Shown piece after piece: positions 1 to 64,000 of a stretch of DNA of 64,000 bases. The DNA is taken from the NCBI GenBank assembly GCA_963807605.1, contig CAWECG010000003.1, positions 256,001 to 320,000 of the forward strand. The letters run 5' to 3'. The number at the start of each line of letters is the position of its first letter. Position 1 is the stretch's first letter. The position numbers and the translations under genes are program-made. Source of the DNA: Candidatus Bathyarchaeota archaeon. GTDB lineage: Archaea > Thermoproteota > Bathyarchaeia > 40CM-2-53-6 > RBG-13-38-9. The notes beneath the pieces were generated by a model, which saw only the letters and a program-made list of their open reading frames with translations, was not told the DNA's origin and ran no database searches.

Positions 1-59
1 TTCAAATAGCGCGCTAGAGGCTGATCGAGTAACAGGTACGAGCAAAGGGGAGTTAAGAG

Positions 60-611
60 TTGACTATAAGAAACCTGAGCAAAGCAAAAGAAGCCTCTAT
101 AATCGCAATATCAGCAGCCATTTATTCTGTATTCTTTTCTTTATCAGTTGTTCTAACACTACCGGGATTCACCATCCTCTACCTCCCCGTAATTTTGCTA
201 GGAGTCTTTCCTCTTTGGTTTGGATGGAGCGGGTTAGCTGGCAGCATGATTGGAGCCTTCATTGGAGGTGCCTTCGTCGAGGGTTTAGGCTTTACTGGTG
301 TAATAGAGTCGGTTACTGCTTTGATCATTTATGGCCTTAATAGGATTCTTATTCCCCAGAAAGCTACTGAGTTAAAGACAAAAAGGGATCTATTTCTGCT
401 CTTAGTCGTGTATGCTGTGAGCCTCTTTGTGGGCACAAGTTACATCTTTTGGCAATATGTAATTTTGGGAGTGTTTAGCGCAAGAACCGCTGAACTATTC
501 TTCTTGCCAACGTTTGGTCTTAACCTAGCTATCCAATGGATCATCTGCCCAGTTCTGATTAAGAGATTGTCGCCAAAACTGAAAAGCTTAGGAATCTATT
601 CCGGAAAATAG
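60..611 (+). CDS. Small multi-pass membrane protein, possibly an ECF-type S component (QueT-like)
   Basis: 183-aa ORF with about 5-6 hydrophobic segments and an N-terminal AxxAAIY pattern similar to S components. Confidence 0.5.
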   Translation: MTIRNLSKAKEASIIAISAAIYSVFFSLSVVLTLPGFTILYLPVILLGVFPLWFGWSGLAGSMIGAFIGGAFVEGLGFTGVIESVTALIIYGLNRILIPQKATELKTKRDLFLLLVVYAVSLFVGTSYIFWQYVILGVFSARTAELFFLPTFGLNLAIQWIICPVLIKRLSPKLKSLGIYSGK

Positions 612-830
612 GTTACCCATCAGCTAGACCAATATGTTGGACTGGCCTACATTCCACGATCAGTTCCACGCCAAAAGCATCACAACAACGTGGAATTCCA
701 GTGGAGCCAGTTATCTATATCTCATATCTCCTGGTGCGGTCGCCAAAAACCGGCCCGTTAGGCCAAGGCAATTTGTGTGTGCTCACCAGCTATAGCGCGC
801 ACACACAATCTAACGATTCAAATAGCGCGC

Positions 831-1935
831 GGGGTTGTCCCGTTATTAGCGTTTTCATGTTAGGTTTGTCCAGTAGGTTATGCTTCTGGTTTTGGTGGGT
901 TGTTTGGTGTTGTGTGAGGCTTCTATGGTGTAGAGGAGGCATAGTATGCAGTAGCTGATGTGGATGGTGATGTTTTCTAGTCCTCGTGTCTTGTGGTTGT
1001 TGAGGTTGAGGTGTTCTTTGAGTGATGCGAAGACCAACTCGATGATGGAGCGTTTATTGTAGATGTGTTTGAGGTTTTCTGGGCCGTGTGTTTTGAAGTC
1101 GCTGGTTACTCTGAGGATGTTTTGTCTTTCAGGTTTCTGGTTGGCTGGGTAGGGTATCGCGGTCTTGATTCTGTGTTTTTTAGCGGTCTCTCTGAGTCTG
1201 TTGCTGGAGTATTGACTGTCAGCGGTTAGCTGTCGGATTCTGGTTGCTGTGGTTTTAACTGTCATTTTGAGGAGTGGTATGCTCGGTTTCTTCTCGTTAG
1301 TGTTTGCTGGTGTCACTAGGAATGTTAGGGGTGTGGCTGTGTCTGTATCGACTGTTAGGTGTAGTTTGTAGCCTAACCCGTATGTGCGGTAGGCTCTTCC
1401 TACACGTGCTTGAGGGTCACTGAAGCCTGTTCTATTGTTTATGTTTCGTCTGCTGTAGGCTTTGATGAAGGTGGCGTCCATAGCAACTATTCTTGGTGTT
1501 ACATAGCGCTTCTTCAGTAATTTCTTGACCTGTTTGTTTACTATGCGTCTTAGTCTTCTTGTTCCTAGTCGCTGGTTGAATCTTGAGAGTACCGTCCTAC
1601 CGTAGGCTGGCTCCTCATATCTTATGTCGCATATGTCACGTAGCCGCTCATCGATCCATAAGCGACGTTCAAGCTCACGCAGACTGTTTATTCTGAGGTA
1701 GCGTCTGGCAAGGTGTGCCTTGAAGAGTCCTAGAGGGTTACGTGGAGGTTTACCTGGACCTTCTTGATGATAGCAACTAACAACTAGACGTTCAACAAAT
1801 GATAAATCCAGATTACTCAGCAGTGACTCCAGAGTCTCGTACCCTTCTATCTGGAATCTCCTCCAAGTAGAAGGGTGCGGGGCTCAACCCTTATGGATCT
1901 TTCCGTGTCAACTCAAAGAATATCGGGACAACCCT
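831..1935 (-). mobile_element. Insertion sequence (IS5/IS1182-like DDE transposase), ~1.1 kb
   Basis: TIRs ggggttgtcccgtta (831-845) and agggttgtcccgata (reverse complement of 1921-1935), 13/15 identical; flanked on both sides by gcgcgc (825-830, 1936-1941). Confidence 0.9.
855..1883 (-). CDS. DDE transposase; the frame is open from 1883 but has no in-frame ATG/GTG/TTG before 1481 (5' frameshift or non-canonical start)
   Basis: DDE motifs MDATFIKAY, GYKLHL, ADSQY, YNKRSIIE; manual translation of the same frame upstream gives GPGKPPRNPLGLFKA...SLRELERRL, a typical transposase N-terminal domain. Confidence 0.85.
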   Translation of the reverse strand, partial: APHPSTWRRFQIEGYETLESLLSNLDLSFVERLVVSCYHQEGPGKPPRNPLGLFKAHLARRYLRINSLRELERRLWIDERLRDICDIRYEEPAYGRTVLSRFNQRLGTRRLRRIVNKQVKKLLKKRYVTPRIVAMDATFIKAYSRRNINNRTGFSDPQARVGRAYRTYGLGYKLHLTVDTDTATPLTFLVTPANTNEKKPSIPLLKMTVKTTATRIRQLTADSQYSSNRLRETAKKHRIKTAIPYPANQKPERQNILRVTSDFKTHGPENLKHIYNKRSIIELVFASLKEHLNLNNHKTRGLENITIHISYCILCLLYTIEASHNTKQPTKTRSITYWTNLT

Positions 1936-2040
1936 GCGCGCTAGATTGTTGATGTTGCTGCGCCTCGCGTGCTCAGGACTGGTCATTGAAACCGTGAACG
2001 TTCCCGCCCTACCGCGCACGGGAAGATACACGCTTGCAGG

Positions 2041-2439
2041 CTAGGCCGCTGTGGCACCTTTACCGAAGAAGCTTCTAACTTTCGGCGTGTTCAGGTAGAA
2101 TAATGCCACCAGATCAAGGATCAGTGTGATGAGGCCCCAGATGTGTCCTCGTGCCATGTTGACAACTGCGAAGATGGCGCCTATTACTGTGAGGATGAGT
2201 GTCCATTTCCACGCCCAACCTTGAGCAGTCCACAACCCATAAGCCATGAGAAACTGAACGAATCCTATTATCATGAAGATTAAACTGAGAATCGTCAGGA
2301 TCGCTTCCAGCCTGACTCGGAATACTATCATTTCAGCAAGACCGAGTAGAAATGCGCCTCCGACAATTCGTAGTATTCCGGAAACCACTTCAAGAATCGT
2401 CAGAATTGTTACGCCGACAGGTCTAGTTTGACTCGACAT
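2041..2439 (-). CDS. Hypothetical membrane protein (4 TM)
   Basis: 132 aa; RPxGVTIL...GLWxxxxWAW pattern common in archaeal membrane proteins. Confidence 0.7.
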   Translation of the reverse strand: MSSQTRPVGVTILTILEVVSGILRIVGGAFLLGLAEMIVFRVRLEAILTILSLIFMIIGFVQFLMAYGLWTAQGWAWKWTLILTVIGAIFAVVNMARGHIWGLITLILDLVALFYLNTPKVRSFFGKGATAA

Positions 2440-2497
2440 ACGACTCAGTTACCCCTCTAGTCACCCGTTCCGGTTCTTAAAAAAGCGCGCGCTATTT

Positions 2498-3454
2498 CTA
2501 TATGTACTCGCCGGCGTTTATCAGCAGCACTTGACCATTGATGTAGTTGCCTTCCTCCGCGAGGAAGACGACCAACTTGGCAACTTCTTCAGGTTCTCCT
2601 CTCCTTCCAAGAGGTATCTTAGAGACTCTTTCCTGCAAGAGGCCTGGAGGAATGGCATCTGTCATCCTCGTGTGAATGAATCCGGGAGCTATAGCGTTGC
2701 ACAGTATGTCGTATTGCGCATATTCTCTTGCAATGACTTTTGTGAGCGAGATGACACCACCCTTGGCAGCAGCGTAGTTGGCTTGGCCAACAGGTCCGTC
2801 TAGCGCGCCTTGGGAACTCATGTTTATTATCCTTCCCCTACCCGCCTCGATCATGTGAGGAATAACTGCCTTGGTGCAGTTGAAGACTCCTGTTAGGTTT
2901 ACGTTAATCACGCTCTGCCAATCCTGAGGACTCATGTTTGTGACGAGTCTGTCAATAGTTATTCCTGCGTTGTTTACCAGTACATCTATTCGGCCGAATT
3001 CCCTTAGCACTTGATCGGTCATCCGTTGGACATCATCGTACTTGGAGACATCAGCATTCACGAATACTGATCTCCCTCCCAGACTCTCGATCTGTTTCAT
3101 TACATCTTTGCCTTCCTCAGAGAGCTCCAGGTCATTTATTGCAACTTCATAGCCTTTCCTTGCTAGTTCGATTGCTATTGCTTTGCCTATGCCCCGTGTC
3201 GCGCCGGTTACCAGAGCAGCTTTTCTCTTTCCAGCTTCCGCCGTTTTTGGAACGAAGTAGGCGAAATCGCCGAAGTCTGTCCGTTTCGTCTGGATTGTTC
3301 CAGACATGCCGATCTTCAAGATCTCGAAATGGGACCGTTCTATTCTGACAGGCTTTCTCTTTCCTTCGTCGTCTTCCGCTATTCCTACTACATATTCTGT
3401 CTTGAATGGCGGGGGCACAATCGATACTAGTGAGAACGAGACCAGTCTGGCCAT
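2498..3454 (-). CDS. Fusion of a DUF35-type OB-fold (acyl-CoA-associated) domain and a 3-oxoacyl reductase (FabG-like SDR)
   Basis: N-terminal ~70 aa VPPPF..YVVGIAE.DEG....LKIGM....AYFVP; C-terminal TGATRGIG, NNAG, YAAAK, NAIAPGFI. Confidence 0.85.
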   Translation of the reverse strand: MARLVSFSLVSIVPPPFKTEYVVGIAEDDEGKRKPVRIERSHFEILKIGMSGTIQTKRTDFGDFAYFVPKTAEAGKRKAALVTGATRGIGKAIAIELARKGYEVAINDLELSEEGKDVMKQIESLGGRSVFVNADVSKYDDVQRMTDQVLREFGRIDVLVNNAGITIDRLVTNMSPQDWQSVINVNLTGVFNCTKAVIPHMIEAGRGRIINMSSQGALDGPVGQANYAAAKGGVISLTKVIAREYAQYDILCNAIAPGFIHTRMTDAIPPGLLQERVSKIPLGRRGEPEEVAKLVVFLAEEGNYINGQVLLINAGEYI

Positions 3455-3458
3455 CTTT

Positions 3459-4616
3459 TCATCTCCCCAGAATAGTCACTATAGATGTTGCGCCGGTTCC
3501 TCCATGATTTTCAACCAGGCCTGAGTTCACGTCAGGAAGTTGTCTTTCACCAGCTTCACCCCGAAGCTGCAGAAATACCTCGATCATCATTCCGATTCCG
3601 GTGGCTCCCACAGGATGGCCTTTTCCCTTCAAACCGCCACTTACATTGACAGGTAGTTCTCCATTGAATTCTACGGTACCTTCCCTGATCAGCTGGTAGC
3701 CTTTGCCCTTCTCAGCAAATCCAAGATCTTCATAAAGCATCAGTTCCACAGGTGTGAAGGGTTCATGAACCTCGGCAAAATCAATCTTCTTCGCGTCAGT
3801 TTCCGCCTCTTTGAATGCTTTCAAAGCGGCTTTCTTGCTGGCGACGACTGAGGTGGGGTCAGCGCGTTCGAATACACCCATTGTATCGTGTGCTAGACCC
3901 ATTCCTTTGATGTAGACAGGCATGTCAGTGTACTGCTTTGGTTTTCTGCTCAGCAATATTGCTGTGGCCCCGTCACTGATTGGACTGGAGTGAAGAAGCC
4001 GTATTGGTGAGGCAATCAGACGTGAATTCTTGACGTCATCAATACTGATCTTCTTATGGAATTGAGCCCACGGGTTTCTTAGCGCATTATTATGATTCTT
4101 GACGGAGACTGAAGCGAAATCATCTTCGGTGGCACCATACTTGTCCATATACATCTGGGCCATCATTGCGTATGCAGCGGGCTGCGTTATGCCCATTGCG
4201 TTTTCTTCTGGTGAGCCACCCCGTATCAATACTGACGTCGTAGTCGCAGTGGATAGTCGGGTCATCTTCTCAAATCCAACCACAAGAATGTTGTCGGCAT
4301 ATCCGGCAATCAGCATCTTTCTTGCCAGATACGCAGCCATGCTGCCGCTAGCACAGGCTGCCTCGACTCGAAACGCTTCAGCATCAAAGTTATTGAGATA
4401 TCTTAAGGCCAATGCTCCGGTCTGATGTTGATTGGAGAATTGATTATCTACACAACTCACTATCACGATTCCTATGTCCTTAGGATCTATTCCTTTCTCA
4501 ACCCCGTTGATGCAATCCCGTACGACGCATTCTATCAGCTGGGGAGTATTCTCCTTCAGAACACCATACTTTGTATGGCTGAAAGATACAATGGCGACGT
4601 CGTTCACATCTCTCAC
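3459..4616 (-). CDS. Acetyl-CoA acetyltransferase (archaeal SCP2-type thiolase)
   Basis: EAACASG catalytic Cys, SPISDGA, GHPVGATG. Confidence 0.92.
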   Translation of the reverse strand: MRDVNDVAIVSFSHTKYGVLKENTPQLIECVVRDCINGVEKGIDPKDIGIVIVSCVDNQFSNQHQTGALALRYLNNFDAEAFRVEAACASGSMAAYLARKMLIAGYADNILVVGFEKMTRLSTATTTSVLIRGGSPEENAMGITQPAAYAMMAQMYMDKYGATEDDFASVSVKNHNNALRNPWAQFHKKISIDDVKNSRLIASPIRLLHSSPISDGATAILLSRKPKQYTDMPVYIKGMGLAHDTMGVFERADPTSVVASKKAALKAFKEAETDAKKIDFAEVHEPFTPVELMLYEDLGFAEKGKGYQLIREGTVEFNGELPVNVSGGLKGKGHPVGATGIGMMIEVFLQLRGEAGERQLPDVNSGLVENHGGTGATSIVTILGR

Positions 4617-4822
4617 CTCTTCAGGCTAGCAGGAGATGAATGCCCGCGAAAATAAGTCTAGCGCACTGAGCGCACAAGGAGTGCCACGCTAGCGACCTCT
4701 CGATCTACCAACCCCGGGGGCCGACTTGAAGACTCTATGCGCGCGTTTGTCTGACGCTAGCATCTGCTAGCCCAATTTCGCATACTTAAATCAAATTTCC
4801 TTTATTGTTTCTGATCGGTCTA

Positions 4823-5182
4823 TTACTGAGCTTTTTCCGGTTTGAATTCCCCTCGCAATAGGTCTGTTCTGGGCGGGGAGAACGACTCCAAGCAGATGTA
4901 TTCTTCGTCGCCAGTGATCTTGCCTGAGTGCGCTATGTTTGCTGGGATGAGAAAACTGTAGCCCTTCTTGATGAGGAATGTTTTATCTCCTATTTTGAAT
5001 GTGGCCTCACCCTGAAGGCAGTACGCGATCTGCTCCTGAGGATGCTTGTGCTCAGGTATTTCAGAGCCAGGTTTGATTCTGGAGTAGACCATAGTCATCT
5101 TCTCTCCGCTCCTCACAACCTTCATGCGGGCTCCTGGATGTCCTTCCCAGAATGCGAGTTGCTCCGTATCTACTGCTGACAT
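4823..5182 (-). CDS. Cupin domain protein
   Basis: PEHKHPQEQ...IPANIAHS cupin motifs; ATG at 5182 chosen to avoid overlap with the divergent DRG gene. Confidence 0.85.
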   Translation of the reverse strand: MSAVDTEQLAFWEGHPGARMKVVRSGEKMTMVYSRIKPGSEIPEHKHPQEQIAYCLQGEATFKIGDKTFLIKKGYSFLIPANIAHSGKITGDEEYICLESFSPPRTDLLRGEFKPEKAQ

Positions 5183-5324
5183 GATTCTTCTCTTGAAGAT
5201 GTGGCGGGGTAAATTCTTAAGAGTTATGTCATACCTGATGTGCTGCGAATAGCTCGGTTTGGAATGACTGCTGTTCATAAAGTCAAGAACTAGAACTGTA
5301 TGCGGCTGACTTGGTGTATTATCT

Positions 5325-6419
5325 TTGGGACTACCCGAGAAGATCAAAGCAATAGAAGAAGAGATGAGTAAGACCCAGATCCACAAACACACTGAGCATC
5401 ATATCGGACTTTTGAAGGCAAAGCTTGCAAGGCTGAGGGCTGAGCAAGAGAAGATACAGAGCTCTAGGAAAGGCGGCGGCGTTGGCTTTGAACTGAAAAA
5501 AGGCGGCGACTGCACCGTTGTCCTTATAGGCCTACCAAGCGTTGGAAAATCCACGATACTGAACAGACTGACTAATGCAAAGTCAAAAGTCGCGCCCTAC
5601 GCCTTCACCACTCTAACCGTTATTCCTGGTCTGCTTGAATACAAAGGTGCAAAGATACAGATCCTTGATCTTCCAGGCATAATTGCTGGCGCAGCAACTG
5701 GAAGCGGCAGGGGAAAAAGAGTCCTCTCCGTCGCCAGAAATGCAGACCTAATAATGCTGATTGTCGACGTATTTCAGCCCGCCCAGATAGAAGTCTTGAA
5801 GAAAGAACTTCACACGATGGGCATCAGACTCAATACTCATCCACCTAACATCAGTATTGATAGATCATCCCAAGGCGAGCTCGGTGTAACAGCAGCCTGC
5901 AAGCTGACTAAACTGTCCAAACCCACGGCCAAAGCGATACTGAACATTTACGGGATCCATCATGGAAACGTCATCATAAGAGAGGACATCACTGACGACG
6001 ATCTCATCGATATTGTGGCTGGAAACAGGCGATATGTGCCGGCAGTCAGTGTCCTGAATAAGATCGACCTAGTCAGTCACGAGTACGTGGCTGAAGCCAG
6101 AAAGCAGACACGCGAAGACTTCGTACCGATATCTGCTGACCGAAACATCAACCTTGAAAGCCTAAAGGAGGCCATCTACGACCGTCTGAATTTTGTCAGG
6201 GTCTTTCTTAAGCCGCGCAATGGTGAACCAGACTTTGACGAGCCACTCATACTCACAGCAGGATCCACCATATCAGATGTTTGCGCCAAGATTCATCGAA
6301 GAATTGCTGACGAAGCGAAGTATGCACTGGTTTCTGGAACCAGCGTGAAGTTCAGTCCTCAACGCGTTGGAATGGACCATGTCATACGCGACCGAGACAT
6401 AGTGACAGTCGTAACCTAA
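5325..6419 (+). CDS. DRG family GTP-binding protein (OBG family, TGS domain)
   Basis: GLPSVGKST, FTT, DLPG, NKID and C-terminal TGS (QRVGMDH). Confidence 0.95.
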   Translation: MGLPEKIKAIEEEMSKTQIHKHTEHHIGLLKAKLARLRAEQEKIQSSRKGGGVGFELKKGGDCTVVLIGLPSVGKSTILNRLTNAKSKVAPYAFTTLTVIPGLLEYKGAKIQILDLPGIIAGAATGSGRGKRVLSVARNADLIMLIVDVFQPAQIEVLKKELHTMGIRLNTHPPNISIDRSSQGELGVTAACKLTKLSKPTAKAILNIYGIHHGNVIIREDITDDDLIDIVAGNRRYVPAVSVLNKIDLVSHEYVAEARKQTREDFVPISADRNINLESLKEAIYDRLNFVRVFLKPRNGEPDFDEPLILTAGSTISDVCAKIHRRIADEAKYALVSGTSVKFSPQRVGMDHVIRDRDIVTVVT

Positions 6420-6516
6420 GCGCGCGCTCTCTCGCTGACGCACACGTCAGGCTGTTCAATCTCTCGTATATTGATTGGTCGAAGGTGTCACAGATACGCA
6501 CGCGTGGAGAAATCTC

Positions 6517-7086
6517 TCATTTCTGAGGAGATTCACCAAGGATTTCCGCTGCAGCTTCCTCGTAAGTTTGCAGGTCGGATGCACTGAATAGGACGAAATT
6601 AACCTGTTCGAGAAAGTCTTTCCTCTCCAGGAATTCTTTAACAGTCTTTAATGCTATTCTCGCTGCTTCCCTGATGGGATACCTATATGCTCCGGTACTT
6701 ATCGAGGGAAAAGACACTCGCTTCAATCCGTTTCGCATTGCCAGTTCGAGCGAGTTATGATAGGCGTCAGAAAGTAGTTGCGGTTCCCCATGATTTCCAC
6801 CACTCCATATTGGGCCTACCGTATGGATCACATATCGGGCTTTGAGGTTGCCGCCCGTGGTTATCACAGCTCTACCTGTTGGCAGTCCCTCACGCCATTC
6901 GCTGGCCCTTATCTTCTTACATTCCTTTAGTATCTTGGGGCCGCCTATCCGGTGGATAGCGCCATCTACTCCACCACCACCCAGCAGACTTGAATTCGCA
7001 GCATTTACTATGGCATCAACATCTTGATCTGTTATATCGCCTTGAACAAGGCAGAGCTTAGCTCCACCCACCAGTCTCTCCGTCAC
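6517..7086 (-). CDS. Macro domain protein (O-acetyl-ADP-ribose deacetylase, YmdB-like)
   Basis: GDIT, VNAANSSLLGGGGVDGAIH, HTVGP, SISTGAY. Confidence 0.95.
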   Translation of the reverse strand: MTERLVGGAKLCLVQGDITDQDVDAIVNAANSSLLGGGGVDGAIHRIGGPKILKECKKIRASEWREGLPTGRAVITTGGNLKARYVIHTVGPIWSGGNHGEPQLLSDAYHNSLELAMRNGLKRVSFPSISTGAYRYPIREAARIALKTVKEFLERKDFLEQVNFVLFSASDLQTYEEAAAEILGESPQK

Positions 7087-7212
7087 CTTTTACAAACCTC
7101 CACTTCTTGGTTTCTCAAGTCACTAATTGTTGAAGAATAGTGTCTCTTAAACAACTATTTCTCTCACCTAATAGGAGAGTCGAGTCTTCTTGGGATCTTA
7201 TTGTCATTCGTA

Positions 7213-7815
7213 TCAGTACTGGTAGTGTATCTGATATGTTCGTGCGTGGGCTGAAAGATTTCTGCGGTAAAGGCCGTATAAGACGCCAACAAATAGGCCT
7301 GCAAGGTGAGCTCCATGAGCGATTTCAGAAGGACCGAAGAGTCCTGTGAAGTCAAGAAAAGCCCAGAGAACTGCGGCGGCTATCATGGGCAACGGCAAGA
7401 GTCCATATATGTATACTAGCATGAATGGTGCAAGAGTTGCCAAGGCTCCCATAACTCCGTAGATCGCTCCAGACGCACCTATGGCTGGAGTGTAAGGATC
7501 CGGGCTCGTCAGCATGTATCCAACGTTTCCGATTATTCCCGACAAGAAAAAGAGTGCTAGGAAGGCTCGACCCCCGATCATTCTTTCTAGACTCGTGCCA
7601 AAGAAGAACAGGGCTATCATGTTGAAGAAGAGATGGGACAGATCAGCATGCAGAAAAATCGATGTCACAAACATCCACGGCGCGCTTAACGCCACTCCTG
7701 GGAAGAAAGCCAGATAAATCCATGAGTCGGTGATATTCTGGAAGACAAAGGCTACCACACAAATACCGATGAGTATCAGAGTCCACTTTGAAAAGTAATC
7801 CATGGTCTTCTCCAC
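7213..7815 (-). CDS. Rhomboid intramembrane serine protease
   Basis: HLFFNM, GASG, AHGAHLAG. Confidence 0.93.
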   Translation of the reverse strand: MEKTMDYFSKWTLILIGICVVAFVFQNITDSWIYLAFFPGVALSAPWMFVTSIFLHADLSHLFFNMIALFFFGTSLERMIGGRAFLALFFLSGIIGNVGYMLTSPDPYTPAIGASGAIYGVMGALATLAPFMLVYIYGLLPLPMIAAAVLWAFLDFTGLFGPSEIAHGAHLAGLFVGVLYGLYRRNLSAHARTYQIHYQY

Positions 7816-8044
7816 ATATTGCCTTCACAAGAAGGCCGATGATCTTCTTTAAGATTTATGAAATCCTTAGCTTAATCATTCCAAAGGATGAGTGGGAGTG
7901 ATGAGCAACCTAGTTTTGCGAGAAGTCGATGGACTGGAAATCAAGAATCATTGATAATTTTACAGACATATTGATGTCCGAGTCGGCTGGTGCTGAGCGA
8001 GCGCCTTTTGGCAAGGATGAGGTCATGAGACCGGCAGTGCGCGC

Positions 8045-8845
8045 TTACTTATTCTTCCATCTTGGTGTTCTTTTTTCCAGAAGTGCTTTAATTCCCTCTT
8101 CCGTGTCTTCAGATGTGGATGCGAGGGCAATTAGATCTTTTGCGTAGTGCATCGCCTTCACATATTCCATGTCTCCCATCATGTAGAAGGCCGGTTTCCC
8201 TATACCATAGGCTAACCTGCTCTTGCTCGAGATCTTCTCTCCAAGTTCAACAGCAACCTCGACATGCTTTCCTTTAGGAACGACCTTATTGACTAGGCCA
8301 AGCTTCTCAGCTTCGGCTGCGCTTATGGGATCTCCAGTGACCAACATCTACAGCGCTTTCTTCCGTCCAACGGATCTCTGAAGAGGTATCATAGGCGTTA
8401 GACAGAATAATCCTATGTTGACTCCGGGAGTCTGAAATACCGCATCCTCAGCGGCAACAATCATGTCACACGCCGCGGCCAAGCCACATCCTGCAGCAGT
8501 TGTATACCCGTGAGCCGCGGCGATCACGGGTTTACTCATTCGAGCAATATTTTCATAGACCATTATCGATTTTGTGAAGAGGTCTCTTTTTTCAAGCGGA
8601 CTGGCTTTCAAGATCTCTCTTAGGTCATGGCCGCTGCAGAAGGCTTTGCCTTCCCCTGCTATCACAGCGGCACCTAACCCGTCGTTCTCTTCAACATATT
8701 CTAATCTATCAAGAATATTGTCGATCATGGGCTCGTTAAGGGCATTCAACACGTGAGGTCTGTTCAACGTGAACAAACCAACGCTGCCTTTCTTCTCAAA
8801 CTTTAATGGCTCACTCTCCAAACTAAATCCTCTCTGTAAGGTCAT
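8045..8845 (-). pseudogene. Enoyl-CoA hydratase/isomerase interrupted by one in-frame TAG (8348-8350)
   Basis: Two same-frame ORFs join as ...GRKKAL*MLVTGDPISA...; crotonase motifs LNRP, AFCSGHDL, AAGCGLAAACD. Confidence 0.88.
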
Positions 8846-8927
8846 AATTGGTCTATGAAATGGCAGAGCAATCAGGCTGAAGACTTAACTGTATCGCCCA
8901 ATCATGCTCATCTATTCTGTCAGACCG

Positions 8928-9317
8928 TCAGCCGTGAATTAGGCTCGGTATACATTTGGCGCATACCCATTCGCTTTTCCCCTTGGATCTGACAGGGAAC
9001 AGGACTATGTCCTTCTCTGTCTTCCCACACTTGAAACACATTGCAACTATCTGAGGAGAGGTGTGTGCCTCCTCTGCTAATTCCTTGTGGAAATTCACAG
9101 TCTCTCGCTCCTCAACTGTAAGAGCTCCAGTGGGACATATTCCTATACAAAACCCTAGACCGTCACATAGATCTTCTCTCATTACCTTTGCCTTGCCATT
9201 TGCTATGGTTATGGCTCCCTCAACGCAAGGAACGACGCATTTCCCGCAACCGTTGCAGAGTTTCTGATCTATCTTGACTATGCTTCTTCGCACCTTCGCT
9301 CTTTTCAAATCTTGCAT
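8928..9317 (-). CDS. 4Fe-4S dicluster protein with a C-terminal Cys4 (zinc-finger-like) segment
   Basis: CNGCGKCVVPC, CDGLGFCIGICP, CFKC...CAKC; start uncertain (ATG 9317 or GTG 9293). Confidence 0.85.
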   Translation of the reverse strand: MQDLKRAKVRRSIVKIDQKLCNGCGKCVVPCVEGAITIANGKAKVMREDLCDGLGFCIGICPTGALTVEERETVNFHKELAEEAHTSPQIVAMCFKCGKTEKDIVLFPVRSKGKSEWVCAKCIPSLIHG

Positions 9318-9593
9318 TTGACAAAACCACTGATGTACCGACGGTATTTCCCCAGGATCTTCGTGACAATGACTTTGTACCGTGTCTATTAAAGGGTAAA
9401 GATTCTTAGCACGCGAATATGAACTCAAGATCTCATATGATTGTTCTTAACCAAACAATCGGGAACATATTGAATTAGAAAATCGTATTACAAGCAAGTC
9501 AGATCAGCGCGCGCTAAAGTAAAGTATTATATTCGATTTAACAATTCCCGTTAACATTGGACTCTGAATACAAGCCTCTGCAAGTAAAGAACT

Positions 9594-10685
9594 ATGAACA
9601 TTGATCTCAGTTTGCCCTACATTACTGCCGACTTACCGGGTATCGGCGGACAGTTGCGAACAACGCCCAATAACTTCGTCGTTGAAGAGCTGTCTCTTTA
9701 CGAGCCTGAGGGACAAGGGGAACACCTCTATGTCAATCTGACCAGAGAAGGCATGACAACGAGAGAGGTCCAATACAGGCTAGCTGACATATTCGGCATA
9801 ACCCCACGTGATGTCGGCTTTGCTGGTTTGAAGGATAAGTACGCCTGCACAACCCAGACCTTCAGCTTGTTAGTCGGCAAAGTAGATGATAATTTTATTA
9901 ACCAAGCCGCTGAGCGCATCAGAACCAATCTACCTGTGACGGTCAACTGGACGCGACTACACAAGAACAAACTCAAACCAGGACATCTATTGGGTAATCG
10001 ATTCACAATAACCGTGACTAATCCAAAGATCCCACCGGATAAGGCGTTATCCCGAGTCCAAGCGATCGGTACCCGTCTGCAAGAGAGAGGCCTGCCGAAC
10101 TTCTTCGGCCCTCAACGTTTCGGGTTCAATGGCGATAACGTTCAGCGTGGTCTGGAGATTATTCTGGGTCAGCTGCAGAATGTAGATCTGTGGTTGCGAC
10201 GCTTTCTAATCTCCAGCTACCAGAGCTATCTGTGTAACCGTTACTTGGTTCGTAGGTTTGAATCAGGCACTTTTGACCGCATCCTGCTAGGAGACATTGC
10301 TAAGAAATACGCGACCGGGGGCCTGTTCCAAGTGAAAGACGATAGAAAAGAACAACCACGCTATGAAAATCATGAGATTAGCTTCACCGCTCCCATCTAT
10401 GGCCCAAGGATGTGGTCGGCTACGGGTCCAGCAGGAGAACTGGAGGCAGAAATACTTGCTGAGGCTGGGCTAAGCTTGAAACAGTTCGGTGCTGTGCGGG
10501 TTGAAGGTACCAGACGCCTTGGAAGACTGCTAGTCCCAGATCTGAATGTGAGCTTGGAGCCGCAGGGATTGCGTGCGCGTTTTTCCCTGCCCAAAGGAGC
10601 CTTTGCGACCACTATCCTGCGTGAGATCATGAAGGTTGATCTTCAAGATTCCTTAAGTTCTTTCTCCAGCAATACGGAATATTGA
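9594..10685 (+). CDS. truD: tRNA pseudouridine(13) synthase TruD
   Basis: FVVEE, AGLKDKYA, GNRFTI, PNFFGPQRFG, FSLPKGAFAT. Confidence 0.95.
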   Translation: MNIDLSLPYITADLPGIGGQLRTTPNNFVVEELSLYEPEGQGEHLYVNLTREGMTTREVQYRLADIFGITPRDVGFAGLKDKYACTTQTFSLLVGKVDDNFINQAAERIRTNLPVTVNWTRLHKNKLKPGHLLGNRFTITVTNPKIPPDKALSRVQAIGTRLQERGLPNFFGPQRFGFNGDNVQRGLEIILGQLQNVDLWLRRFLISSYQSYLCNRYLVRRFESGTFDRILLGDIAKKYATGGLFQVKDDRKEQPRYENHEISFTAPIYGPRMWSATGPAGELEAEILAEAGLSLKQFGAVRVEGTRRLGRLLVPDLNVSLEPQGLRARFSLPKGAFATTILREIMKVDLQDSLSSFSSNTEY

Positions 10686-10765
10686 TTATGATATTCGGGG
10701 GAAATCGAGATCTCCATAAGCTATTTGAGAAATCCTGCATGGCTTGATGAATGAAGAGATGGCGA

Positions 10766-10887
10766 ATGAAAAAGGTCTCTCTCAAGAGAGAGCTTCGACA
10801 TCTTTACAGCCCCTCAGCGAAAAAGGTCCAGACTCTTGAAGTCCCTGAGATGACTTTTCTGATGATGGACGGTCAAGGCGATCCAAA
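10766..10887 (+). pseudogene. N-terminal fragment of a GyrI-like small-molecule-binding protein
   Basis: MKKVSLKRELRHLYSPSAK...EVPEMTFLMMDGQGDP resembles that family's N-terminus; similarity stops at the AGCGCGCGCT motif. Confidence 0.7.
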
Positions 10888-10984
10888 GCGCGCGCTTAGA
10901 ATACACTGGGACGGCCACAGTCAATTCTTGATAATTGAAATGTAGGTTTAAACGGGAGAATTTAGATCGTAGACGTCTACACTA

Positions 10985-11173
10985 CTATTCTTGTGATCTG
11001 TTGCATTGTGGACAGAAAACTTCTCCCAAAGGCATGCCCTTCCCACAGAATCGACAGCTACTAGAAGATTTGATATTAATTGACCCGTCCTTTGAGATGT
11101 CAAGATTAAGTTGTTTCCCCACTTCACCCATTATCTTATTCTCAATAGCTTTAGTGATCCACGACCAAGACAT
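10985..11173 (-). CDS. Small zinc-ribbon protein
   Basis: CRFCG...FCPQC. Confidence 0.65.
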   Translation of the reverse strand: MSWSWITKAIENKIMGEVGKQLNLDISKDGSINIKSSSSCRFCGKGMPLGEVFCPQCNRSQE

Positions 11174-11347
11174 TCATGGATTCCCCCTATACATGTGAGA
11201 GGAGTAACTACTGCCATTTGCAGCTACATTAGGTATCCGGTTCATGTCGCTTAAGTATAACCTTTCCGTTGACGATACTCAACCGAGATAAGCTGAGGAT
11301 AGTCTATATCGATTCAATTTTCCAGAAATGAGAAACCGTGTGAAGTT

Positions 11348-11818
11348 ATGACAGACAACCGAACTCTCATAGCGTACGGATCGAAGATGGGTGCAACCGA
11401 AGAAACTGCTTCTGAAATTGCATCTGTCCTGCGCGAGAAATATCGCTTTGAAGTTGATGTAGTCGATCTTAAGAAAAATCCAACCCCCGATCTCACTCAA
11501 TACAGAAATATCGTGATCGGAAGTGGCGTCAGGATCGGTTCATGGAATGGAAGAGCTTTAAAGTTTCTACATAACGAGTTTGAGGGAAAGAAAGTAGCCG
11601 TGTTCGTCTCTTCCATGATGGCCGGCAATCCAAATACGTACGACGGAGCTTTCACTAAATTCATCAAAGACGTCTTAGGAACTCACGCTCGTTTTGAACC
11701 TGTGGCAACAGCTGCATTTGGAGGGCGCCTGAAGATCCTAGGAATGACTTTGTCGGACAACCGTGACACAGAGAAAATTAGGGCTTGGGCAGACGAGCTG
11801 GGTAAGAAGCTTAGCTAA
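11348..11818 (+). CDS. Flavodoxin domain protein (HemG/flavodoxin_5-like)
   Basis: IAYGSKMGATEE, IVIGSGV, FGGR, DNRDTEKIRAWA. Confidence 0.9.
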   Translation: MTDNRTLIAYGSKMGATEETASEIASVLREKYRFEVDVVDLKKNPTPDLTQYRNIVIGSGVRIGSWNGRALKFLHNEFEGKKVAVFVSSMMAGNPNTYDGAFTKFIKDVLGTHARFEPVATAAFGGRLKILGMTLSDNRDTEKIRAWADELGKKLS

Positions 11819-11844
11819 TCTGCTCACTATCAAATACACTGACT

Positions 11845-12402
11845 CTATTCATTTTTCGAAAAGCCATAGACGCCTATTTTCTTTTGAAGACTCCAGTATT
11901 CGTCTTGGTTGTAGACGAAGGGAGATGCTTTGGTGAAGTCTATCTTCTCCGTCTTATCTAGGATTCGTTGGTCCACGTGAACGCGCACAACCTTGCCGAG
12001 GAAGAGATGATGAGAACCCAAAGGAACCTTCTTTGTGACGACACATTCAATGTTGACAGGACATTCTTTGATAAGTGGGGGTTTAACCTTCTCCGCCGGT
12101 TCAGGTGTAAGCCCCGTTTCAGAAAACTTATTCACATCTCTTCCTGAGACAAATCCGCAGAAGTCTGATATCTTCAGAAGTTCCGTCGTTGGAATGTTGA
12201 CAACGAACTCTCCAGAATCCTCAATCAGTTTACAAGAATATCTGTGAGGACGTATACCCAGTCCCAGCATGGGTGGTTCCGAACACACAACTCCCGCCCA
12301 GGCCAGAGTGATTATGTTAGGCTTTCCTTTAGAGTCTACGCAAGTTACAAGAACGACAGGGCAAGGATAAAGAGCGGTCGAGGGCTCTTTTGCTAGTTTC
12401 AT
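11845..12402 (-). CDS. Flavin reductase family (flavoredoxin-like) protein
   Basis: LYPCPVVLV, NIITLAW, GEFVVNIP, CPVNIEC, GSHHLF. Confidence 0.92.
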   Translation of the reverse strand: MKLAKEPSTALYPCPVVLVTCVDSKGKPNIITLAWAGVVCSEPPMLGLGIRPHRYSCKLIEDSGEFVVNIPTTELLKISDFCGFVSGRDVNKFSETGLTPEPAEKVKPPLIKECPVNIECVVTKKVPLGSHHLFLGKVVRVHVDQRILDKTEKIDFTKASPFVYNQDEYWSLQKKIGVYGFSKNE

Positions 12403-12800
12403 AAGCGAGCGTCTCCGATCTTTGCATTTAACCTTTGCGAACTAGCCTCTTTGAATGTAGAACTAACTTATCCATTAACTACGGACTAGAATCTCACGCG
12501 CACTTTTCTGGAATAACTCGAGGTGCGGGGAGTTAGATGACAATTCACGTTTTGAACCAACGAAATTATGATGGAGAAATCATACGCTATGGTTCCGCCT
12601 CAATCGGACAAAAATACGCAAAATATCCTCAAAATGGCCTAATGCAATGGTGCGGGGGGATTCGCGCACCAGTTTACCAGTACATATAAGCCTTCTACAG
12701 ATCTGCGGTGATCCGGTAATTCGAATGATGAATTATAGAGATCCTTGTCGCTGCTGTGGGTCGAATCATTCGTGTGTGCATCAAGTTATGCGTACAGAAT

Positions 12801-14042
12801 CTACTTCAAAACCTGAGGAAGACTCAGGAGGAAAAGAGACGTCACAATGATGATGGTTGCCAAGGCGAGTGTGGTTACAGTTTTTCCCAACTTGTAGCCT
12901 CCCATGATCTTCTGATTCCTCGCAAGAAGCAGTAAAGGTACAAGCACAAATGGTAGCAGCGCTCCATTCAAATACTGTGTAAAGACCATGATCTCAATTT
13001 GGTTTGGCAAAAGGGAAAAAACTGCTGCGACAATTACCCACAAGATAAACAGGAGCCTAAACCTTTTTGCCTTAATTCTTTCTTCGATACCCAAAAAGCC
13101 AAAACTGTTGTAAACACTCCCAAGACCTACTGTAATAACTGCTGAAATACCCGCGCATGCGAAAGCGACACCAAACAATATTACCCCGATATTTCCGAGT
13201 CTATCGTAGAATGGGAGCGCAATATCTAGAAAAGTTTCTATTTGTCTACCCCTGACAAGAATGGCCGCGGTCGCTATGATAACGATATTCAAAATGGTTC
13301 CCATGAGCAGGCTTATAATAGAGTCAATCCTTTGGTTGACTACGGCTTCGTGTTGATAACGAACCAATTCTTCAAGACCGCGATGATGATCGTGAATTAA
13401 TCCCTTCTCGAAAACTAGGCCACTATGTAGTACGACATACGTAGGCATTATCGAAGCTCCTATCAGAGCTTCAGCATAGTAAAGCGACTTTCCACTCATA
13501 GACGGCACAATTGAACTAAAGATGACACTTGTGTAGGAAGGATTCAATTGAACAAACAAATATGCATAAACAAGGAAAACAGCTGTTGCAAGAAAGATTA
13601 CAGTCTTTTCCACTTTACTATAAGATCCCAAGAAAACTAGAAAGACGGTAAGTGAAATTGTTGCGAGTACTCCCAAAATGTAAGGTATCTTAAAGAGAAA
13701 GGATAGGGCAAGACTCAGCCCAATAATCTCGGCAGTCAAAGTGGACAAGTCCAAGAAAAGATATGTAACAAAAAGAAAGCTAGAATAGTTTCTTCCATAT
13801 GTGCGATGAATATTCTCTGCTAGAGTCTTGCGCGTTACAACTCCAAGCCTCGCACTGATCTCCTCTACTATGATTAGAAGTATACCAGAGTAAAACGCGG
13901 CCCACAGAACCTCAAATCCCAATGCTGATCCTGAGGCTGTGGCGGTCACAATACTCGCCGGATCAAAGAGTTCTACTGAGATTAGAACAGCAGGTCCTAT
14001 GACGCCCAAAGTCCTGATTATTTGCTTCAATCTGGGTGACAA
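12801..14042 (-). CDS. Nramp/SLC11-family divalent metal transporter (variant motifs)
   Basis: GPAVLIS..FDPASI, SARLGVVT, IGASIMP..VVLHS; about 11 TM. Confidence 0.85.
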   Translation of the reverse strand: MSPRLKQIIRTLGVIGPAVLISVELFDPASIVTATASGSALGFEVLWAAFYSGILLIIVEEISARLGVVTRKTLAENIHRTYGRNYSSFLFVTYLFLDLSTLTAEIIGLSLALSFLFKIPYILGVLATISLTVFLVFLGSYSKVEKTVIFLATAVFLVYAYLFVQLNPSYTSVIFSSIVPSMSGKSLYYAEALIGASIMPTYVVLHSGLVFEKGLIHDHHRGLEELVRYQHEAVVNQRIDSIISLLMGTILNIVIIATAAILVRGRQIETFLDIALPFYDRLGNIGVILFGVAFACAGISAVITVGLGSVYNSFGFLGIEERIKAKRFRLLFILWVIVAAVFSLLPNQIEIMVFTQYLNGALLPFVLVPLLLLARNQKIMGGYKLGKTVTTLALATIIIVTSLFLLSLPQVLK

Positions 14043-14207
14043 TTTGGAACCTGCTGAAACACAGCCTAAGACGTAAAAGCAGAAAAAACTACCGGAAGAC
14101 TCACTCGTAATTTAAGCTACCAGATCAAAGGCATATTAATTGCCTCCACATAACCAACGATTTGCGCGTCCCAAAATAGAAGGGAAGATTGAGTTCAAGC
14201 GCGCGCT

Positions 14208-14364
14208 ACACAAGAGCGAGCTGAACCAGAAAATAGACGGTTGGATCAAACGCTTGAAGAAGTATCGTGGCCATCCAAGGTTTTACGAATTATTGGAAGA
14301 ATTGAAGGAGCTGCACGGCCGCAAGAATGCAGATTACAGCAAGGAGGAGGACTCGCTGAGTTGA
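14208..14364 (+). pseudogene. Fragment resembling a phage nucleotide-modification-associated (DUF1599/Nmad1-like) domain
   Basis: RFYELLEELKELHGRKNADYSKEEDSL; truncated at both ends; family assigned from recalled motif only. Confidence 0.45.
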
Positions 14365-14394
14365 ACATTACGGTTACTATGAATCACTTGGGAG

Positions 14395-16050
14395 TCATGC
14401 TGCATAGACCCCTTCCTCCACGACATACTTTCTTCGGGCCAGGTCCATGAGATTTCGTGTGAATACTATTCCGTAGATTGCTACGACAATGGCGAAGAGC
14501 AACGATACCCATGCCGCGTTTTCCACATGTCCATTGGATATGTTAAGGCCGATGTATCTCATCATCCCATCACGGACTTCAAGTGAATGGGTCCCATCGA
14601 TGTTAGGCCAGAATTCTCCAATCTCTATTCCAGCCCAAGCACTGTTGATTGTACTCGAAAGGCCTGTTACTAGGTATGGGAATGTTCCGGGAATAATTAT
14701 GCGTCTCATGCGAGCTCCCCAACCGAGATCGTAATTACGCATGATTTCCCAGAACTGTGTTGGGATGGCCTGAACTCCAATCCAGAAATCGAAGAGCACG
14801 TAATAGAAGCAGCTCAGAAAACCCAAGGTGAATACATAGATCTCGGTCGAGTATGCCGCTGGGAATATTGAGTTGAATAAGGGGAATGTTGCTATGAAGA
14901 CAAGTGGAAAATAGGTTGGAGCTGGAAAAGCAGCTATCGCCTGAATGATGGGTGCAAATGTCAAACTTGCCTTATGGTGTATTGCCATAACATATCCTAA
15001 GGACACAGCCACGCCAAACGCGGCAGCAGTTACGGCTAATACCCTGACATAATCAATTCCCATCGAATACAGAAGATACGGGGTTGACCCCAGGAAAGTT
15101 CTCCATCGTTCTCCAGGAACCGCAAATGCGATCAGCAAAGAAGAGTAAACTAGGTACACCAAGACCATAATGCCCAAACAGAACGTTAACGACTTCGCAG
15201 CTACATTCAAGAGATGCCGAAAAGGTGACGGACCTTCAGCTTCGCCTTCAAATTCACTGCGATGCGAAGGGCGGGTAAACCGTCCGGCAAAGCGCGCTAG
15301 CGCGCGCGCGCTTCGGATACGACTACGGAAGACGTCTAACGCCCTGAAACGACGACTAAGTGGACTACGCCGTTTGATTTCAATCGTCGAATCGACGCTA
15401 TACTTGGCTACGAAATGCCTGCTCATAGTGGTAAGTAGCAATGTAACTCCGATCACGCCAACGGCGATGCATAAAAGCGAATAGTACACGTCAATGATGT
15501 CGCCTTGTTGGGTGAAGAGCGCTATTTTGGTGCCAATCCCAAATGTCTGATAGGTTTTAACACCAACCGTGAATACTTCACTAACAGCTATGTAGAAGAA
15601 CCCATCTGCGAAACTTGAAAAGAGATTCGCCGTAACACGCGGAATTGAATGCGGAATGTAAAGCTTCCACATTCTCCAGCCGAAACTGAAGCCATAGTTC
15701 TCAGACACCTCCAGGAGATGAGCTGGAACTGTCTTGAAAGCCTGATAGGCTCCGATCCAAACGTTCCATACAACAGCGTCCCAAACTAGAAAGTCAACCG
15801 CCACCTCTGTGCCCAGAGAGCCTCCTAAGCCCTGAATGAAAATTAAGAGGACGATTGGAAGGAACGCGATAACAGGGATGGATTCCAGTACGTTAACAAG
15901 AGGAACGTAAGCATTCTCGAATCTTCTACTCTTCACGGCAAGATATGCTAAACCCCATCCGCTCAGTACAGAGAGAAGCATAAGCAAAAGAATTCTGCTG
16001 ATCGTTGCGAGAGTAGCGAGCGCTATTATGGTAATGTCCATGCGTCTCAC
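14395..16050 (-). CDS. ABC transporter permease with two fused NitT/TauT-type membrane domains
   Basis: VLESIPVIAFLP and IIQAIAAFPAP repeats, two EAA-like loops; adjacent ATPase. Confidence 0.85.
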   Translation of the reverse strand: MRRMDITIIALATLATISRILLLMLLSVLSGWGLAYLAVKSRRFENAYVPLVNVLESIPVIAFLPIVLLIFIQGLGGSLGTEVAVDFLVWDAVVWNVWIGAYQAFKTVPAHLLEVSENYGFSFGWRMWKLYIPHSIPRVTANLFSSFADGFFYIAVSEVFTVGVKTYQTFGIGTKIALFTQQGDIIDVYYSLLCIAVGVIGVTLLLTTMSRHFVAKYSVDSTIEIKRRSPLSRRFRALDVFRSRIRSARALARFAGRFTRPSHRSEFEGEAEGPSPFRHLLNVAAKSLTFCLGIMVLVYLVYSSLLIAFAVPGERWRTFLGSTPYLLYSMGIDYVRVLAVTAAAFGVAVSLGYVMAIHHKASLTFAPIIQAIAAFPAPTYFPLVFIATFPLFNSIFPAAYSTEIYVFTLGFLSCFYYVLFDFWIGVQAIPTQFWEIMRNYDLGWGARMRRIIIPGTFPYLVTGLSSTINSAWAGIEIGEFWPNIDGTHSLEVRDGMMRYIGLNISNGHVENAAWVSLLFAIVVAIYGIVFTRNLMDLARRKYVVEEGVYAA

Positions 16051-16058
16051 CCAACCAG

Positions 16059-16859
16059 TTACTGCTTCAGGCTTGGACTCAAATGATTATAGAGTCTGTC
16101 AACATAGTTGAAGAAGACTGGTTCTCGTTGCGATCGTGGTCTAGGAATGTCGATCTTGACTTCGTCAACAAGAGTTGCTGGTGTTCCGTTCATAACGTAG
16201 ACCCTGTCAGCCAACTGAACAACTTCCTGCAGGTTATGTGAGACCAAAACAACTGATTTAAGGCTGGTTTCAGGATTAAAGACAAGATCGTAGATTTCTT
16301 GCCGCATGCCTGTTGCGGTGAGTTCGTCAAGGTGCACGAAGGGTTCATCCATCAAGAGTATCTCTGGGGATGCGGCTAGTGCTCTTGCAATGGCAATCTT
16401 CTGTCGCATTCCTCCACTCATTTCCTTTGGATAATAGGCTTCAACCCCGCTAAGCCCGACGAGTTCCAGCATTTCTCTAGCTATTCGATTGGCTTCATCC
16501 TGTTCGATCTTTTTGCTGATCAATGACAGTTTTACGTTCTCTAGCGCTGTCATCCAGGGGAATGTGGCTATTGATTGGTGGATCAGCGAGATTTTGGAAG
16601 AAGGTTTCCTGACTTCTTTACCGTCCAAGAAGACTTGGCCTTTTGTCGGAGGCGTTAAGTATCCTAGGTTTCTGATGAGTGTCGATTTTCCGCATCCTGT
16701 TGGGCCGACGACTGCTACTAGCTCGTTTTCGTAGGTTTTCAGGTTTACGTGGTCGTAAACCATTTTCAATTTATTGTAACTGTAACCGAGATCTCGACAC
16801 TCTAGCTCAGATTGGGTTTTCTGTCTGCAGAAGTTTTCTGAGGTTGTTACACCACTCAT
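16059..16859 (-). CDS. ABC transporter ATP-binding protein (NitT/TauT family)
   Basis: GPTGCGKST, MSGGMRQK, LLMDEPF, VSH. Confidence 0.93.
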   Translation of the reverse strand: MSGVTTSENFCRQKTQSELECRDLGYSYNKLKMVYDHVNLKTYENELVAVVGPTGCGKSTLIRNLGYLTPPTKGQVFLDGKEVRKPSSKISLIHQSIATFPWMTALENVKLSLISKKIEQDEANRIAREMLELVGLSGVEAYYPKEMSGGMRQKIAIARALAASPEILLMDEPFVHLDELTATGMRQEIYDLVFNPETSLKSVVLVSHNLQEVVQLADRVYVMNGTPATLVDEVKIDIPRPRSQREPVFFNYVDRLYNHLSPSLKQ

Positions 16860-16949
16860 AGGCCTCTCTGCCTAGCACCGTTAAGGACTATATACGGCTA
16901 TCCACTCCAGGGGGATGGCGGTCTGATTTTGAGGGAGAAAAACAGGTGA

Positions 16950-17250
16950 ATGACCCCCCGACCGATTCTCATGACAAAAATAGAGAACTTCTCCGGCTTA
17001 CTCTGATGGGAGCTGCAGCACTATTCAGTTGGCTCGGCCTGTGGCGGGCCTTTCTCCCAGTAGATCTAGTAGGCTTGGACTAAGCACTGATTGGTGGTTA
17101 TCCGATCTGCAAAGAAACGCTACAATCTTTGACCCATAAGAAGATCAACATGGAAGTCTCGATGTCTTTAGCGATCCTGGCATCACTTCTAATCGGTCAG
17201 TTCACCGCTGCTGCGGTTTCTTTGTTTTTCATCGAGGTCACAGAAAGCAC
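16950..17250 (+). pseudogene. N-terminal remnant of a heavy-metal (Zn/Cd-type) P-type ATPase
   Basis: RELLRLTLMG...GLD*ALIGGYPICKETLQSLTHKKINMEVSMSLAILASLLIGQF; internal stop; ends before the tRNA; limits approximate. Confidence 0.6.
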
Positions 17251-17314
17251 GTCATACCCCACGACAATAAGGCTTGCTCGAGTCATGGAGTTCTCTCGGA
17301 TCACTCTAGTGAGT

Positions 17315-17483
17315 TGGTGCGGGGAGTGGGACATTCGCCGACCTTGGACGCATTTCCAAAGGCCAGGATTCGAACCCACGTAGGGCTACCCCACGGGATG
17401 ACTCATCCTGTGAGGTGATCTTGAGTCTCACGCGCACACGCTTTGTGCGTCCCGCGCATTTGACCTGGCTCTGCCATCCCCGC
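17315..17483 (-). tRNA. tRNA-Leu(CAA) with three BHB introns (30/31, 37/38, 59/60) and encoded CCA
   Basis: Removing 17427-17450 (24 nt), 17400-17419 (20 nt) and 17332-17368 (37 nt) gives an 88-nt cloverleaf with long variable arm; each junction folds as bulge-4bp helix-bulge. Confidence 0.93.
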
Positions 17484-17619
17484 CTATAGAACAGACCGAT
17501 CAACTAGAGTGACAATAAAGCTTTCCAACAATCTCGTCGGGGCCCAAGATAGCACCGACTCTTGATAACATCACATACGGGACAAAATTTTAGAAATAGT
17601 CTGTCAGGAATCGCTGAGA

Positions 17620-17928
17620 TTATAGAAGTTCGATCTCGACGAAGACATCATCGGGTGTCCGGATTCTCATCAGACGTTTCATAAATCGCTCGTTAGGGTC
17701 GACGTCGATTAGCCGCTTGTGGATCCTCATCTCAAATTTGTCCCACGTATGAGTTCCCTGCCCGCAAGGCGTCTTTCTTGTTGGGACGATCAGCTTCTTG
17801 GTCGGGAGCGGGATTGGTCCACGGAGCTTAACCGCGGTTCTCTCCGCGATCTTCTTTATCTCATCACACATTGAGATTAGATGTTCAGGCTCCGTGCTTG
17901 AGAGTCTTATCCGTGCTTTGCCTGGCAT
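17620..17928 (-). CDS. rps10: 30S ribosomal protein uS10
   Basis: MPGKARIRL...[10 protein letters not shown]...[14 protein letters not shown]. Confidence 0.97.
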
Positions 17929-18022
17929 GTGAGCGATGTCCCAACCTAACCATAAACGGGTACACACTAGGAAACGTGTGGATTTTAAAAAGGTTTAGGT
18001 AAAGAATCGGATGGGTGGAGGC

Positions 18023-19321
18023 TTAACCTTTCTCTGTAATTTCCTTTACTACTCCAACCGCGATGGTCATGCCCATGTCTCTTACGGCGAATCTTCCTAG
18101 TTGTGGGATCTCGCTGTAGGGCTCAAGGACTATCGGGCTGAGCGGTCTCAACTTTACTAGCGCACCGTCACCAGCCTTTAGGAATGCAGGCTTCTCCTCG
18201 ATGACTTGGCCTGTTCGAGGATCGATCTTAGCGACGAGCTCTGTGAAGGTAGCTGCCATCGTAACTGTGTGGGCATGGAGTACAGGGGTGTATCCTTGCG
18301 CTATCGCTGTTGGATGGTAGATAATTATTATCTGGCCTGTGAACTCCTTTGCTACCGTTGGAGGTTTGTCTGGATGGCCGACCACGTCTCCACGGTGGAC
18401 GGTTCCTCTGTCGACTCCTTTGATGTTGAATCCTATGTTGTCTCCAGGCTCAGCCTGCGGCATCTTTGTGTGGTGGGTCTCTATAGTCTTGCACTCACCG
18501 GGTACGTTTCCGGGCATGATGACGACCTTGTCACCCTCTTTGAGAATGCCTGTCTCGACTCTGCCAACAGGAACCGTTCCTATTCCTGTTATCGAGTATA
18601 CGTCTTGAACAGGGATCCTTAGTGGTTTGTCTACAGGCTTGGGTGGTTGTGTGAAACCGTCCAGTACCTGCAAGAGTGTTGGGCCTTTATACCATGGCAT
18701 CTTGTCACTCTGTTTGGCAAGGTTGTCTCCTGTCCAGCCTGAGACCGGCACGAAGGCTATCTTGCTGGTGTCGTAACCAACGACCTTAAGCAAGGATTCT
18801 AGCTCTTTCTTGCATTCCTCGTATCTTGCCTGAGAATACTTGACAGTATCATCATCCATCTTCGTTATGGCTACAGCCAGCTGGTTGACCCCTAAAGTTC
18901 TTGCAAGATAGGCATGCTCTCTTGCTTGGCCTCCAGGCCCGACGCCTACCTCAAACTCGCCCTTCCTCGCGGAGACGGTGAGAATTGCGCAGTCCGCCTG
19001 GCTTGTGCCTGTGATCATGTTCTTGATGAAGTCTCTGTGTCCAGGTGCATCTATTATCGTGTAGAAGATCTTGGGTGTCTCAAACTTCTGAAAGCTGAGG
19101 TCTATTGTGACCCCTCGTTCACGTTCCTCTTTGAGGCTGTCAAGGACCCAAGCAAACTTGAAAGTCTCTCCAGCCCCAGTCTTCTCTGACTCTTTAGCGT
19201 ACTCGTCAATCTTCTTTGCATCGATGTAGCCGGTCTGATAGAGGAGGTTTCCGGTCATCGTGCTCTTTCCGTGGTCAACATGGCCGATGACTATCAAATT
19301 CAGATGGGGCTTTGTACTCAA
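18023..19321 (-). CDS. tuf: Translation elongation factor aEF-1A
   Basis: KPHLNL, GHVDHGKST, ERERGVTI, DAPGHRDF, LGRFAVRDMG; TTG start inferred. Confidence 0.98.
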   Translation of the reverse strand: MSTKPHLNLIVIGHVDHGKSTMTGNLLYQTGYIDAKKIDEYAKESEKTGAGETFKFAWVLDSLKEERERGVTIDLSFQKFETPKIFYTIIDAPGHRDFIKNMITGTSQADCAILTVSARKGEFEVGVGPGGQAREHAYLARTLGVNQLAVAITKMDDDTVKYSQARYEECKKELESLLKVVGYDTSKIAFVPVSGWTGDNLAKQSDKMPWYKGPTLLQVLDGFTQPPKPVDKPLRIPVQDVYSITGIGTVPVGRVETGILKEGDKVVIMPGNVPGECKTIETHHTKMPQAEPGDNIGFNIKGVDRGTVHRGDVVGHPDKPPTVAKEFTGQIIIIYHPTAIAQGYTPVLHAHTVTMAATFTELVAKIDPRTGQVIEEKPAFLKAGDGALVKLRPLSPIVLEPYSEIPQLGRFAVRDMGMTIAVGVVKEITEKG

Positions 19322-19391
19322 GATCTTAACCTCTCGATTCCGCAATTCGTAGAGTTGGGGCTCGCAAATATTTAAGGATTAGAGTCCCGCG

Positions 19392-19979
19392 CTACCTTGA
19401 TGCTTGGGCGACTCTCTCCATCTCATCGCGCTTCTTTATCGCAAAGCTCTTACTATCTCTGGAGGCGGCGTGGATGATCTCGTCAGCGAGAGCTTCATCC
19501 ACGGTCTTGGGGTTGCTGAAGGCTGCCTGTCTTGCTCCCTCAGCTAGATGGCGAAGAGCTAAGTCGACTCTCCGCTGAGGACCGATATCCACTGAGACCG
19601 GGTAGACGACGCCACCGTACGCTACACGAGTGATGTCCTCACATGGAGCTGACTTGGTAACAGCTTCTACAAGGACCTCGACCGGATTCTTCCCTGTCCT
19701 AAGGTGAACAATCTCAAGCGCATTCTTGACTATTCCTGTAGCCTTGGCCTTCTTTCCACCACATCTTCCGTGACGCATCATATTGTTCAGCAAACGTTCA
19801 ACGATATTGACATTAGACTTCATGAACCTCTGATGTTCATGCCTTCCACCGCTATGGGGGTTCTCGATGGGTTTGAGACCAATGTAACGCTGCAATCCAG
19901 CATCGTGAACCTCAATCCCTTCGAAGCTCCACTTGCCGAAGAGCTGAAAGGTAGGGCGAGCCTTCTCATCCTTACTCAA
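19392..19979 (-). CDS. rps7: 30S ribosomal protein uS7
   Basis: LFGKWS, NIVERL, PQRRVDLALR, ERVAQASR. Confidence 0.97.
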   Translation of the reverse strand: MSKDEKARPTFQLFGKWSFEGIEVHDAGLQRYIGLKPIENPHSGGRHEHQRFMKSNVNIVERLLNNMMRHGRCGGKKAKATGIVKNALEIVHLRTGKNPVEVLVEAVTKSAPCEDITRVAYGGVVYPVSVDIGPQRRVDLALRHLAEGARQAAFSNPKTVDEALADEIIHAASRDSKSFAIKKRDEMERVAQASR

Positions 19980-20084
19980 ACTATTCTAACACCAAACCTT
20001 GCGCGACTCCTATGAGAACTTGAAAACTCGATAATAAGGCTTTAGATTCACTCTGACAACAGTGGAGTCGTCATCTTTTTGAAA

Positions 20085-20410
20085 GGCGGCGGCGGCATCC
20101 CCAGAGGATTAGTACTCATCACAACAACGGAGTCCCAACGGCTTTCTGGACCCTGTTCTCCTGCCAGCGCCAAACCGTCCGCCTTACGATTGCTCTCTTC
20201 CGAGCCTCACCGGGTTCGACGGCAAAGAGATAGGTAACCTCCCTTCAGAGGCACCCCCTCCTCCGTCGGCCCAACAGGGCAGAGTTTCATCGTTAGCAAC
20301 TGGGCCCGATTGTTGGTCAGCAGCACCTTACCCCCAAGTTAACGGATCCCTGCGTGTAGCCGATTTCAGGTGACAAGGAACGGCTGGCTCCCCAATCCCC
20401 CGCCACCGCC
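20085..20410 (-). ncRNA. ffs: Archaeal signal recognition particle (7S) RNA
   Basis: Paired GC-rich ends (GGCGGTGGCG/GCCGCCGCC), Alu-like CTTGTCACCTGAAATCG, helix 6, GTCGAACCC, helix 8 GAGGCTCGGAAGAGAGCA; ~326 nt. Confidence 0.9.
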
Positions 20411-20436
20411 AGTGATAAACGCGCTTAAGCTCCCAA

Positions 20437-21369
20437 TTAAGCTTCCCGAGGAAGACACTCAATATCTCCGTTCCGCTCAAGGATCTCACATACTTTGCAT
20501 AGATCTCTACTTGTCCATTCGCCGCAGATCCTGCACGAATTAAGTTCTATCTTACGCCCGGCAAGTAGACTGCTCAACTTCATCTTTGAAGAGTAGGCTG
20601 TATGCTTCAAACCCGGATGCTTCTCCTCCAACCTGTTGAAGATCTCCCTCACCTCATTTCTCAAGGCTCTACTCCTATATGGACATGGGATACTCTGAAA
20701 CTCAAGACCTGTCAAATAGGCGTAGAGCGTTGTCTCACGTTCATAGATTTCGCTGAGAGGTTTGACTCTTGGGATGAATCTCCGGTTCGGATCGATAAGT
20801 ACAGGTCCTGTCCTCACCAACCTCTCAACGCCGCCGTGGAGAATGTTCAAGAGTGCAGTTTGAACCTCATCATCAAGATTATGTCCGGTAGCGATCTTGT
20901 CAGCTCCGATTGTTCTTGCAGCCTTCTCAAGGCCGCGTCTGCGAAGTACACCACAGTAGGAGCATGGAGCTAACTTCTTCTGTCTTTCAACGATCTCGTC
21001 AAGAGTCATCTGGAAAAGATCCTTGAATGAGAAGACCCAATGTTCCAACTTCAGAGAGTCAGCAAGGGTCTTGGCAAGGGATATAGCCTCGTCTCTGTAT
21101 TCTCTGATTCCTTCATCAATGGTTACAGCTGTGAGCCTTGACAGCGGAAATCTAGTCTTAAGTTTGCTCAGTATCAAGAGAAGGCTTAGGCTATCTTTGC
21201 CCCCTGAGACCGCGACAGCTATGTGGTCTCTAGGGTTAAACATCTGGTACTTGGAGATGGTGGATTGAACTTTATCTTCGACGCTTCGCCTAAAACATCT
21301 CTGGCAGAGATTAACCCCTTCATGCTCTCGTCTGTAGAAGGCTAACGACCCACAGAAGTTGCACAGCAA
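20437..21369 (-). CDS. TtuA/Ctu1(Ncs6)-family tRNA 2-thiolation protein
   Basis: CxxC zinc fingers at both ends, SGGKDS PP-loop, CSYCGVLRR, TGHNLDD, CPY. Confidence 0.92.
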   Translation of the reverse strand: MLCNFCGSLAFYRREHEGVNLCQRCFRRSVEDKVQSTISKYQMFNPRDHIAVAVSGGKDSLSLLLILSKLKTRFPLSRLTAVTIDEGIREYRDEAISLAKTLADSLKLEHWVFSFKDLFQMTLDEIVERQKKLAPCSYCGVLRRRGLEKAARTIGADKIATGHNLDDEVQTALLNILHGGVERLVRTGPVLIDPNRRFIPRVKPLSEIYERETTLYAYLTGLEFQSIPCPYRSRALRNEVREIFNRLEEKHPGLKHTAYSSKMKLSSLLAGRKIELNSCRICGEWTSRDLCKVCEILERNGDIECLPREA

Positions 21370-21378
21370 CGGATTTCA

Positions 21379-22536
21379 CTAGATCCTTACTAAACCGAAG
21401 TTAAAGTATGATAGAACTAGGTTCAAGCCCAAGACAGTCAGAAACACTATACTCAGAGCGATCCTGACATACTTGGCGGCTGCCTCTGATCTTGAGCTTA
21501 TGAGAGAGTGGACTATCTTATCGCCATCGAGTGGGTACAAGGGCAATGTGTTGAATATGGCAATCCAGACCAACAGGGCAGACGTCCAGTATTCTGACCA
21601 ATAAATATGGTAAGGTAAGTCTTTGGGGAGAAAAATCAAATTCGGCGCGAAGTAATTGAACGGATAGACGCCTAGCAGAGCTCTACTCAAATTCTGGGGG
21701 TTGGGTTGAGCCGTAACATCGATAGAACCGCGATCGGTTCTCAAAGATAGGACTGTTCCCGGCCTGACATTAAGCATGAAAGCTCCCAGTTCAGCGACGT
21801 TACGAATAGGCTGGTTGTTGATGGCGTAGATGACGTCCCATTTTCTTATTCCGGCCTTTTCGGAACCCCCGTTTTCAACCACTCCAGAGACCAGAATCCC
21901 TGTTGGACCATGGTACAGTGGGCTGATTGTTAGAGCAAAGTTGGCCAGCAGAAGTATGACAACCCCCCAGGCTACGATATTTGCTGAGGAGCCCGCTGCG
22001 AAGACCCTCAGCTTGGTAGCGAGTCTCGATTTCTCAAGCTTCTCATCATCTAATTCACACGCCCCTCCAGGAATAAGGACGGCAAAGAAGACCGCAACAG
22101 ACTTGATCGAAACACCATCTACCAAGCTTGCGATCGCGTGAGCGAATTCATGAGTTATAAGAACAACAGCCAAGGCCACGATGATGTACGGCAACGTTTC
22201 CAAACTGACCGTTACCCCCGGAATAAGTAAGACCATACCTGCTGCCTGTGGAGCTCTGGTGGTTAGGTCAAGCAAGTTATGTGATAGAAAATAGATTATG
22301 AAACCCATCTGACCAAAAGCTAAGACCACACCGAGATTCCATATGATTCTCCAAATTCGCACCCTCTTCTGAGAAAGCGAATTCAGGCTCTCATTAAGAC
22401 GAGACGTTCTAATCATCAAGAAGAGAGGCTCGACAGTTACACCTCTCTTCTCCCAAACGAATATCCTTGACAGTATGTAAAGCAAAGCCCAAGCAGCAAG
22501 ATAGACCAAGACTGTGAAGATGATGTCAGGCATCAC
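21379..22536 (-). CDS. Site-2 protease (M50) with PDZ domain
   Basis: HEFAH, AAGSSAN, FNTLPLYPLDG. Confidence 0.92.
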   Translation of the reverse strand: MMPDIIFTVLVYLAAWALLYILSRIFVWEKRGVTVEPLFLMIRTSRLNESLNSLSQKRVRIWRIIWNLGVVLAFGQMGFIIYFLSHNLLDLTTRAPQAAGMVLLIPGVTVSLETLPYIIVALAVVLITHEFAHAIASLVDGVSIKSVAVFFAVLIPGGACELDDEKLEKSRLATKLRVFAAGSSANIVAWGVVILLLANFALTISPLYHGPTGILVSGVVENGGSEKAGIRKWDVIYAINNQPIRNVAELGAFMLNVRPGTVLSLRTDRGSIDVTAQPNPQNLSRALLGVYPFNYFAPNLIFLPKDLPYHIYWSEYWTSALLVWIAIFNTLPLYPLDGDKIVHSLISSRSEAAAKYVRIALSIVFLTVLGLNLVLSYFNFGLVRI

Positions 22537-22715
22537 AGTCCCTCAATATCCGGCAACTGTCTCTGAGCGAACTCATAGTGCATGATGACACCGACAACTC
22601 TGATTATCTGCGATTCTTAGCATGTGATGGATAATCATCTATTAAACTTGTAGAAAGAACACGACTATTGTGTTGACGAGAGCGCGCTTATGACGGACCC
22701 AGCCCTAATCAGCCT

Positions 22716-23795
22716 CTAGGCCTCTCGATGCTTAGCATACCTCAGTAGACCAGCTACTCCGCCGAGCGATTCGAGTTTTCTTCCTCCCTCGTGGCCTGTG
22801 CTAATGATCACTACTTTTCCTCCTTTGGTCTCAACCGTTCGTAATGTCTCCTCCAGCTTTCGCCTATCCTCTCCCTCAAGACCTCTCAAGGTTTGATCAG
22901 AGACGAGTATCGTTTCAACAGCACCTGAGGCTGCATCCTCTGAGACTTCATCAACACCGTAAGAGATATCGCCGGTCGAGGCACCCAGTCTGGACAGAAC
23001 CTCCTCGACAAGTTCGAGCTCCCTCATGCTTCTTGCGCTGCGTAAAACCTTGCTTATGAGACCGACTCGAAGAGCCTCGAAGACCCCTGCAGACCCCCCG
23101 CTGCTGACACTCTTGACCGCAGCAACATCATCAGCGAGGCTTGGGAAGTTGTTCTTTAAGTACCTCGCAAGATGCTCTTTTGCAAAGGCAGGCCCGACTA
23201 TCACTATCTGACCTGCTACACTGAATTTGATCCTCGCCAAAGCGCTTGATATCTCTGATAGATATTTCGCCATGGCTTGTTCACGTTTCTCAGCCTCACG
23301 CTTGCCGGGCATTCTAGAATTGAGTTCAATCTTAATCTCAACACCCAGTCTGCGTGAGACTCCTATCGCGCACTCTTCATTGTCGAGTGCGACAATTATC
23401 ACGGGAAACTCTAAGGTAGCAGCCTTCTTTATACTCTCAAGTTCGTGCCGCGCCCAACTCTTCTTGATGATCTTGACTGTGCCCCCCGGAGAGAGGCTGA
23501 GGGTATGGTGTGAACTTAGGATGCCTAGATCATCAGGAGCTTCCATCACAACTCCGTGGATGCGCAACCGGACAAGATCTTTGTCGAAGTAGACTTTCTC
23601 AACCTTTATACCGAGAGTCGCGGGGACCCGTCTACTGGAAGGTCTGCTGGCGTCCTCGGTCTTCACTTCACGCGTCGTCTTGGAAAAGACGACATCATCC
23701 TTTCTCACTATGTTGTAGAGTGTCCAAAGATCATCCAGATCATCAAGAGAGACCTGAATGGTCTCGTGTTTGAGATCCTCCGACAGAATCCTCAA
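22716..23795 (-). CDS. pelA: mRNA surveillance protein pelota
   Basis: DLDDLWTLY, RLRIHG, HHTL, YGVDEV, GGVAGLLRY. Confidence 0.95.
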   Translation of the reverse strand: MRILSEDLKHETIQVSLDDLDDLWTLYNIVRKDDVVFSKTTREVKTEDASRPSSRRVPATLGIKVEKVYFDKDLVRLRIHGVVMEAPDDLGILSSHHTLSLSPGGTVKIIKKSWARHELESIKKAATLEFPVIIVALDNEECAIGVSRRLGVEIKIELNSRMPGKREAEKREQAMAKYLSEISSALARIKFSVAGQIVIVGPAFAKEHLARYLKNNFPSLADDVAAVKSVSSGGSAGVFEALRVGLISKVLRSARSMRELELVEEVLSRLGASTGDISYGVDEVSEDAASGAVETILVSDQTLRGLEGEDRRKLEETLRTVETKGGKVVIISTGHEGGRKLESLGGVAGLLRYAKHREA

Positions 23796-24049
23796 GAATC
23801 TACCAGATCCATCTCAGTTCAAATCTCAGTTGAAGCATTGGCCTCTATACCTAGACTATTTGTATGAAGATGTGTGTTTGAATCATAAATTATCATATTC
23901 CAGAGGATAAGATTGTTGATGAATTAGACAACTGCTTATCAGCCACACGATGAGGCAGTAGCGTGTCTGCTGCTTTATCTATGAGTCCCTAGCGGAAGAA
24001 TTTAAGCGATTGTCGGATGCAAATCTCGAATGAAACAGCTGACTTTGTG

Positions 24050-24340
24050 TTACAGTGCTTTGATCTTGGCGTAAAAATCGATTAGCACCTTTGTCCTCTC
24101 GGAGATCTCGTTCAAACTGATTATTTTCATACCCTGGTCAAATCTATCTGATAGGACTATCTGTTCCTTTATCAGCGGCTCGATAACCCTCGCTATTGTT
24201 GATGGCGAGAGCCCAAGGATGTTGGCAAGAAGCGACTGATTGAAAATCTTACCTCTATTCTCCAACATATATTCAAGGAGCTTCACAGTCGCCCAAGACT
24301 GGAAAATATCTGTGAGTCTTACCAACTTAACCTTCCACAC
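24050..24340 (-). CDS. Winged-helix DNA-binding protein
   Basis: FNQSLLANILGLSPSTIARVIEPL HTH. Confidence 0.8.
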   Translation of the reverse strand: MWKVKLVRLTDIFQSWATVKLLEYMLENRGKIFNQSLLANILGLSPSTIARVIEPLIKEQIVLSDRFDQGMKIISLNEISERTKVLIDFYAKIKAL

Positions 24341-24347
24341 GAATTAG

Positions 24348-25028
24348 TTAGAAGATCACTTTTGTGCCGACCTTCTTTCCTTCAACTGCGCGTATCAGGT
24401 TTTCAGGATTCTCAGCATTGAGGATTAACGTTGGAATTTTTGAGCGGCCAATTATCTTGACTGCCACTGGGTCCAAGAGTTTGTATCCGCCAGCTGAAGT
24501 TCCCTCCCTTAGGACGAGTTTAAGCAGATCTTCAACACTCACCTCTTCCAGCCTCTTTGCACTTGGATCGAGTTTGGGGTCGCTGGTGTATACTCCATCA
24601 ACGTCGGTAGCATTTATCAACATCTCAGCGCCAGCAACTTCCGCTGCAACAGCGGCAACGGCATTCGTCGACTGACCTGGTTGAAGACCCCCTATCACAA
24701 CAATTTTGCCAGACTGACAGAAACTTCTCAGCTCCTCAACATTTTCAGGAACTTGGGGATAAGCATCATTGCCAAGCGCAGATATGAGCAAATTAGCATT
24801 GAGCCGTGCGAAACGAATTCCAACCTCATCACAATAAGACTCATCACCGCCAAGTCGCCTAGCCGCCTCGATGTACGTTCTAGCGTTTACGCCGCCGCCT
24901 GTCACGACGACAAGACTGTGACCATTATTCCTCAATCTCTTCAAGACGGCGGAGAATTCCTGGATCCTCTCGATATTGAGTCCAGATGGGAAGAGATAGC
25001 CGCCAAGCTTGATAACTAATCTCATCAC
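24348..25028 (-). CDS. pyrH: UMP kinase
   Basis: VIKLGG, VTGGG..AR.YI, PGQSTNAVA, TDVDGVYTSDPK, VGTKV. Confidence 0.95.
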   Translation of the reverse strand: MMRLVIKLGGYLFPSGLNIERIQEFSAVLKRLRNNGHSLVVVTGGGVNARTYIEAARRLGGDESYCDEVGIRFARLNANLLISALGNDAYPQVPENVEELRSFCQSGKIVVIGGLQPGQSTNAVAAVAAEVAGAEMLINATDVDGVYTSDPKLDPSAKRLEEVSVEDLLKLVLREGTSAGGYKLLDPVAVKIIGRSKIPTLILNAENPENLIRAVEGKKVGTKVIF

Positions 25029-25415
25029 TCTTTACCCGAACAAGTGAAGGAATCGATTCTCCACTTATTTAAGACCGATACACTGTCGACAGGATCCAAT
25101 GCTTCTTGCCTGTCATCGATGTACTAATCGCCTTTTCGTGAATGTGCCTCTTCTATCAGGAGTATGCCTAGGAGTCCTGCTAGGACTAGAACAGAGGCTG
25201 TTCTCAGTTAGTTGCGTAGGTTGCATCACAGCCATAGTGCCTGCGAGGCCGGAGCCTAGTGCCATGGCTATGTCTGATGTCGACCAGATGAGGGTTGAAA
25301 CTAAACCAGTACGCGCGCGCGTCTCGACATACCAGTATTGTCAGGACGCCTTTTGAAGGAGTCAAGACTTTGTTTTGTTTCCGGCAAAAAATCAGGGGGG
25401 CTTGAACTCAGATCG

Positions 25416-25509
25416 TGGTGGGCCGGGGGAGATTTGAACTCCCGACCTTGCGGCCTTTCAGGTTTCCGCGTGTAAGGCGGACGTTCTAGCCAAGCTGAAC
25501 TACCGACCC
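25416..25509 (-). tRNA. tRNA-Val(TAC) with a non-canonical 16-nt intron at 44/45 and encoded CCA
   Basis: Cloverleaf with anticodon loop CTTACAC; removing 25448-25463 gives a 78-nt tRNA; BHB central helix GCGG/CCGC. Confidence 0.93.
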
Positions 25510-25622
25510 AGCAAAGTTCTCTGTTATTTCCCCTGTCTTGATATAGGTTTCTGGCCTATACCCTTCCTCACACTGTTCGGATGTGATAAGACCTGACCGT
25601 CGACAAAGAGATTTCACCACTA

Positions 25623-26366
25623 TTGAATACGATCCTTGAAAGACGGAGTATACGACGCTTTGCCAAAAGACCGGTCTCTCAAAAGACACTCAAGACTATA
25701 ATAAACGCTGGGCAACGAGCACCAACATCCTGCGGAACCCAGTTCTACAGCTTCATAGAAGTCAGAAGCATGACGAAGAGGAGAGCAATCACGGAACTTG
25801 TTGGCGAGAACCAAGCCTTGGAATCGGCTCCAATCTGGCTATTCGTGTGCTGCGATGCAGCGCGCCCGATGAAGATATTTGAGATGCTTAACATAGACTG
25901 TCACCTGGGTGAGGTGACGAGGCTTGTTCACAGCCTGATAGACGCATCACTTGCAGCCCAGAACATAGTGATCGCCTCGGAGGCACTCGGCCTCGCTTCG
26001 GTCTTTACAATCTATCATTGGATGGCTCTTGGAGAAATTGCTGGTCTTTTGCGCCTACCAGATAATGTTCTGCCACTCCTACTATTGTGCATAGGCTATC
26101 CGGCGGAGAAGCCCCCTCTTCGACCGAGATGGGGAACTGAGATTGTTTTTCATGTGAATAGGTACGGGCTGCCAGCCAAGGAGACTATGCTGAGACATTA
26201 CAGCAAGAGCAACACGTCCCTTGTCAGAATGGGTTATTTCAGTAAAGGAGTCGAGAGTCTTGCCCAACACTGGCAAAGGAAATTCTTAACAAATGACATG
26301 ATTCTTCGCGAAAGGAAATTAAGGAGAGAACTTAAGAAACTAGGCTTCCTTCCAAAGACGCTTTGA
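25623..26366 (+). CDS. Nitroreductase family protein (NfsA-like)
   Basis: RRSIRRF, APTS..Q.YS.I, DASLAAQN, IGYP. Confidence 0.9.
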   Translation: MNTILERRSIRRFAKRPVSQKTLKTIINAGQRAPTSCGTQFYSFIEVRSMTKRRAITELVGENQALESAPIWLFVCCDAARPMKIFEMLNIDCHLGEVTRLVHSLIDASLAAQNIVIASEALGLASVFTIYHWMALGEIAGLLRLPDNVLPLLLLCIGYPAEKPPLRPRWGTEIVFHVNRYGLPAKETMLRHYSKSNTSLVRMGYFSKGVESLAQHWQRKFLTNDMILRERKLRRELKKLGFLPKTL

Positions 26367-26388
26367 ATAAGAAGGTTACGGGAAAACA

Positions 26389-27129
26389 TTGCCAAAAGCC
26401 AAAAAGCGAAACGTGACCAGAACCAAGGCGGTGCTGTTCGATCTTGACGAGACTCTGATAGATTCTATCCAAGGTCACACCGGAGCCCATGCCACTGTAT
26501 GCAGGATCCTCGCCCAGTTCTTGGCAAGGAAAAAGGTCATGATCGACGAAAGAGAACTGCTCCCAAAGATGTCAACCCTTGATGACGAAATGAATAAGAA
26601 ATTCATTTATGATCGTGATGTGTGGTGGCCTAGACTCATCAAGACGATCGCGCCAAAGGTATCGCTTCCTAGAAGTCTAGTCAAGAGACTGACTAGGGCC
26701 TACTGGCTGGCGTACGCTTCAGATGCGAAACCTTACTCAGATACAGTATCGACGCTCAATTGCCTGAAGAAGAAAGGATACCTGCTCGGTCTATTGTCAG
26801 ATACGGATCACCTCCCAGGAATGAAGCGGTACAGAATAGAGATACAACCGTTCAAACATCTCTTCAACCTCACCTTGGTCTCAGGGGAAGAGACAAAAGA
26901 GACGAAGCCAAGTTCTGAACCCTTCTTGGTTGCGGCAGATAAACTCGGTGTGAAACCCGAGGAGTGCATCTTTGTGGGCGACAAACCCTTCGCAGATGTA
27001 AAAGGTGCGAAGAAAGCAAGAATGAAGACAGTTCTCATTCATAGACGCGAATGGGGATCCACGATCAAGGCGGATTACACAATAAAGTCGCTGAGCGAGC
27101 TCAAAAACATTCTACGAAATGAGTCATGA
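26389..27129 (+). CDS. HAD-superfamily hydrolase
   Basis: FDLDETL, KP, VGDKPFADVKGA. Confidence 0.92.
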   Translation: MPKAKKRNVTRTKAVLFDLDETLIDSIQGHTGAHATVCRILAQFLARKKVMIDERELLPKMSTLDDEMNKKFIYDRDVWWPRLIKTIAPKVSLPRSLVKRLTRAYWLAYASDAKPYSDTVSTLNCLKKKGYLLGLLSDTDHLPGMKRYRIEIQPFKHLFNLTLVSGEETKETKPSSEPFLVAADKLGVKPEECIFVGDKPFADVKGAKKARMKTVLIHRREWGSTIKADYTIKSLSELKNILRNES

Positions 27130-27182
27130 ATCGCCAAATCCCTTCCGGGAATTTGATGTATCTTCTCCCAGTGACTGGTTTG

Positions 27183-28292
27183 TTAGACGACGGTTAACTC
27201 AGTTGGATATTTCGTCAGGGGTCTGCAGCCATTCTTGGTTATAACTACAACATCCTCTATCCTTATGCCGAGTCTACCTGGAACGTATAGCCCCGGCTCT
27301 ATGCTGAAGGCCATGCCTTGTTCAAGCGTGGTCTTATCGCCTTCGCGTATGTATGGGGACTCATGTACCTCCAAACCGACGCCGTGACCAGTTCTGTGAA
27401 CAAGATACTTGCCATATCCCGCCTTCATAATGGCTCTCCTAGCTATGTGATCGATGGTCCCAGCAGCCACTCCTGGACGAACAGTGTTTATCGCCTCTTC
27501 GTGTGCCTCACGAACCGCATCATAGATTCTGCCCATCTTTGAGGCTAATCTTTTGACTACAAGTGTCCTTGTAAAGTCGGCGCAGTAACGGCCATATGTG
27601 GCTCCAAGGTCAAAGACAACGAAGTCGCCTTCTCTAATCTTCCTATCGCTGCTTGTATGATGTGGGAAGGCACCATTCGGTCCTGAACCCACAATAGTCT
27701 CAAAGGCTGTTCCCTCGGAGCCTCTTACACGCATCTCATACTCAAGTCGAGCGGTTAACTCAAACTCCCTCTTTCCTCCTCTTAGTTCAGGAAGCGTCGT
27801 TTCCAGTGCTATTTCGGAAAGCTTTGCTGCTTTCTCCATAAGACCGATCTCATTCTCCGACTTGTATATCCTCATCTGGTTCAGTATTGTTGAAGTTGAT
27901 GTGAATCTGGCCTTTGGCGCAGCCTCCTGAAAGAGTCTGAAACTGCTCACTGGTAGCCGATCATGAACCGCAATGTTTCCGGTGAGCAATCGGAACTCAC
28001 GAAGTATCTTCTTGAGTTGGTTCATCAACTTGATGTTTTCAGCCCATATCCTGACATTCTTTATCCAAGATTCCGTCTTGACCTGACCGGCGTAGAGCTT
28101 TGGGACTATGAACAATGGAGGATCCGTTTGCGAGATTATGCAAAGAAGCAGTCGTTCAAGTGGGGCTGTCCAGAATCCTGTCAAGTAATACATGTCCGCC
28201 GAAGGGGAGAGACAAAGCGCATCAACACCCTTTTCATCCATTACCTTCTTTGCTCGAAGGCAGCGTTCTCTGAATTCGTCTTGGCTTATCAT
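27183..28292 (-). CDS. Xaa-Pro peptidase (M24)
   Basis: PHH, DLG, DFTRT, HRTGHGVGLEVHE, SIEPG, RIEDVV. Confidence 0.95.
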   Translation of the reverse strand: MISQDEFRERCLRAKKVMDEKGVDALCLSPSADMYYLTGFWTAPLERLLLCIISQTDPPLFIVPKLYAGQVKTESWIKNVRIWAENIKLMNQLKKILREFRLLTGNIAVHDRLPVSSFRLFQEAAPKARFTSTSTILNQMRIYKSENEIGLMEKAAKLSEIALETTLPELRGGKREFELTARLEYEMRVRGSEGTAFETIVGSGPNGAFPHHTSSDRKIREGDFVVFDLGATYGRYCADFTRTLVVKRLASKMGRIYDAVREAHEEAINTVRPGVAAGTIDHIARRAIMKAGYGKYLVHRTGHGVGLEVHESPYIREGDKTTLEQGMAFSIEPGLYVPGRLGIRIEDVVVITKNGCRPLTKYPTELTVV

Positions 28293-28380
28293 TTGTCAAT
28301 CCTATCCTAGCTTGTCCAGTAATAGGCATCGCCTTGTCGCAGGCATAGGCGTAATCTGCATAGTGTGAGGCATCAGCTCG

Positions 28381-28614
28381 TCATCGAAGATATCTACTTA
28401 ATACGAAAAGGAGCAGGGACACTATAGAAATTATGATGAGTATTGGTGAGGTTGCGAAGTAAAAGTTGTCGCTTCGGTAGGTCCACCAGATTATTGGTGG
28501 AATCTTCTCGAGAGACGGGAAGGATCTAGAGACAACCGGGATCATAATCAATAGGAATCCGAGAAGGATGAGGAGTAAACCAAGTACTGTAAATGCCCCG
28601 TATTCTTCCGGCAT
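28381..28614 (-). CDS. Small membrane protein (DUF2905-like)
   Basis: Two TM helices around NFYFATSP. Confidence 0.65.
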   Translation of the reverse strand: MPEEYGAFTVLGLLLILLGFLLIMIPVVSRSFPSLEKIPPIIWWTYRSDNFYFATSPILIIISIVSLLLFVLSRYLR

Positions 28615-28888
28615 TCTCTACACCTTTCCTGGTTCATTCTGTGACGTTTACTCTTGCGGATCGGTGGGCTCAGACTTGCTCTGACTATCCCACATTATCT
28701 TCTGTACTCCTAATCTATATATGCAGACGATCATAGAGTCATCGTTGAGCCTAAAAAAGACGAGAAAGCGCAGGAAGGCGTAAAAGCGTAAAGTAAAAGT
28801 CATCAAAGCAAGAATAAGAGATAATATGGATAGATTTTTAGTAATCCATACTGAGCTCTGGAGAATCGCTTACTCACGTCGGACTGTC

Positions 28889-28950
28889 TTATCCCTTAAG
28901 GGATAAACCTTTATCCTTAAAGGGATAATTACTTATCCCAAAGGGGATAA
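28889..28950. promoter_or_regulatory. Three tandem 18-bp palindromes TTATCC-N6-GGATAA, probable autoregulatory operator of the MNT-HEPN operon
   Basis: 28889-28906, 28911-28928, 28933-28950; exact 22-bp period; ends 2 bp before the ATG. Confidence 0.8.
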
Positions 28951-28952
28951 AC

Positions 28953-29564
28953 ATGGAGTCGCCGCTGTCGAAAACAGATATAGCGATACTAAAGTTCCTC
29001 ACAGCCAACTTGACCAAGGACTTCACGATTCTAAAGATAGCTGAGAATACTGGCAAGACCATTAGGCTAACTTACGCAGCGGTTAGGAAACTCGTAGAGA
29101 GGAGAATCATCATCAGGGAGGAGAAAGCCAACCTTAAGCTATGCAGATTAAATCTCAAGTTACCTCAAATAATATCTTACGTTGAGTCTATTCGTTGGCA
29201 TGACTTTGCCAAAAAAAATGGAGAAGTCAATCTCGTCGTATCCGACATAATCGAAAAATCCAGTCTTCCTTATTTCACGATATTGGTCTTCGGTTCTTAT
29301 GCGAGAGGTGTTGCGACGAAAGCCTCAGATGTGGATCTTCTCATCATAATACCTGACAAGAAGTTCGAGGATATCTTTGAAGTAGCCGTCAAATCTGCCA
29401 AATCCCTTACCACAATTACATTACACCATATCATTGTGTCTTACCAAGAGTTTCTGGCGATGCTTAGTGAGAAGAAGACTAATGTAGCCAAGGAGGTTCT
29501 GGAAACAAGATACATAACTTACGGCGCAGAGCAATTCTACACTATAGTAGGACGAGGATTATGA
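28953..29564 (+). CDS. wHTH plus minimal nucleotidyltransferase (MntA-like antitoxin)
   Basis: N-terminal HTH; GS-X10-DXD (FGSYARGVATKASDVD). Confidence 0.88.
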   Translation: MESPLSKTDIAILKFLTANLTKDFTILKIAENTGKTIRLTYAAVRKLVERRIIIREEKANLKLCRLNLKLPQIISYVESIRWHDFAKKNGEVNLVVSDIIEKSSLPYFTILVFGSYARGVATKASDVDLLIIIPDKKFEDIFEVAVKSAKSLTTITLHHIIVSYQEFLAMLSEKKTNVAKEVLETRYITYGAEQFYTIVGRGL

Positions 29565-30172
29565 TTGAGGAACGGAGAATCAAAGAAGCCGACAGGAACA
29601 TCAAACAATATCTCTCAGACGGACTGTTGAGAATCAAAGACGATAAACACAAGAAGTTTGCTCCATTTTTCATAGAACAGGCCGAGAAATCACTCCATAC
29701 AGCGAACTTGATCTACGATGTTTCAAGTACTGATGATACGAAACAGGCTCTCCGAATGGAGAAGTCATTTGAGTCATATATTTGGGTAATTGTAACCTCA
29801 TACTACTCGATGTTTTATGCTGCTCTAGCATTGCTTTCAAATGAGGGAATAAGAGTAGGCAACCAGATAGTTCACAAAGTGACTTCAGATGCTCTCATAC
29901 ATTTCTTTATATCCAATAGACGCCTAGCCAAGATGCTTGAAGATTATGAGGAAGTCCGAGATGCAACATTGCAGCTCATTGGAAGAGAGGAATTGATGAA
30001 GAGATTTGAGAAACGTGCCGACGAACTAATTATTTCCTACGAACAGGAGATGAAGAAAAGAAGCAGATTCCAATATGACACAGGTGAAATGGCAAGAAAG
30101 AGCTATGCAGAGACAAGCTTGAACCGAGCAAGAGAATTCTTCTCTGAAGTAAGAAAGATCCTGTCAGAATGA
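29561..30172 (+). CDS. HEPN domain protein (putative toxin)
   Basis: YYSMFYAALALL, H, R-X4-Y (RSRFQY); ATGA overlap with the MNT gene. Confidence 0.85.
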   Translation: MIEERRIKEADRNIKQYLSDGLLRIKDDKHKKFAPFFIEQAEKSLHTANLIYDVSSTDDTKQALRMEKSFESYIWVIVTSYYSMFYAALALLSNEGIRVGNQIVHKVTSDALIHFFISNRRLAKMLEDYEEVRDATLQLIGREELMKRFEKRADELIISYEQEMKKRSRFQYDTGEMARKSYAETSLNRAREFFSEVRKILSE

Positions 30173-30855
30173 GTTTGCCGCCGGCCACTAATTCAATATT
30201 GATAGGTTATTCTAGCCTCAATACTGAGCTATGGGTCTAGGATGCATCTTCAATCGGTCTTATCCAGCACCTGACATTGAGCGTTTTCTGTCCCTGACTT
30301 TTCCTCACATGTCATATCGACTTCACGCATTATTTGCTGCTGTGTCAGGCTCCTTGTTCATCGCTTTCAATGGTTGATTCCGAATCTTGCCCCGCCTCAC
30401 GTTTGAGTTCTCGCTCAAACTCGTAGATACTCTGGTTCCTCTGCCCTGTTTCAGACAGGATCTCTTGCGCCTTCTCAGGCGTCTTCCAAATATCGTCTAG
30501 GTGCTCTCACTTCTTTCTCATCTTTTGCAACTCTGCATAGATATGGGTGAACAATCGAAACTGGAAGCGCTTCAGCTACTGGCTGGTTTGACTGAGAAGG
30601 CCTCTTCACCAAATTGTGTTAAGTCTGTCTTGAAGACTTGAAAGGGACTTTGGGAAGCGATAAGAAACGTCGACTTGATATCGAAGACAGTGTCAATTAT
30701 TTGGCCTGTCATTGAGCGATCGTGGTCGTAGCTTAGAATAATGCTCTTGCGGGCTGGCCTAATCCAAGCCAAGAATGATCGGATGTATGATCTCCGAGTT
30801 CATTCACTGCGCAAGTTCTTCATATTCAAAATGTACTTTCAATTTCTAATTATTT

Positions 30856-31542
30856 CTATTGAACTCCTAGCCATATAACAATTAAGAGAATAAAACCGAT
30901 AGTAGTCATTATGATTCCGAGGAGAAGGCTTGCCTTGGCCGCATTCGTGGTTAGCATCTTTCTGAAGTATAGCATAGCCTGCTTACTCGAAAAGGCCAAA
31001 AGAATTGCTGTTAGTGGAATAACAAAGATGATGTTGTATGCAAGTAGATACGCGACCTTGAAAGGTGAATCAGCTATGAGGGACAGGAACGTCATGTAGA
31101 TGCCTCCTGTACAAGCACATGGGAAGTTGTGAAGACCAATGAGAATACCTGCTGCCAAAACTGCGGGCACGCCGCCAAACTTCATGAAACGTACGGCCCT
31201 TGAGCTGAGTGTCTTTGAGATAGATTCGATTCTGAGTGGGATCGTTTCAGGTCGGAAATAATTGATTATGTTAGCCATGCCGACTAGCAGCATTCCAGTT
31301 GCAGCAATTCTAGCTAGAAAGTGAGGTATTGTTGGCAACGTGATGAAAAGCAAAGTTACTCCAAGCCCAACCATGAAGTAAGAGAAAAAAACACTGCTGA
31401 TGTAAATAGCCCCGTATCCCAAAATTACCTTGCGGTCGGTCTGAGTTGCATACATAAGGCTCAGGAATAAGCCCAGAAGCCCCAACGAACATATGTTTAG
31501 CCCGTCAGCGAGTCCCATAGGAATAAGAGGCAATGGGTTCAA
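30856..31542 (-). CDS. CcdA/DsbD-like transmembrane electron-transfer protein
   Basis: GLADGLNICSL and FPCACTGGIY membrane Cys motifs; 6 TM. Confidence 0.75.
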   Translation of the reverse strand: MNPLPLIPMGLADGLNICSLGLLGLFLSLMYATQTDRKVILGYGAIYISSVFFSYFMVGLGVTLLFITLPTIPHFLARIAATGMLLVGMANIINYFRPETIPLRIESISKTLSSRAVRFMKFGGVPAVLAAGILIGLHNFPCACTGGIYMTFLSLIADSPFKVAYLLAYNIIFVIPLTAILLAFSSKQAMLYFRKMLTTNAAKASLLLGIIMTTIGFILLIVIWLGVQ

Positions 31543-31549
31543 CAGTACT

Positions 31550-32029
31550 CTATCCTCGTACGACTTTGATGATCCCTGTGTTAAGAAGAGTAATGCTTAC
31601 TTTGTTCCCTGACGAGAGACAGCCCTGCTCTGTCATGTCGTGCTTATAGTTGAAGTGTAATTCAGTCCCATCGGCGGCTATTATGATAGCAATGCAGTTG
31701 GTTAGACCAGCCTCCACTTGCCTACAGTTAGTGTCGGCTTTTACGATACCAGTCGTTTGACCTTTGAAGGGAACATTCTCGATCTTACCGTAGAATTCAT
31801 CATTACTTTGAGTAGACGAATTGAGCTTCTTAACGGGGTAGGCGCCTTTGCTTTCGTTAGACATGCTGCTCTCAGCGGGGGGTGCTTCCAGACGTTGAAT
31901 AGGAGGGTTAAGTTTACCACCCATATGTGATGTGGGCGATGGAATAAGGAAAGCAATTCCGCCTATGAGCACAACAAGAGTCATTAGAATAAAAAGTCCG
32001 GCGTATGCTCTGCGCCTACTTTGAGGCAT
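31550..32029 (-). CDS. Membrane-anchored hypothetical protein with three Cys
   Basis: N-terminal TM; DTNC...TNC...HDM..GCL. Confidence 0.65.
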   Translation of the reverse strand: MPQSRRRAYAGLFILMTLVVLIGGIAFLIPSPTSHMGGKLNPPIQRLEAPPAESSMSNESKGAYPVKKLNSSTQSNDEFYGKIENVPFKGQTTGIVKADTNCRQVEAGLTNCIAIIIAADGTELHFNYKHDMTEQGCLSSGNKVSITLLNTGIIKVVRG

Positions 32030-32336
32030 ATCCTGTACCTTCCAAGTCCCTATCGGGCAAATGTAAAGCTTTTCATGTTATATAAATCTTATCACCGCAA
32101 TTTTGTCTGGCGTTATCTAAGCCAGGCACCTCCAGATCACGCGCCTTCTATGAATTATTTCATTAGGAGATTTCTTTCAGAGCATCACTTCACTGCTTTC
32201 TTCAGAGCCTGATCTGTACCTTCGATCATTGTCTGAATGTCTTCGAGATGATGGATGTCTGATAATAGATTCTCAGCTCTCGGTAAAGCTCGGTAAGCAA
32301 AAAAAGAAGAGGGGGAAGGTAAAATCCGATTCGGTC

Positions 32337-35300
32337 TTACCTTACTGGTATTGCTAGTCTTCTTTTCCAGCGTAGTAGGAACAGCGACGCTGCTAATGCT
32401 GAGACCAGGGCTACTAGTCCTGTTGCTGGGAACTCGGGTATCGGTACGCCAGACTCTTGTAGATAGAAGGGCGCTACGCCCGCTCCACCCCAAGTTACGA
32501 CTTCCGACACTGTTCCACTCTTGTAGCCTGGTCCTCCTGCGGATATTGTGTAGGTGTCAGGCTTAGCGTAGGTGTAGTACCATCCATCGTAGGGTCCCCA
32601 CGCAGTGTATGTTGTTATTGAGCCCACTGCTGATACTGTCTGCCATGATCCCAAGTTGTAGTCACCCATGAAGTTGCGTGTGTATTCGAATCCGGCGACT
32701 CTTGCTAGTCTGTCCATTTCGAAGATGACTGTTGTTATGCCTTGGCATGACGGGGTTGCTGTGACTGTGGAGAGCTGGATGTAACCTATCTGGTTCTCCT
32801 CGGTCACCACAATCGTGTAGGTTGTACCCCACATGAGGCCATATCCAGCATGGTCACCGTGCGGTCCATTGGAGAATTGGTAGATAGTCTTAGGTCCTTT
32901 ATCGTTGTAGCCTAGAAGCTCCCAAATCGCGGCTCCGCCTGTTCCTGGATCAAAGCTTCCTGTTGCTGGTTTGTTGACTGGTGTGCTATAGGTGCTGAAG
33001 CCTTGTAGTTGGAAGACCCATGTCTGCACACCTGTGTTCTGTCCAGGGTTGAGTGCTCCATCCCATGGATACTGGCTTACAGTCGAGTAGGTTGCCTGTG
33101 GTACTGCCGTTATGTTGCCTGCTCTTAAGGTTCCGTTCGAGTCGTAGGCTTCTACTCGGAAGTAGTAGCTGTAGAAGTCTTTCGGTAATGGTGCTGGTAT
33201 GAGTTCAGTCTTAAAGTCTACGACAACATTGATGGTCGGGCCTGCCAGCAGATATATTGGAGAGTCACCTACGCTACTTCCCACCTGCGCGTAAACCGCT
33301 GGGAACTGTACCTGGACGTATCCAGGAGTCATAGCCATCAATGTGTAGGTGTCGGTTGGTAATCCGGCGCCTTTGATTGCTCCGCCTGTTCTAAAGTAGT
33401 CTGTGAGGAATCCTCCTCCTCCATTCCCGTTCAACGTTACGCTGTTCGATGAGGCGCTCTGTTCGCTCCAACTCTCGGCCCAGATGTAGGGATTGAGCCA
33501 AGAGGTCTTTGAGTTGTAGAGATCAAGCATTATGTTCTCACCAGGATGGATCCAGTTGACTGGTTGAGATGGGTCTTGGCAGTCGCGGCTGTAAACGGTC
33601 GCTATTACCGATGCGCCCCTGTATATGTGGAAGCTGAGTGTGCCGTTTGAGCAGTACTGTACTGTAAATTGTGGGAAGTCTTGCTGTACCCATTCATTCT
33701 TGAAAGCCTTGATTGTGTAGGTTCCGTCAGGCATACCGTGGACTTCTCCTACTGTAGAGAGGCTTGCGGTTTTTCCGTCAATCCAGGCGTTGCTGTCACC
33801 TATGAGCATCATTGAGATGCCGGTTGCGTGTGGCAGATTGTTGGTAAAGTCACCTGTTGAATTCCACGCTTGCAGTACACCGTTGGCATCGTAGGCCTCG
33901 AAGACTAATGGTAACGCTATGTTATTGTTGGGAATGGTCGGACTGTTGGGGTCGACTTCTTGTGATGGTAGTGGCTGTAGTTGGAAGTGGACTGTTGCGT
34001 TGATGCTTCCTCCCTTGTAGAGGTCCATCTCCAAGTAGGCTGTTCCTGGGAACTCTACTGCTGGAAAGTTCACAGTGTACTCCTGAGTCTGGACGTATCC
34101 GTAGACCCATGTTTTCACTGTGTAGGTTCCAGGAGTGATTCCAGATGTGAAGTCTGCAAGGAAGGTTGGTACGTGTCCATCCCAACTAGTCTCGATTCCG
34201 CTGTAGCCTGACGGGTCACCCCAGAATGTTCCGAAGGTCCTGGGATCAGCTTTTATGTCGAAGGAGAAGTCCTTGTAGGCTTCTTTTGTACCGTTGCTGT
34301 TAATTAGTTCTTGCCATGCCCAGCCGTACGTGTTGTTTATGTTATTCATTATCGCTGGAGTGTTGTATCCATTCATTAGAGTTCCTAGGTTAGCTGGACT
34401 TGGGTTGAACGGGCCGGGTGCATTCTTGGATGTTAGGTCGTTCCAGATGTTCTTAGCCTGGACTGTGGTTGCTCCCTCAGTGAACCAGTACCATACTGCG
34501 TTAGGTCCGACAGGTGCGCCTTGAGCACCAGTGGATGATGTTCCTCTGACGTCAGCTCCACCTGGGACAACAGGCAGAATGGCAAAGCTTGCTGGGAAGC
34601 CGTCCATAGTCACATATTTAGGCCAGTCTATTGGGCCTGTTGGGCATTTACTGTAGACTTTTGTCTGGAGTTTGGCTGTTGGAGAGACGTAGATGTCTAC
34701 ACCGTGGATTGACTGCCCAGTGCTAACTGTTATCTGGGTTGCTAAGGTTTCTGGAACAAACCCAGCCGCGTAAGCGGTTAAGGTGTAGACTCCAGGTGCT
34801 AGGCCTTCTATTTCATAGTAGCCATTGCTTCCTGTTCCCCTGTCCTTCCATGCTCCGCCTTGGCCTGGCAGTTCGCCGAGGAACCAGCCTTCACCAGAGA
34901 CAGCTGCGCCTGAGGGTGAGGTTCCCATAGCAATAACCTTGCCTGAAGTTGCGACTCCGGCGCCATAGTATGAGCCGTAGTAGTACTGGCTGTGTCCACT
35001 GTATCTTATTGTACCGCTGATGTATCCTGGGTCAACGTCACCCTTAACCACAATACATGGATAGTTCTCTGGTGGGATGGTCTGGTACTTTTCAAAGTAG
35101 CCGTTCAGGTAGCCTGCCCACGGATCGTTGTTGATGCTGCCCCACTTGAAACCATTTGTGTTTGGAGCCACATAACCCATAAGTTGGGGTGCTTGTGGTG
35201 CTTGCCACAGGCCTGGCCATCCACCATTGCTGCCATAGATCTTGCTGCTAGCAGTGCTGCTAACAGTTTGATTTTGGTTGTATGGTATTATGCCGATATC

Positions 35301-36353
35301 TCTCTCTGGCTGGTCTGTTGATGTGTAGAAGATTTTGAAGAAGTATTTGCCTGCGATGCTCGGAGCTTGCATGTTCAGGATCTTTACCCTGTAGTATCCG
35401 GCGAAGTTTTTCTCAATTCCGTTGGTGTCTTGGGTACTGATCTGGCGGTCTTGCCATGGGTCCATGTGGGGCGGATACAGGAATCCAGAGCTGCCCTGAT
35501 AGACCTTGTCACTTGTGTATTTCATATTGAAGCTCGGGTCGTTTGCTGTTAGGTCTGAATAGCGGCTTGCTGGGAAGATAGTTGGCTCGGCTGTTATTCG
35601 GACAAACCACCAGTTTGGTGCGACTGGGTTCATTGGGCCGAATTTGCCGGTCATGATCATGTTGTGGTCGTTGGTTATTGTTGTCTCAATGTTTGAGGTG
35701 TCACCGAAGCCCTGGTTTGTTGTCAGTGAGTCAGGCCATCCTGCTGCCCAGTTCGAGCTATTTGGTGGAGAGAACTCAGGCGGAATGGCGATGTACAGGT
35801 ATTTGCTGAGTTCGAAGAGGCTGCCTGGCTGGGTGTAAGGCCAGCTTGGTGGTTGCTGCGGGGTTCGCCATGAGATGTTGATTGGACCTGATTGTTCATT
35901 TGGTGCTAGATGACCTGGTGTTCCGTGGTCGGATGTTGTGTTTGTGAAGTCTGATATGCCGATATAAATGAAGAAGTCGCCGACCGTGTCTGTGACTACG
36001 GCGCCATCGGGGGAGTAGTATTGTTGTTGATCGCTTGGTGGAACGTAGAGGCTTCCAGGAAGCACGAATGCTTGATGTCCTGGAACATGTCCGCCAGTGG
36101 GGGCGGTCGCGTTAAACCCGGTTCCAGGAGATTGATACTGGGAGGGGTATTGTTGGTACCCGTTTCCGGCCCCACCTGTTGTTACATTATACGGGAGGCC
36201 TCCTGCGTTGGACTCACCAATCTTGTTTGGCAGCTGGTCACCCAACGTGTAGATGGCTGAGACCTGCTGTACAGTAGCTAATGTAGCTAATACAAATATA
36301 GTTACGCAAAGCGTCGCTAGTATTCTCTTATTCAATTTTTCTTTTTCTCCCAT
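32337..36353 (-). CDS. Large secreted cell-surface glycoprotein (carboxypeptidase-regulatory-like beta-sandwich repeats) with PEF-CTERM-type sorting signal
   Basis: Signal peptide; repeated G.Y.LTA..GY/F segments; many N-x-S/T sequons; C-terminal VPIPEFP, TM helix and RWKRR. Confidence 0.85.
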   Translation of the reverse strand: MGEKEKLNKRILATLCVTIFVLATLATVQQVSAIYTLGDQLPNKIGESNAGGLPYNVTTGGAGNGYQQYPSQYQSPGTGFNATAPTGGHVPGHQAFVLPGSLYVPPSDQQQYYSPDGAVVTDTVGDFFIYIGISDFTNTTSDHGTPGHLAPNEQSGPINISWRTPQQPPSWPYTQPGSLFELSKYLYIAIPPEFSPPNSSNWAAGWPDSLTTNQGFGDTSNIETTITNDHNMIMTGKFGPMNPVAPNWWFVRITAEPTIFPASRYSDLTANDPSFNMKYTSDKVYQGSSGFLYPPHMDPWQDRQISTQDTNGIEKNFAGYYRVKILNMQAPSIAGKYFFKIFYTSTDQPERDIGIIPYNQNQTVSSTASSKIYGSNGGWPGLWQAPQAPQLMGYVAPNTNGFKWGSINNDPWAGYLNGYFEKYQTIPPENYPCIVVKGDVDPGYISGTIRYSGHSQYYYGSYYGAGVATSGKVIAMGTSPSGAAVSGEGWFLGELPGQGGAWKDRGTGSNGYYEIEGLAPGVYTLTAYAAGFVPETLATQITVSTGQSIHGVDIYVSPTAKLQTKVYSKCPTGPIDWPKYVTMDGFPASFAILPVVPGGADVRGTSSTGAQGAPVGPNAVWYWFTEGATTVQAKNIWNDLTSKNAPGPFNPSPANLGTLMNGYNTPAIMNNINNTYGWAWQELINSNGTKEAYKDFSFDIKADPRTFGTFWGDPSGYSGIETSWDGHVPTFLADFTSGITPGTYTVKTWVYGYVQTQEYTVNFPAVEFPGTAYLEMDLYKGGSINATVHFQLQPLPSQEVDPNSPTIPNNNIALPLVFEAYDANGVLQAWNSTGDFTNNLPHATGISMMLIGDSNAWIDGKTASLSTVGEVHGMPDGTYTIKAFKNEWVQQDFPQFTVQYCSNGTLSFHIYRGASVIATVYSRDCQDPSQPVNWIHPGENIMLDLYNSKTSWLNPYIWAESWSEQSASSNSVTLNGNGGGGFLTDYFRTGGAIKGAGLPTDTYTLMAMTPGYVQVQFPAVYAQVGSSVGDSPIYLLAGPTINVVVDFKTELIPAPLPKDFYSYYFRVEAYDSNGTLRAGNITAVPQATYSTVSQYPWDGALNPGQNTGVQTWVFQLQGFSTYSTPVNKPATGSFDPGTGGAAIWELLGYNDKGPKTIYQFSNGPHGDHAGYGLMWGTTYTIVVTEENQIGYIQLSTVTATPSCQGITTVIFEMDRLARVAGFEYTRNFMGDYNLGSWQTVSAVGSITTYTAWGPYDGWYYTYAKPDTYTISAGGPGYKSGTVSEVVTWGGAGVAPFYLQESGVPIPEFPATGLVALVSALAASLFLLRWKRRLAIPVR

Positions 36354-36374
36354 TTAGTTTTGTCTATATGGTAA

Positions 36375-36397
36375 TGCTTTACAATCTCTGTAAAGCA
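36375..36397. promoter_or_regulatory. Palindromic operator TGCTTTACA-N5-TGTAAAGCA
   Basis: Perfect 9-bp arms between a TATA-like element (~36424-36430) and the ATG at 36353; motif recurs three more times. Confidence 0.75.
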
Positions 36398-36562
36398 CAG
36401 ACCACGCTACGTATAGAAGTAGTATTTTAACTCTGTGACGGCATCCGACATATGGTAAAAATAACAAAATAGAGAGATTCATCGAAGCAAGAGACAGAGA
36501 AGCTTATTCGTGGATTGAAACGGGGAAGTACACCCGATCTAGACCGTGTTTCCATTTTGACA

Positions 36563-37126
36563 TTACAGTTTGACACTTATCTCGAGGCCATCTCCACCTA
36601 CAGGAACGTATCTGCTGTTATATTTTCCCGAGAACCTGACATAATCTAGGTAGTTTCTCATCTGGTTTGCGAATATTCCAGCGTTGTCTGCGACTACAAC
36701 TCCTCCGTTGTGAATCTTGCCCTCGACTAGTTGCAGATAGTCAAAGTACTCTTTCTTATCTGCGTCTATGAAGACTAGGTCAAACGTGCCCTCCAGCTGG
36801 GGTATAATCTCCTTTGCGTCACCAATCATTATTTCGACGGTCGGCAATATCTCTGCTTTTCTTATGTTCTGCTGTGCAATCTTGGCTTCGTCTGTATGGT
36901 TCTCAATGGTGATTAAATGAGCCTCGTTTCCAAGCTCCTTTCCCATTAGAATTGCCGAGTAGCCCGTAAGGGTCCCAACTTCTAAAACGCGCTTGGGCTT
37001 GACTGCTCGAATCACGTCTGCCAAGACTTGGCCCTTCTTAGGGCCTACTATAGGCAGGGTCTCGTTGTCCTCCGAGAGTGTAGCGGGCGAGTTGTAGTCA
37101 GGTTTCTGATAGAGTTTGTTCATCAA
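36563..37126 (-). CDS. O-methyltransferase (class I SAM, COMT-like)
   Basis: VLEVGTLTGYS, FDLVFIDADK, VVADN. Confidence 0.9.
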   Translation of the reverse strand: MMNKLYQKPDYNSPATLSEDNETLPIVGPKKGQVLADVIRAVKPKRVLEVGTLTGYSAILMGKELGNEAHLITIENHTDEAKIAQQNIRKAEILPTVEIMIGDAKEIIPQLEGTFDLVFIDADKKEYFDYLQLVEGKIHNGGVVVADNAGIFANQMRNYLDYVRFSGKYNSRYVPVGGDGLEISVKL

Positions 37127-37149
37127 CTCTATTGCGCCCCCAGAATGTC

Positions 37150-38208
37150 TTAGTGGCTGACAACTATCGCGTTCGGAATCTTATCGATCCTGCTCTTCAA
37201 GGGGCCGGCGTCGACCAACGTTTCTTGTTCTCTTTCCAGAAAGCCTTGTTCAATCATCCACTGGTCCGAAAAGATCTTGCTCAGATAGTTCCTTCCGGTG
37301 TCTGGTAACAGTGCAACAATGACCTCATTCTTGTTAAGGCCCCTCGCGATATTGATAGCTGCATGGACTGCGGCTCCAGAAGATCCCCCGACGAGGAGAC
37401 CCTCCTCCCTAGCTAGGCGCCTAGCCATGAGAAAAGCATCTTTGTCACTAACTTGGATTATCTCGTCCACAACCTTCAGATCCAAGGTCTCAGGCATGAA
37501 GTCCTCACCTATGCCTTCAACCTTGTACGCATGCGCAGCCTCCTTCAATCCATGGTATCTAGATTGATAGATAGAACCTTCAGGATCGACGCCAATGACT
37601 CGAACTCGAGGGTTCTGCTGCTTAAGATATCTTCCCGTGCCCGTTATAGTTCCTCCTGTTCCCATGCCCGCCACGAAGACTTTCACACGCCCTCCAGTCT
37701 GATCCCAGATCTCCGGGCCAGTTGTCTCGTAATGTATTTTTGGGTTGTTTGGGTTGGCATATTGATTTGGCATGAATGCGTTAGGTATCTCTCTAACCAG
37801 CCTTTTTGCCACTTCACAGTAGTTCGCGGGTGAGTCCGGTGGAACGCTGGTAGGGGCAATAATAACTTCGGCGCCAAACGCCTTCAGCACCTTCCTCTTC
37901 TCCTCACTCATCTTATCAGGCATCGTGAAGATCATCTTGTAGCCCTTAATCGCTGCGACTAGAGCCAACCCGAACCCGGTGTTACCAGAGGTCGGTTCCA
38001 CAATCGTCCCCCCCGATTTCAATAAACCCTTCTTCTCAGCATCCTCAATCATAGCTAAACCAATACGATCCTTGACGCTTCCTCCTGGATTAAAGTACTC
38101 GACTTTGGCCAAGACTGTAGCTTCAAGAGCCTTGGTTATGTTGTTCAGTTGGACAAGAGGAGTGCCCCCTATTGTCCCCAAAATGTTTTCATGGTATTTC
38201 AAAGCCAT
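37150..38208 (-). CDS. Cystathionine beta-synthase (catalytic domain only)
   Basis: [56 protein letters not shown]. Confidence 0.85.
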   Translation of the reverse strand: MALKYHENILGTIGGTPLVQLNNITKALEATVLAKVEYFNPGGSVKDRIGLAMIEDAEKKGLLKSGGTIVEPTSGNTGFGLALVAAIKGYKMIFTMPDKMSEEKRKVLKAFGAEVIIAPTSVPPDSPANYCEVAKRLVREIPNAFMPNQYANPNNPKIHYETTGPEIWDQTGGRVKVFVAGMGTGGTITGTGRYLKQQNPRVRVIGVDPEGSIYQSRYHGLKEAAHAYKVEGIGEDFMPETLDLKVVDEIIQVSDKDAFLMARRLAREEGLLVGGSSGAAVHAAINIARGLNKNEVIVALLPDTGRNYLSKIFSDQWMIEQGFLEREQETLVDAGPLKSRIDKIPNAIVVSH

Positions 38209-38219
38209 CACATCGCTCG

Positions 38220-38240
38220 GCTTTACAATTTATGTAAAGC
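38220..38240. promoter_or_regulatory. Palindromic operator GCTTTACA-N5-TGTAAAGC
   Basis: Perfect 8-bp arms in the CBS/CGL divergent region, between TTATATAA (38268-38275) and the CBS start. Confidence 0.75.
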
Positions 38241-38390
38241 TTCTGGGTGAAGGCGACTATAACACCGTTATATAAGTCTAACGTCACCTTGTGAGGTCGA
38301 GGAGAAACTACGTTGGTAGTTGCATACGCGCGCTTATGGAATCGGTTGTAGCATGATTGTGAGAGTTATGAAAATCATGGATGTGATCTT

Positions 38391-39533
38391 GTGAAATTCT
38401 CAACAAAGGCTATCCACTTAGGTCAAGAATCTGACAGGACCACAGGTTCGGTGACCGTCCCAATATATCAAACCTCCACCTACGCTCAGCTAGCGCCGGG
38501 GAAGCATAGAGGATATGAGTACTCGCGCACCGGGAACCCTACCCGAGCAGCTCTTGAAAAGAACCTTGCCGCCCTTGAGAATGGAAGATTAGGTCTTGCC
38601 TTTGCCTCAGGAATGGCGGCCATCTCAGCGATAATGACATTGCTGGAGAAGGGAGATCACGTTGTGGCCTGCGACGATGTGTATGGTGGAACCTACAGAC
38701 TCTTCAACAGCGTCCTTAGAAAATTTGGTTTGGAATTCACTTTCGTGGACGCATCTGCCTTGGAGAACGTCGATGCGGCGATCCGTTCTGATACCAAGAT
38801 AATTTGGGTTGAGACCCCCACAAATCCCCTCTTGAAACTAGTAGATATAGCTGGCATGTCAAAGGTAGTGAAGAAACATCAGGCAATACTCGTTGTGGAC
38901 AACACCTTCATGAGCCCTTATTTTCAAAGGCCGTTAGAACTTGGAGCCGATATCGTCATGCATAGCACAACAAAGTACATAGGTGGACATAGCGACCTAA
39001 TCGGTGGAGCAGTAATAACCTCAAACAAAGATATCTACGAGAAACTAAGATTCATTCAGAATGCCGTAGGCGCAGTCCCTAGCCCGTTTGACTGTTGGCT
39101 TGTCCTGAGGGGTGTGAAGACTCTCGCTCTGAGAATGGAAAGACACAACACCAACGCACAGAAGATTGCTGATCACATTGAGTCACATCCAAAAGTTAAG
39201 AAAGTGAACTACCCCGGATTGAAAAGCCATCCCCAACATGACCTTGCCAAAAGCCAAATGTCAGGTTTCGGAGGCGTAATATCGTTCGAATTGAAAGGTG
39301 GGTTAAGGTCATGTATGAAGCTCCTGACCAATCTCAAGATTTTCTTACTTGCCGAAAGTCTAGGCGGGGTTGAATCGCTCATAGAGCATCCAGCAATAAT
39401 GACGCATGCTTCGATCCCAGAGGAAAGGAGGATCAAGCTTGGAATAAATGAGAGCCTAATTAGAATGTCCGTTGGAATAGAGGATGTTGAGGATCTTATC
39501 GAAGACTTAGATCAAGGATTGAAGAAGGCATAG
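38391..39533 (+). CDS. Cystathionine gamma-lyase/gamma-synthase
   Basis: PIYQTSTY, YSRTGNPTR, ETPTNP, DNTF, HSTTKYIGGHSD, AESLGGVESL. Confidence 0.93.
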   Translation: MKFSTKAIHLGQESDRTTGSVTVPIYQTSTYAQLAPGKHRGYEYSRTGNPTRAALEKNLAALENGRLGLAFASGMAAISAIMTLLEKGDHVVACDDVYGGTYRLFNSVLRKFGLEFTFVDASALENVDAAIRSDTKIIWVETPTNPLLKLVDIAGMSKVVKKHQAILVVDNTFMSPYFQRPLELGADIVMHSTTKYIGGHSDLIGGAVITSNKDIYEKLRFIQNAVGAVPSPFDCWLVLRGVKTLALRMERHNTNAQKIADHIESHPKVKKVNYPGLKSHPQHDLAKSQMSGFGGVISFELKGGLRSCMKLLTNLKIFLLAESLGGVESLIEHPAIMTHASIPEERRIKLGINESLIRMSVGIEDVEDLIEDLDQGLKKA

Positions 39534-40058
39534 GGCTCAGCAATTTTACAGAACACTATAGATCTGCCCAGTGAGCTTACACCTTCTTAGTTCTCTGAAC
39601 CCGATTTTCTAGTCTTCTCTGCTACTCTTCTTCCAAATCATTATTCTGCATCTAGAAGTCTGCCAAGTCCGAAGGCTCGGCAAATCTCTTTTGGAACGGT
39701 TTATCCACACTGCTACCAATATTAGGTTCTAGGCTTTCACTAATGCTGGAAACGAAGGAAAAAAGGAGTGTATGACAAGATTGATCTGCAGTGTTTCAAC
39801 CTGTACATAAAGATGTAATGAAATCTTGGATTAATTCTCGATAAACGGCTCTCGCGATTTCGATACATCCTTTTGTAGACAGCGCGATCTTATGCAAATG
39901 TTAGAAGTCCTACTGTTCTGAATATTTGTTCAGAAGCCTATGGTTGCCGCGGCTTTCTTCTGTCTAACGAGTGCTAGGGTTATGAACGCCTTAAAAGTTG
40001 CACTTTGAGAGCATCGCTCTGCCAGAGCATACAAATTGAAACAATAGAAGAACGAACT

Positions 40059-41180
40059 CTATGCCCTGCTAGCTTCTTTGGCGGTTAGGATGGCGTGAAC
40101 GAAATCGTCAACGTTTACCCCTACGACTTTAAGTCCAAAATCGTTGAAGCACGTGAGAATTTTCTCCCGCAGTGCCTCCTTATCGAGCAATACTCCGACG
40201 AGTGACTGCTCCAACTTTTCGATCATGCCGGTGTGTGGCTCGGTGAAGAAGTCTCCTGAGATCGATATGTCTCCGATTCTATCGTCGATTATCTCCATTG
40301 TGATTCGGACCATCTTCTGAGCCTTGTAGATGCCTTCACATATGCGCACTCCTTCTTTCACCTTGATTTGCCGAACAGGCGCACCTGCAGCTTGAAAGAG
40401 TCGTTCATGACTTAGATCCTTCATGAATGTCCATTCTCTTTCTCTTCTCTCGGCTAAGAGTTCATTCAGGTATTGTCTCTCCTCGGAGGAGGGTTCTCCC
40501 TTCTCGAGCGTAACGCCAATTTGTCTTTCAAACTCATTGATCAGGTTTTGCTTAAGCTCATCTCTGGTCGGGGGCTCTCCTAATTCCAGTCTTAATGATG
40601 TCATCCATTCCGACAATGATTTCTTCAACTTATCCCGAAACTTCTCGTCGGGCACTCTAAGTACCCTCGTCATGAGTTCAGTCGGAAGGTCGATGAGAAT
40701 ATCACCGGCGAGAACCATCGCCTCTTCTATGGATAATCCGCCATTTCCAGAGATCTTCCTGTCTTTCACGATTATGTCGTTTATCGGTTTGTACTTAGCA
40801 TGGACACCAAAGCTTCGCAAAGCGTCGGCCACAAGGGAGAGGAATTGTTTATAGAAGTCCTTAATGTCGACTGGGCATTCGTTGCTCCTCCTTCCGACTA
40901 TGAAGAAGTAGTCCTGCTCCCAAGGACCGTCAAGAATGGTTCCACCACCAATCGAGCGTCTGACGATAGGAAAACCCTGCTGTTTAGCGAAGTCGACATC
41001 AACTTCTTTTTCCACAACTTGGTGAAATCCCACATTCACAAATGGCTCCACCGGATAATTGAGGACTAATGTGTTTGGGGAATTCTGTTCACTAACGACT
41101 CTTGCAACCGCTTCATACAGGCTCGTCATTGTAAAGCCGTCGACGGCCCCCATATCCAATAGTCTCCAACTCACATCCAT
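40059..41180 (-). CDS. Lipoate-protein ligase A family with C-terminal domain
   Basis: RRSIGGGTI, INDI...KISGNG, ISGDFF. Confidence 0.9.
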   Translation of the reverse strand: MDVSWRLLDMGAVDGFTMTSLYEAVARVVSEQNSPNTLVLNYPVEPFVNVGFHQVVEKEVDVDFAKQQGFPIVRRSIGGGTILDGPWEQDYFFIVGRRSNECPVDIKDFYKQFLSLVADALRSFGVHAKYKPINDIIVKDRKISGNGGLSIEEAMVLAGDILIDLPTELMTRVLRVPDEKFRDKLKKSLSEWMTSLRLELGEPPTRDELKQNLINEFERQIGVTLEKGEPSSEERQYLNELLAERREREWTFMKDLSHERLFQAAGAPVRQIKVKEGVRICEGIYKAQKMVRITMEIIDDRIGDISISGDFFTEPHTGMIEKLEQSLVGVLLDKEALREKILTCFNDFGLKVVGVNVDDFVHAILTAKEASRA

Positions 41181-41289
41181 TCACACTCTTTTGTTCGTGA
41201 TTGACGACCCACCATAGGTTATAAAAAGCGCGGTAGGTAATTTGAATATCTTCAATTCAACAATTGAAGTACAGGTCTCGTTGACCAAT

Positions 41290-41803
41290 TGACTATGGGC
41301 TTCCAGTCTTTGGTACCTGACAGAGCGATGTTCATAGTTTTCAGAGAAACAATTCGTACTCTCGATGGGTGAAGACGCTGTACAGGCACCACTTACGCCT
41401 TTGAAAGTCTCGGCGTACCATCTCGTTCCACATTTGCTGCAGACCACCTGTTCACCATCCAGCCAGAAAGAGCTTGACTCACACGGGTCGCATTTACTTG
41501 TGGCCGTTATGATTCTCCTTGAGGAAGCAATGTAGGCCATTATAGGAACAGTCTTGCCAGCCTAGGTGGAATCTGGGATGATGTAGCCTATCGACTGGAC
41601 TTTCGCGAGCGATAGGACTATGTTCTCCCCCTCTACTGTATATCCAGCTCTTGTTGCATTTGGCGGCGGGCTAAATCGGACATTGGTTTGGGAACGGTAA
41701 CCACGCCTTTCTCTATGCCCACGAAAAAGAATCCAACTGCTACTGCTGCAAGCAGCAGCAAAGGTACCACTACAATCCTAGATATTCGTGTCTGTCCACT
41801 CAT
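41290..41803 (-). pseudogene. Degraded tandem paralog of the DUF2318 protein
   Basis: Frameshifts and stop codons; retains GENIVLS, TVPIMAY, CDPCES, CSKCGTRW..ETFKGVSGAC; limits approximate. Confidence 0.8.
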
Positions 41804-41873
41804 GAGGATCCTTTCTCTTTTTTCATTGCTTAGATAACTCACCTCCTGATGTTCGTGTAATCGCACTCTGGTG

Positions 41874-42467
41874 CTAGACGCGTGGTTTCCAGTTTAGAAT
41901 CTGGGTTTCACCTATCAGCAACTTTTCGCCTACTGTGACGGACTTCATCTCAGCCGGCGGATAGTCCGGGCAGCCACCGCTAATTCCCTTCAGGGATTCC
42001 GCGTCCCAACGAGTTCCACATTTGCCGCACACTAACTCGCGGCCTTCGAGCGTAAAGCTAGTTGACTGACACGGCTCACATAGTCTGACTGCTACAACGA
42101 TCCTACCAGATGGTGTGACGTAAACCATCATTGGAATAGTCTTGGAGGAATTCTTGTAGTCGAAGATAACGTATTTCTTTGAGGTTATCTCGTTCATCGA
42201 GAGGACAATGTTTCCACCCTGTTCAGTGTAGTTTATTATGCTTGGTACAATTGTAGTCTGAGAACTCTGGGGGGGCACTGACTGAGTATTCTGAGTGGGT
42301 TGCTCTCCTTTCAATTCTGCGCCTACACTTTTACTTCCTGAGGTAGTGATGTAGAAAAGTCCGGCCGCCACTATTACAACGGTTAATAGGACGATGGCTG
42401 TGGGGAGATTGCTTCTCCTCTTGGATCTCAAGACTTGCTCACGTTTTCTTTTTCCCATTCTTATCAC
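41874..42467 (-). CDS. DUF2318 (FtrD-like) membrane-anchored Fe-S/Cys-rich protein
   Basis: TM anchor; CEPC...LVCGKCGTRW...SGGCP. Confidence 0.8.
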   Translation of the reverse strand: MIRMGKRKREQVLRSKRRSNLPTAIVLLTVVIVAAGLFYITTSGSKSVGAELKGEQPTQNTQSVPPQSSQTTIVPSIINYTEQGGNIVLSMNEITSKKYVIFDYKNSSKTIPMMVYVTPSGRIVVAVRLCEPCQSTSFTLEGRELVCGKCGTRWDAESLKGISGGCPDYPPAEMKSVTVGEKLLIGETQILNWKPRV

Positions 42468-42477
42468 CTCCCTGTTC

Positions 42478-43155
42478 CTAAGCGTTCACCAATCGACCGT
42501 CGACGAGTTTGATCGTCCTCTTGGCCATGGCAGCGTTTTTCTCATTATGTGTCACCAATATCACAGTCGATCCTTCCTGATTCAGCTCGCTCAGCAAATC
42601 CATTATCTGTTGTCCCGTCGCAGTATCCAAGTTACCAGTAGGCTCATCCGCCAAGATTATCTGCGGCTCACTGACTATGGCTCTGGCGATCGCAACTCTC
42701 TGCTGTTCCCCGCCTGAAAGTTGCCCGGGAAGTTTTTCCTCTTTTCCTGAAAGGCCAACCTTTGAAATTGCTCTTCTTGCAACTTCATCTTTGGTTTTGC
42801 TGGATCCGTATGCTATCACTAGTGGAAGCATCACGTTCTCGAGTACGTTTAGATGTTTTATGAGGTGGAATTGTTGAAAGATGAACCCGACATAGTTGCG
42901 TCTGTACTCGGCTAGCTGCGTGGTTCCCAGTTTGTGTACAGGTATTTCGTCCACTACGATCTCTCCGCTGGTTGGGTAGTCCAAGCCTCCCACGAGGGAT
43001 AGAAGAGTTGTCTTGCCAGAACCCGAAGGTCCCATTATTGCAATAAACTCGTCCATTGCAACGTCCAGGGTGACAGCGTTGAGGGCTCTTGTTCCCGTCC
43101 CGCCATTGAATTCCTTTGATACTTCTGTCAAATTGATCAGGGCATTGTTACTCAT
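42478..43155 (-). CDS. ABC transporter ATP-binding protein (LolD/MacB type)
   Basis: GPSGSGKTT, LSGGEQQR, ADEPTGNLD. Confidence 0.95.
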   Translation of the reverse strand: MSNNALINLTEVSKEFNGGTGTRALNAVTLDVAMDEFIAIMGPSGSGKTTLLSLVGGLDYPTSGEIVVDEIPVHKLGTTQLAEYRRNYVGFIFQQFHLIKHLNVLENVMLPLVIAYGSSKTKDEVARRAISKVGLSGKEEKLPGQLSGGEQQRVAIARAIVSEPQIILADEPTGNLDTATGQQIMDLLSELNQEGSTVILVTHNEKNAAMAKRTIKLVDGRLVNA

Positions 43156-43165
43156 CGGTTCTCAC

Positions 43166-44329
43166 CTACAGAGATCTCAAGGTTATGGATGGAAGGGTAT
43201 TCGCCGCCCTCCAAGATGGGTAGATGGATGCTAAGCCGCATACGACTAAGCCCAGAGTCAGGGATGTAGGGATTAGTGATGGTTGGAGAGAAACAGTGGT
43301 GTTGGCTAGGAGTGGTCCCATAAAAATCCCCATTGCAGAGCCTACGGCGAAGCCGGTCAGACCGGCAAGCGCTCCTATGATGAGAGCCTCTAGAAGGAAA
43401 ATGGATGCTATGTCCCATTGGTTGTAGCCGATGGCTCTCATGACTCCAATTTCGTTCTTTCTCTCATTGATCGAGGACATCATTGCGCCTGCAGTTCCGA
43501 GAACGCCAACCGTCAAGACGATTGCAAGTATGACTGTGGAGAAGCCATTCATCTGGTACAGAATATTCATCTCGGCCCTGGCAACCTGTCTCACTGGAAC
43601 TGCTCTAGCTGCTATTGCATGGTCTTTGAAGATCTCATTCATCTCGGAAGCCATCTCTTCAATAGGGCAGCTATTACAGTATGCTCGTACGTCTACGAGT
43701 GTGAGTCTGCCAATCTTGCCTGTCAGACTTTGTAGAAGCTTGAGATCGGTGAAGATTAGATAGTCATCTTGTGAACCTGACTCTTTTATCTCTCCGACAA
43801 CAGTGAAGGTGTGGTTGAGCAGCGAGATATTGGAGCCCACACTCTTGTCGAGGATCCGCTTGGGTTCTTGACCGATAAGGACCTCGTCTTCGCGTTGGGG
43901 CCATCGACCATCTATTTCCAAGTATTGTTTCAATGTCTTCTCTGAGGGGAAGTCGACGCCGGCAAGGATGACATCTTTATCCTCAATATTAGCTTGAAGG
44001 AAGAGTTTTGGCGATACTATTGCAATACTACCGTTGTCCTTTATTGTGCGTATGCTTGCTATTTCCCGTTCAAGCAATTCATTAGAACCCACGTTCAACG
44101 AACCCAACGTCAGCGAGCCAGCTGTGAGAGATAACGAACTCGTCTTTGGCATCACAGCTAAGTTGGCCCCAAAACTCTCAAGTTCTTTGTCGATCCTGCT
44201 TCGCATTGAAACACTCACGGAGAGCATTGAGGTTACCGTGGCGACACTAACGGCTACTGTGAGGACAAGCAGCAGCGCTCTAGTCTTTCTCCTCGTTAAG
44301 GCTTTGATTGACAGATCGAAAAGACGCAA
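43166..44329 (-). CDS. FtsX/MacB-family ABC permease with extracellular CxxC
   Basis: 4-TM topology, ERKNEIGVMRAIG, YCNSCP. Confidence 0.9.
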   Translation of the reverse strand: MRLFDLSIKALTRRKTRALLLVLTVAVSVATVTSMLSVSVSMRSRIDKELESFGANLAVMPKTSSLSLTAGSLTLGSLNVGSNELLEREIASIRTIKDNGSIAIVSPKLFLQANIEDKDVILAGVDFPSEKTLKQYLEIDGRWPQREDEVLIGQEPKRILDKSVGSNISLLNHTFTVVGEIKESGSQDDYLIFTDLKLLQSLTGKIGRLTLVDVRAYCNSCPIEEMASEMNEIFKDHAIAARAVPVRQVARAEMNILYQMNGFSTVILAIVLTVGVLGTAGAMMSSINERKNEIGVMRAIGYNQWDIASIFLLEALIIGALAGLTGFAVGSAMGIFMGPLLANTTVSLQPSLIPTSLTLGLVVCGLASIYPSWRAANTLPSITLRSL

Positions 44330-44342
44330 ATGAGGAGGCGAC

Positions 44343-44361
44343 CTTTACATTTCCTGCAAAG
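44343..44361. promoter_or_regulatory. Operator CTTTACA-N5-TGCAAAG (one mismatch)
   Basis: 13 bp upstream of the permease start, in the region divergent to the BlaI-like gene. Confidence 0.65.
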
Positions 44362-44457
44362 CAGCAGCTACAGAAACAATATATAAGGGTTATGATAAAA
44401 GCATCGATATCACATGCAAAGCATTGTGGGAATTCAAAAACTTCAGAGGCAAACGAA

Positions 44458-44838
44458 TTGTCAAATGTCAGAAGAATCCGCATGGAGAAGAAGGGGCTCG
44501 AGACAGTTCTAAGTGCTCTGGAATCAGACATCATGAACCTTCAATGGAAGAAAGGTCCACTACGAGTTAGAGACATACACGAAACACTAGGCAAGAAACA
44601 CAATGTCGCTCTCACTACTATAGCAGTCACAATGGATCGTCTCCACCAGAGGAAGATAGTTGAAAGAGAGATCGAAACAGGCCGTGGCGGACTCCACTAC
44701 ATATATCATCCTTCCAAAAGTAAGAAGGAATTCGAGAGGTCAATAGTAGATCAAGCAGTCAACAAACTGATTGAGGTCTTCGGAACAACTGCGGTTTCCT
44801 ATTTTGACGAAAGGTTCAAGAAGAGCGCCAAGACATAG
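44458..44838 (+). CDS. BlaI/MecI/CopY-family transcriptional repressor
   Basis: LSALESDIMNLQW, VRDIHE, ALTTIAVTMDRLHQRKIVER, YIYHP; start TTG 44458 or ATG 44482. Confidence 0.9.
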   Translation: MSNVRRIRMEKKGLETVLSALESDIMNLQWKKGPLRVRDIHETLGKKHNVALTTIAVTMDRLHQRKIVEREIETGRGGLHYIYHPSKSKKEFERSIVDQAVNKLIEVFGTTAVSYFDERFKKSAKT

Positions 44839-44855
44839 ATCCGCCACCGACGGCG

Positions 44856-45596
44856 TTGATTCTGTTGACTCTGCTATATCCGACGAACTGCCTGCTTGCC
44901 TGCGTAACGACACCACCAGTCTCGTCAGTACTGGCAGCCTCAGCGACCGTAGGGGTGCTAAGCTTCCTACCCGTGAGATTTGGCAATTTCGGCAACAATA
45001 CACGTCTTGCCTCCATCTATTTGCATATAACATCTTTCATTTTCCTAATCGCCACACTTTCCATATCGATGATTTGTGGCATGTTTCTTCTGAACGTACT
45101 ACTGCCTGCGGTACCTATTCTATTACTAGTGGGCATGGTTGCAACGTATCTCTTGGGACCACGGTTATATCTGTCATCTCTGAAGGCAAGTCAGTCGAGA
45201 AATCAGGACCTAATCAAATGGGCGGCACATTACTCCAGAATTATGGGAATAAGAACTCCAGATATATACACAATGAATGAAATGGAGCCTGCTGCTTTTG
45301 CGATACATAGCATCAGACCGAAAATATGCTTCTCGAACCCAATTCTGAAAAGATTGACAACAGAAGAGATAGGAGCGATACTGATCCATGAAATCGCACA
45401 TATACGAATGAAGACACAAATCTTCAAAATTTCCTTATCATTCTTAAGATACCTAACACCTTTCTCGTTTATTCATTCATTTCTAGGAGACCTTCGTCCA
45501 GTGGAAGATCGGGCTGACGAATACGTCAAAACGATTCAAGGAACGTCAGAACATCTGGACAATGCCAGAGATAAAGTCGCACGACCTTATTCTTAG
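44856..45596 (+). CDS. BlaR1-like (M56/M48) membrane metalloprotease without a PBP sensor domain
   Basis: N-terminal TMs, PAAF, HEIAH, EDRAD; directly downstream of the BlaI-like gene. Confidence 0.82.
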   Translation: MILLTLLYPTNCLLACVTTPPVSSVLAASATVGVLSFLPVRFGNFGNNTRLASIYLHITSFIFLIATLSISMICGMFLLNVLLPAVPILLLVGMVATYLLGPRLYLSSLKASQSRNQDLIKWAAHYSRIMGIRTPDIYTMNEMEPAAFAIHSIRPKICFSNPILKRLTTEEIGAILIHEIAHIRMKTQIFKISLSFLRYLTPFSFIHSFLGDLRPVEDRADEYVKTIQGTSEHLDNARDKVARPYS

Positions 45597-45701
45597 AGTA
45601 TGCCGCCCAGAGTTCTTGTTGAGGATCAAAAGAAATGAGTATGTCGTTCCTGCCTGGATACTATTCCTAATGAAATATTGTGGGCAACTAAATTACCCTA
45701 A

Positions 45702-46239
45702 GCTAATGTGGCCTTCATAATCAAGACGAGGGTTCAGTTGCAGCGAGACCTAGGTGCTGCCCTTGAGTCCCTTCAACGCCTTTCTGTTTCTCCAAGGGCT
45801 AGAAACCTTACCCTTGCGAGTAAGGAAACATTCTGAAAATGCTCTTGAAGTAGCAAAATTCTTTAAGGATCATCCCCTGGTGGCCTGGGTTAACTATCCT
45901 GGATTGAAAGAACACCCGAGCCATGAGTTGGCCACAAAATACCTTGGAGGGTATTATGGAGGACTGGTGGGCTTCGGGATAAAAGGTGGACTGGAAGCTG
46001 GAAAGAGATTCATCGAATCAGTGAAGCTATTCTCGCATCTTGTCAATATAGGTGATGCCAAGAGCCTAGTAGTTCATCCTGCCTCAATAACTCATCAGCA
46101 ATTAACGCCAGAAGAGCAGAGGGCAACAGGGGTAACGGAAGACTACATCAGACTATCCATTGGACTGGAGAACGTAGAAGGCATAATCGACGATATTGAC
46201 CAGGCCCTAAGGAAAGCTGTACAACCTACTAGCCAATAA
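45702..46239 (+). pseudogene. C-terminal remnant of O-acetylhomoserine sulfhydrylase (MetY)
   Basis: [17 protein letters not shown] / frameshift / [16 protein letters not shown]...[17 protein letters not shown]; N-terminal part missing. Confidence 0.85.
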
Positions 46240-46256
46240 CTCTTATATCCTTGTTG

Positions 46257-46275
46257 CTTTACAATTGATGTAAAT
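46257..46275. promoter_or_regulatory. Operator CTTTACA-N5-TGTAAAT upstream of cysK
   Basis: About 8 bp downstream of TATA-like CTTATAT (46242-46248), 45 bp before the ATG. Confidence 0.72.
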
Positions 46276-46320
46276 CATCATTCATAAGAAGTCCTGACTG
46301 AAGTGGTTTGAGACTGATCT

Positions 46321-47283
46321 ATGACAAAGAAAATCTATGATAATGTTCTAGAGACGGTAGGCCAAACCCCTCTGGTAAAACTGAACAGGATAACCAGAGG
46401 TATTGAGGCAACCATCCTTGCCAAGCTCGAAGCTCGAAATCCTGCCGGAAGCGTCAAAGATAGAATCTGCCTCAGCATGATCGAGGAGGCTGAAAAGCAA
46501 GGTCTGCTTAACCCTAACTCAGTCATAATAGAGCCCACAAGCGGCAATACAGGCATAGGCTTAGCAATGGTTGCAGCTGTCAAAGGTTATCGGCTGATCC
46601 TGACCATGCCGGATACGATGAGCTTGGAAAGAAGAACCCTGCTGATGGCCTACGGTGCCGAGCTCGTATTGACTCCGGGAGCAAAAGGCATGGGAGGAGC
46701 TATTGAGAAAGCTGAGGAATTAGCCAAGACCATTCCCAATTCCTTCGTACCGCAACAATTCAAGAATCCCGCAAACCCTAAGATTCACCGGGAAACAACA
46801 GCCATCGAGATCTGGGAAGACACCGAGGGACGTGCGGACATTTTCGTGGCCGGCGTCGGAACCGGCGGAACCATAACAGGTGTTGCCGAAGTGATCAAAC
46901 CTAAGAAGCCATCTTTCAAAGCAGTCGCTGTCGAGCCATTTGATTCGCCAGTTCTTTCAGGAGGTAAACCAAGTCCGCACAAGATCCAGGGAATCGGAGC
47001 AGGGTTCATTCCTGAAGTCCTGAATATCGAACAGGTGGATGAAGTAGTCAAGGTAAAGAACGAAGAAGCTATCGACACGACCCGTCAACTTGTCAAGGAA
47101 GAGGGAATCCTGTGCGGCATCTCTTCTGGAGCAGCGGTATTTGCCGCAATTCAAATTGCAAAAAGACCAGAAAACAAGAACAAACTAATAGTCGCAGTGC
47201 TACCAGATACTGGAGAGCGATACCTCTCTTCAGTACTGTTCAAAGAGTTACACGAGGCAGCGGCAAAGCTGCAGGTAAACTAG
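46321..47283 (+). CDS. cysK: Cysteine synthase A
   Basis: [51 protein letters not shown]. Confidence 0.93.
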
Positions 47284-47308
47284 TACCACGATAATTGAGG
47301 GGTTTTTT

Positions 47309-48478
47309 ATGAGTGAACTTCAGCCTAGCAAATTGCGTATTCACCTTGCATCAATATCACTGGTAGTTATGCTTGTGATTGCAGGCATGGTAGGATACTT
47401 TTATGTTCAGACTCGATCTCAACTAAGCACCCTTCAAGGCAGGTTTGATAATCTTCAGTCACTTGTGGAAAAGCTTAATCAGACACAAAGCGAAGGGGCT
47501 GGAGCCCATGGGGTCTACGTTGGCGTAGAACAGTCCGTCGTGCAAGTATTGAATATGCAGAGGGGAACTAATGGACTTACACTCTCGGCACGGGGCACAG
47601 GTTTCACCTATGACGGAGACGGTCACATCATAACAAATGACCATGTAGTAGCGGGAGCGGACGCGGTGGAGGTAGGCTTTCTGGACGGCACCACTATCAC
47701 AACAGTAGTCGTTGGCACTGATGTATACTCCGATTTAGCAGTCTTGAAGGTACAGACATCGCCGGGGGAGCTTAAACCTGTCACCTTAGGCAACTCATCG
47801 CAGCTGCTCGTGGGGGAGGCGATATATGCGGTCGGAGCTCCTTTTGGACTTGGTTGGTCGCTGACACAAGGGATTGTAAGTCAGATTGGGAGGTCACTCC
47901 CGACTACCGGTGGGTATGTGATACCTGGCGAAATTCAGGTAGATGCTGCCATAAATCCGGGCAACAGCGGTGGCCCACTACTTAATAGTCTCGGAGAGGT
48001 CGTTGGGGTTAACGAGGCCATCGAATCTCAGACAGGGCAGTTCTCAGGCGTCGGCTTTGCAATCCCATCGAATTTGGTTAAGAGAGTCGCACCATCACTT
48101 ATACGAACAGGGCATTATGATCATCCTTGGCTGGGAGTTGCCGGCACAGACGTAACCTCCTCAATAGCCGAAAAGCTGAACCTCCCAGAGACACGAGGCT
48201 TCCTAGTCACATCTGTGATGAACAGTAGTCCTGCGGAGAAGGCGGGAGTACGCGGTGGAAATACGATGACAATCATTGAGGGAAGTAATGTAACCTTAGG
48301 CGGAGACGTGATAACGGGCATTGACGGCAGAAACGTGAACAAACTTGAGGATATACTTTACTATATTGAGTATTTCAAGAATCCTGGAGATAAGATTGTT
48401 CTAAACATAATCAGGAACAACGAGGCGCTGACAGTTGAGGTTGCGCTGGGAGCAAGGCCCGCTCCATCCTCACCCTGA
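47309..48478 (+). CDS. Membrane-anchored HtrA/DegP-type serine protease with PDZ
   Basis: ITNDHVV, SDLAVL, DAAINPGNSGGP, C-terminal PDZ. Confidence 0.95.
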   Translation: MSELQPSKLRIHLASISLVVMLVIAGMVGYFYVQTRSQLSTLQGRFDNLQSLVEKLNQTQSEGAGAHGVYVGVEQSVVQVLNMQRGTNGLTLSARGTGFTYDGDGHIITNDHVVAGADAVEVGFLDGTTITTVVVGTDVYSDLAVLKVQTSPGELKPVTLGNSSQLLVGEAIYAVGAPFGLGWSLTQGIVSQIGRSLPTTGGYVIPGEIQVDAAINPGNSGGPLLNSLGEVVGVNEAIESQTGQFSGVGFAIPSNLVKRVAPSLIRTGHYDHPWLGVAGTDVTSSIAEKLNLPETRGFLVTSVMNSSPAEKAGVRGGNTMTIIEGSNVTLGGDVITGIDGRNVNKLEDILYYIEYFKNPGDKIVLNIIRNNEALTVEVALGARPAPSSP

Positions 48479-48849
48479 AAGCTTCTTACCAACGGAGCTT
48501 ATTCTAATCTAACTTTGCGGGACGGCTTGCTCACATCGATTCATTCTGAGATCTACAATTTGCTGACAGTAGCCGATTATTTGCAAGCTTGTTAGTCAGG
48601 AATTAGTTCGTTTTTTCTTGGAGAGAAATATGATTCAGCTTGACTTCCGTGGCCACTATTTGGGTTAGATTTGGTGGCGAAGTGGGCTAAATTCTGGAAA
48701 CTCCTAGATAGTCTGTGATACCCTGCATCCAACAAATACAGGATGTTGCTAAATATTGTGTAAGAAAGGTTTCTTTGGAATAGCCTTCTTGGCGAGGAAC
48801 AAAATGATTTTATCGAGCTTTGAACACAAAAATAAACTGAGATGAGTGT

Positions 48850-49233
48850 ATGAGCGATAGAAGTAGCGGTTGGATCATCCTCTTAGTCATTATCTTGATA
48901 ATAGTCTTCGCAGGGCCCTTGATGTTCATGGGAGGAGGGTTTATGGGGCCAAGCATGATGGGTGGCTACGGCCCGAACGGTGGCATGATGGGCTATGGAG
49001 GATATGGCTATGGTTACGGCTTCAACTGGCTCGGCGCAATCGTCCGAATAATCGTATTCCTGATCTTCATCGGTCTGATAGCGTTTGGAATCTACTACCT
49101 CGTAGGAGCAGGCAGACCAACACCAACAAGTCCAGCACCAAGCAACAGACCACTTGAGATTCTAAAGGAACGATATGCCAAAGGCGAGATAACAAAAGAA
49201 GAGTACGAACGAATGAAGCAGGAACTCTCCTAA
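48850..49233 (+). CDS. Gly/Met-rich membrane protein with SHOCT domain
   Basis: GMMG repeats, PLEILKERYAKGEITKEEY. Confidence 0.88.
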   Translation: MSDRSSGWIILLVIILIIVFAGPLMFMGGGFMGPSMMGGYGPNGGMMGYGGYGYGYGFNWLGAIVRIIVFLIFIGLIAFGIYYLVGAGRPTPTSPAPSNRPLEILKERYAKGEITKEEYERMKQELS

Positions 49234-49246
49234 GAGGAGTAACAGA

Positions 49247-50041
49247 ATGAACAGAAGGATCCTACTTGGAGTACTTCTAATCATAATAGGCATCGTAGGG
49301 TTAGCCGCATTCTCAACAGTACAATGGGCGCCAACATACACAGGCCAGATAACTACATTTCCACTGCAAACGACTCCCTTCCCAACAGTTCCAACTCCAA
49401 CTATAGGATCCTACCAACCTTACCAGGCAATTCCAAGGAATATCGATGAGGCCGCACAGGTGGCGAAGAGTTGGGTAGCATCCTTAGGATACCCTGACTT
49501 AGCTGTCAAGGAGATCATGGAGTTCCAGTATAACTACTACTTCATTGCCTACGAGAAGAGCACAGGGATCGACGCCTTCGAAGGAATCATCGAGAAAGCG
49601 GTCGGCCTGAGCGGAATGGGAGGGATGATGGGAATAATCCATCCAGAGCAGGGGCCGAGCATGATGTGGAACACTAAGTACGGCAGTATGATGGGAGGCA
49701 TGATGGGCAGTTGGGGACCACTAGGCGGCTGGAGTCAAGGCGGAGGAATGATGGGCCCCGGTATGATGGGCCGTGGATGGGGATACCAGCCATACGGTGG
49801 AGTGCCAACAGCTAATATGTCGGTTACAAAGACAGATGCAAAGCAACTAGCCCAAACCTACCTAGACTCGAACCTTCCAGGCGCCTCACTAGAAGAACCA
49901 GAAACCTTCTACGGATACTATACCCTGCATGTACTCAAGGATGGCAAGATATACGGAATGTTAAGCGTCAACGGCTACACCGGTCAGGTATGGTACCACA
50001 CTTGGCACGGCGCCTTCATACAAGAGAAAGAACTAACTTGA
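49247..50041 (+). CDS. Secreted or anchored Gly/Met-rich protein with PepSY-like C-terminus
   Basis: PEQGPSMMWNTKYG, FYGYYTLH, MLSVNGYTGQVWYHTWHG. Confidence 0.75.
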   Translation: MNRRILLGVLLIIIGIVGLAAFSTVQWAPTYTGQITTFPLQTTPFPTVPTPTIGSYQPYQAIPRNIDEAAQVAKSWVASLGYPDLAVKEIMEFQYNYYFIAYEKSTGIDAFEGIIEKAVGLSGMGGMMGIIHPEQGPSMMWNTKYGSMMGGMMGSWGPLGGWSQGGGMMGPGMMGRGWGYQPYGGVPTANMSVTKTDAKQLAQTYLDSNLPGASLEEPETFYGYYTLHVLKDGKIYGMLSVNGYTGQVWYHTWHGAFIQEKELT

Positions 50042-50058
50042 ATGGGGGTAGAACGAAA

Positions 50059-50571
50059 ATGAATAATGTCAATTTGGATCAGATGCAGAAATTCGTAGAG
50101 GCCGTGAAAAAGGACCAAAAACAAGCACTGAAAGAGAAAAGCGTCACGGGCGAATGGATTCTGCAAGAAGGCAAACCTCAGTTCGTCGCCGAGCTTCCCT
50201 ATCAGAAAGGCAAGATCTTATTGAGCTGTGAGATGCCTCCATTCGCTGGCGGATGGGGAAGCAGCCCCGACCCCCTGCAATACTGCCTCTACGGGTTGGC
50301 CGCTTGCTTTGCAACAACTCTGGTGGCCACAGCGACAAGTGAGAATATTGAATTGAAAACCCTACGGGTCACCGCCGAGAATAAAGTGGATCTCAGAAAA
50401 CAGCTGGGGCTCTCAAAGGAACCTATAATACAGAAAGTCGGACTGAAGGTTCACGTGGACGCTGACGTTCCAAGAGCCACCTTAGAACGGCTTGTAAAAC
50501 TGACTGAGGAACGTTGCCCAGGAACAGAATGCGTCACACGAAGCATACCACTTTCCGCCGAACTAGAGTAG
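50059..50571 (+). CDS. OsmC-family protein
   Basis: PPFAGG...PDPLQYCLYGLAAC ... ERCP. Confidence 0.88.
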   Translation: MNNVNLDQMQKFVEAVKKDQKQALKEKSVTGEWILQEGKPQFVAELPYQKGKILLSCEMPPFAGGWGSSPDPLQYCLYGLAACFATTLVATATSENIELKTLRVTAENKVDLRKQLGLSKEPIIQKVGLKVHVDADVPRATLERLVKLTEERCPGTECVTRSIPLSAELE

Positions 50572-50588
50572 TTTGGAGGTGGATCTGA

Positions 50589-50879
50589 ATGTGTTTTGCA
50601 TGCGGATTGGGCGGCCCACTCCTAGGATTTGCCGGAGGGTACCTAGTGGGGAGAAAGACCGTTCCAAGAACGGAACACCCACATCCTAGCAGATACTGCC
50701 AGAATTGCGGCACAAGCATCGACGCAACGTCGAGGTTCTGCTCATATTGCGGTAAGGAACAGCTTACCTATGGGGCCTCTTACAGCGACAGAGGAGCAAT
50801 CGAGATTCTTAAAGAGCGTTACGCTAGAGGCGAGATCTCCACAGAAGAATTCCAGAAGATGAAGAGAGAAGTAGCATAG
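50589..50879 (+). CDS. Zinc-ribbon plus SHOCT protein
   Basis: CQNCG...FCSYCG, AIEILKERYARGEIS. Confidence 0.82.
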   Translation: MCFACGLGGPLLGFAGGYLVGRKTVPRTEHPHPSRYCQNCGTSIDATSRFCSYCGKEQLTYGASYSDRGAIEILKERYARGEISTEEFQKMKREVA

Positions 50880-50954
50880 CTGGCTCATGAAGACTTGACA
50901 TCACCAGTGTCAACATCGGCACTTGGACCAACTTGGTGAGGCGATTTGGATTCT

Positions 50955-51422
50955 CTGTATGAAGTGATGAAGTTCCTTCATATCCTACCCGTGGTCTTCA
51001 TGTCCGCTCCTCTTTACAACAATAGTAGTAGGTGAGAGGGCCCGACTAGAAAAGCACCGATCCAAGTTGACAGATACCTTGAGAACGTTCTTAGAGGCAA
51101 CTCAACCCGCTGCTACATCTACCAGTTGACTGCACTCTTTACTGGCGTATTTCTAGTTGCTATACACGGTGACCCACTTTCATCGATCTTTACGAATAAA
51201 GTCATCCTCTTGAAGGGGATATTTCTTGGCGTATTGATGAGCATGCTGTCGATCGTTCATTTCCACATACAGCCAACTATAGATGAACTCCTCTCAAGAG
51301 TAAACAAAGAGAGTATTCCAGAAGATGTTGCTCGCAAACTTATCCCGTTAAGCACCTTCAGAAAAAGGATGGCAGCACACGCTTTAGAGGCGGATTCTAT
51401 TCCTACGGCAAGCGATTCATAG
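50955..51422 (+). pseudogene. Frameshifted membrane protein remnant
   Basis: KFLHIL..VFMSAPLYN / frameshifts / VDRYLENVLRGN...LSIVHFHIQP; limits approximate. Confidence 0.5.
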
Positions 51423-52164
51423 AGAAACTTCCAATCAAGATCCCTGGCAAAGGGGATGAAGAAACGAAGACTATCGAGTCGTTAGTGCATAGAGCAATCG
51501 AGCTCAGAAAGATGAGACGCAGGCTTCTCTCTCTGTGGAAGACAACATCAATCACAATGAAAAATAGCGAACGCACATTGGCGGCCTTGCTTTCGCAAGA
51601 TGCAACCAACACAAGAGAGCGTAAGTTTCAGGACACATGGTCTCGGACTGTTCCCTTCTATCCTAAGGGGAATAACGAGGCATTGGCAAAACGAGTTGGA
51701 TAGGCAGAATGTGGGCTTGGGCTCATAACACATCAATGTATGGCTGCCTGAATATTCCCGCCAGTAAACTCTTCGACCCAAAGGACGCTGAAATCGCCAT
51801 ATACTACGGGGACGAAGTACTGAAGAATTGCACGCTAATTTTCTACTCTGTTAGAGATGGTCGAACGAAGATTAAATCCCCACCGTCACAGAAAGACGCT
51901 AGGAATTGACGCAGGCTAGTCTGGCTCAAGAGGACATCAACTTGCCTGAATCGTCCGAGCATGAAGCTCTGAAGAAGTTGCTTGAAGCCAAGCTAAGATA
52001 ATGGTTTGGCTTAGCCATAACTGAATATCCATCATCAGGACATGAATTGGATGTCGTCGGGGTAACTCCTGAAGGGCTCAAGATATACGTTGGTGATTTG
52101 GTCACACTCACAAGCCCAGTTCCATAAAGATATGAGCATGCTCCAGCACTGACGCGAACATGAA

Positions 52165-52320
52165 CTTTCCAAGAATATGTTGGTTGATGTCTTCAGTAAA
52201 GAAAAAAATCGCAGTCTGGTCACCATTCACTACGTAAAGGAAAACTCCGTTGTTTTAGATCTCAACCATCCTCTAGTTGGAAGGACTTTGGTTCACATCA
52301 AGGTAGTGCACATATTTCCA
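52165..52320 (+). pseudogene. C-terminal remnant of a SlyD-type FKBP PPIase
   Basis: VTIHYVKENSVVLDLNHPLVGRTL. Confidence 0.6.
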
Positions 52321-52332
52321 AGGCGCGTGTAA

Positions 52333-53103
52333 TCACCAAGATCTGCGTTGAAACCATTGACTTTTTAACGCTAGGATCCAGCAAACGTAAGCTGAAAGAA
52401 GGATAAGAAGAGCGTAGGCGACGAGATCTAAATATCTGAAGGCTTCAACGACTCTACTCCAAGATGATCCAAGCAACCAACCTAAATAGACAAGTATAAA
52501 ATTCCAAGTCAGACAACCTAGAGCAGTGTATATTACAAATTTTGGCCTGCTCATCCTATAGGCTCCGGCTGGAAATGAGATAAGAACTCTCGCTGCTGGA
52601 ACCAAACGGAAAAGAGCCACAGCCCCAGTTCCATAGCGATTGAACCACATGTGAATTCTTTGAAGATGATCAGAACTAACGAATGGTATCTTTTTTGATG
52701 TAAGAAGAGGCGCACCAATTATCCATCCAATATAATAGTCTACGAAAGACCCGATAAGCGCTGCAACAACACTCAACAATACCACAGGCCAGAAACTTAG
52801 AGTCCCTTTCCAAACCAAATACCCTGCAAAGGGCAAGATTATCTCGCTAGGCACGGGCAAAGCCGCAGCCTCCAGCAACATTAAGATGAATATGCCACCG
52901 TAACCAGCACTAGAAGCGAAACCAATAGCACCAATTTGCAGAGAGGCTGCAAAGGAAACTAGTAATTGAGTTCCTTGAGTGCCACCTATCTCCGCAATGT
53001 CTTCGAGGTATTCGAGTGAGAACAACATGGCCAAGATAAATATCAGGACTACTACGGCGAGTTTTCGATGACGACCTAGCGTAGCGGCAGTCTTGGAGAC
53101 CAA
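52333..53103 (-). CDS. DedA family membrane protein
   Basis: LEAAALPVPSEIILPFAG, FNRYG, FRLVPAARVLISFPAG. Confidence 0.92.
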   Translation of the reverse strand: MVSKTAATLGRHRKLAVVVLIFILAMLFSLEYLEDIAEIGGTQGTQLLVSFAASLQIGAIGFASSAGYGGIFILMLLEAAALPVPSEIILPFAGYLVWKGTLSFWPVVLLSVVAALIGSFVDYYIGWIIGAPLLTSKKIPFVSSDHLQRIHMWFNRYGTGAVALFRLVPAARVLISFPAGAYRMSRPKFVIYTALGCLTWNFILVYLGWLLGSSWSRVVEAFRYLDLVAYALLILLSAYVCWILALKSQWFQRRSW

Positions 53104-53325
53104 CCTACATCTCTCGGTCCTTTAGTGTAGTCGTCACGCCGTCTTAACGCGTGCTTTCAAAAGCAGAACCTACATTCCAATCTTAACTCTTTGCATACGT
53201 TATCCGCCTTCATTTTGAAGTTCTGGTAGTAGTCACTTCTTCCTAGGAGTATGTCTTGCCAGTCCTTGTGAAGATGTGGAAAGTTGCTCTGCAGGAGTCT
53301 TTCGAGAGTGAACTAGCTACCAACA

Positions 53326-53845
53326 TGTGTCAGTGATAAAAAGATCTTGATTAATGAAGAGTTGGGGTTAGTTGATTGGATACCGTTCTCAAAAGAAGAA
53401 GATGGATCGTTCACAGAAAGCTGGAAGGTTAGAGAACGATTGAAGTCGCTACGGCTCTGGGGATAGATGAGAGGAGAGTCTACCGTTGGTGGAGTGTCTA
53501 CCGGAAATATGGGTGGGAGGGTTACAGGCCAAGTCTAGAAAGCCTCACCGATACTACAAGGCTCCACAGTCAACAGTGAACCTCATCATAGAGCTCAGAC
53601 GAAGTAAACGTTGGGGACCGAACAAGATAGAAGGCTACCTATGCAACTACAGACCTAAAGGAATAGTGCCTGTAAGCTATAGAACCATCCATCGAATACT
53701 GGTCGAAGCCGGATTGAACAATCCAATCCCCGCTCCGAGAAAGACCTGGGGCAAACATAGATTCGAGCGTTTATATAGCAACAGCCTATGGCAAGCCGTC
53801 AAATTCTGGTGGTGGGTATCTTTTGATGAGGGCGTCCAAATTTGA
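53326..53845 (+). mobile_element. Truncated IS481-like element (transposase pseudogene)
   Basis: 5'-TGT end at 53326; HTH (VYRWW..Y..YG.EGL..KSRKPH), WGPNKI, TIHRIL, RFER...NSLWQ; internal stop, frameshift, no DDE core. Confidence 0.75.
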
Positions 53846-53997
53846 ACCGTTAGGCACTAGTACTAATTGCTGCATCCAGTAAATTCATTTGACCAAGCGC
53901 GATGTAATGATGCGCCCGCCGGTATGCACACCTATTCATTGCCATTAAAGCGAACCGCGAGTTAACATACTAGGCAACGAAAAGGAGGTGAACACGT

Positions 53998-54141
53998 TTG
54001 GCGAAAGATCCCGTATGTGGAATGAACGTAGATGAGAAGACGGCTAAGATCAAATCAGAATATAGTGGAAAGTCATACTACTTCTGCAATCTGGCATGCA
54101 AACAGACTTTTGACAAGAATCCGAGTAAATTCACAAAGTAG
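53998..54141 (+). CDS. YHS/TRASH-domain metallochaperone (47 aa, below ORF-track cutoff)
   Basis: MAKDPVCGMNVDEK...YYFCNLACKQTFDKNP; strong SD AGGAGGTG upstream of TTG. Confidence 0.88.
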   Translation: MAKDPVCGMNVDEKTAKIKSEYSGKSYYFCNLACKQTFDKNPSKFTK

Positions 54142-54206
54142 AGCTGTAATGAAGCATCACTAGCTAGACAGAGCCTTCTTCTTATATGAAATGGTTATGT
54201 TAGATT

Positions 54207-56297
54207 CTAGAGTTTTGGCTTGAACCTGTTCAGCAGCAGTGAGTTGCTTACCACGGTGACAGAACTGAATGCCATTGCTCCGGCCGCTAGGAAAGGAAGA
54301 ACATTGTAGATCTGTGGACCGAAGAAGGGAACCAAGCCTCCTGCAGCAACAGGAATCAGGCCGATGTTGTAGAAGAACGCCCAAAAGAGGTTCTGCTTTA
54401 TCTTAGCAACAGTCTTCCGACTGAGTTCTATAGCGGTGACTACTCCTCTCAAATCATCTCTAATGAGGACTACCCCGCTAGTCTCTTTTGCTACATCTGT
54501 TCCGCTCCCAATTGCAATTCCGAGGTCTGCTTTCGCCAATGCGGGTGCATCGTTGACACCGTCTCCCACCATTCCGACCCTGTTGCCTCCTTCTTTGAGC
54601 TTGTCGATGACCTCCACTTTCTGGTGTGGCAAGACATTAGCGATAACCTTCTGTATCCCGAGCTTCTTCGCAATAGAGTTGGCTGTACGCTCATTATCTC
54701 CCGTCAACATGACGACCTCGATTCCCATATCTCTGAGTTGTTGAATTGCTTCAACCGAATACTCCTTCAGTGTATCAGCCACCGCAATTAGGCCGACGAG
54801 GCGTTCGTCTGAGGCCTCCATCATCACTGTTTTTCCGTCTTCCTCCAATCGTCTAATCTTTTTTTCAGCAGTCTCGAAGATGATTCCATTTTCCGTCATC
54901 AGTGTTCTGTTGCCCAGGAGAACTCTGTGTCCGGAAATCTCGGCTAAGACTCCTTTCCCAGGGATTGCTTCGAAAGACTCAGCTTCCTCGATTAGCAGTT
55001 GTTTCTCTGTGGCTGCTCTTACTATGGCTTCGCCAAGTGGGTGCTCTGATCCTTTCTCAGCAACGGCGGCCAGCCGCAGAATCTCATCTTCGGGCAGGTC
55101 ACTTGTTACAGCTATGTCTGTGACTGATGGTTGGCCTTTTGTCAGAGTTCCAGTCTTGTCGAAGACAAGCGTTTTCACGCGGTGTGCCATCTCAAGGTTC
55201 TCTCCTCCTTTGAAGAGTACTCCGCTTTCGGCTGCTTTCCCTGTTCCAACCATAAGTGCCGCGGGAGTGGCTATTCCCAATGCGCAGGGACATGCGATGA
55301 CAATGACTGAGACAAAGGATAGAAGCGCAAAGTTCAGTCCTATTCTTCCAACGAAATACCAACCTAGGGCAGACGTTGTAGCGATGATGATTACTGCGGG
55401 AACAAAATATGCCGCTATCTGATCTGCTATTCGTTGAATTGGAGCTCTTCCCGCCTGAGCCTCTTCGACCATTTTCACTATATGGGCTAGGACTGTATCC
55501 TGACCTATCTTTTCGGCCCTGATCTTAACCATTCCTGCTTTGTTTGTTGTTGCACCTATGACTTCATCGCCTGTTTTTCTTTCAACTGGCATGCTTTCTC
55601 CGGTGATCATTGACTCGTCCACCGATGTGTGCCCAGTTACGACTACTGCGTCTACTGGAATCCTCTCTCCGGGTCTTACTGCCAGTTCATCTCCGACAGA
55701 GACTTGCTCAACCGGAATCTCCGTCTCTTGCCCATTCTTGACCAAGCGGGCCATGGTTGGTTGAAGATCCATAAGACGTCTGACCGCTTCTGACGCCCTG
55801 CTCTTGGTGAGGTGCTCAAGATATCGGCCCATCAGGATGAGAGTTATGATTGCAGCTGACGTGTCGAAATAAGGCATTACCTCCTGTATTGGCAGTATTC
55901 TCGGAAAGAAGACGACTACAGTGCTGTAGGCCCATGCAGCCGTAGTTCCCAGAGCGATCAGCGTATCCATGTTGCCCATACGTGCCTTGATCGAGTGGTA
56001 CAAGCCACGGTAGAACCTGAAACCTATGATGAACTGTATTGGCGTAGTGAGGACGAAAAGAACCAAGAGTCGGACTTGCATAGGCAAAATCTGAAGGTAT
56101 GTTAGAGCGATCACAGGCACTGTGAGGACTACCGAAATGGCCAGAGATATCTTCAGCCGTTTAATCTCACGTTCCGGAGCAATAAACTCGTCAAGACATG
56201 ATTTGCTGCAGAAATAGTAGGTTGTTCCACGAACCACTGCCTTAAGTTCCGCAGTTTTTTCATCCACATACATTCCACAGATTGGATCTTTGGCCAT
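54207..56297 (-). CDS. copA: Copper-translocating P1B-1 ATPase with N-terminal YHS/TRASH domain
   Basis: DPICGM..YYFC, TGES, CPC, DKTGT, HP, GDGVND, YN and MxxSS. Confidence 0.93.
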   Translation of the reverse strand: MAKDPICGMYVDEKTAELKAVVRGTTYYFCSKSCLDEFIAPEREIKRLKISLAISVVLTVPVIALTYLQILPMQVRLLVLFVLTTPIQFIIGFRFYRGLYHSIKARMGNMDTLIALGTTAAWAYSTVVVFFPRILPIQEVMPYFDTSAAIITLILMGRYLEHLTKSRASEAVRRLMDLQPTMARLVKNGQETEIPVEQVSVGDELAVRPGERIPVDAVVVTGHTSVDESMITGESMPVERKTGDEVIGATTNKAGMVKIRAEKIGQDTVLAHIVKMVEEAQAGRAPIQRIADQIAAYFVPAVIIIATTSALGWYFVGRIGLNFALLSFVSVIVIACPCALGIATPAALMVGTGKAAESGVLFKGGENLEMAHRVKTLVFDKTGTLTKGQPSVTDIAVTSDLPEDEILRLAAVAEKGSEHPLGEAIVRAATEKQLLIEEAESFEAIPGKGVLAEISGHRVLLGNRTLMTENGIIFETAEKKIRRLEEDGKTVMMEASDERLVGLIAVADTLKEYSVEAIQQLRDMGIEVVMLTGDNERTANSIAKKLGIQKVIANVLPHQKVEVIDKLKEGGNRVGMVGDGVNDAPALAKADLGIAIGSGTDVAKETSGVVLIRDDLRGVVTAIELSRKTVAKIKQNLFWAFFYNIGLIPVAAGGLVPFFGPQIYNVLPFLAAGAMAFSSVTVVSNSLLLNRFKPKL

Positions 56298-56331
56298 TAC
56301 CGATCCCTTAAATCATCGAAGGCTACAAAAG

Positions 56332-57410
56332 TGCTGTGTTGCATGACTAGACATTTTTGTTTATGGATGTAGGTTTGAGTTTTCGGTTTATTGACGTGGA
56401 AGTGGTTGGATGATCTATATTGCCTGTGAGAGAACTATTCCACGATTGTGATTGGCTGCTAGAGATTGGAGACGCATCAATGAGGGTCTCGTGAAGCGTG
56501 GGGAGATCCTGCTTGACCCACGCATCCTTGACAGGTGGAACATTGAGCTTGAAAAGATGAATACTGGGAAGGAAGGTGGACAATACGTCTACCCTGAGAT
56601 CTTCATCAGGCTTCTAGGCTACATGCACCTGCTATTCCACCTACCCTACAGGCAGACAGAAGGATTCCTCAAAGCCCTGAGAAGATTCGACTCAAGGATC
56701 CATGTGCCTGACTATTCAACCATAGATAGACGCGTGAACAGGTTAGATGTGAAGCTGGATGAGAAAGATTATGGCGACGACATAGTCCTGGCGGTGGACG
56801 CATCAGGCATCAAGGTGGCTAACCACGGCGAATGGATACGCCATAAATGGAAGGTGAGACGCGGATACCTCAAGATCCATATCGCCGTTGATGTAAAGCG
56901 GAAGAAGATACTCGCCTTGAAGGTGACGGATGAGAAGACAGGTGACGGAGGGATGCTCCAGCCGCTTGTTGATGAAGCCTCCAAGAAAGGTAAGGTCGCC
57001 AAGGCAATTGGCGACGGAGCATACGATATGAAAAGCAACTTCCGCTATCTCAACGCAAAAGGGATTGAGCCAGCCATCAAGGTGCGCAAGAACACATCCA
57101 GCAGGGCCGGAGGATGCATGCCCAGAAAGCTCGTAGCCCAAGAATACCTCAAAGACCCTGAAGCCTGGAAACACAATCATGGCTACGGGTATAGATGGAT
57201 GGCTGAATCAGCCTTCTCATCGCTGAAGCGAACCTTCGGAGAATACGTCTCAGCCAAAACGATGCAAAACATGGCACAGGAGATGATGATCAAAGCCTCA
57301 CTATACAACATGCTGATAGAAACAACCACAGCAACACACGGCTAGACGAAACCTGAAGACAGCCAACAAAAGCGAAAAACATCACTGAAACCTAGTCGCG
57401 CAACACAGCA
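56332..57410 (+). mobile_element. IS5-family (ISH1-group-like) insertion sequence, 1079 bp
   Basis: 19-bp TIRs tgctgtgttgcatgactag / tgctgtgttgcgcgactag (17/19); 8-bp target duplication tacaaaag at 56324-56331 and 57411-57418. Confidence 0.93.
56452..57345 (+). CDS. IS5-family transposase
   Basis: NEGLVKRGE, PDYSTI, DASGIK, YLKIH, GDGAYD, YGYRWMAESAFS. Confidence 0.95.
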   Translation: MAARDWRRINEGLVKRGEILLDPRILDRWNIELEKMNTGKEGGQYVYPEIFIRLLGYMHLLFHLPYRQTEGFLKALRRFDSRIHVPDYSTIDRRVNRLDVKLDEKDYGDDIVLAVDASGIKVANHGEWIRHKWKVRRGYLKIHIAVDVKRKKILALKVTDEKTGDGGMLQPLVDEASKKGKVAKAIGDGAYDMKSNFRYLNAKGIEPAIKVRKNTSSRAGGCMPRKLVAQEYLKDPEAWKHNHGYGYRWMAESAFSSLKRTFGEYVSAKTMQNMAQEMMIKASLYNMLIETTTATHG

Positions 57411-58106
57411 TACAAAAGATCAACTATATAACAGCAAATCTTCTGCGCACTCGGTATTCACCTCAATAAGGATCGAGCTCCCGCGGGCCCGCTACCATTC
57501 AGATCCAGTGTGTGGGAGACAGGAGAGCATGGATCCCCGCCCAGTTCATCAACTACAGCTATATCGAGCTGATCTTAAGCTTGTCTTCGGCTCCCATTCC
57601 GTTCTCTTTCGTCTGAAAATCCGCTTGGTTGACAGTTCTAAACAACAGTTTAAAGCTATCCCGGTCCACCACAATTTTTTCGGCCTATCGGAAAATTCGG
57701 TTCTTGAGTTCTCGTGGATGTAGACGCTTAGCGTCCTAAGAGGTGACAACATTAGAGGTCTAAGAAAAAGCCTTCCTTACATCTTTGCAGAAACACGGCA
57801 AATGTCAGAGGAGGCGGCATCTCTCCCTAATAGCTCGAAGACACACACACTAGCGCCCCAATAGAGGACATATTAGGGTGCGTTAAGATGACACCACATC
57901 TATATTTGGTTGACATGATCTTAATATTGGAATACTACATGCTCCTAAGCGTACTCTCTCCTTTTGGATCAAACGAAGATAATTGAGGTTTGAGGGCAAT
58001 GGATGAGTTAGAGGCCATACGTGCAAGAAAGACTGGATTCCGCTTTTTTGGTACTAAATGAGGAGAAACTTGATAGAATCGCAGTCAACATAACTACTAG
58101 AATAAT

Positions 58107-58766
58107 ATGAAGCAGAAGGACATCCCGCTAAAGGAGAAGAGGAGAATCTCCAACATCTTAGAGATTCTCGAAAAAACCTACCCCACCGCCAAGGTCGCCC
58201 TGAACTTCTCGAACCCGCTTGAGATACTTGTCGCAACGATTCTTTCAGCCCAGTGTACCGATAAAAGAGTGAACTTAGTAACACAAGAGCTTTTCAAGAA
58301 GTACAAGACTCCAGAGGATTACGCGAATAGCGATATCAAAGAATTAGAAAGCGACATCAAAACCTCTGGATTCTACAGGGCCAAATCCAAGAACATAAGA
58401 AATGCCTGCAAAATGATTGTTGAGAAGTTCAATTCCAAAGTCCCCAAGACGATGGAAGAGCTTACAACGCTACCAGGAGTTGGCAGGAAGACTGCGAATA
58501 TCGTCCTCTCAAATGCTTACGGTATTGTCGAGGGAATAGCTGTAGACACACATGTTGCACGAGTCAGCAAGAGGCTTGGCTTGACAAAGTGGGACGACCC
58601 AGACAAGATCGAGCAAGACCTGATGAGAATAATACCAAGAGAACTCTGGTTTTACTTCACCTATCGAACCATAGAACATGGCAGAAACATTTGCATGGCA
58701 AGAAGACCGCTCTGTGCTAGCTGCTCACTTAACAAGGTCTGTCCTTCAGCATTCAAATTCGACTAG
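58107..58766 (+). CDS. nth: Endonuclease III
   Basis: LSAQCTD, Hh[16 protein letters not shown], CxxxxxxCxxCxxxxxC. Confidence 0.96.
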
Positions 58767-58779
58767 AGATGTGCCTCTA

Positions 58780-59241
58780 ATGAGCCTCAAAGAGTACCAA
58801 TCTAAACGAGACTTTGAGAAGACCGAAGAACCGGCAGGCTCTGTCAGACCCACTCCACCTAGAGAACTGGTATACGTCATCCAAAGACACCAAGCAACCC
58901 ACCTTCACTATGACCTTCGGCTCGAAATGAACGGGGTCCTCAGAAGCTGGGCCTTACCAAAGGGCCCTCCTCTGCAAGCCAACGTAAAGAGACTGGCTGT
59001 ACAGGTGGAAGACCATCCGCTCGAGTATGGAAGCTTTGAAGGAACTATCCCAGAAGGGGAATATGGAGCTGGAAAGGTTGAGGTTTGGGATAGTGGAACC
59101 TACAAGCCCATCGAAGTCGACGAGAACAAGGTGATAGTCACCATCGAAGGACGAAAGTTGCAAGGGGATTACTGCCTCATCAAACTCAGGCCTACGACGG
59201 ACCCGAAGAACTGGCTATTCTTCAAGAAGAAGACAAAATGA
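58780..59241 (+). CDS. Stand-alone LigD 3'-phosphoesterase (PE) domain protein
   Basis: [58 protein letters not shown]. Confidence 0.93.
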
Positions 59242-59312
59242 CTCTCTGTCGTGGAAATTCAAAGCACCTTATATTCGCCCTCAAGGAAAGAAGAGACTCG
59301 TAGGGGTGCATA

Positions 59313-59513
59313 ATGCCAACGGTGAAAGTCGATTGGAAGAAATGTAATGGAAGCGCAACCTGCGTCGGAGTATGCCCAGTCAATGTCCTTGATATTCAAA
59401 ATCTACCTGAATACCCAGACACTCCCAAATCTGTGCCTGTGTGAGAGAAGGAGTGCATACTATTCATGGCTTGCGTCACAGCATGCCCAGTAGCGATCGA
59501 GGTTCAGGAATAG
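59313..59513 (+). pseudogene. Ferredoxin with in-frame TGA (59442-59444) and lost cluster Cys
   Basis: MPTVKVDWKKCNGSATCVGVCP...SVPV*EKECILFMACVTACP. Confidence 0.75.
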
Positions 59514-59596
59514 GTTTTACCCGAGCCCAATCCACAACCGTCTGAAGCCTCTTTCAAGACGTAACAGACATGAAGTCAATCGAAGGCGTCTAGATC

Positions 59597-60625
59597 GTGG
59601 TTGGTTTAGGCAGAAAGGAGGCTATGTTCTACGATGTTCTTGAGCAATCGACGGTGAAGTGTCGACTCTGCTACCAGCTATGCACGATCCCCGAGGGTAA
59701 GCGCGGCCTTTGCGGAGTCAGAGTCAACGAGGGAGGAAGTCTCTATACCCTAGTCTATGGCAAGGCCGCCGCGACTGGACTCGATCCAGTCGAGAAGAAG
59801 CCGCTATTTCACTTCCACCCTGGGACCTCGACATATTCAATATCTACTGTCGGATGCAACTTCAGGTGTAAAAACTGTCAGAATCATGAGATCTCTCAGA
59901 TGCCGAAGAATTACGGCCCAATAGTAGGCGAAGATCTTCCGCCCGAGGAAGTCGTTAAGGCCGCTAAGCGTTATGAATGCAAGAGCATAGCCTACACCTA
60001 CACTGAACCAGCTATCTTTTTCGAGTACGCATACGAGACAGCACGGCTCGCAAGCGAGGAGGGAATCAAAAATATCTTCGTCACAAACGGATACATATCT
60101 GAGGAAGCCCTGAGAACAATAAGGCCCTACCTTGATGCAGCTAATATAGACCTGAAAAGCTTCTCAGACGAGTTTTATAGAGAGAGCTGCGGTGCCCGAC
60201 TCCAACCAGTCCTTGACAACATTAAGCTACACAAAGAACTAGGGATATGGATAGAGATAACAACGCTCATAATACCAACCCTCAACGATTCGGAAGAGGA
60301 ACTGAGAAAAATTGCTAGATTCATAAAAGACGTTGGAGAGGAGATTCCTTGGCATGTCTCCAAGTTCTATCCAATGTACCAGCTTCTACAATTGCCAAGA
60401 ACACCAGTCTCAACCCTAGAAATGGCCCGGAAGGTTGGAATCGATGAGGGCCTGAGATACGTCTATGAAGGCAACGTTCCGGGAGCGGAAGGTGAGAATA
60501 CGTACTGCTACAAGTGCAAACAGAGATTGATACGCAGATTCGGATATGAGATTTTAGAGAACAATGTCAAAGACTCCAAGTGCCCCAAATGTGGAGCCGG
60601 TGTAGACGGCGCTGGACTCGCATAG
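59597..60625 (+). CDS. amrS: AmmeMemoRadiSam system radical SAM enzyme
   Basis: CRLC...GLCGVR, DPVEKKPLFHFHPG, CNFRCKNCQN, YTYTEP. Confidence 0.92.
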   Translation: MVGLGRKEAMFYDVLEQSTVKCRLCYQLCTIPEGKRGLCGVRVNEGGSLYTLVYGKAAATGLDPVEKKPLFHFHPGTSTYSISTVGCNFRCKNCQNHEISQMPKNYGPIVGEDLPPEEVVKAAKRYECKSIAYTYTEPAIFFEYAYETARLASEEGIKNIFVTNGYISEEALRTIRPYLDAANIDLKSFSDEFYRESCGARLQPVLDNIKLHKELGIWIEITTLIIPTLNDSEEELRKIARFIKDVGEEIPWHVSKFYPMYQLLQLPRTPVSTLEMARKVGIDEGLRYVYEGNVPGAEGENTYCYKCKQRLIRRFGYEILENNVKDSKCPKCGAGVDGAGLA

Positions 60626-60665
60626 ATTATGCTCAAGCTTTTATCAAAGCACAAGCGTATCTGTA

Positions 60666-60908
60666 ATGGAGGAGCAATTGATGGAGCCCTCTGAAGAGAA
60701 GAAGAGATACTATTATTACGGCAAAGAAGAGGTTGAGGCGGCGAAGGTTTTAGAGGAAGCTGAAGAGGCGCCCATTGTAACACCTGCCATTGAGGAAGCT
60801 GTGGCGAAACCAGCACGCAAGCCAAAGAAGCCTGCAAGTAAAGCTAAGAGGAAGGCTGTCAAGAAGAAGGCTAAGCCGAAGAAAAAGTTCAAACGTAGTC
60901 GGCGCTAG
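60666..60908 (+). CDS. Small protein with acidic N-half and Lys/Ala/Pro-rich (histone H1-like) C-half
   Basis: 80 aa; KPARKPKKPASKAKRKAVKKKAKPKKKFKRSRR. Confidence 0.65.
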   Translation: MEEQLMEPSEEKKRYYYYGKEEVEAAKVLEEAEEAPIVTPAIEEAVAKPARKPKKPASKAKRKAVKKKAKPKKKFKRSRR

Positions 60909-61681
60909 TCCTTCAGAAACTTCGGAAGACAAATAGGGCTCTTCACCGGGTCGAATGCTTCAGTTTGCCGGATACTCAGTGGTGCAACTATTCTTGAAAC
61001 CATTCCGTGCAGGGAATAAGGGAGCCTGATGAGTCGCATTCCACCTGTCGTAACCCACTCGTCTATAGGATAGCCCTCACTCTTCATATCTGTGGCTAAT
61101 TTCTTTCTCCGCCTTCGTGGCCAAGTCCATGTCTCAGGATCAAGAACATGGATGTGGAATCCCCTGCCAGAATAGACCACGGATAGCTCAGAGAAGAGAC
61201 CGGATAGTCTCTCGCATAGGTCCACAGTCTTTTCCTTCACCACATTGAACTCCCAGACACAGAAGCTCAGTCCTTGTCCACGTCGCATCTTCTCCCTAAG
61301 CGATCCATGTACCGGGCACGTTATGTTCTCGGGGTCTAGATTGAAAGCTAACTCCTGGCCAAGAGTTCTTCTCGGCTCATCTGTCCTCTTATTGTAAATG
61401 TTTCTGTCGTAATAGACTGCCTCCGGCTTGAACTCAAGTAGAAGGTTCTTAACATCTTCAAGGCTTCCGTACTTCTTTATCAGTATCGATTTTGAAAAGC
61501 TCCGTTCATACTTCTTTGGATAGATTTTGGTATGTCTTCCAATTATTACCGCAAAGACGTTATGTCCTGAGCGTCGGCTAAGCCACCTGGAGACTTTGTC
61601 GAGGCTGAACTCATCTCGATAGAATCTCTCTCTTTCACTGAGCGTCGAGTAGTGCATTCCTGTCGGGAGACTGTACCTCAA
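60905..61681 (-). CDS. Archaeo-eukaryotic primase (AEP/PriS-like) paralog with motif I changed to NxD
   Basis: GQELAFNLDP, YSGRGFHIH, IDEWVT, RLIRLPYSLH. Confidence 0.85.
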   Translation of the reverse strand: MRYSLPTGMHYSTLSERERFYRDEFSLDKVSRWLSRRSGHNVFAVIIGRHTKIYPKKYERSFSKSILIKKYGSLEDVKNLLLEFKPEAVYYDRNIYNKRTDEPRRTLGQELAFNLDPENITCPVHGSLREKMRRGQGLSFCVWEFNVVKEKTVDLCERLSGLFSELSVVYSGRGFHIHVLDPETWTWPRRRRKKLATDMKSEGYPIDEWVTTGGMRLIRLPYSLHGMVSRIVAPLSIRQTEAFDPVKSPICLPKFLKD

Positions 61682-61943
61682 TATCTAAACCAGATCTGGG
61701 ATTGTTGTATACGTTAAGTACACTTTTGTACACAACTACGCGCGCGCGTTTTGACTTTGATTCTTTCTATGGGGGTTCTGAAGGATCATCATGTTTCACT
61801 CAATCATACTTTGGTTTTAAAGTGTTCCTTTGCGTTCGATCATTGATTATCTTCCACTTAGGTGATTAATGCTACAAGGTTGATCGACTTGAACACCAAA
61901 TATGTGTAAAGCTAAATACGTCCCAACGATCGGCTAATCAAGA

Positions 61944-63290
61944 TTGAGGCTACGGGATTTGAGTGAAGACAAGATTAGTCGTCGTAAGTATCTGAAATAT
62001 GCTGGAGCTGCTGTTGTTGCAGGCGCTGCAGCGATTGCTGGATATGGAGCATATAGCTACTATGGGCAGCCTACTACTTCACTTCTCAGTACCACCTCCC
62101 CCACGTTAGGCCTTGGCAGCCAGAAACTGACAGTAAAAATCGGTGGAACCAAACCTCTAACCGGTACTATGGCACTAGGCGGCATAGATGAAGATAGGGG
62201 GCTGGAAATCTGGGCGAATACATGGGTCAACGACCAAGGTGGAATAAAAGCTGGAGACGGGAACACATACGAAGTCGAATTAGTTATCTATAATGACGAG
62301 TCAAAACCTGAGAACGTGAGCAGACTCTATGAGAAACTGATCAACGAGGACAAAGTCGACTTCCTAATGGGCCCAGTGTGGGGGCCTCTTGGCCAAGCTA
62401 CGGTTTCTGCTGTGGAGAAATACAAGAAACTGGAGATCTACGGAAACGCTAGCTTCGACCCAACACTGTGGAAAGATTGGAAATACGTAATGATGGTGCA
62501 GACCAACGGAAGCGAGTACCTGAACATCCTAAACGAAATGATCATCAACAAGATCCTACCCAACGATCCGGATGCAAAGAACATAGCGATAGTCCACACC
62601 GACGATGCATTTGGAAACGTAGCTGGAACATATGGCTATCAATGGGCGAAGCAGCAGCCTCAACTGAACATAGTCTACTATGAAAAGGTAGCTTTTGATT
62701 CAACAGATTTCACCCCGGTACTCACAAAGGTCAAAGCAGCCAACCCATCAATACTCTTATTCGAATCCGGCTCCAAAGCACCACTTGTTGGAAAGAATGT
62801 CAGGGAGATCGGGCTAGACCTGAAACTGTTTTACCCCGGCACCTACGGCGTGTACAAGCAGTTCTACGACGGACTCGGCCCCAAGTACGGCGAAAACATA
62901 GTCTCTATAACCCAGTGGGTTGTAGGAGAGAACTACCCGGCTAACTATGGACCAACCGAAGACTGGTTCGTCTCACAATACAAACAAGACTTCAACGTAG
63001 CATCGCCTGCGTACGCAGCAGGGATAGGTTTCACGCAGGGCCTTATCTTGCAGGCAGCCATGGAGAAGTGTAGTAAGCCATTGGACTCCGATGCATTGAG
63101 ACAGGTTGTCGGGAATGTAAGCTTCACCGGTTTCTTCGGGGATATAGCGTTTGACCCTGTAACAGGGTGGCAGACAGGCCACAAGATGTCAGCGCTTCAG
63201 TGGCAGGATGGAAAACCAGTCTGCGTCTACCCAGACAAAGTTGCAAAAGCACCGCTGAGATATCCAATGGCAAAATGGTCTACCCTTTAG
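61944..63290 (+). CDS. Tat-exported branched-chain amino acid-type ABC substrate-binding protein
   Basis: SRRKYLK twin-arginine signal, PLTG, YNDESKP, DKVDFLMGP, DFTPVLTKVK. Confidence 0.88.
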   Translation: MRLRDLSEDKISRRKYLKYAGAAVVAGAAAIAGYGAYSYYGQPTTSLLSTTSPTLGLGSQKLTVKIGGTKPLTGTMALGGIDEDRGLEIWANTWVNDQGGIKAGDGNTYEVELVIYNDESKPENVSRLYEKLINEDKVDFLMGPVWGPLGQATVSAVEKYKKLEIYGNASFDPTLWKDWKYVMMVQTNGSEYLNILNEMIINKILPNDPDAKNIAIVHTDDAFGNVAGTYGYQWAKQQPQLNIVYYEKVAFDSTDFTPVLTKVKAANPSILLFESGSKAPLVGKNVREIGLDLKLFYPGTYGVYKQFYDGLGPKYGENIVSITQWVVGENYPANYGPTEDWFVSQYKQDFNVASPAYAAGIGFTQGLILQAAMEKCSKPLDSDALRQVVGNVSFTGFFGDIAFDPVTGWQTGHKMSALQWQDGKPVCVYPDKVAKAPLRYPMAKWSTL

Positions 63291-63493
63291 GACCACAAAT
63301 ACCTATGCTTAATGCTTTCTAATGTTGCGAGGGGTGGTTCTACTCGTGACAATGTCTGGTTCTTTTCATTTAATCGGAATGGACAGCTGAATTACCGGTC
63401 TCAAGATCTCTCTATTCGTTTTCTATAGTTTAGTCGTCGCCTAGAAGGGGCCTGCACGCGCACCTACATATATCATTCGCACCTAATAGTATC

Positions 63494-64000
63494 TCAAAAC
63501 CTCTCCAATTTCAAAGCTTTCTGAAGTTTCCTGTCACATGAGTCGAGGAAGCACTCTGAGACCACATCCTTTGCCTTCTCTCTTTTTATTTGATATTGAT
63601 TCAGAAACTTGAGGACTTTTGGGGCTAGTGAGGCCTTATGTTCCCCACAGAGAAGTTCGCCACTCTTGCATGTTCTTTCTATCTCAGCAAGCTTGGCATC
63701 ATCAGACTCAAAGAGAAAGCGCTCATAATAGTAGATGGGGCATATGTAAGGGTCGGCACCGAGCCTCCTCTGCTCCTCAACAGTAGCTTTACCACCGGTG
63801 AAGGCATTCATTATCTTCTTCTCAGCAACTTTAGGAGGGTCTTTTGTGAAAATGGCCGTCTCGGGTATAGACGAGGACATCTTTCCGCCCTTACCAAGTC
63901 CAGGCAGAAACTTGCAGTGCAACTGTGCAGGCTTGTAATATCCCAGCTTGGGCGCTGCGTCCCTAGCTATTCTCCAATATGGATCTTGGTCTATAGCTGC
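63494..64000 (-). CDS. trpS: Tryptophanyl-tRNA synthetase, 3' part (continues beyond the window)
   Basis: AIDQDPYWR, KMSSS, AFTGG, SGELLCGEHK. Confidence 0.93.
   Translation of the reverse strand, partial: AAIDQDPYWRIARDAAPKLGYYKPAQLHCKFLPGLGKGGKMSSSIPETAIFTKDPPKVAEKKIMNAFTGGKATVEEQRRLGADPYICPIYYYERFLFESDDAKLAEIERTCKSGELLCGEHKASLAPKVLKFLNQYQIKREKAKDVVSECFLDSCDRKLQKALKLERF

Follow-up and report, generated by a model that had tools for sequence, protein, structure and literature searches.

The question raised by this locus is why the same short palindrome of alternating C and G should recur throughout a stretch of archaeal DNA, mostly between its genes. The window analysed here comprises 64,000 nucleotides from the genome of a Bathyarchaeia archaeon (G000). 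The first-pass annotation regarded the motif as a selected architectural or recombination site comparable to HIP1 of cyanobacteria, and as a hotspot for gene gain and loss. There is strong evidence that the motif is rather a scar, that is, a short newly written patch at places where DNA has been broken and rejoined.

Abundance and form of the motif

All five copies of AGCGCGCGCT and both copies of ACGCGCGCGCGT listed previously were recovered in the window (Table 1), as were the short variants (at 9, 795, 825, 1936, 4739, 8039, 22682 and 38327) and the run inside a gene. Four further short runs were found at 2803, 7680, 15292 and 25860. GCGCGC has 30 matches in the window versus 6.8 expected, and AGCGCGCGCT did not occur once in 100 dinucleotide-preserving shuffles. 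The predicted enrichment over a Markov background extends to the whole 2.65-Mb genome, in which AGCGCGCGCT is the commonest 10-mer. Its 106 copies correspond to 212 occurrences on both strands, compared with about 2.5-2.7 expected under Markov models of order 1-3, and exceed the third-order expectation approximately 78-fold. Maximal-order z-scores are uninformative for this word, as the enrichment already resides in its sub-words.

The motif is one mode of a family, A-(alternating CG, 8-12 nt)-T, whose length variants include odd, non-palindromic ones. It is frequent in 10 of the 15 genomes of the family. In G000, there is one run per 8 kb, and the runs are clustered in accessory regions (variance-to-mean ratio of 3.8 per 20-kb bin). 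The suspected intergenic bias was also borne out: 98 of the 106 copies of AGCGCGCGCT (92%) and 269 of the 320 CG runs of at least 8 nt (84%) are intergenic according to our own crude gene calls, in a genome that is 80% coding, and seven of the eight window runs of this length lie outside well-scoring genes. The half-sites show an A at position -1 in 79% of cases and a T at -2 in 42%, beyond which the composition is that of the background. The flanks of the 106 copies are unrelated, and no conserved sequence extends past the core as in REP- or MITE-type repeats. A literature search for the 10-mer returned nothing relevant.

HIP1 is a fixed octamer of cyanobacteria, GCGATCGC, which is very dense and common inside coding regions. 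A HIP1-type palindrome was rejected, as the present motif is A(GC)4T with length variants, its host is an archaeon of the Bathyarchaeia, and neither its density nor its largely intergenic location is that of HIP1.

Runs at homology breakpoints

For 52 of the 320 runs, a paralog alignment ends no more than 2 nt from the run edge, compared with 5.2 under random intergenic placement (1000 trials, sd 2.2, maximum 13), and just nine runs fall within duplicated sequence. Where identity between the copies is high, the partner runs on into ordinary sequence past the breakpoint, without a CG run there, in 43 of 44 cases. The motif is found exactly where homology to the unbroken copy stops and is absent from that copy, as in junction filler. 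In one instance, GCGCGCGC seals a 252-bp deletion at C3:253659; in another, runs truncate a small gene family at two different codons. The positions of the runs are not conserved between species or strains. The motif thus arises de novo at breakpoints.

Table 1. CG runs in the window and their immediate surroundings.
Run	Positions	Context
TAGCGCGCTA, short variant with (GC)3 core	7-16	Present in sequence
Two short runs, 795-800 and 825-831	794-832	Adjoin truncated copy of a GGTGAGAGCAYC...TTTGAAYCGTTAG repeat
Short run, right edge of 1.1-kb module 822-1943	1936-1943	G001 matches stop at 1943
AGCGCGCGCT	2484-2493	4 nt past stop of short-chain dehydrogenase gene (2498-3454, minus strand)
Short run GCGCGCG	4738-4746	Spacer is a synteny breakpoint relative to G001
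AGCGCGCGCT, strain-variable joint	6419-6428	Overlaps TAA stop of GTPase gene
Short run GCGCGC, joint	8038-8045	Between two genes
AGCGCGCGCT	9506-9515	Divergent spacer; crossed by X1 and X2 contigs
AGCGCGCGCT, strain breakpoint	10887-10896	Downstream of truD
AGCGCGCGCT	14198-14207	Between Nramp and ABC-permease genes
Composite run GCGCGC, TA, (GC)6	15290-15313	In frame within ABC permease gene 14395-16041 (minus strand)
Short (GC)3 run	22681-22688	Within collinear core block
ACGCGCGCGCGT	25311-25322	End of 8-kb syntenic block; 94 nt from tRNA-Val
Short run (CG)3C	38325-38333	Present in sequence
ACGCGCGCGCGT	61738-61749	About 50 nt inside left edge of G000-specific 1.8-kb insertion

Synteny breakpoints do coincide with the motif at 4738 (relative to G001), at the block end at 25311, and at the strain breakpoints 6428, 8045 and 10887. 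In G001, the ortholog of 4810-5449 adjoins that of 11858-12401 and not the thiolase gene. Collinear matches from 17366 onwards stop at 25310 (G001:C333) and at 25289 (G002:C40); past 25311, the window, which carries the tRNA-Val gene at 25416-25509, matches other contigs in reverse orientation. Contigs of two public soil sequencing runs (X1 and X2) cross position 6421 with exactly 8 letters absent, and a marsh contig (X7) carries the motif at 6419 and diverges past 6428. Among relatives, this site holds 1.2 kb in G001, and a flanking gene is inverted in G003. An X2 contig matches the window only rightwards from 8045, with 295 unmatched letters to the left, and 838-905 extra bp are present at this spot in G001 and G003. 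An X7 contig matches as far as 10887, followed by about 150 unlike letters, and X1 and X2 contigs cross the site. No run was found in the spacers orthologous to 9506 in G001, G002 and G003. An origin in assembly chimeras had been considered; independent public assemblies span the 9506 and 10887 copies, which are therefore not assembly chimeras. The public sequencing runs contained at most one quarter of the sampled words, and uncovered stretches (e.g. 14.9-16 kb) are uninformative.

Other runs delimit a module or accompany an insertion. The run at 825-831 forms the left edge of the module 822-1943, which is 90% identical to G001:C153, compared with 70-77% for the adjacent core genes. Homology of the module begins 3 nt ahead of this run in both genomes, and the G001 copy likewise has a CG run at its right edge, at a contig end. 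The insertion near 61738 (approximately 61689-63488) brought in a solute-binding protein gene and is bordered by an imperfect 9-10 nt duplication, TAYCTCAAWA; the genes on either side (60905-61657 and 63494-64666) are directly adjacent in five other genomes of four genera. The 14198 copy lies in a segment (12.7-17.3 kb) without a DNA match in five relatives. The run at 15290-15313 encodes ...RSARALARF... between two BPD_transp_1 halves and has the appearance of an in-frame scar tolerated by a linker. DNA homology to G003 and G004 begins at 2496-2500, beside the 2484 run, which is not decisive because a gene end falls there too. Chance could account for the 22681 run, given an expectation of about seven GCGCGC for the window. 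Runs are absent from some synteny breaks of the window, around 28.6 kb and 58 kb.

Given that 43 of 44 unbroken paralogs and the orthologous spacers of sister species are without the motif, that strains differ by an 8-nt indel at 6421, that the share of copies in convergent, tandem and divergent spacers follows the space available, and that one run lies in frame within a gene, the motif is a product of rearrangement and not its target. The proposed link with gene gain and loss is retained, but not the view that the motif causes these changes as a hotspot or recombination site, since nearly all unbroken paralogs are without it. The unbroken paralogs and the orthologous spacers of sister species likewise contradict a pre-existing selected site of the HIP1 kind. 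An association with promoters or terminators, suggested by individual copies, was not reflected in any genome-wide bias or in a preferred distance to starts or stops.

A selected functional site, used for regulator or chromatin binding, for Z-DNA formation or as a methylation-linked HIP1-like motif, would account for the extreme over-representation and the intergenic bias of a palindrome common to a family. Nevertheless, we consider it very improbable: the copies keep no fixed distance to genes and occupy all spacer types according to space, they are not conserved in the orthologous spacers of G001, G002 and G003, their presence varies between close strains, odd non-palindromic lengths are common, and copies are located at homology breakpoints. 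The termination of paralog homology at the motif and modules bounded by runs, such as 822-1943, would also be expected from the core site of a site-specific recombinase shuffling gene cassettes, as in integrons. However, such a core is needed in both partners, as in attC- or dif-like sites, and the unbroken partners have no CG run in all cases but one; moreover, the breakpoints occur at arbitrary positions, including inside coding sequences. A recombinase core is therefore scarcely credible.

A primase-like gene and its structured element

The candidate writer of the scars is a gene for a PriS-like primase located outside the window (G000:C3:72234-73127). The protein carries the DxD and SGxGFH catalytic motifs of archaeo-eukaryotic primases (AEPs) on a PriS-like core. 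Residues D96, D98 and H154 are invariant in alignment A3 of the primase-like proteins, whose profile matches PriS chains 9f26 and 1v33 (E = 1e-9). DNA_primase_S (PF01896) is the sole family match, along with PriS structures, and the protein is not of the reverse-transcriptase family; the G000 protein scores just under the Pfam cut-off (24.2 vs 26.8 bits). The gene is rare and patchy, being found in 11 of 401 genomes of the class, is often fragmentary, and commonly has matching runs 80-190 nt upstream of it.

Other candidates were rejected. The Prim-Pol family PF09250 has no match in the genome. The small AEP-like gene of the window (60905-61657), which lies beside the 61738 run, was discarded because it is conserved as a single copy, is present in the motif-free genus g5 and went undetected in the motif-rich genera g3 and g4. 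End joining by Ku and LigD does not correlate with the motif, as Ku occurs in family f2 and, within the motif's own family, in G000 only. The common word TCTTCTACCT near the primase gene led nowhere.

The primase-like gene is always followed by a covarying structured RNA-like element, located in G000 at C3:72272-72353, in the 3' end of the gene itself, with a second copy at C1:380245-380327. The element comprises two helices with 11 base pairs, 10 of which show compensatory changes. In total, 89% of cells are paired, compared with 50-56% with slid partners, and none of 500 shuffles reached the observed scores. Across 512 kb of metagenome loci, each of the 31 model hits falls at the 3' end of a primase gene, on the same strand. 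Gene and structured element are strictly linked, and the element would act as RNA. Plain BLAST of the downstream flanks of the gene revealed no DNA-level conservation; motif and structure alone led to the element. The distant homologs in G230, G152 and G115 are without it, and a weak R1 match in the window (53888-53945, E = 0.24) was treated as chance.

The element contains a variable segment whose position in a conserved framework is constant and which is flanked by homologous sequence on either side; homology between loci stops just past the hairpin. CGCGCUA, which is complementary to the main half-site TAGCGCG, is present in several copies of the element, and the A at -1 and T at -2 of the half-sites match the complement of the RNA's UA. 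Segments with GCGC-UA are associated with nearby TA(GC)n, those with GCGC-AUA with AT(GC)n, AGCUAGCUA with (AGCT)n and CCGGCCGUA with (CGGC)n. The counts of (GC)8+, (AGCT)2+ and (GGCC)2+ are 38, 2 and 1 at GCGC-type loci, 3, 10 and 0 at AGCU-type loci, and 0, 1 and 8 at CCGGCCG-type loci, which corresponds to a chi-square of 80.4 with 4 degrees of freedom for partly redundant metagenome loci and related genomes that are not independent. GCGC-AUA loci have 14 ATGCGCGC and 0 TAGCGCGC half-sites, GCGC-UA loci 7 and 24, respectively. The variable segment thus covaries with the nearby repeats. Genome-wide in G031, the predicted scar ACGGCCGT was not enriched (11 vs 19 for the control), and CGGCCGGCCG has three copies only, two of which are on the primase contig; loci L132, L149 and L158 have no repeats matching their segments.

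The RNA model matches four of the five genomes richest in the motif (G000, G001, G003 and G013) and has no match in any motif-poor member of the family. Six motif-bearing genomes of the family (G002, G004, G007, G009, G010 and G015), all incomplete metagenome-assembled genomes, gave no RNA match, and four of them are also without a gene fragment; in such genomes, the scars may outlive their writer. The sole intact primase-like gene of G000 carries the GAGCGCGUA segment, which corresponds to the minor phase; the element copy matching the major TAGCGCG phase adjoins a broken gene.

Footprints or solo ends of a putative mobile element that terminates in the hairpin at the 3' end of the primase-like gene, and that would leave copies of this terminus as runs on insertion or excision, could explain the rarity, patchiness and frequent fragmentation of this gene, the matching runs upstream of it, the loss of inter-locus homology just past the hairpin and the clustering of runs in accessory regions. 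However, the majority of runs connect unrelated sequences or close deletions instead of marking clean insertions in continuous DNA. No transposase or integrase is linked to the primase-RNA module (in L164, the adjacent ORFs have the opposite orientation), viral contigs yielded no relative of the gene, and hundreds of 8-10-nt footprints without nearby element copies are hard to derive from one or two elements. We regard this explanation as improbable.

The runs could also be real junction filler made by another route, namely a replicative or repair polymerase that would make self-complementary (GC)n on DNA ends by hairpin or slippage synthesis, the segment of the element being a DNA-level template or a product of the same process. 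Archaeal family-B polymerases reportedly elongate short palindromic repeats in vitro, run length and phase vary, with odd lengths included, and several motif-rich genomes are without a detectable primase-RNA module. Terminal transfer and microhomology joining by Saccharolobus PriSL (PMC12019639) also count for this route. It is nonetheless unlikely, as untemplated slippage explains neither the fixed (T)A flank, nor the switch between AT and TA flanks that tracks the RNA segment, nor the occurrence of (AGCT)n and (CGGC)n only beside matching segments. Furthermore, the segment, with its fixed position in a homologous framework, does not resemble a scar.

Proposed mechanism and comparison with known systems

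We consider it reasonably probable that the joints are sealed by a short new (T)A-(GC)n-T(A) patch, written by the PriS-like enzyme copying its RNA partner. Such patches would be placed wherever DNA has undergone deletion, insertion or truncation or unrelated pieces have been joined. At each 3' end, the small enzyme would add sequence copied from a few nucleotides of the structured RNA, and the segment ...GCGC-UA, followed by an A-rich tract, would yield TA-GCGC... tails. As these tails are self-complementary, any two tailed ends could anneal, be filled in and be ligated to form the palindrome, the length of which would be set by the annealing register. Scars would build up wherever they do no harm, chiefly in intergenic and accessory DNA, and this would explain the intergenic bias without a selected function of the motif. 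The match between segments and repeats points to a telomerase-like, RNA-templated mechanism, in which a primase would copy the element and ends would be tailed and annealed. In its broadest form, the proposal is that an AEP enzyme with a template RNA in its own transcript writes programmable self-complementary sticky ends on broken DNA, as a telomerase-like, RNA-templated system outside the reverse-transcriptase family, and is a major driver of gene shuffling in Bathyarchaeia; to this we give even chances. A literature search for a primase-plus-RNA-template system returned nothing relevant.

If true, this mechanism would represent the first RNA-templated DNA-end extension by a primase-type enzyme and a new way of joining DNA ends, and it would explain the mosaic accessory regions of uncultured sediment and soil archaea. 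From the scars, past breaks and joins could then be read in genomes and metagenomes, and a template this short and evolvable suggests an end-tailing enzyme that could be programmed. Independently of the mechanism, the word that is commonest in a genome can be a by-product of repair and not a signal, which calls for caution in motif-based regulatory inference.

Like HIP1, the motif is a short GC-rich palindrome and the most over-represented word of its genome. In contrast to HIP1, which is far denser and abundant in genes, it is 84-92% intergenic, strain-variable, of variable length and located at breakpoints. Filler DNA is known from the N and P nucleotides of V(D)J joints and from the templated insertions of polymerase theta-mediated end joining. 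The scars resemble it in that the unbroken allele does not have the extra nucleotides, which coincide precisely with repaired joints. The known types of filler are random or copied from break-flanking DNA, whereas here one palindrome is found at hundreds of unrelated sites.

The primase PriSL of Saccharolobus islandicus carries out microhomology-mediated end joining (PMC12019639). As with PriSL and with the polymerase domain of LigD in non-homologous end joining, the proposed system would involve an AEP-family enzyme at double-strand breaks, terminal transfer, annealing of short complementary tails and small indels. PriSL and LigD use pre-existing DNA microhomology or untemplated nucleotides, whereas the filler described here is constant, lineage-specific and tracks an RNA segment.

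Bacterial DRT10 consists of a reverse transcriptase and an ncRNA that make tandem-repeat DNA (bioRxiv 10.1101/2025.10.16.682844). As in DRT10 and telomerase (TERT and telomerase RNA), a polymerase is paired with a dedicated structured RNA, the two being linked at the gene level and the RNA function putative, and a short internal segment of this RNA appears to dictate the short repeat added to DNA. Four segment classes match four classes of nearby repeats or flanks, the genome-wide test in G031 being negative. In contrast to both systems, the candidate enzyme has the fold of an archaeo-eukaryotic primase rather than of a reverse transcriptase, and the gene of the enzyme itself harbours the candidate RNA in its 3' end. 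Finally, the putative products are short self-complementary internal patches rather than long arrays at chromosome ends or protein-primed cDNA.

Abundance and placement of the CG runs

The 10-mer AGCGCGCGCT is the most frequent 10-mer of the source genome (G000; 2.65 Mb, 47% GC, five contigs), in which the window spans C3:256001-320000; the relatives of its EF-1alpha all come from metagenome-assembled genomes of Bathyarchaeia. The 106 copies of the 10-mer amount to ~78 times the third-order Markov expectation, in agreement with the enrichment proposed in the first-pass annotation; the five AGCGCGCGCT and two ACGCGCGCGCGT copies reported there for the window were all recovered, and shuffled window sequence contained no AGCGCGCGCT. 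Alternating CG runs between A and T form a family whose mode is the motif, A(GC)4T, and which also includes A(CG)4T (30 copies), A(CG)5T (19 copies) and odd-length runs, which are likewise common and cannot be palindromic. Runs of at least 8 nt total 320. Their flanking sequences are unrelated among copies, and the only departures from background outside the run are an A at -1 (79%) and a T at -2 (42%). Within the family, 10 of 15 genomes have many copies of AGCGCGCGCT (16-119), and genomes of the other families of the order have few or none (0-10).

With our own crude gene calls, by which 80% of the genome is coding, 98 of the 106 copies and 269 of the 320 runs lie outside genes, and the proposed intergenic bias is thus upheld. 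Tandem, convergent and divergent spacers hold copies in proportion to the space available, and copies in this genome keep no typical spacing from start or stop codons, which disfavours a role as promoter, operator or terminator. The runs are clumped (variance-to-mean ratio 3.8 in 20-kb bins), the left end of the window being part of a clump at C3:240-280 kb; 15 of the 20 separate runs of at least 6 nt in the window fall within its first 16 kb.

A second dispersed element of ~60 nt, YTAG-CTGGTGAG-AGCAYC-nnn-AATTTGAACCGTTAG-...-TTTT, is followed by a (GT)n, (GTC)n or (GGT)n microsatellite and is often tandem or inverted. As a result, (CA)n and TAGCTGGTGAGCAC rank with the most abundant words genome-wide.

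CG runs at sequence joints

The source genome was aligned against itself, and the ends of paralog alignments were compared with run edges. An alignment end lies within 2 nt of the edge in 52 of the 320 runs, against 5.2 for random intergenic placement (sd 2.2, maximum 13), and only nine runs lie within a duplicated stretch. The unbroken partner copy continues as ordinary sequence with no CG run in 43 of 44 cases of high identity, which together with the alignment ends indicates that the run arises at the joint and is not a site common to both partners. Runs are found at arbitrary breakpoints, genes included; in one small gene family they truncate members at two different codons. Of 17 A-flanked left joints, 10 have an A that derives from the old sequence (chance ~27%, p = 0.006), a hint that joints may be primed by a single base.

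The window was compared with three relatives (G001, G002 and G003), against which its first 17 kb form a mosaic (Table). The long motif is absent from all their orthologous spacers, which, with the arbitrary joints and the lack of a site common to partners, contradicts the earlier reading of a HIP1-like selected site.

Strains can be compared through public metagenome contigs from other studies, which share 93-97% identity with the window. Two cross position 6421 with exactly 8 letters fewer; one carries the motif and diverges immediately after 6428; one matches solely from 8045 onwards; and the match of another ends at 10887. As other contigs cross 9506 and 10887 intact, an assembly artefact is ruled out. 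The interpretation of the motif as a repair or rearrangement scar is well supported.

Features of the window and of the source genome (contig given where outside window coordinates)
Position	Feature	Observation
720-840 (minus)	Second dispersed element	Cut off by CG runs
822-1943	Module, 90% identical	CG runs at its bounds
4738	CG run	Different neighbour in G001
6419	Motif copy	Spacer 1.2 kb in G001; inversion point in G003
8038	CG run	840-905 bp extra in G001 and G003
12522-12693	Short multi-copy sequence, perhaps a small mobile element or RNA element	82-97% identity to several G001 and G002 contigs; public contig with a "goes back 33" joint
12.7-17.3 kb	Segment with motif copy (14198) and in-frame run (15290-15313)	No DNA match found in five relatives
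17366-25310	Single collinear core block	Ends exactly at the 25311 run, adjoining tRNA-Val
25323-25447	Part of tRNA-Val and 3' flank, beside synteny break	Matches several G001/G002 contigs (81-85%) and G000:C4; resembles a hot spot of integration or an att-like remnant
28600-58100	~29 kb inserted or rearranged, borders without long CG runs	Concluded from adjacency of blocks 25.4-28.6 kb and 58.1-61.7 kb in G001:C66 and G002:C27
60905-61657 (minus)	AEP/PriS-like gene, 250 aa	Single copy; conserved across several family genera and family f2
61689-63488	Source-genome-specific 1.8-kb insertion with Peripla_BP_6 solute-binding protein gene	Imperfect 9-10-nt duplication at edges, TACCTCAATA / TATCTCAAAA, suggests a staggered cut
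61738	CG run	~50 nt inside the 1.8-kb insertion, which is missing from five other genomes of four genera
C1:380245-380327	Second RNA-like element copy	Adjoins broken gene
C1:418380-418440	Second dispersed element	Example of genome-wide sites
C1:590293-593430	Operon of Ku, LigD-type polymerase and probable ligase (bacterial-style NHEJ)	AGCGCGCGCT between two of its genes
C3:72234-73127	PriS-like gene	Sole intact extra copy
C3:253659	CG run GCGCGCGC	Seals a 252-bp deletion

A candidate writer and its RNA-like element

Two candidates for the enzyme writing the runs were rejected. The archaeo-eukaryotic primase (AEP)-like gene of the window also occurs in motif-free genera and is a separate paralog with no link to the motif. 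Ku, found within the family in the source genome only, is uncorrelated with the motif.

The remaining candidate, the PriS-like gene on C3, encodes a protein that carries the catalytic motifs of AEPs and whose profile matches PriS structures. Its family is rare (11 of 401 genomes of the class) and often fragmented. The 3' end of the gene overlaps a conserved RNA-like element, in which GAUGAAA is followed by a variable segment, UA with an A-rich tract, and a two-helix hairpin with a AGGGUAAC loop and a GAUGAC internal loop. Across 24 sequences, compensatory changes are seen at 10 of the 11 base pairs, and pairing is present in 89% of cells, compared with 50-56% with slid partners. A covariance model gave 31 matches in 512 kb of metagenome loci, all 31 at the 3' end and on the strand of the gene. 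It matched two copies in the source genome, four in G001, seven in G003 and three in G013; these four rank among the five genomes richest in the motif, and motif-poor family members gave no match.

Repeats were counted in the DNA flanking element loci, grouped by segment class.

Repeat counts by segment class
Segment	(GC)8+	(AGCT)2+	(GGCC)2+
GCGC-type	38	2	1
AGCUAGCUA-type	3	10	0
CCGGCCGUA-type	0	1	8

The association gives a chi-square of 80.4 (4 degrees of freedom), which is only approximate because the loci are partly related. The flank tracks the segment as well: GCGC-AUA loci have 14 ATGCGCGC and no TAGCGCGC half-sites, and GCGC-UA loci have 7 and 24, respectively (~3e-6, hand hypergeometric calculation with one duplicate locus removed). 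On these counts, the segment predicts the neighbouring repeats and their flank. The element copies of the source genome read GAGCGCGUA and GACGCGCUA, whose complements, TACGCGC and TAGCGCG, are both half-site phases observed there.

We infer that the element acts as an RNA which the primase-like protein copies, both ends being tailed. A short copy of the segment would be added to each 3' end; these tails would be self-complementary and could then anneal, with the gap filled and sealed, and purifying selection would clear most scars from genes. This reading has weak points: the intact PriS-like gene of the source genome bears the minor half-site phase, the gene-element module is absent from several motif-bearing genomes (incomplete assemblies), three element loci have no repeats matching their segment, and a genome-wide test of the predicted repeat in another genome, G031, was negative.

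Comparison with known systems

A literature search yielded no description of a primase-plus-RNA-template system of this kind; the strain-level evidence for the window copies and the covariation of flank with segment are new here. The proposed way of working resembles that of telomerase and of bacterial DRT10 (bioRxiv 10.1101/2025.10.16.682844), although the reverse-transcriptase polymerase that defines these systems is not shared by the candidate. With archaeal PriSL end joining (PMC12019639, Saccharolobus islandicus), it has the enzyme family and the site of action in common, whereas a constant templated filler is a feature of the candidate system and not of PriSL end joining.
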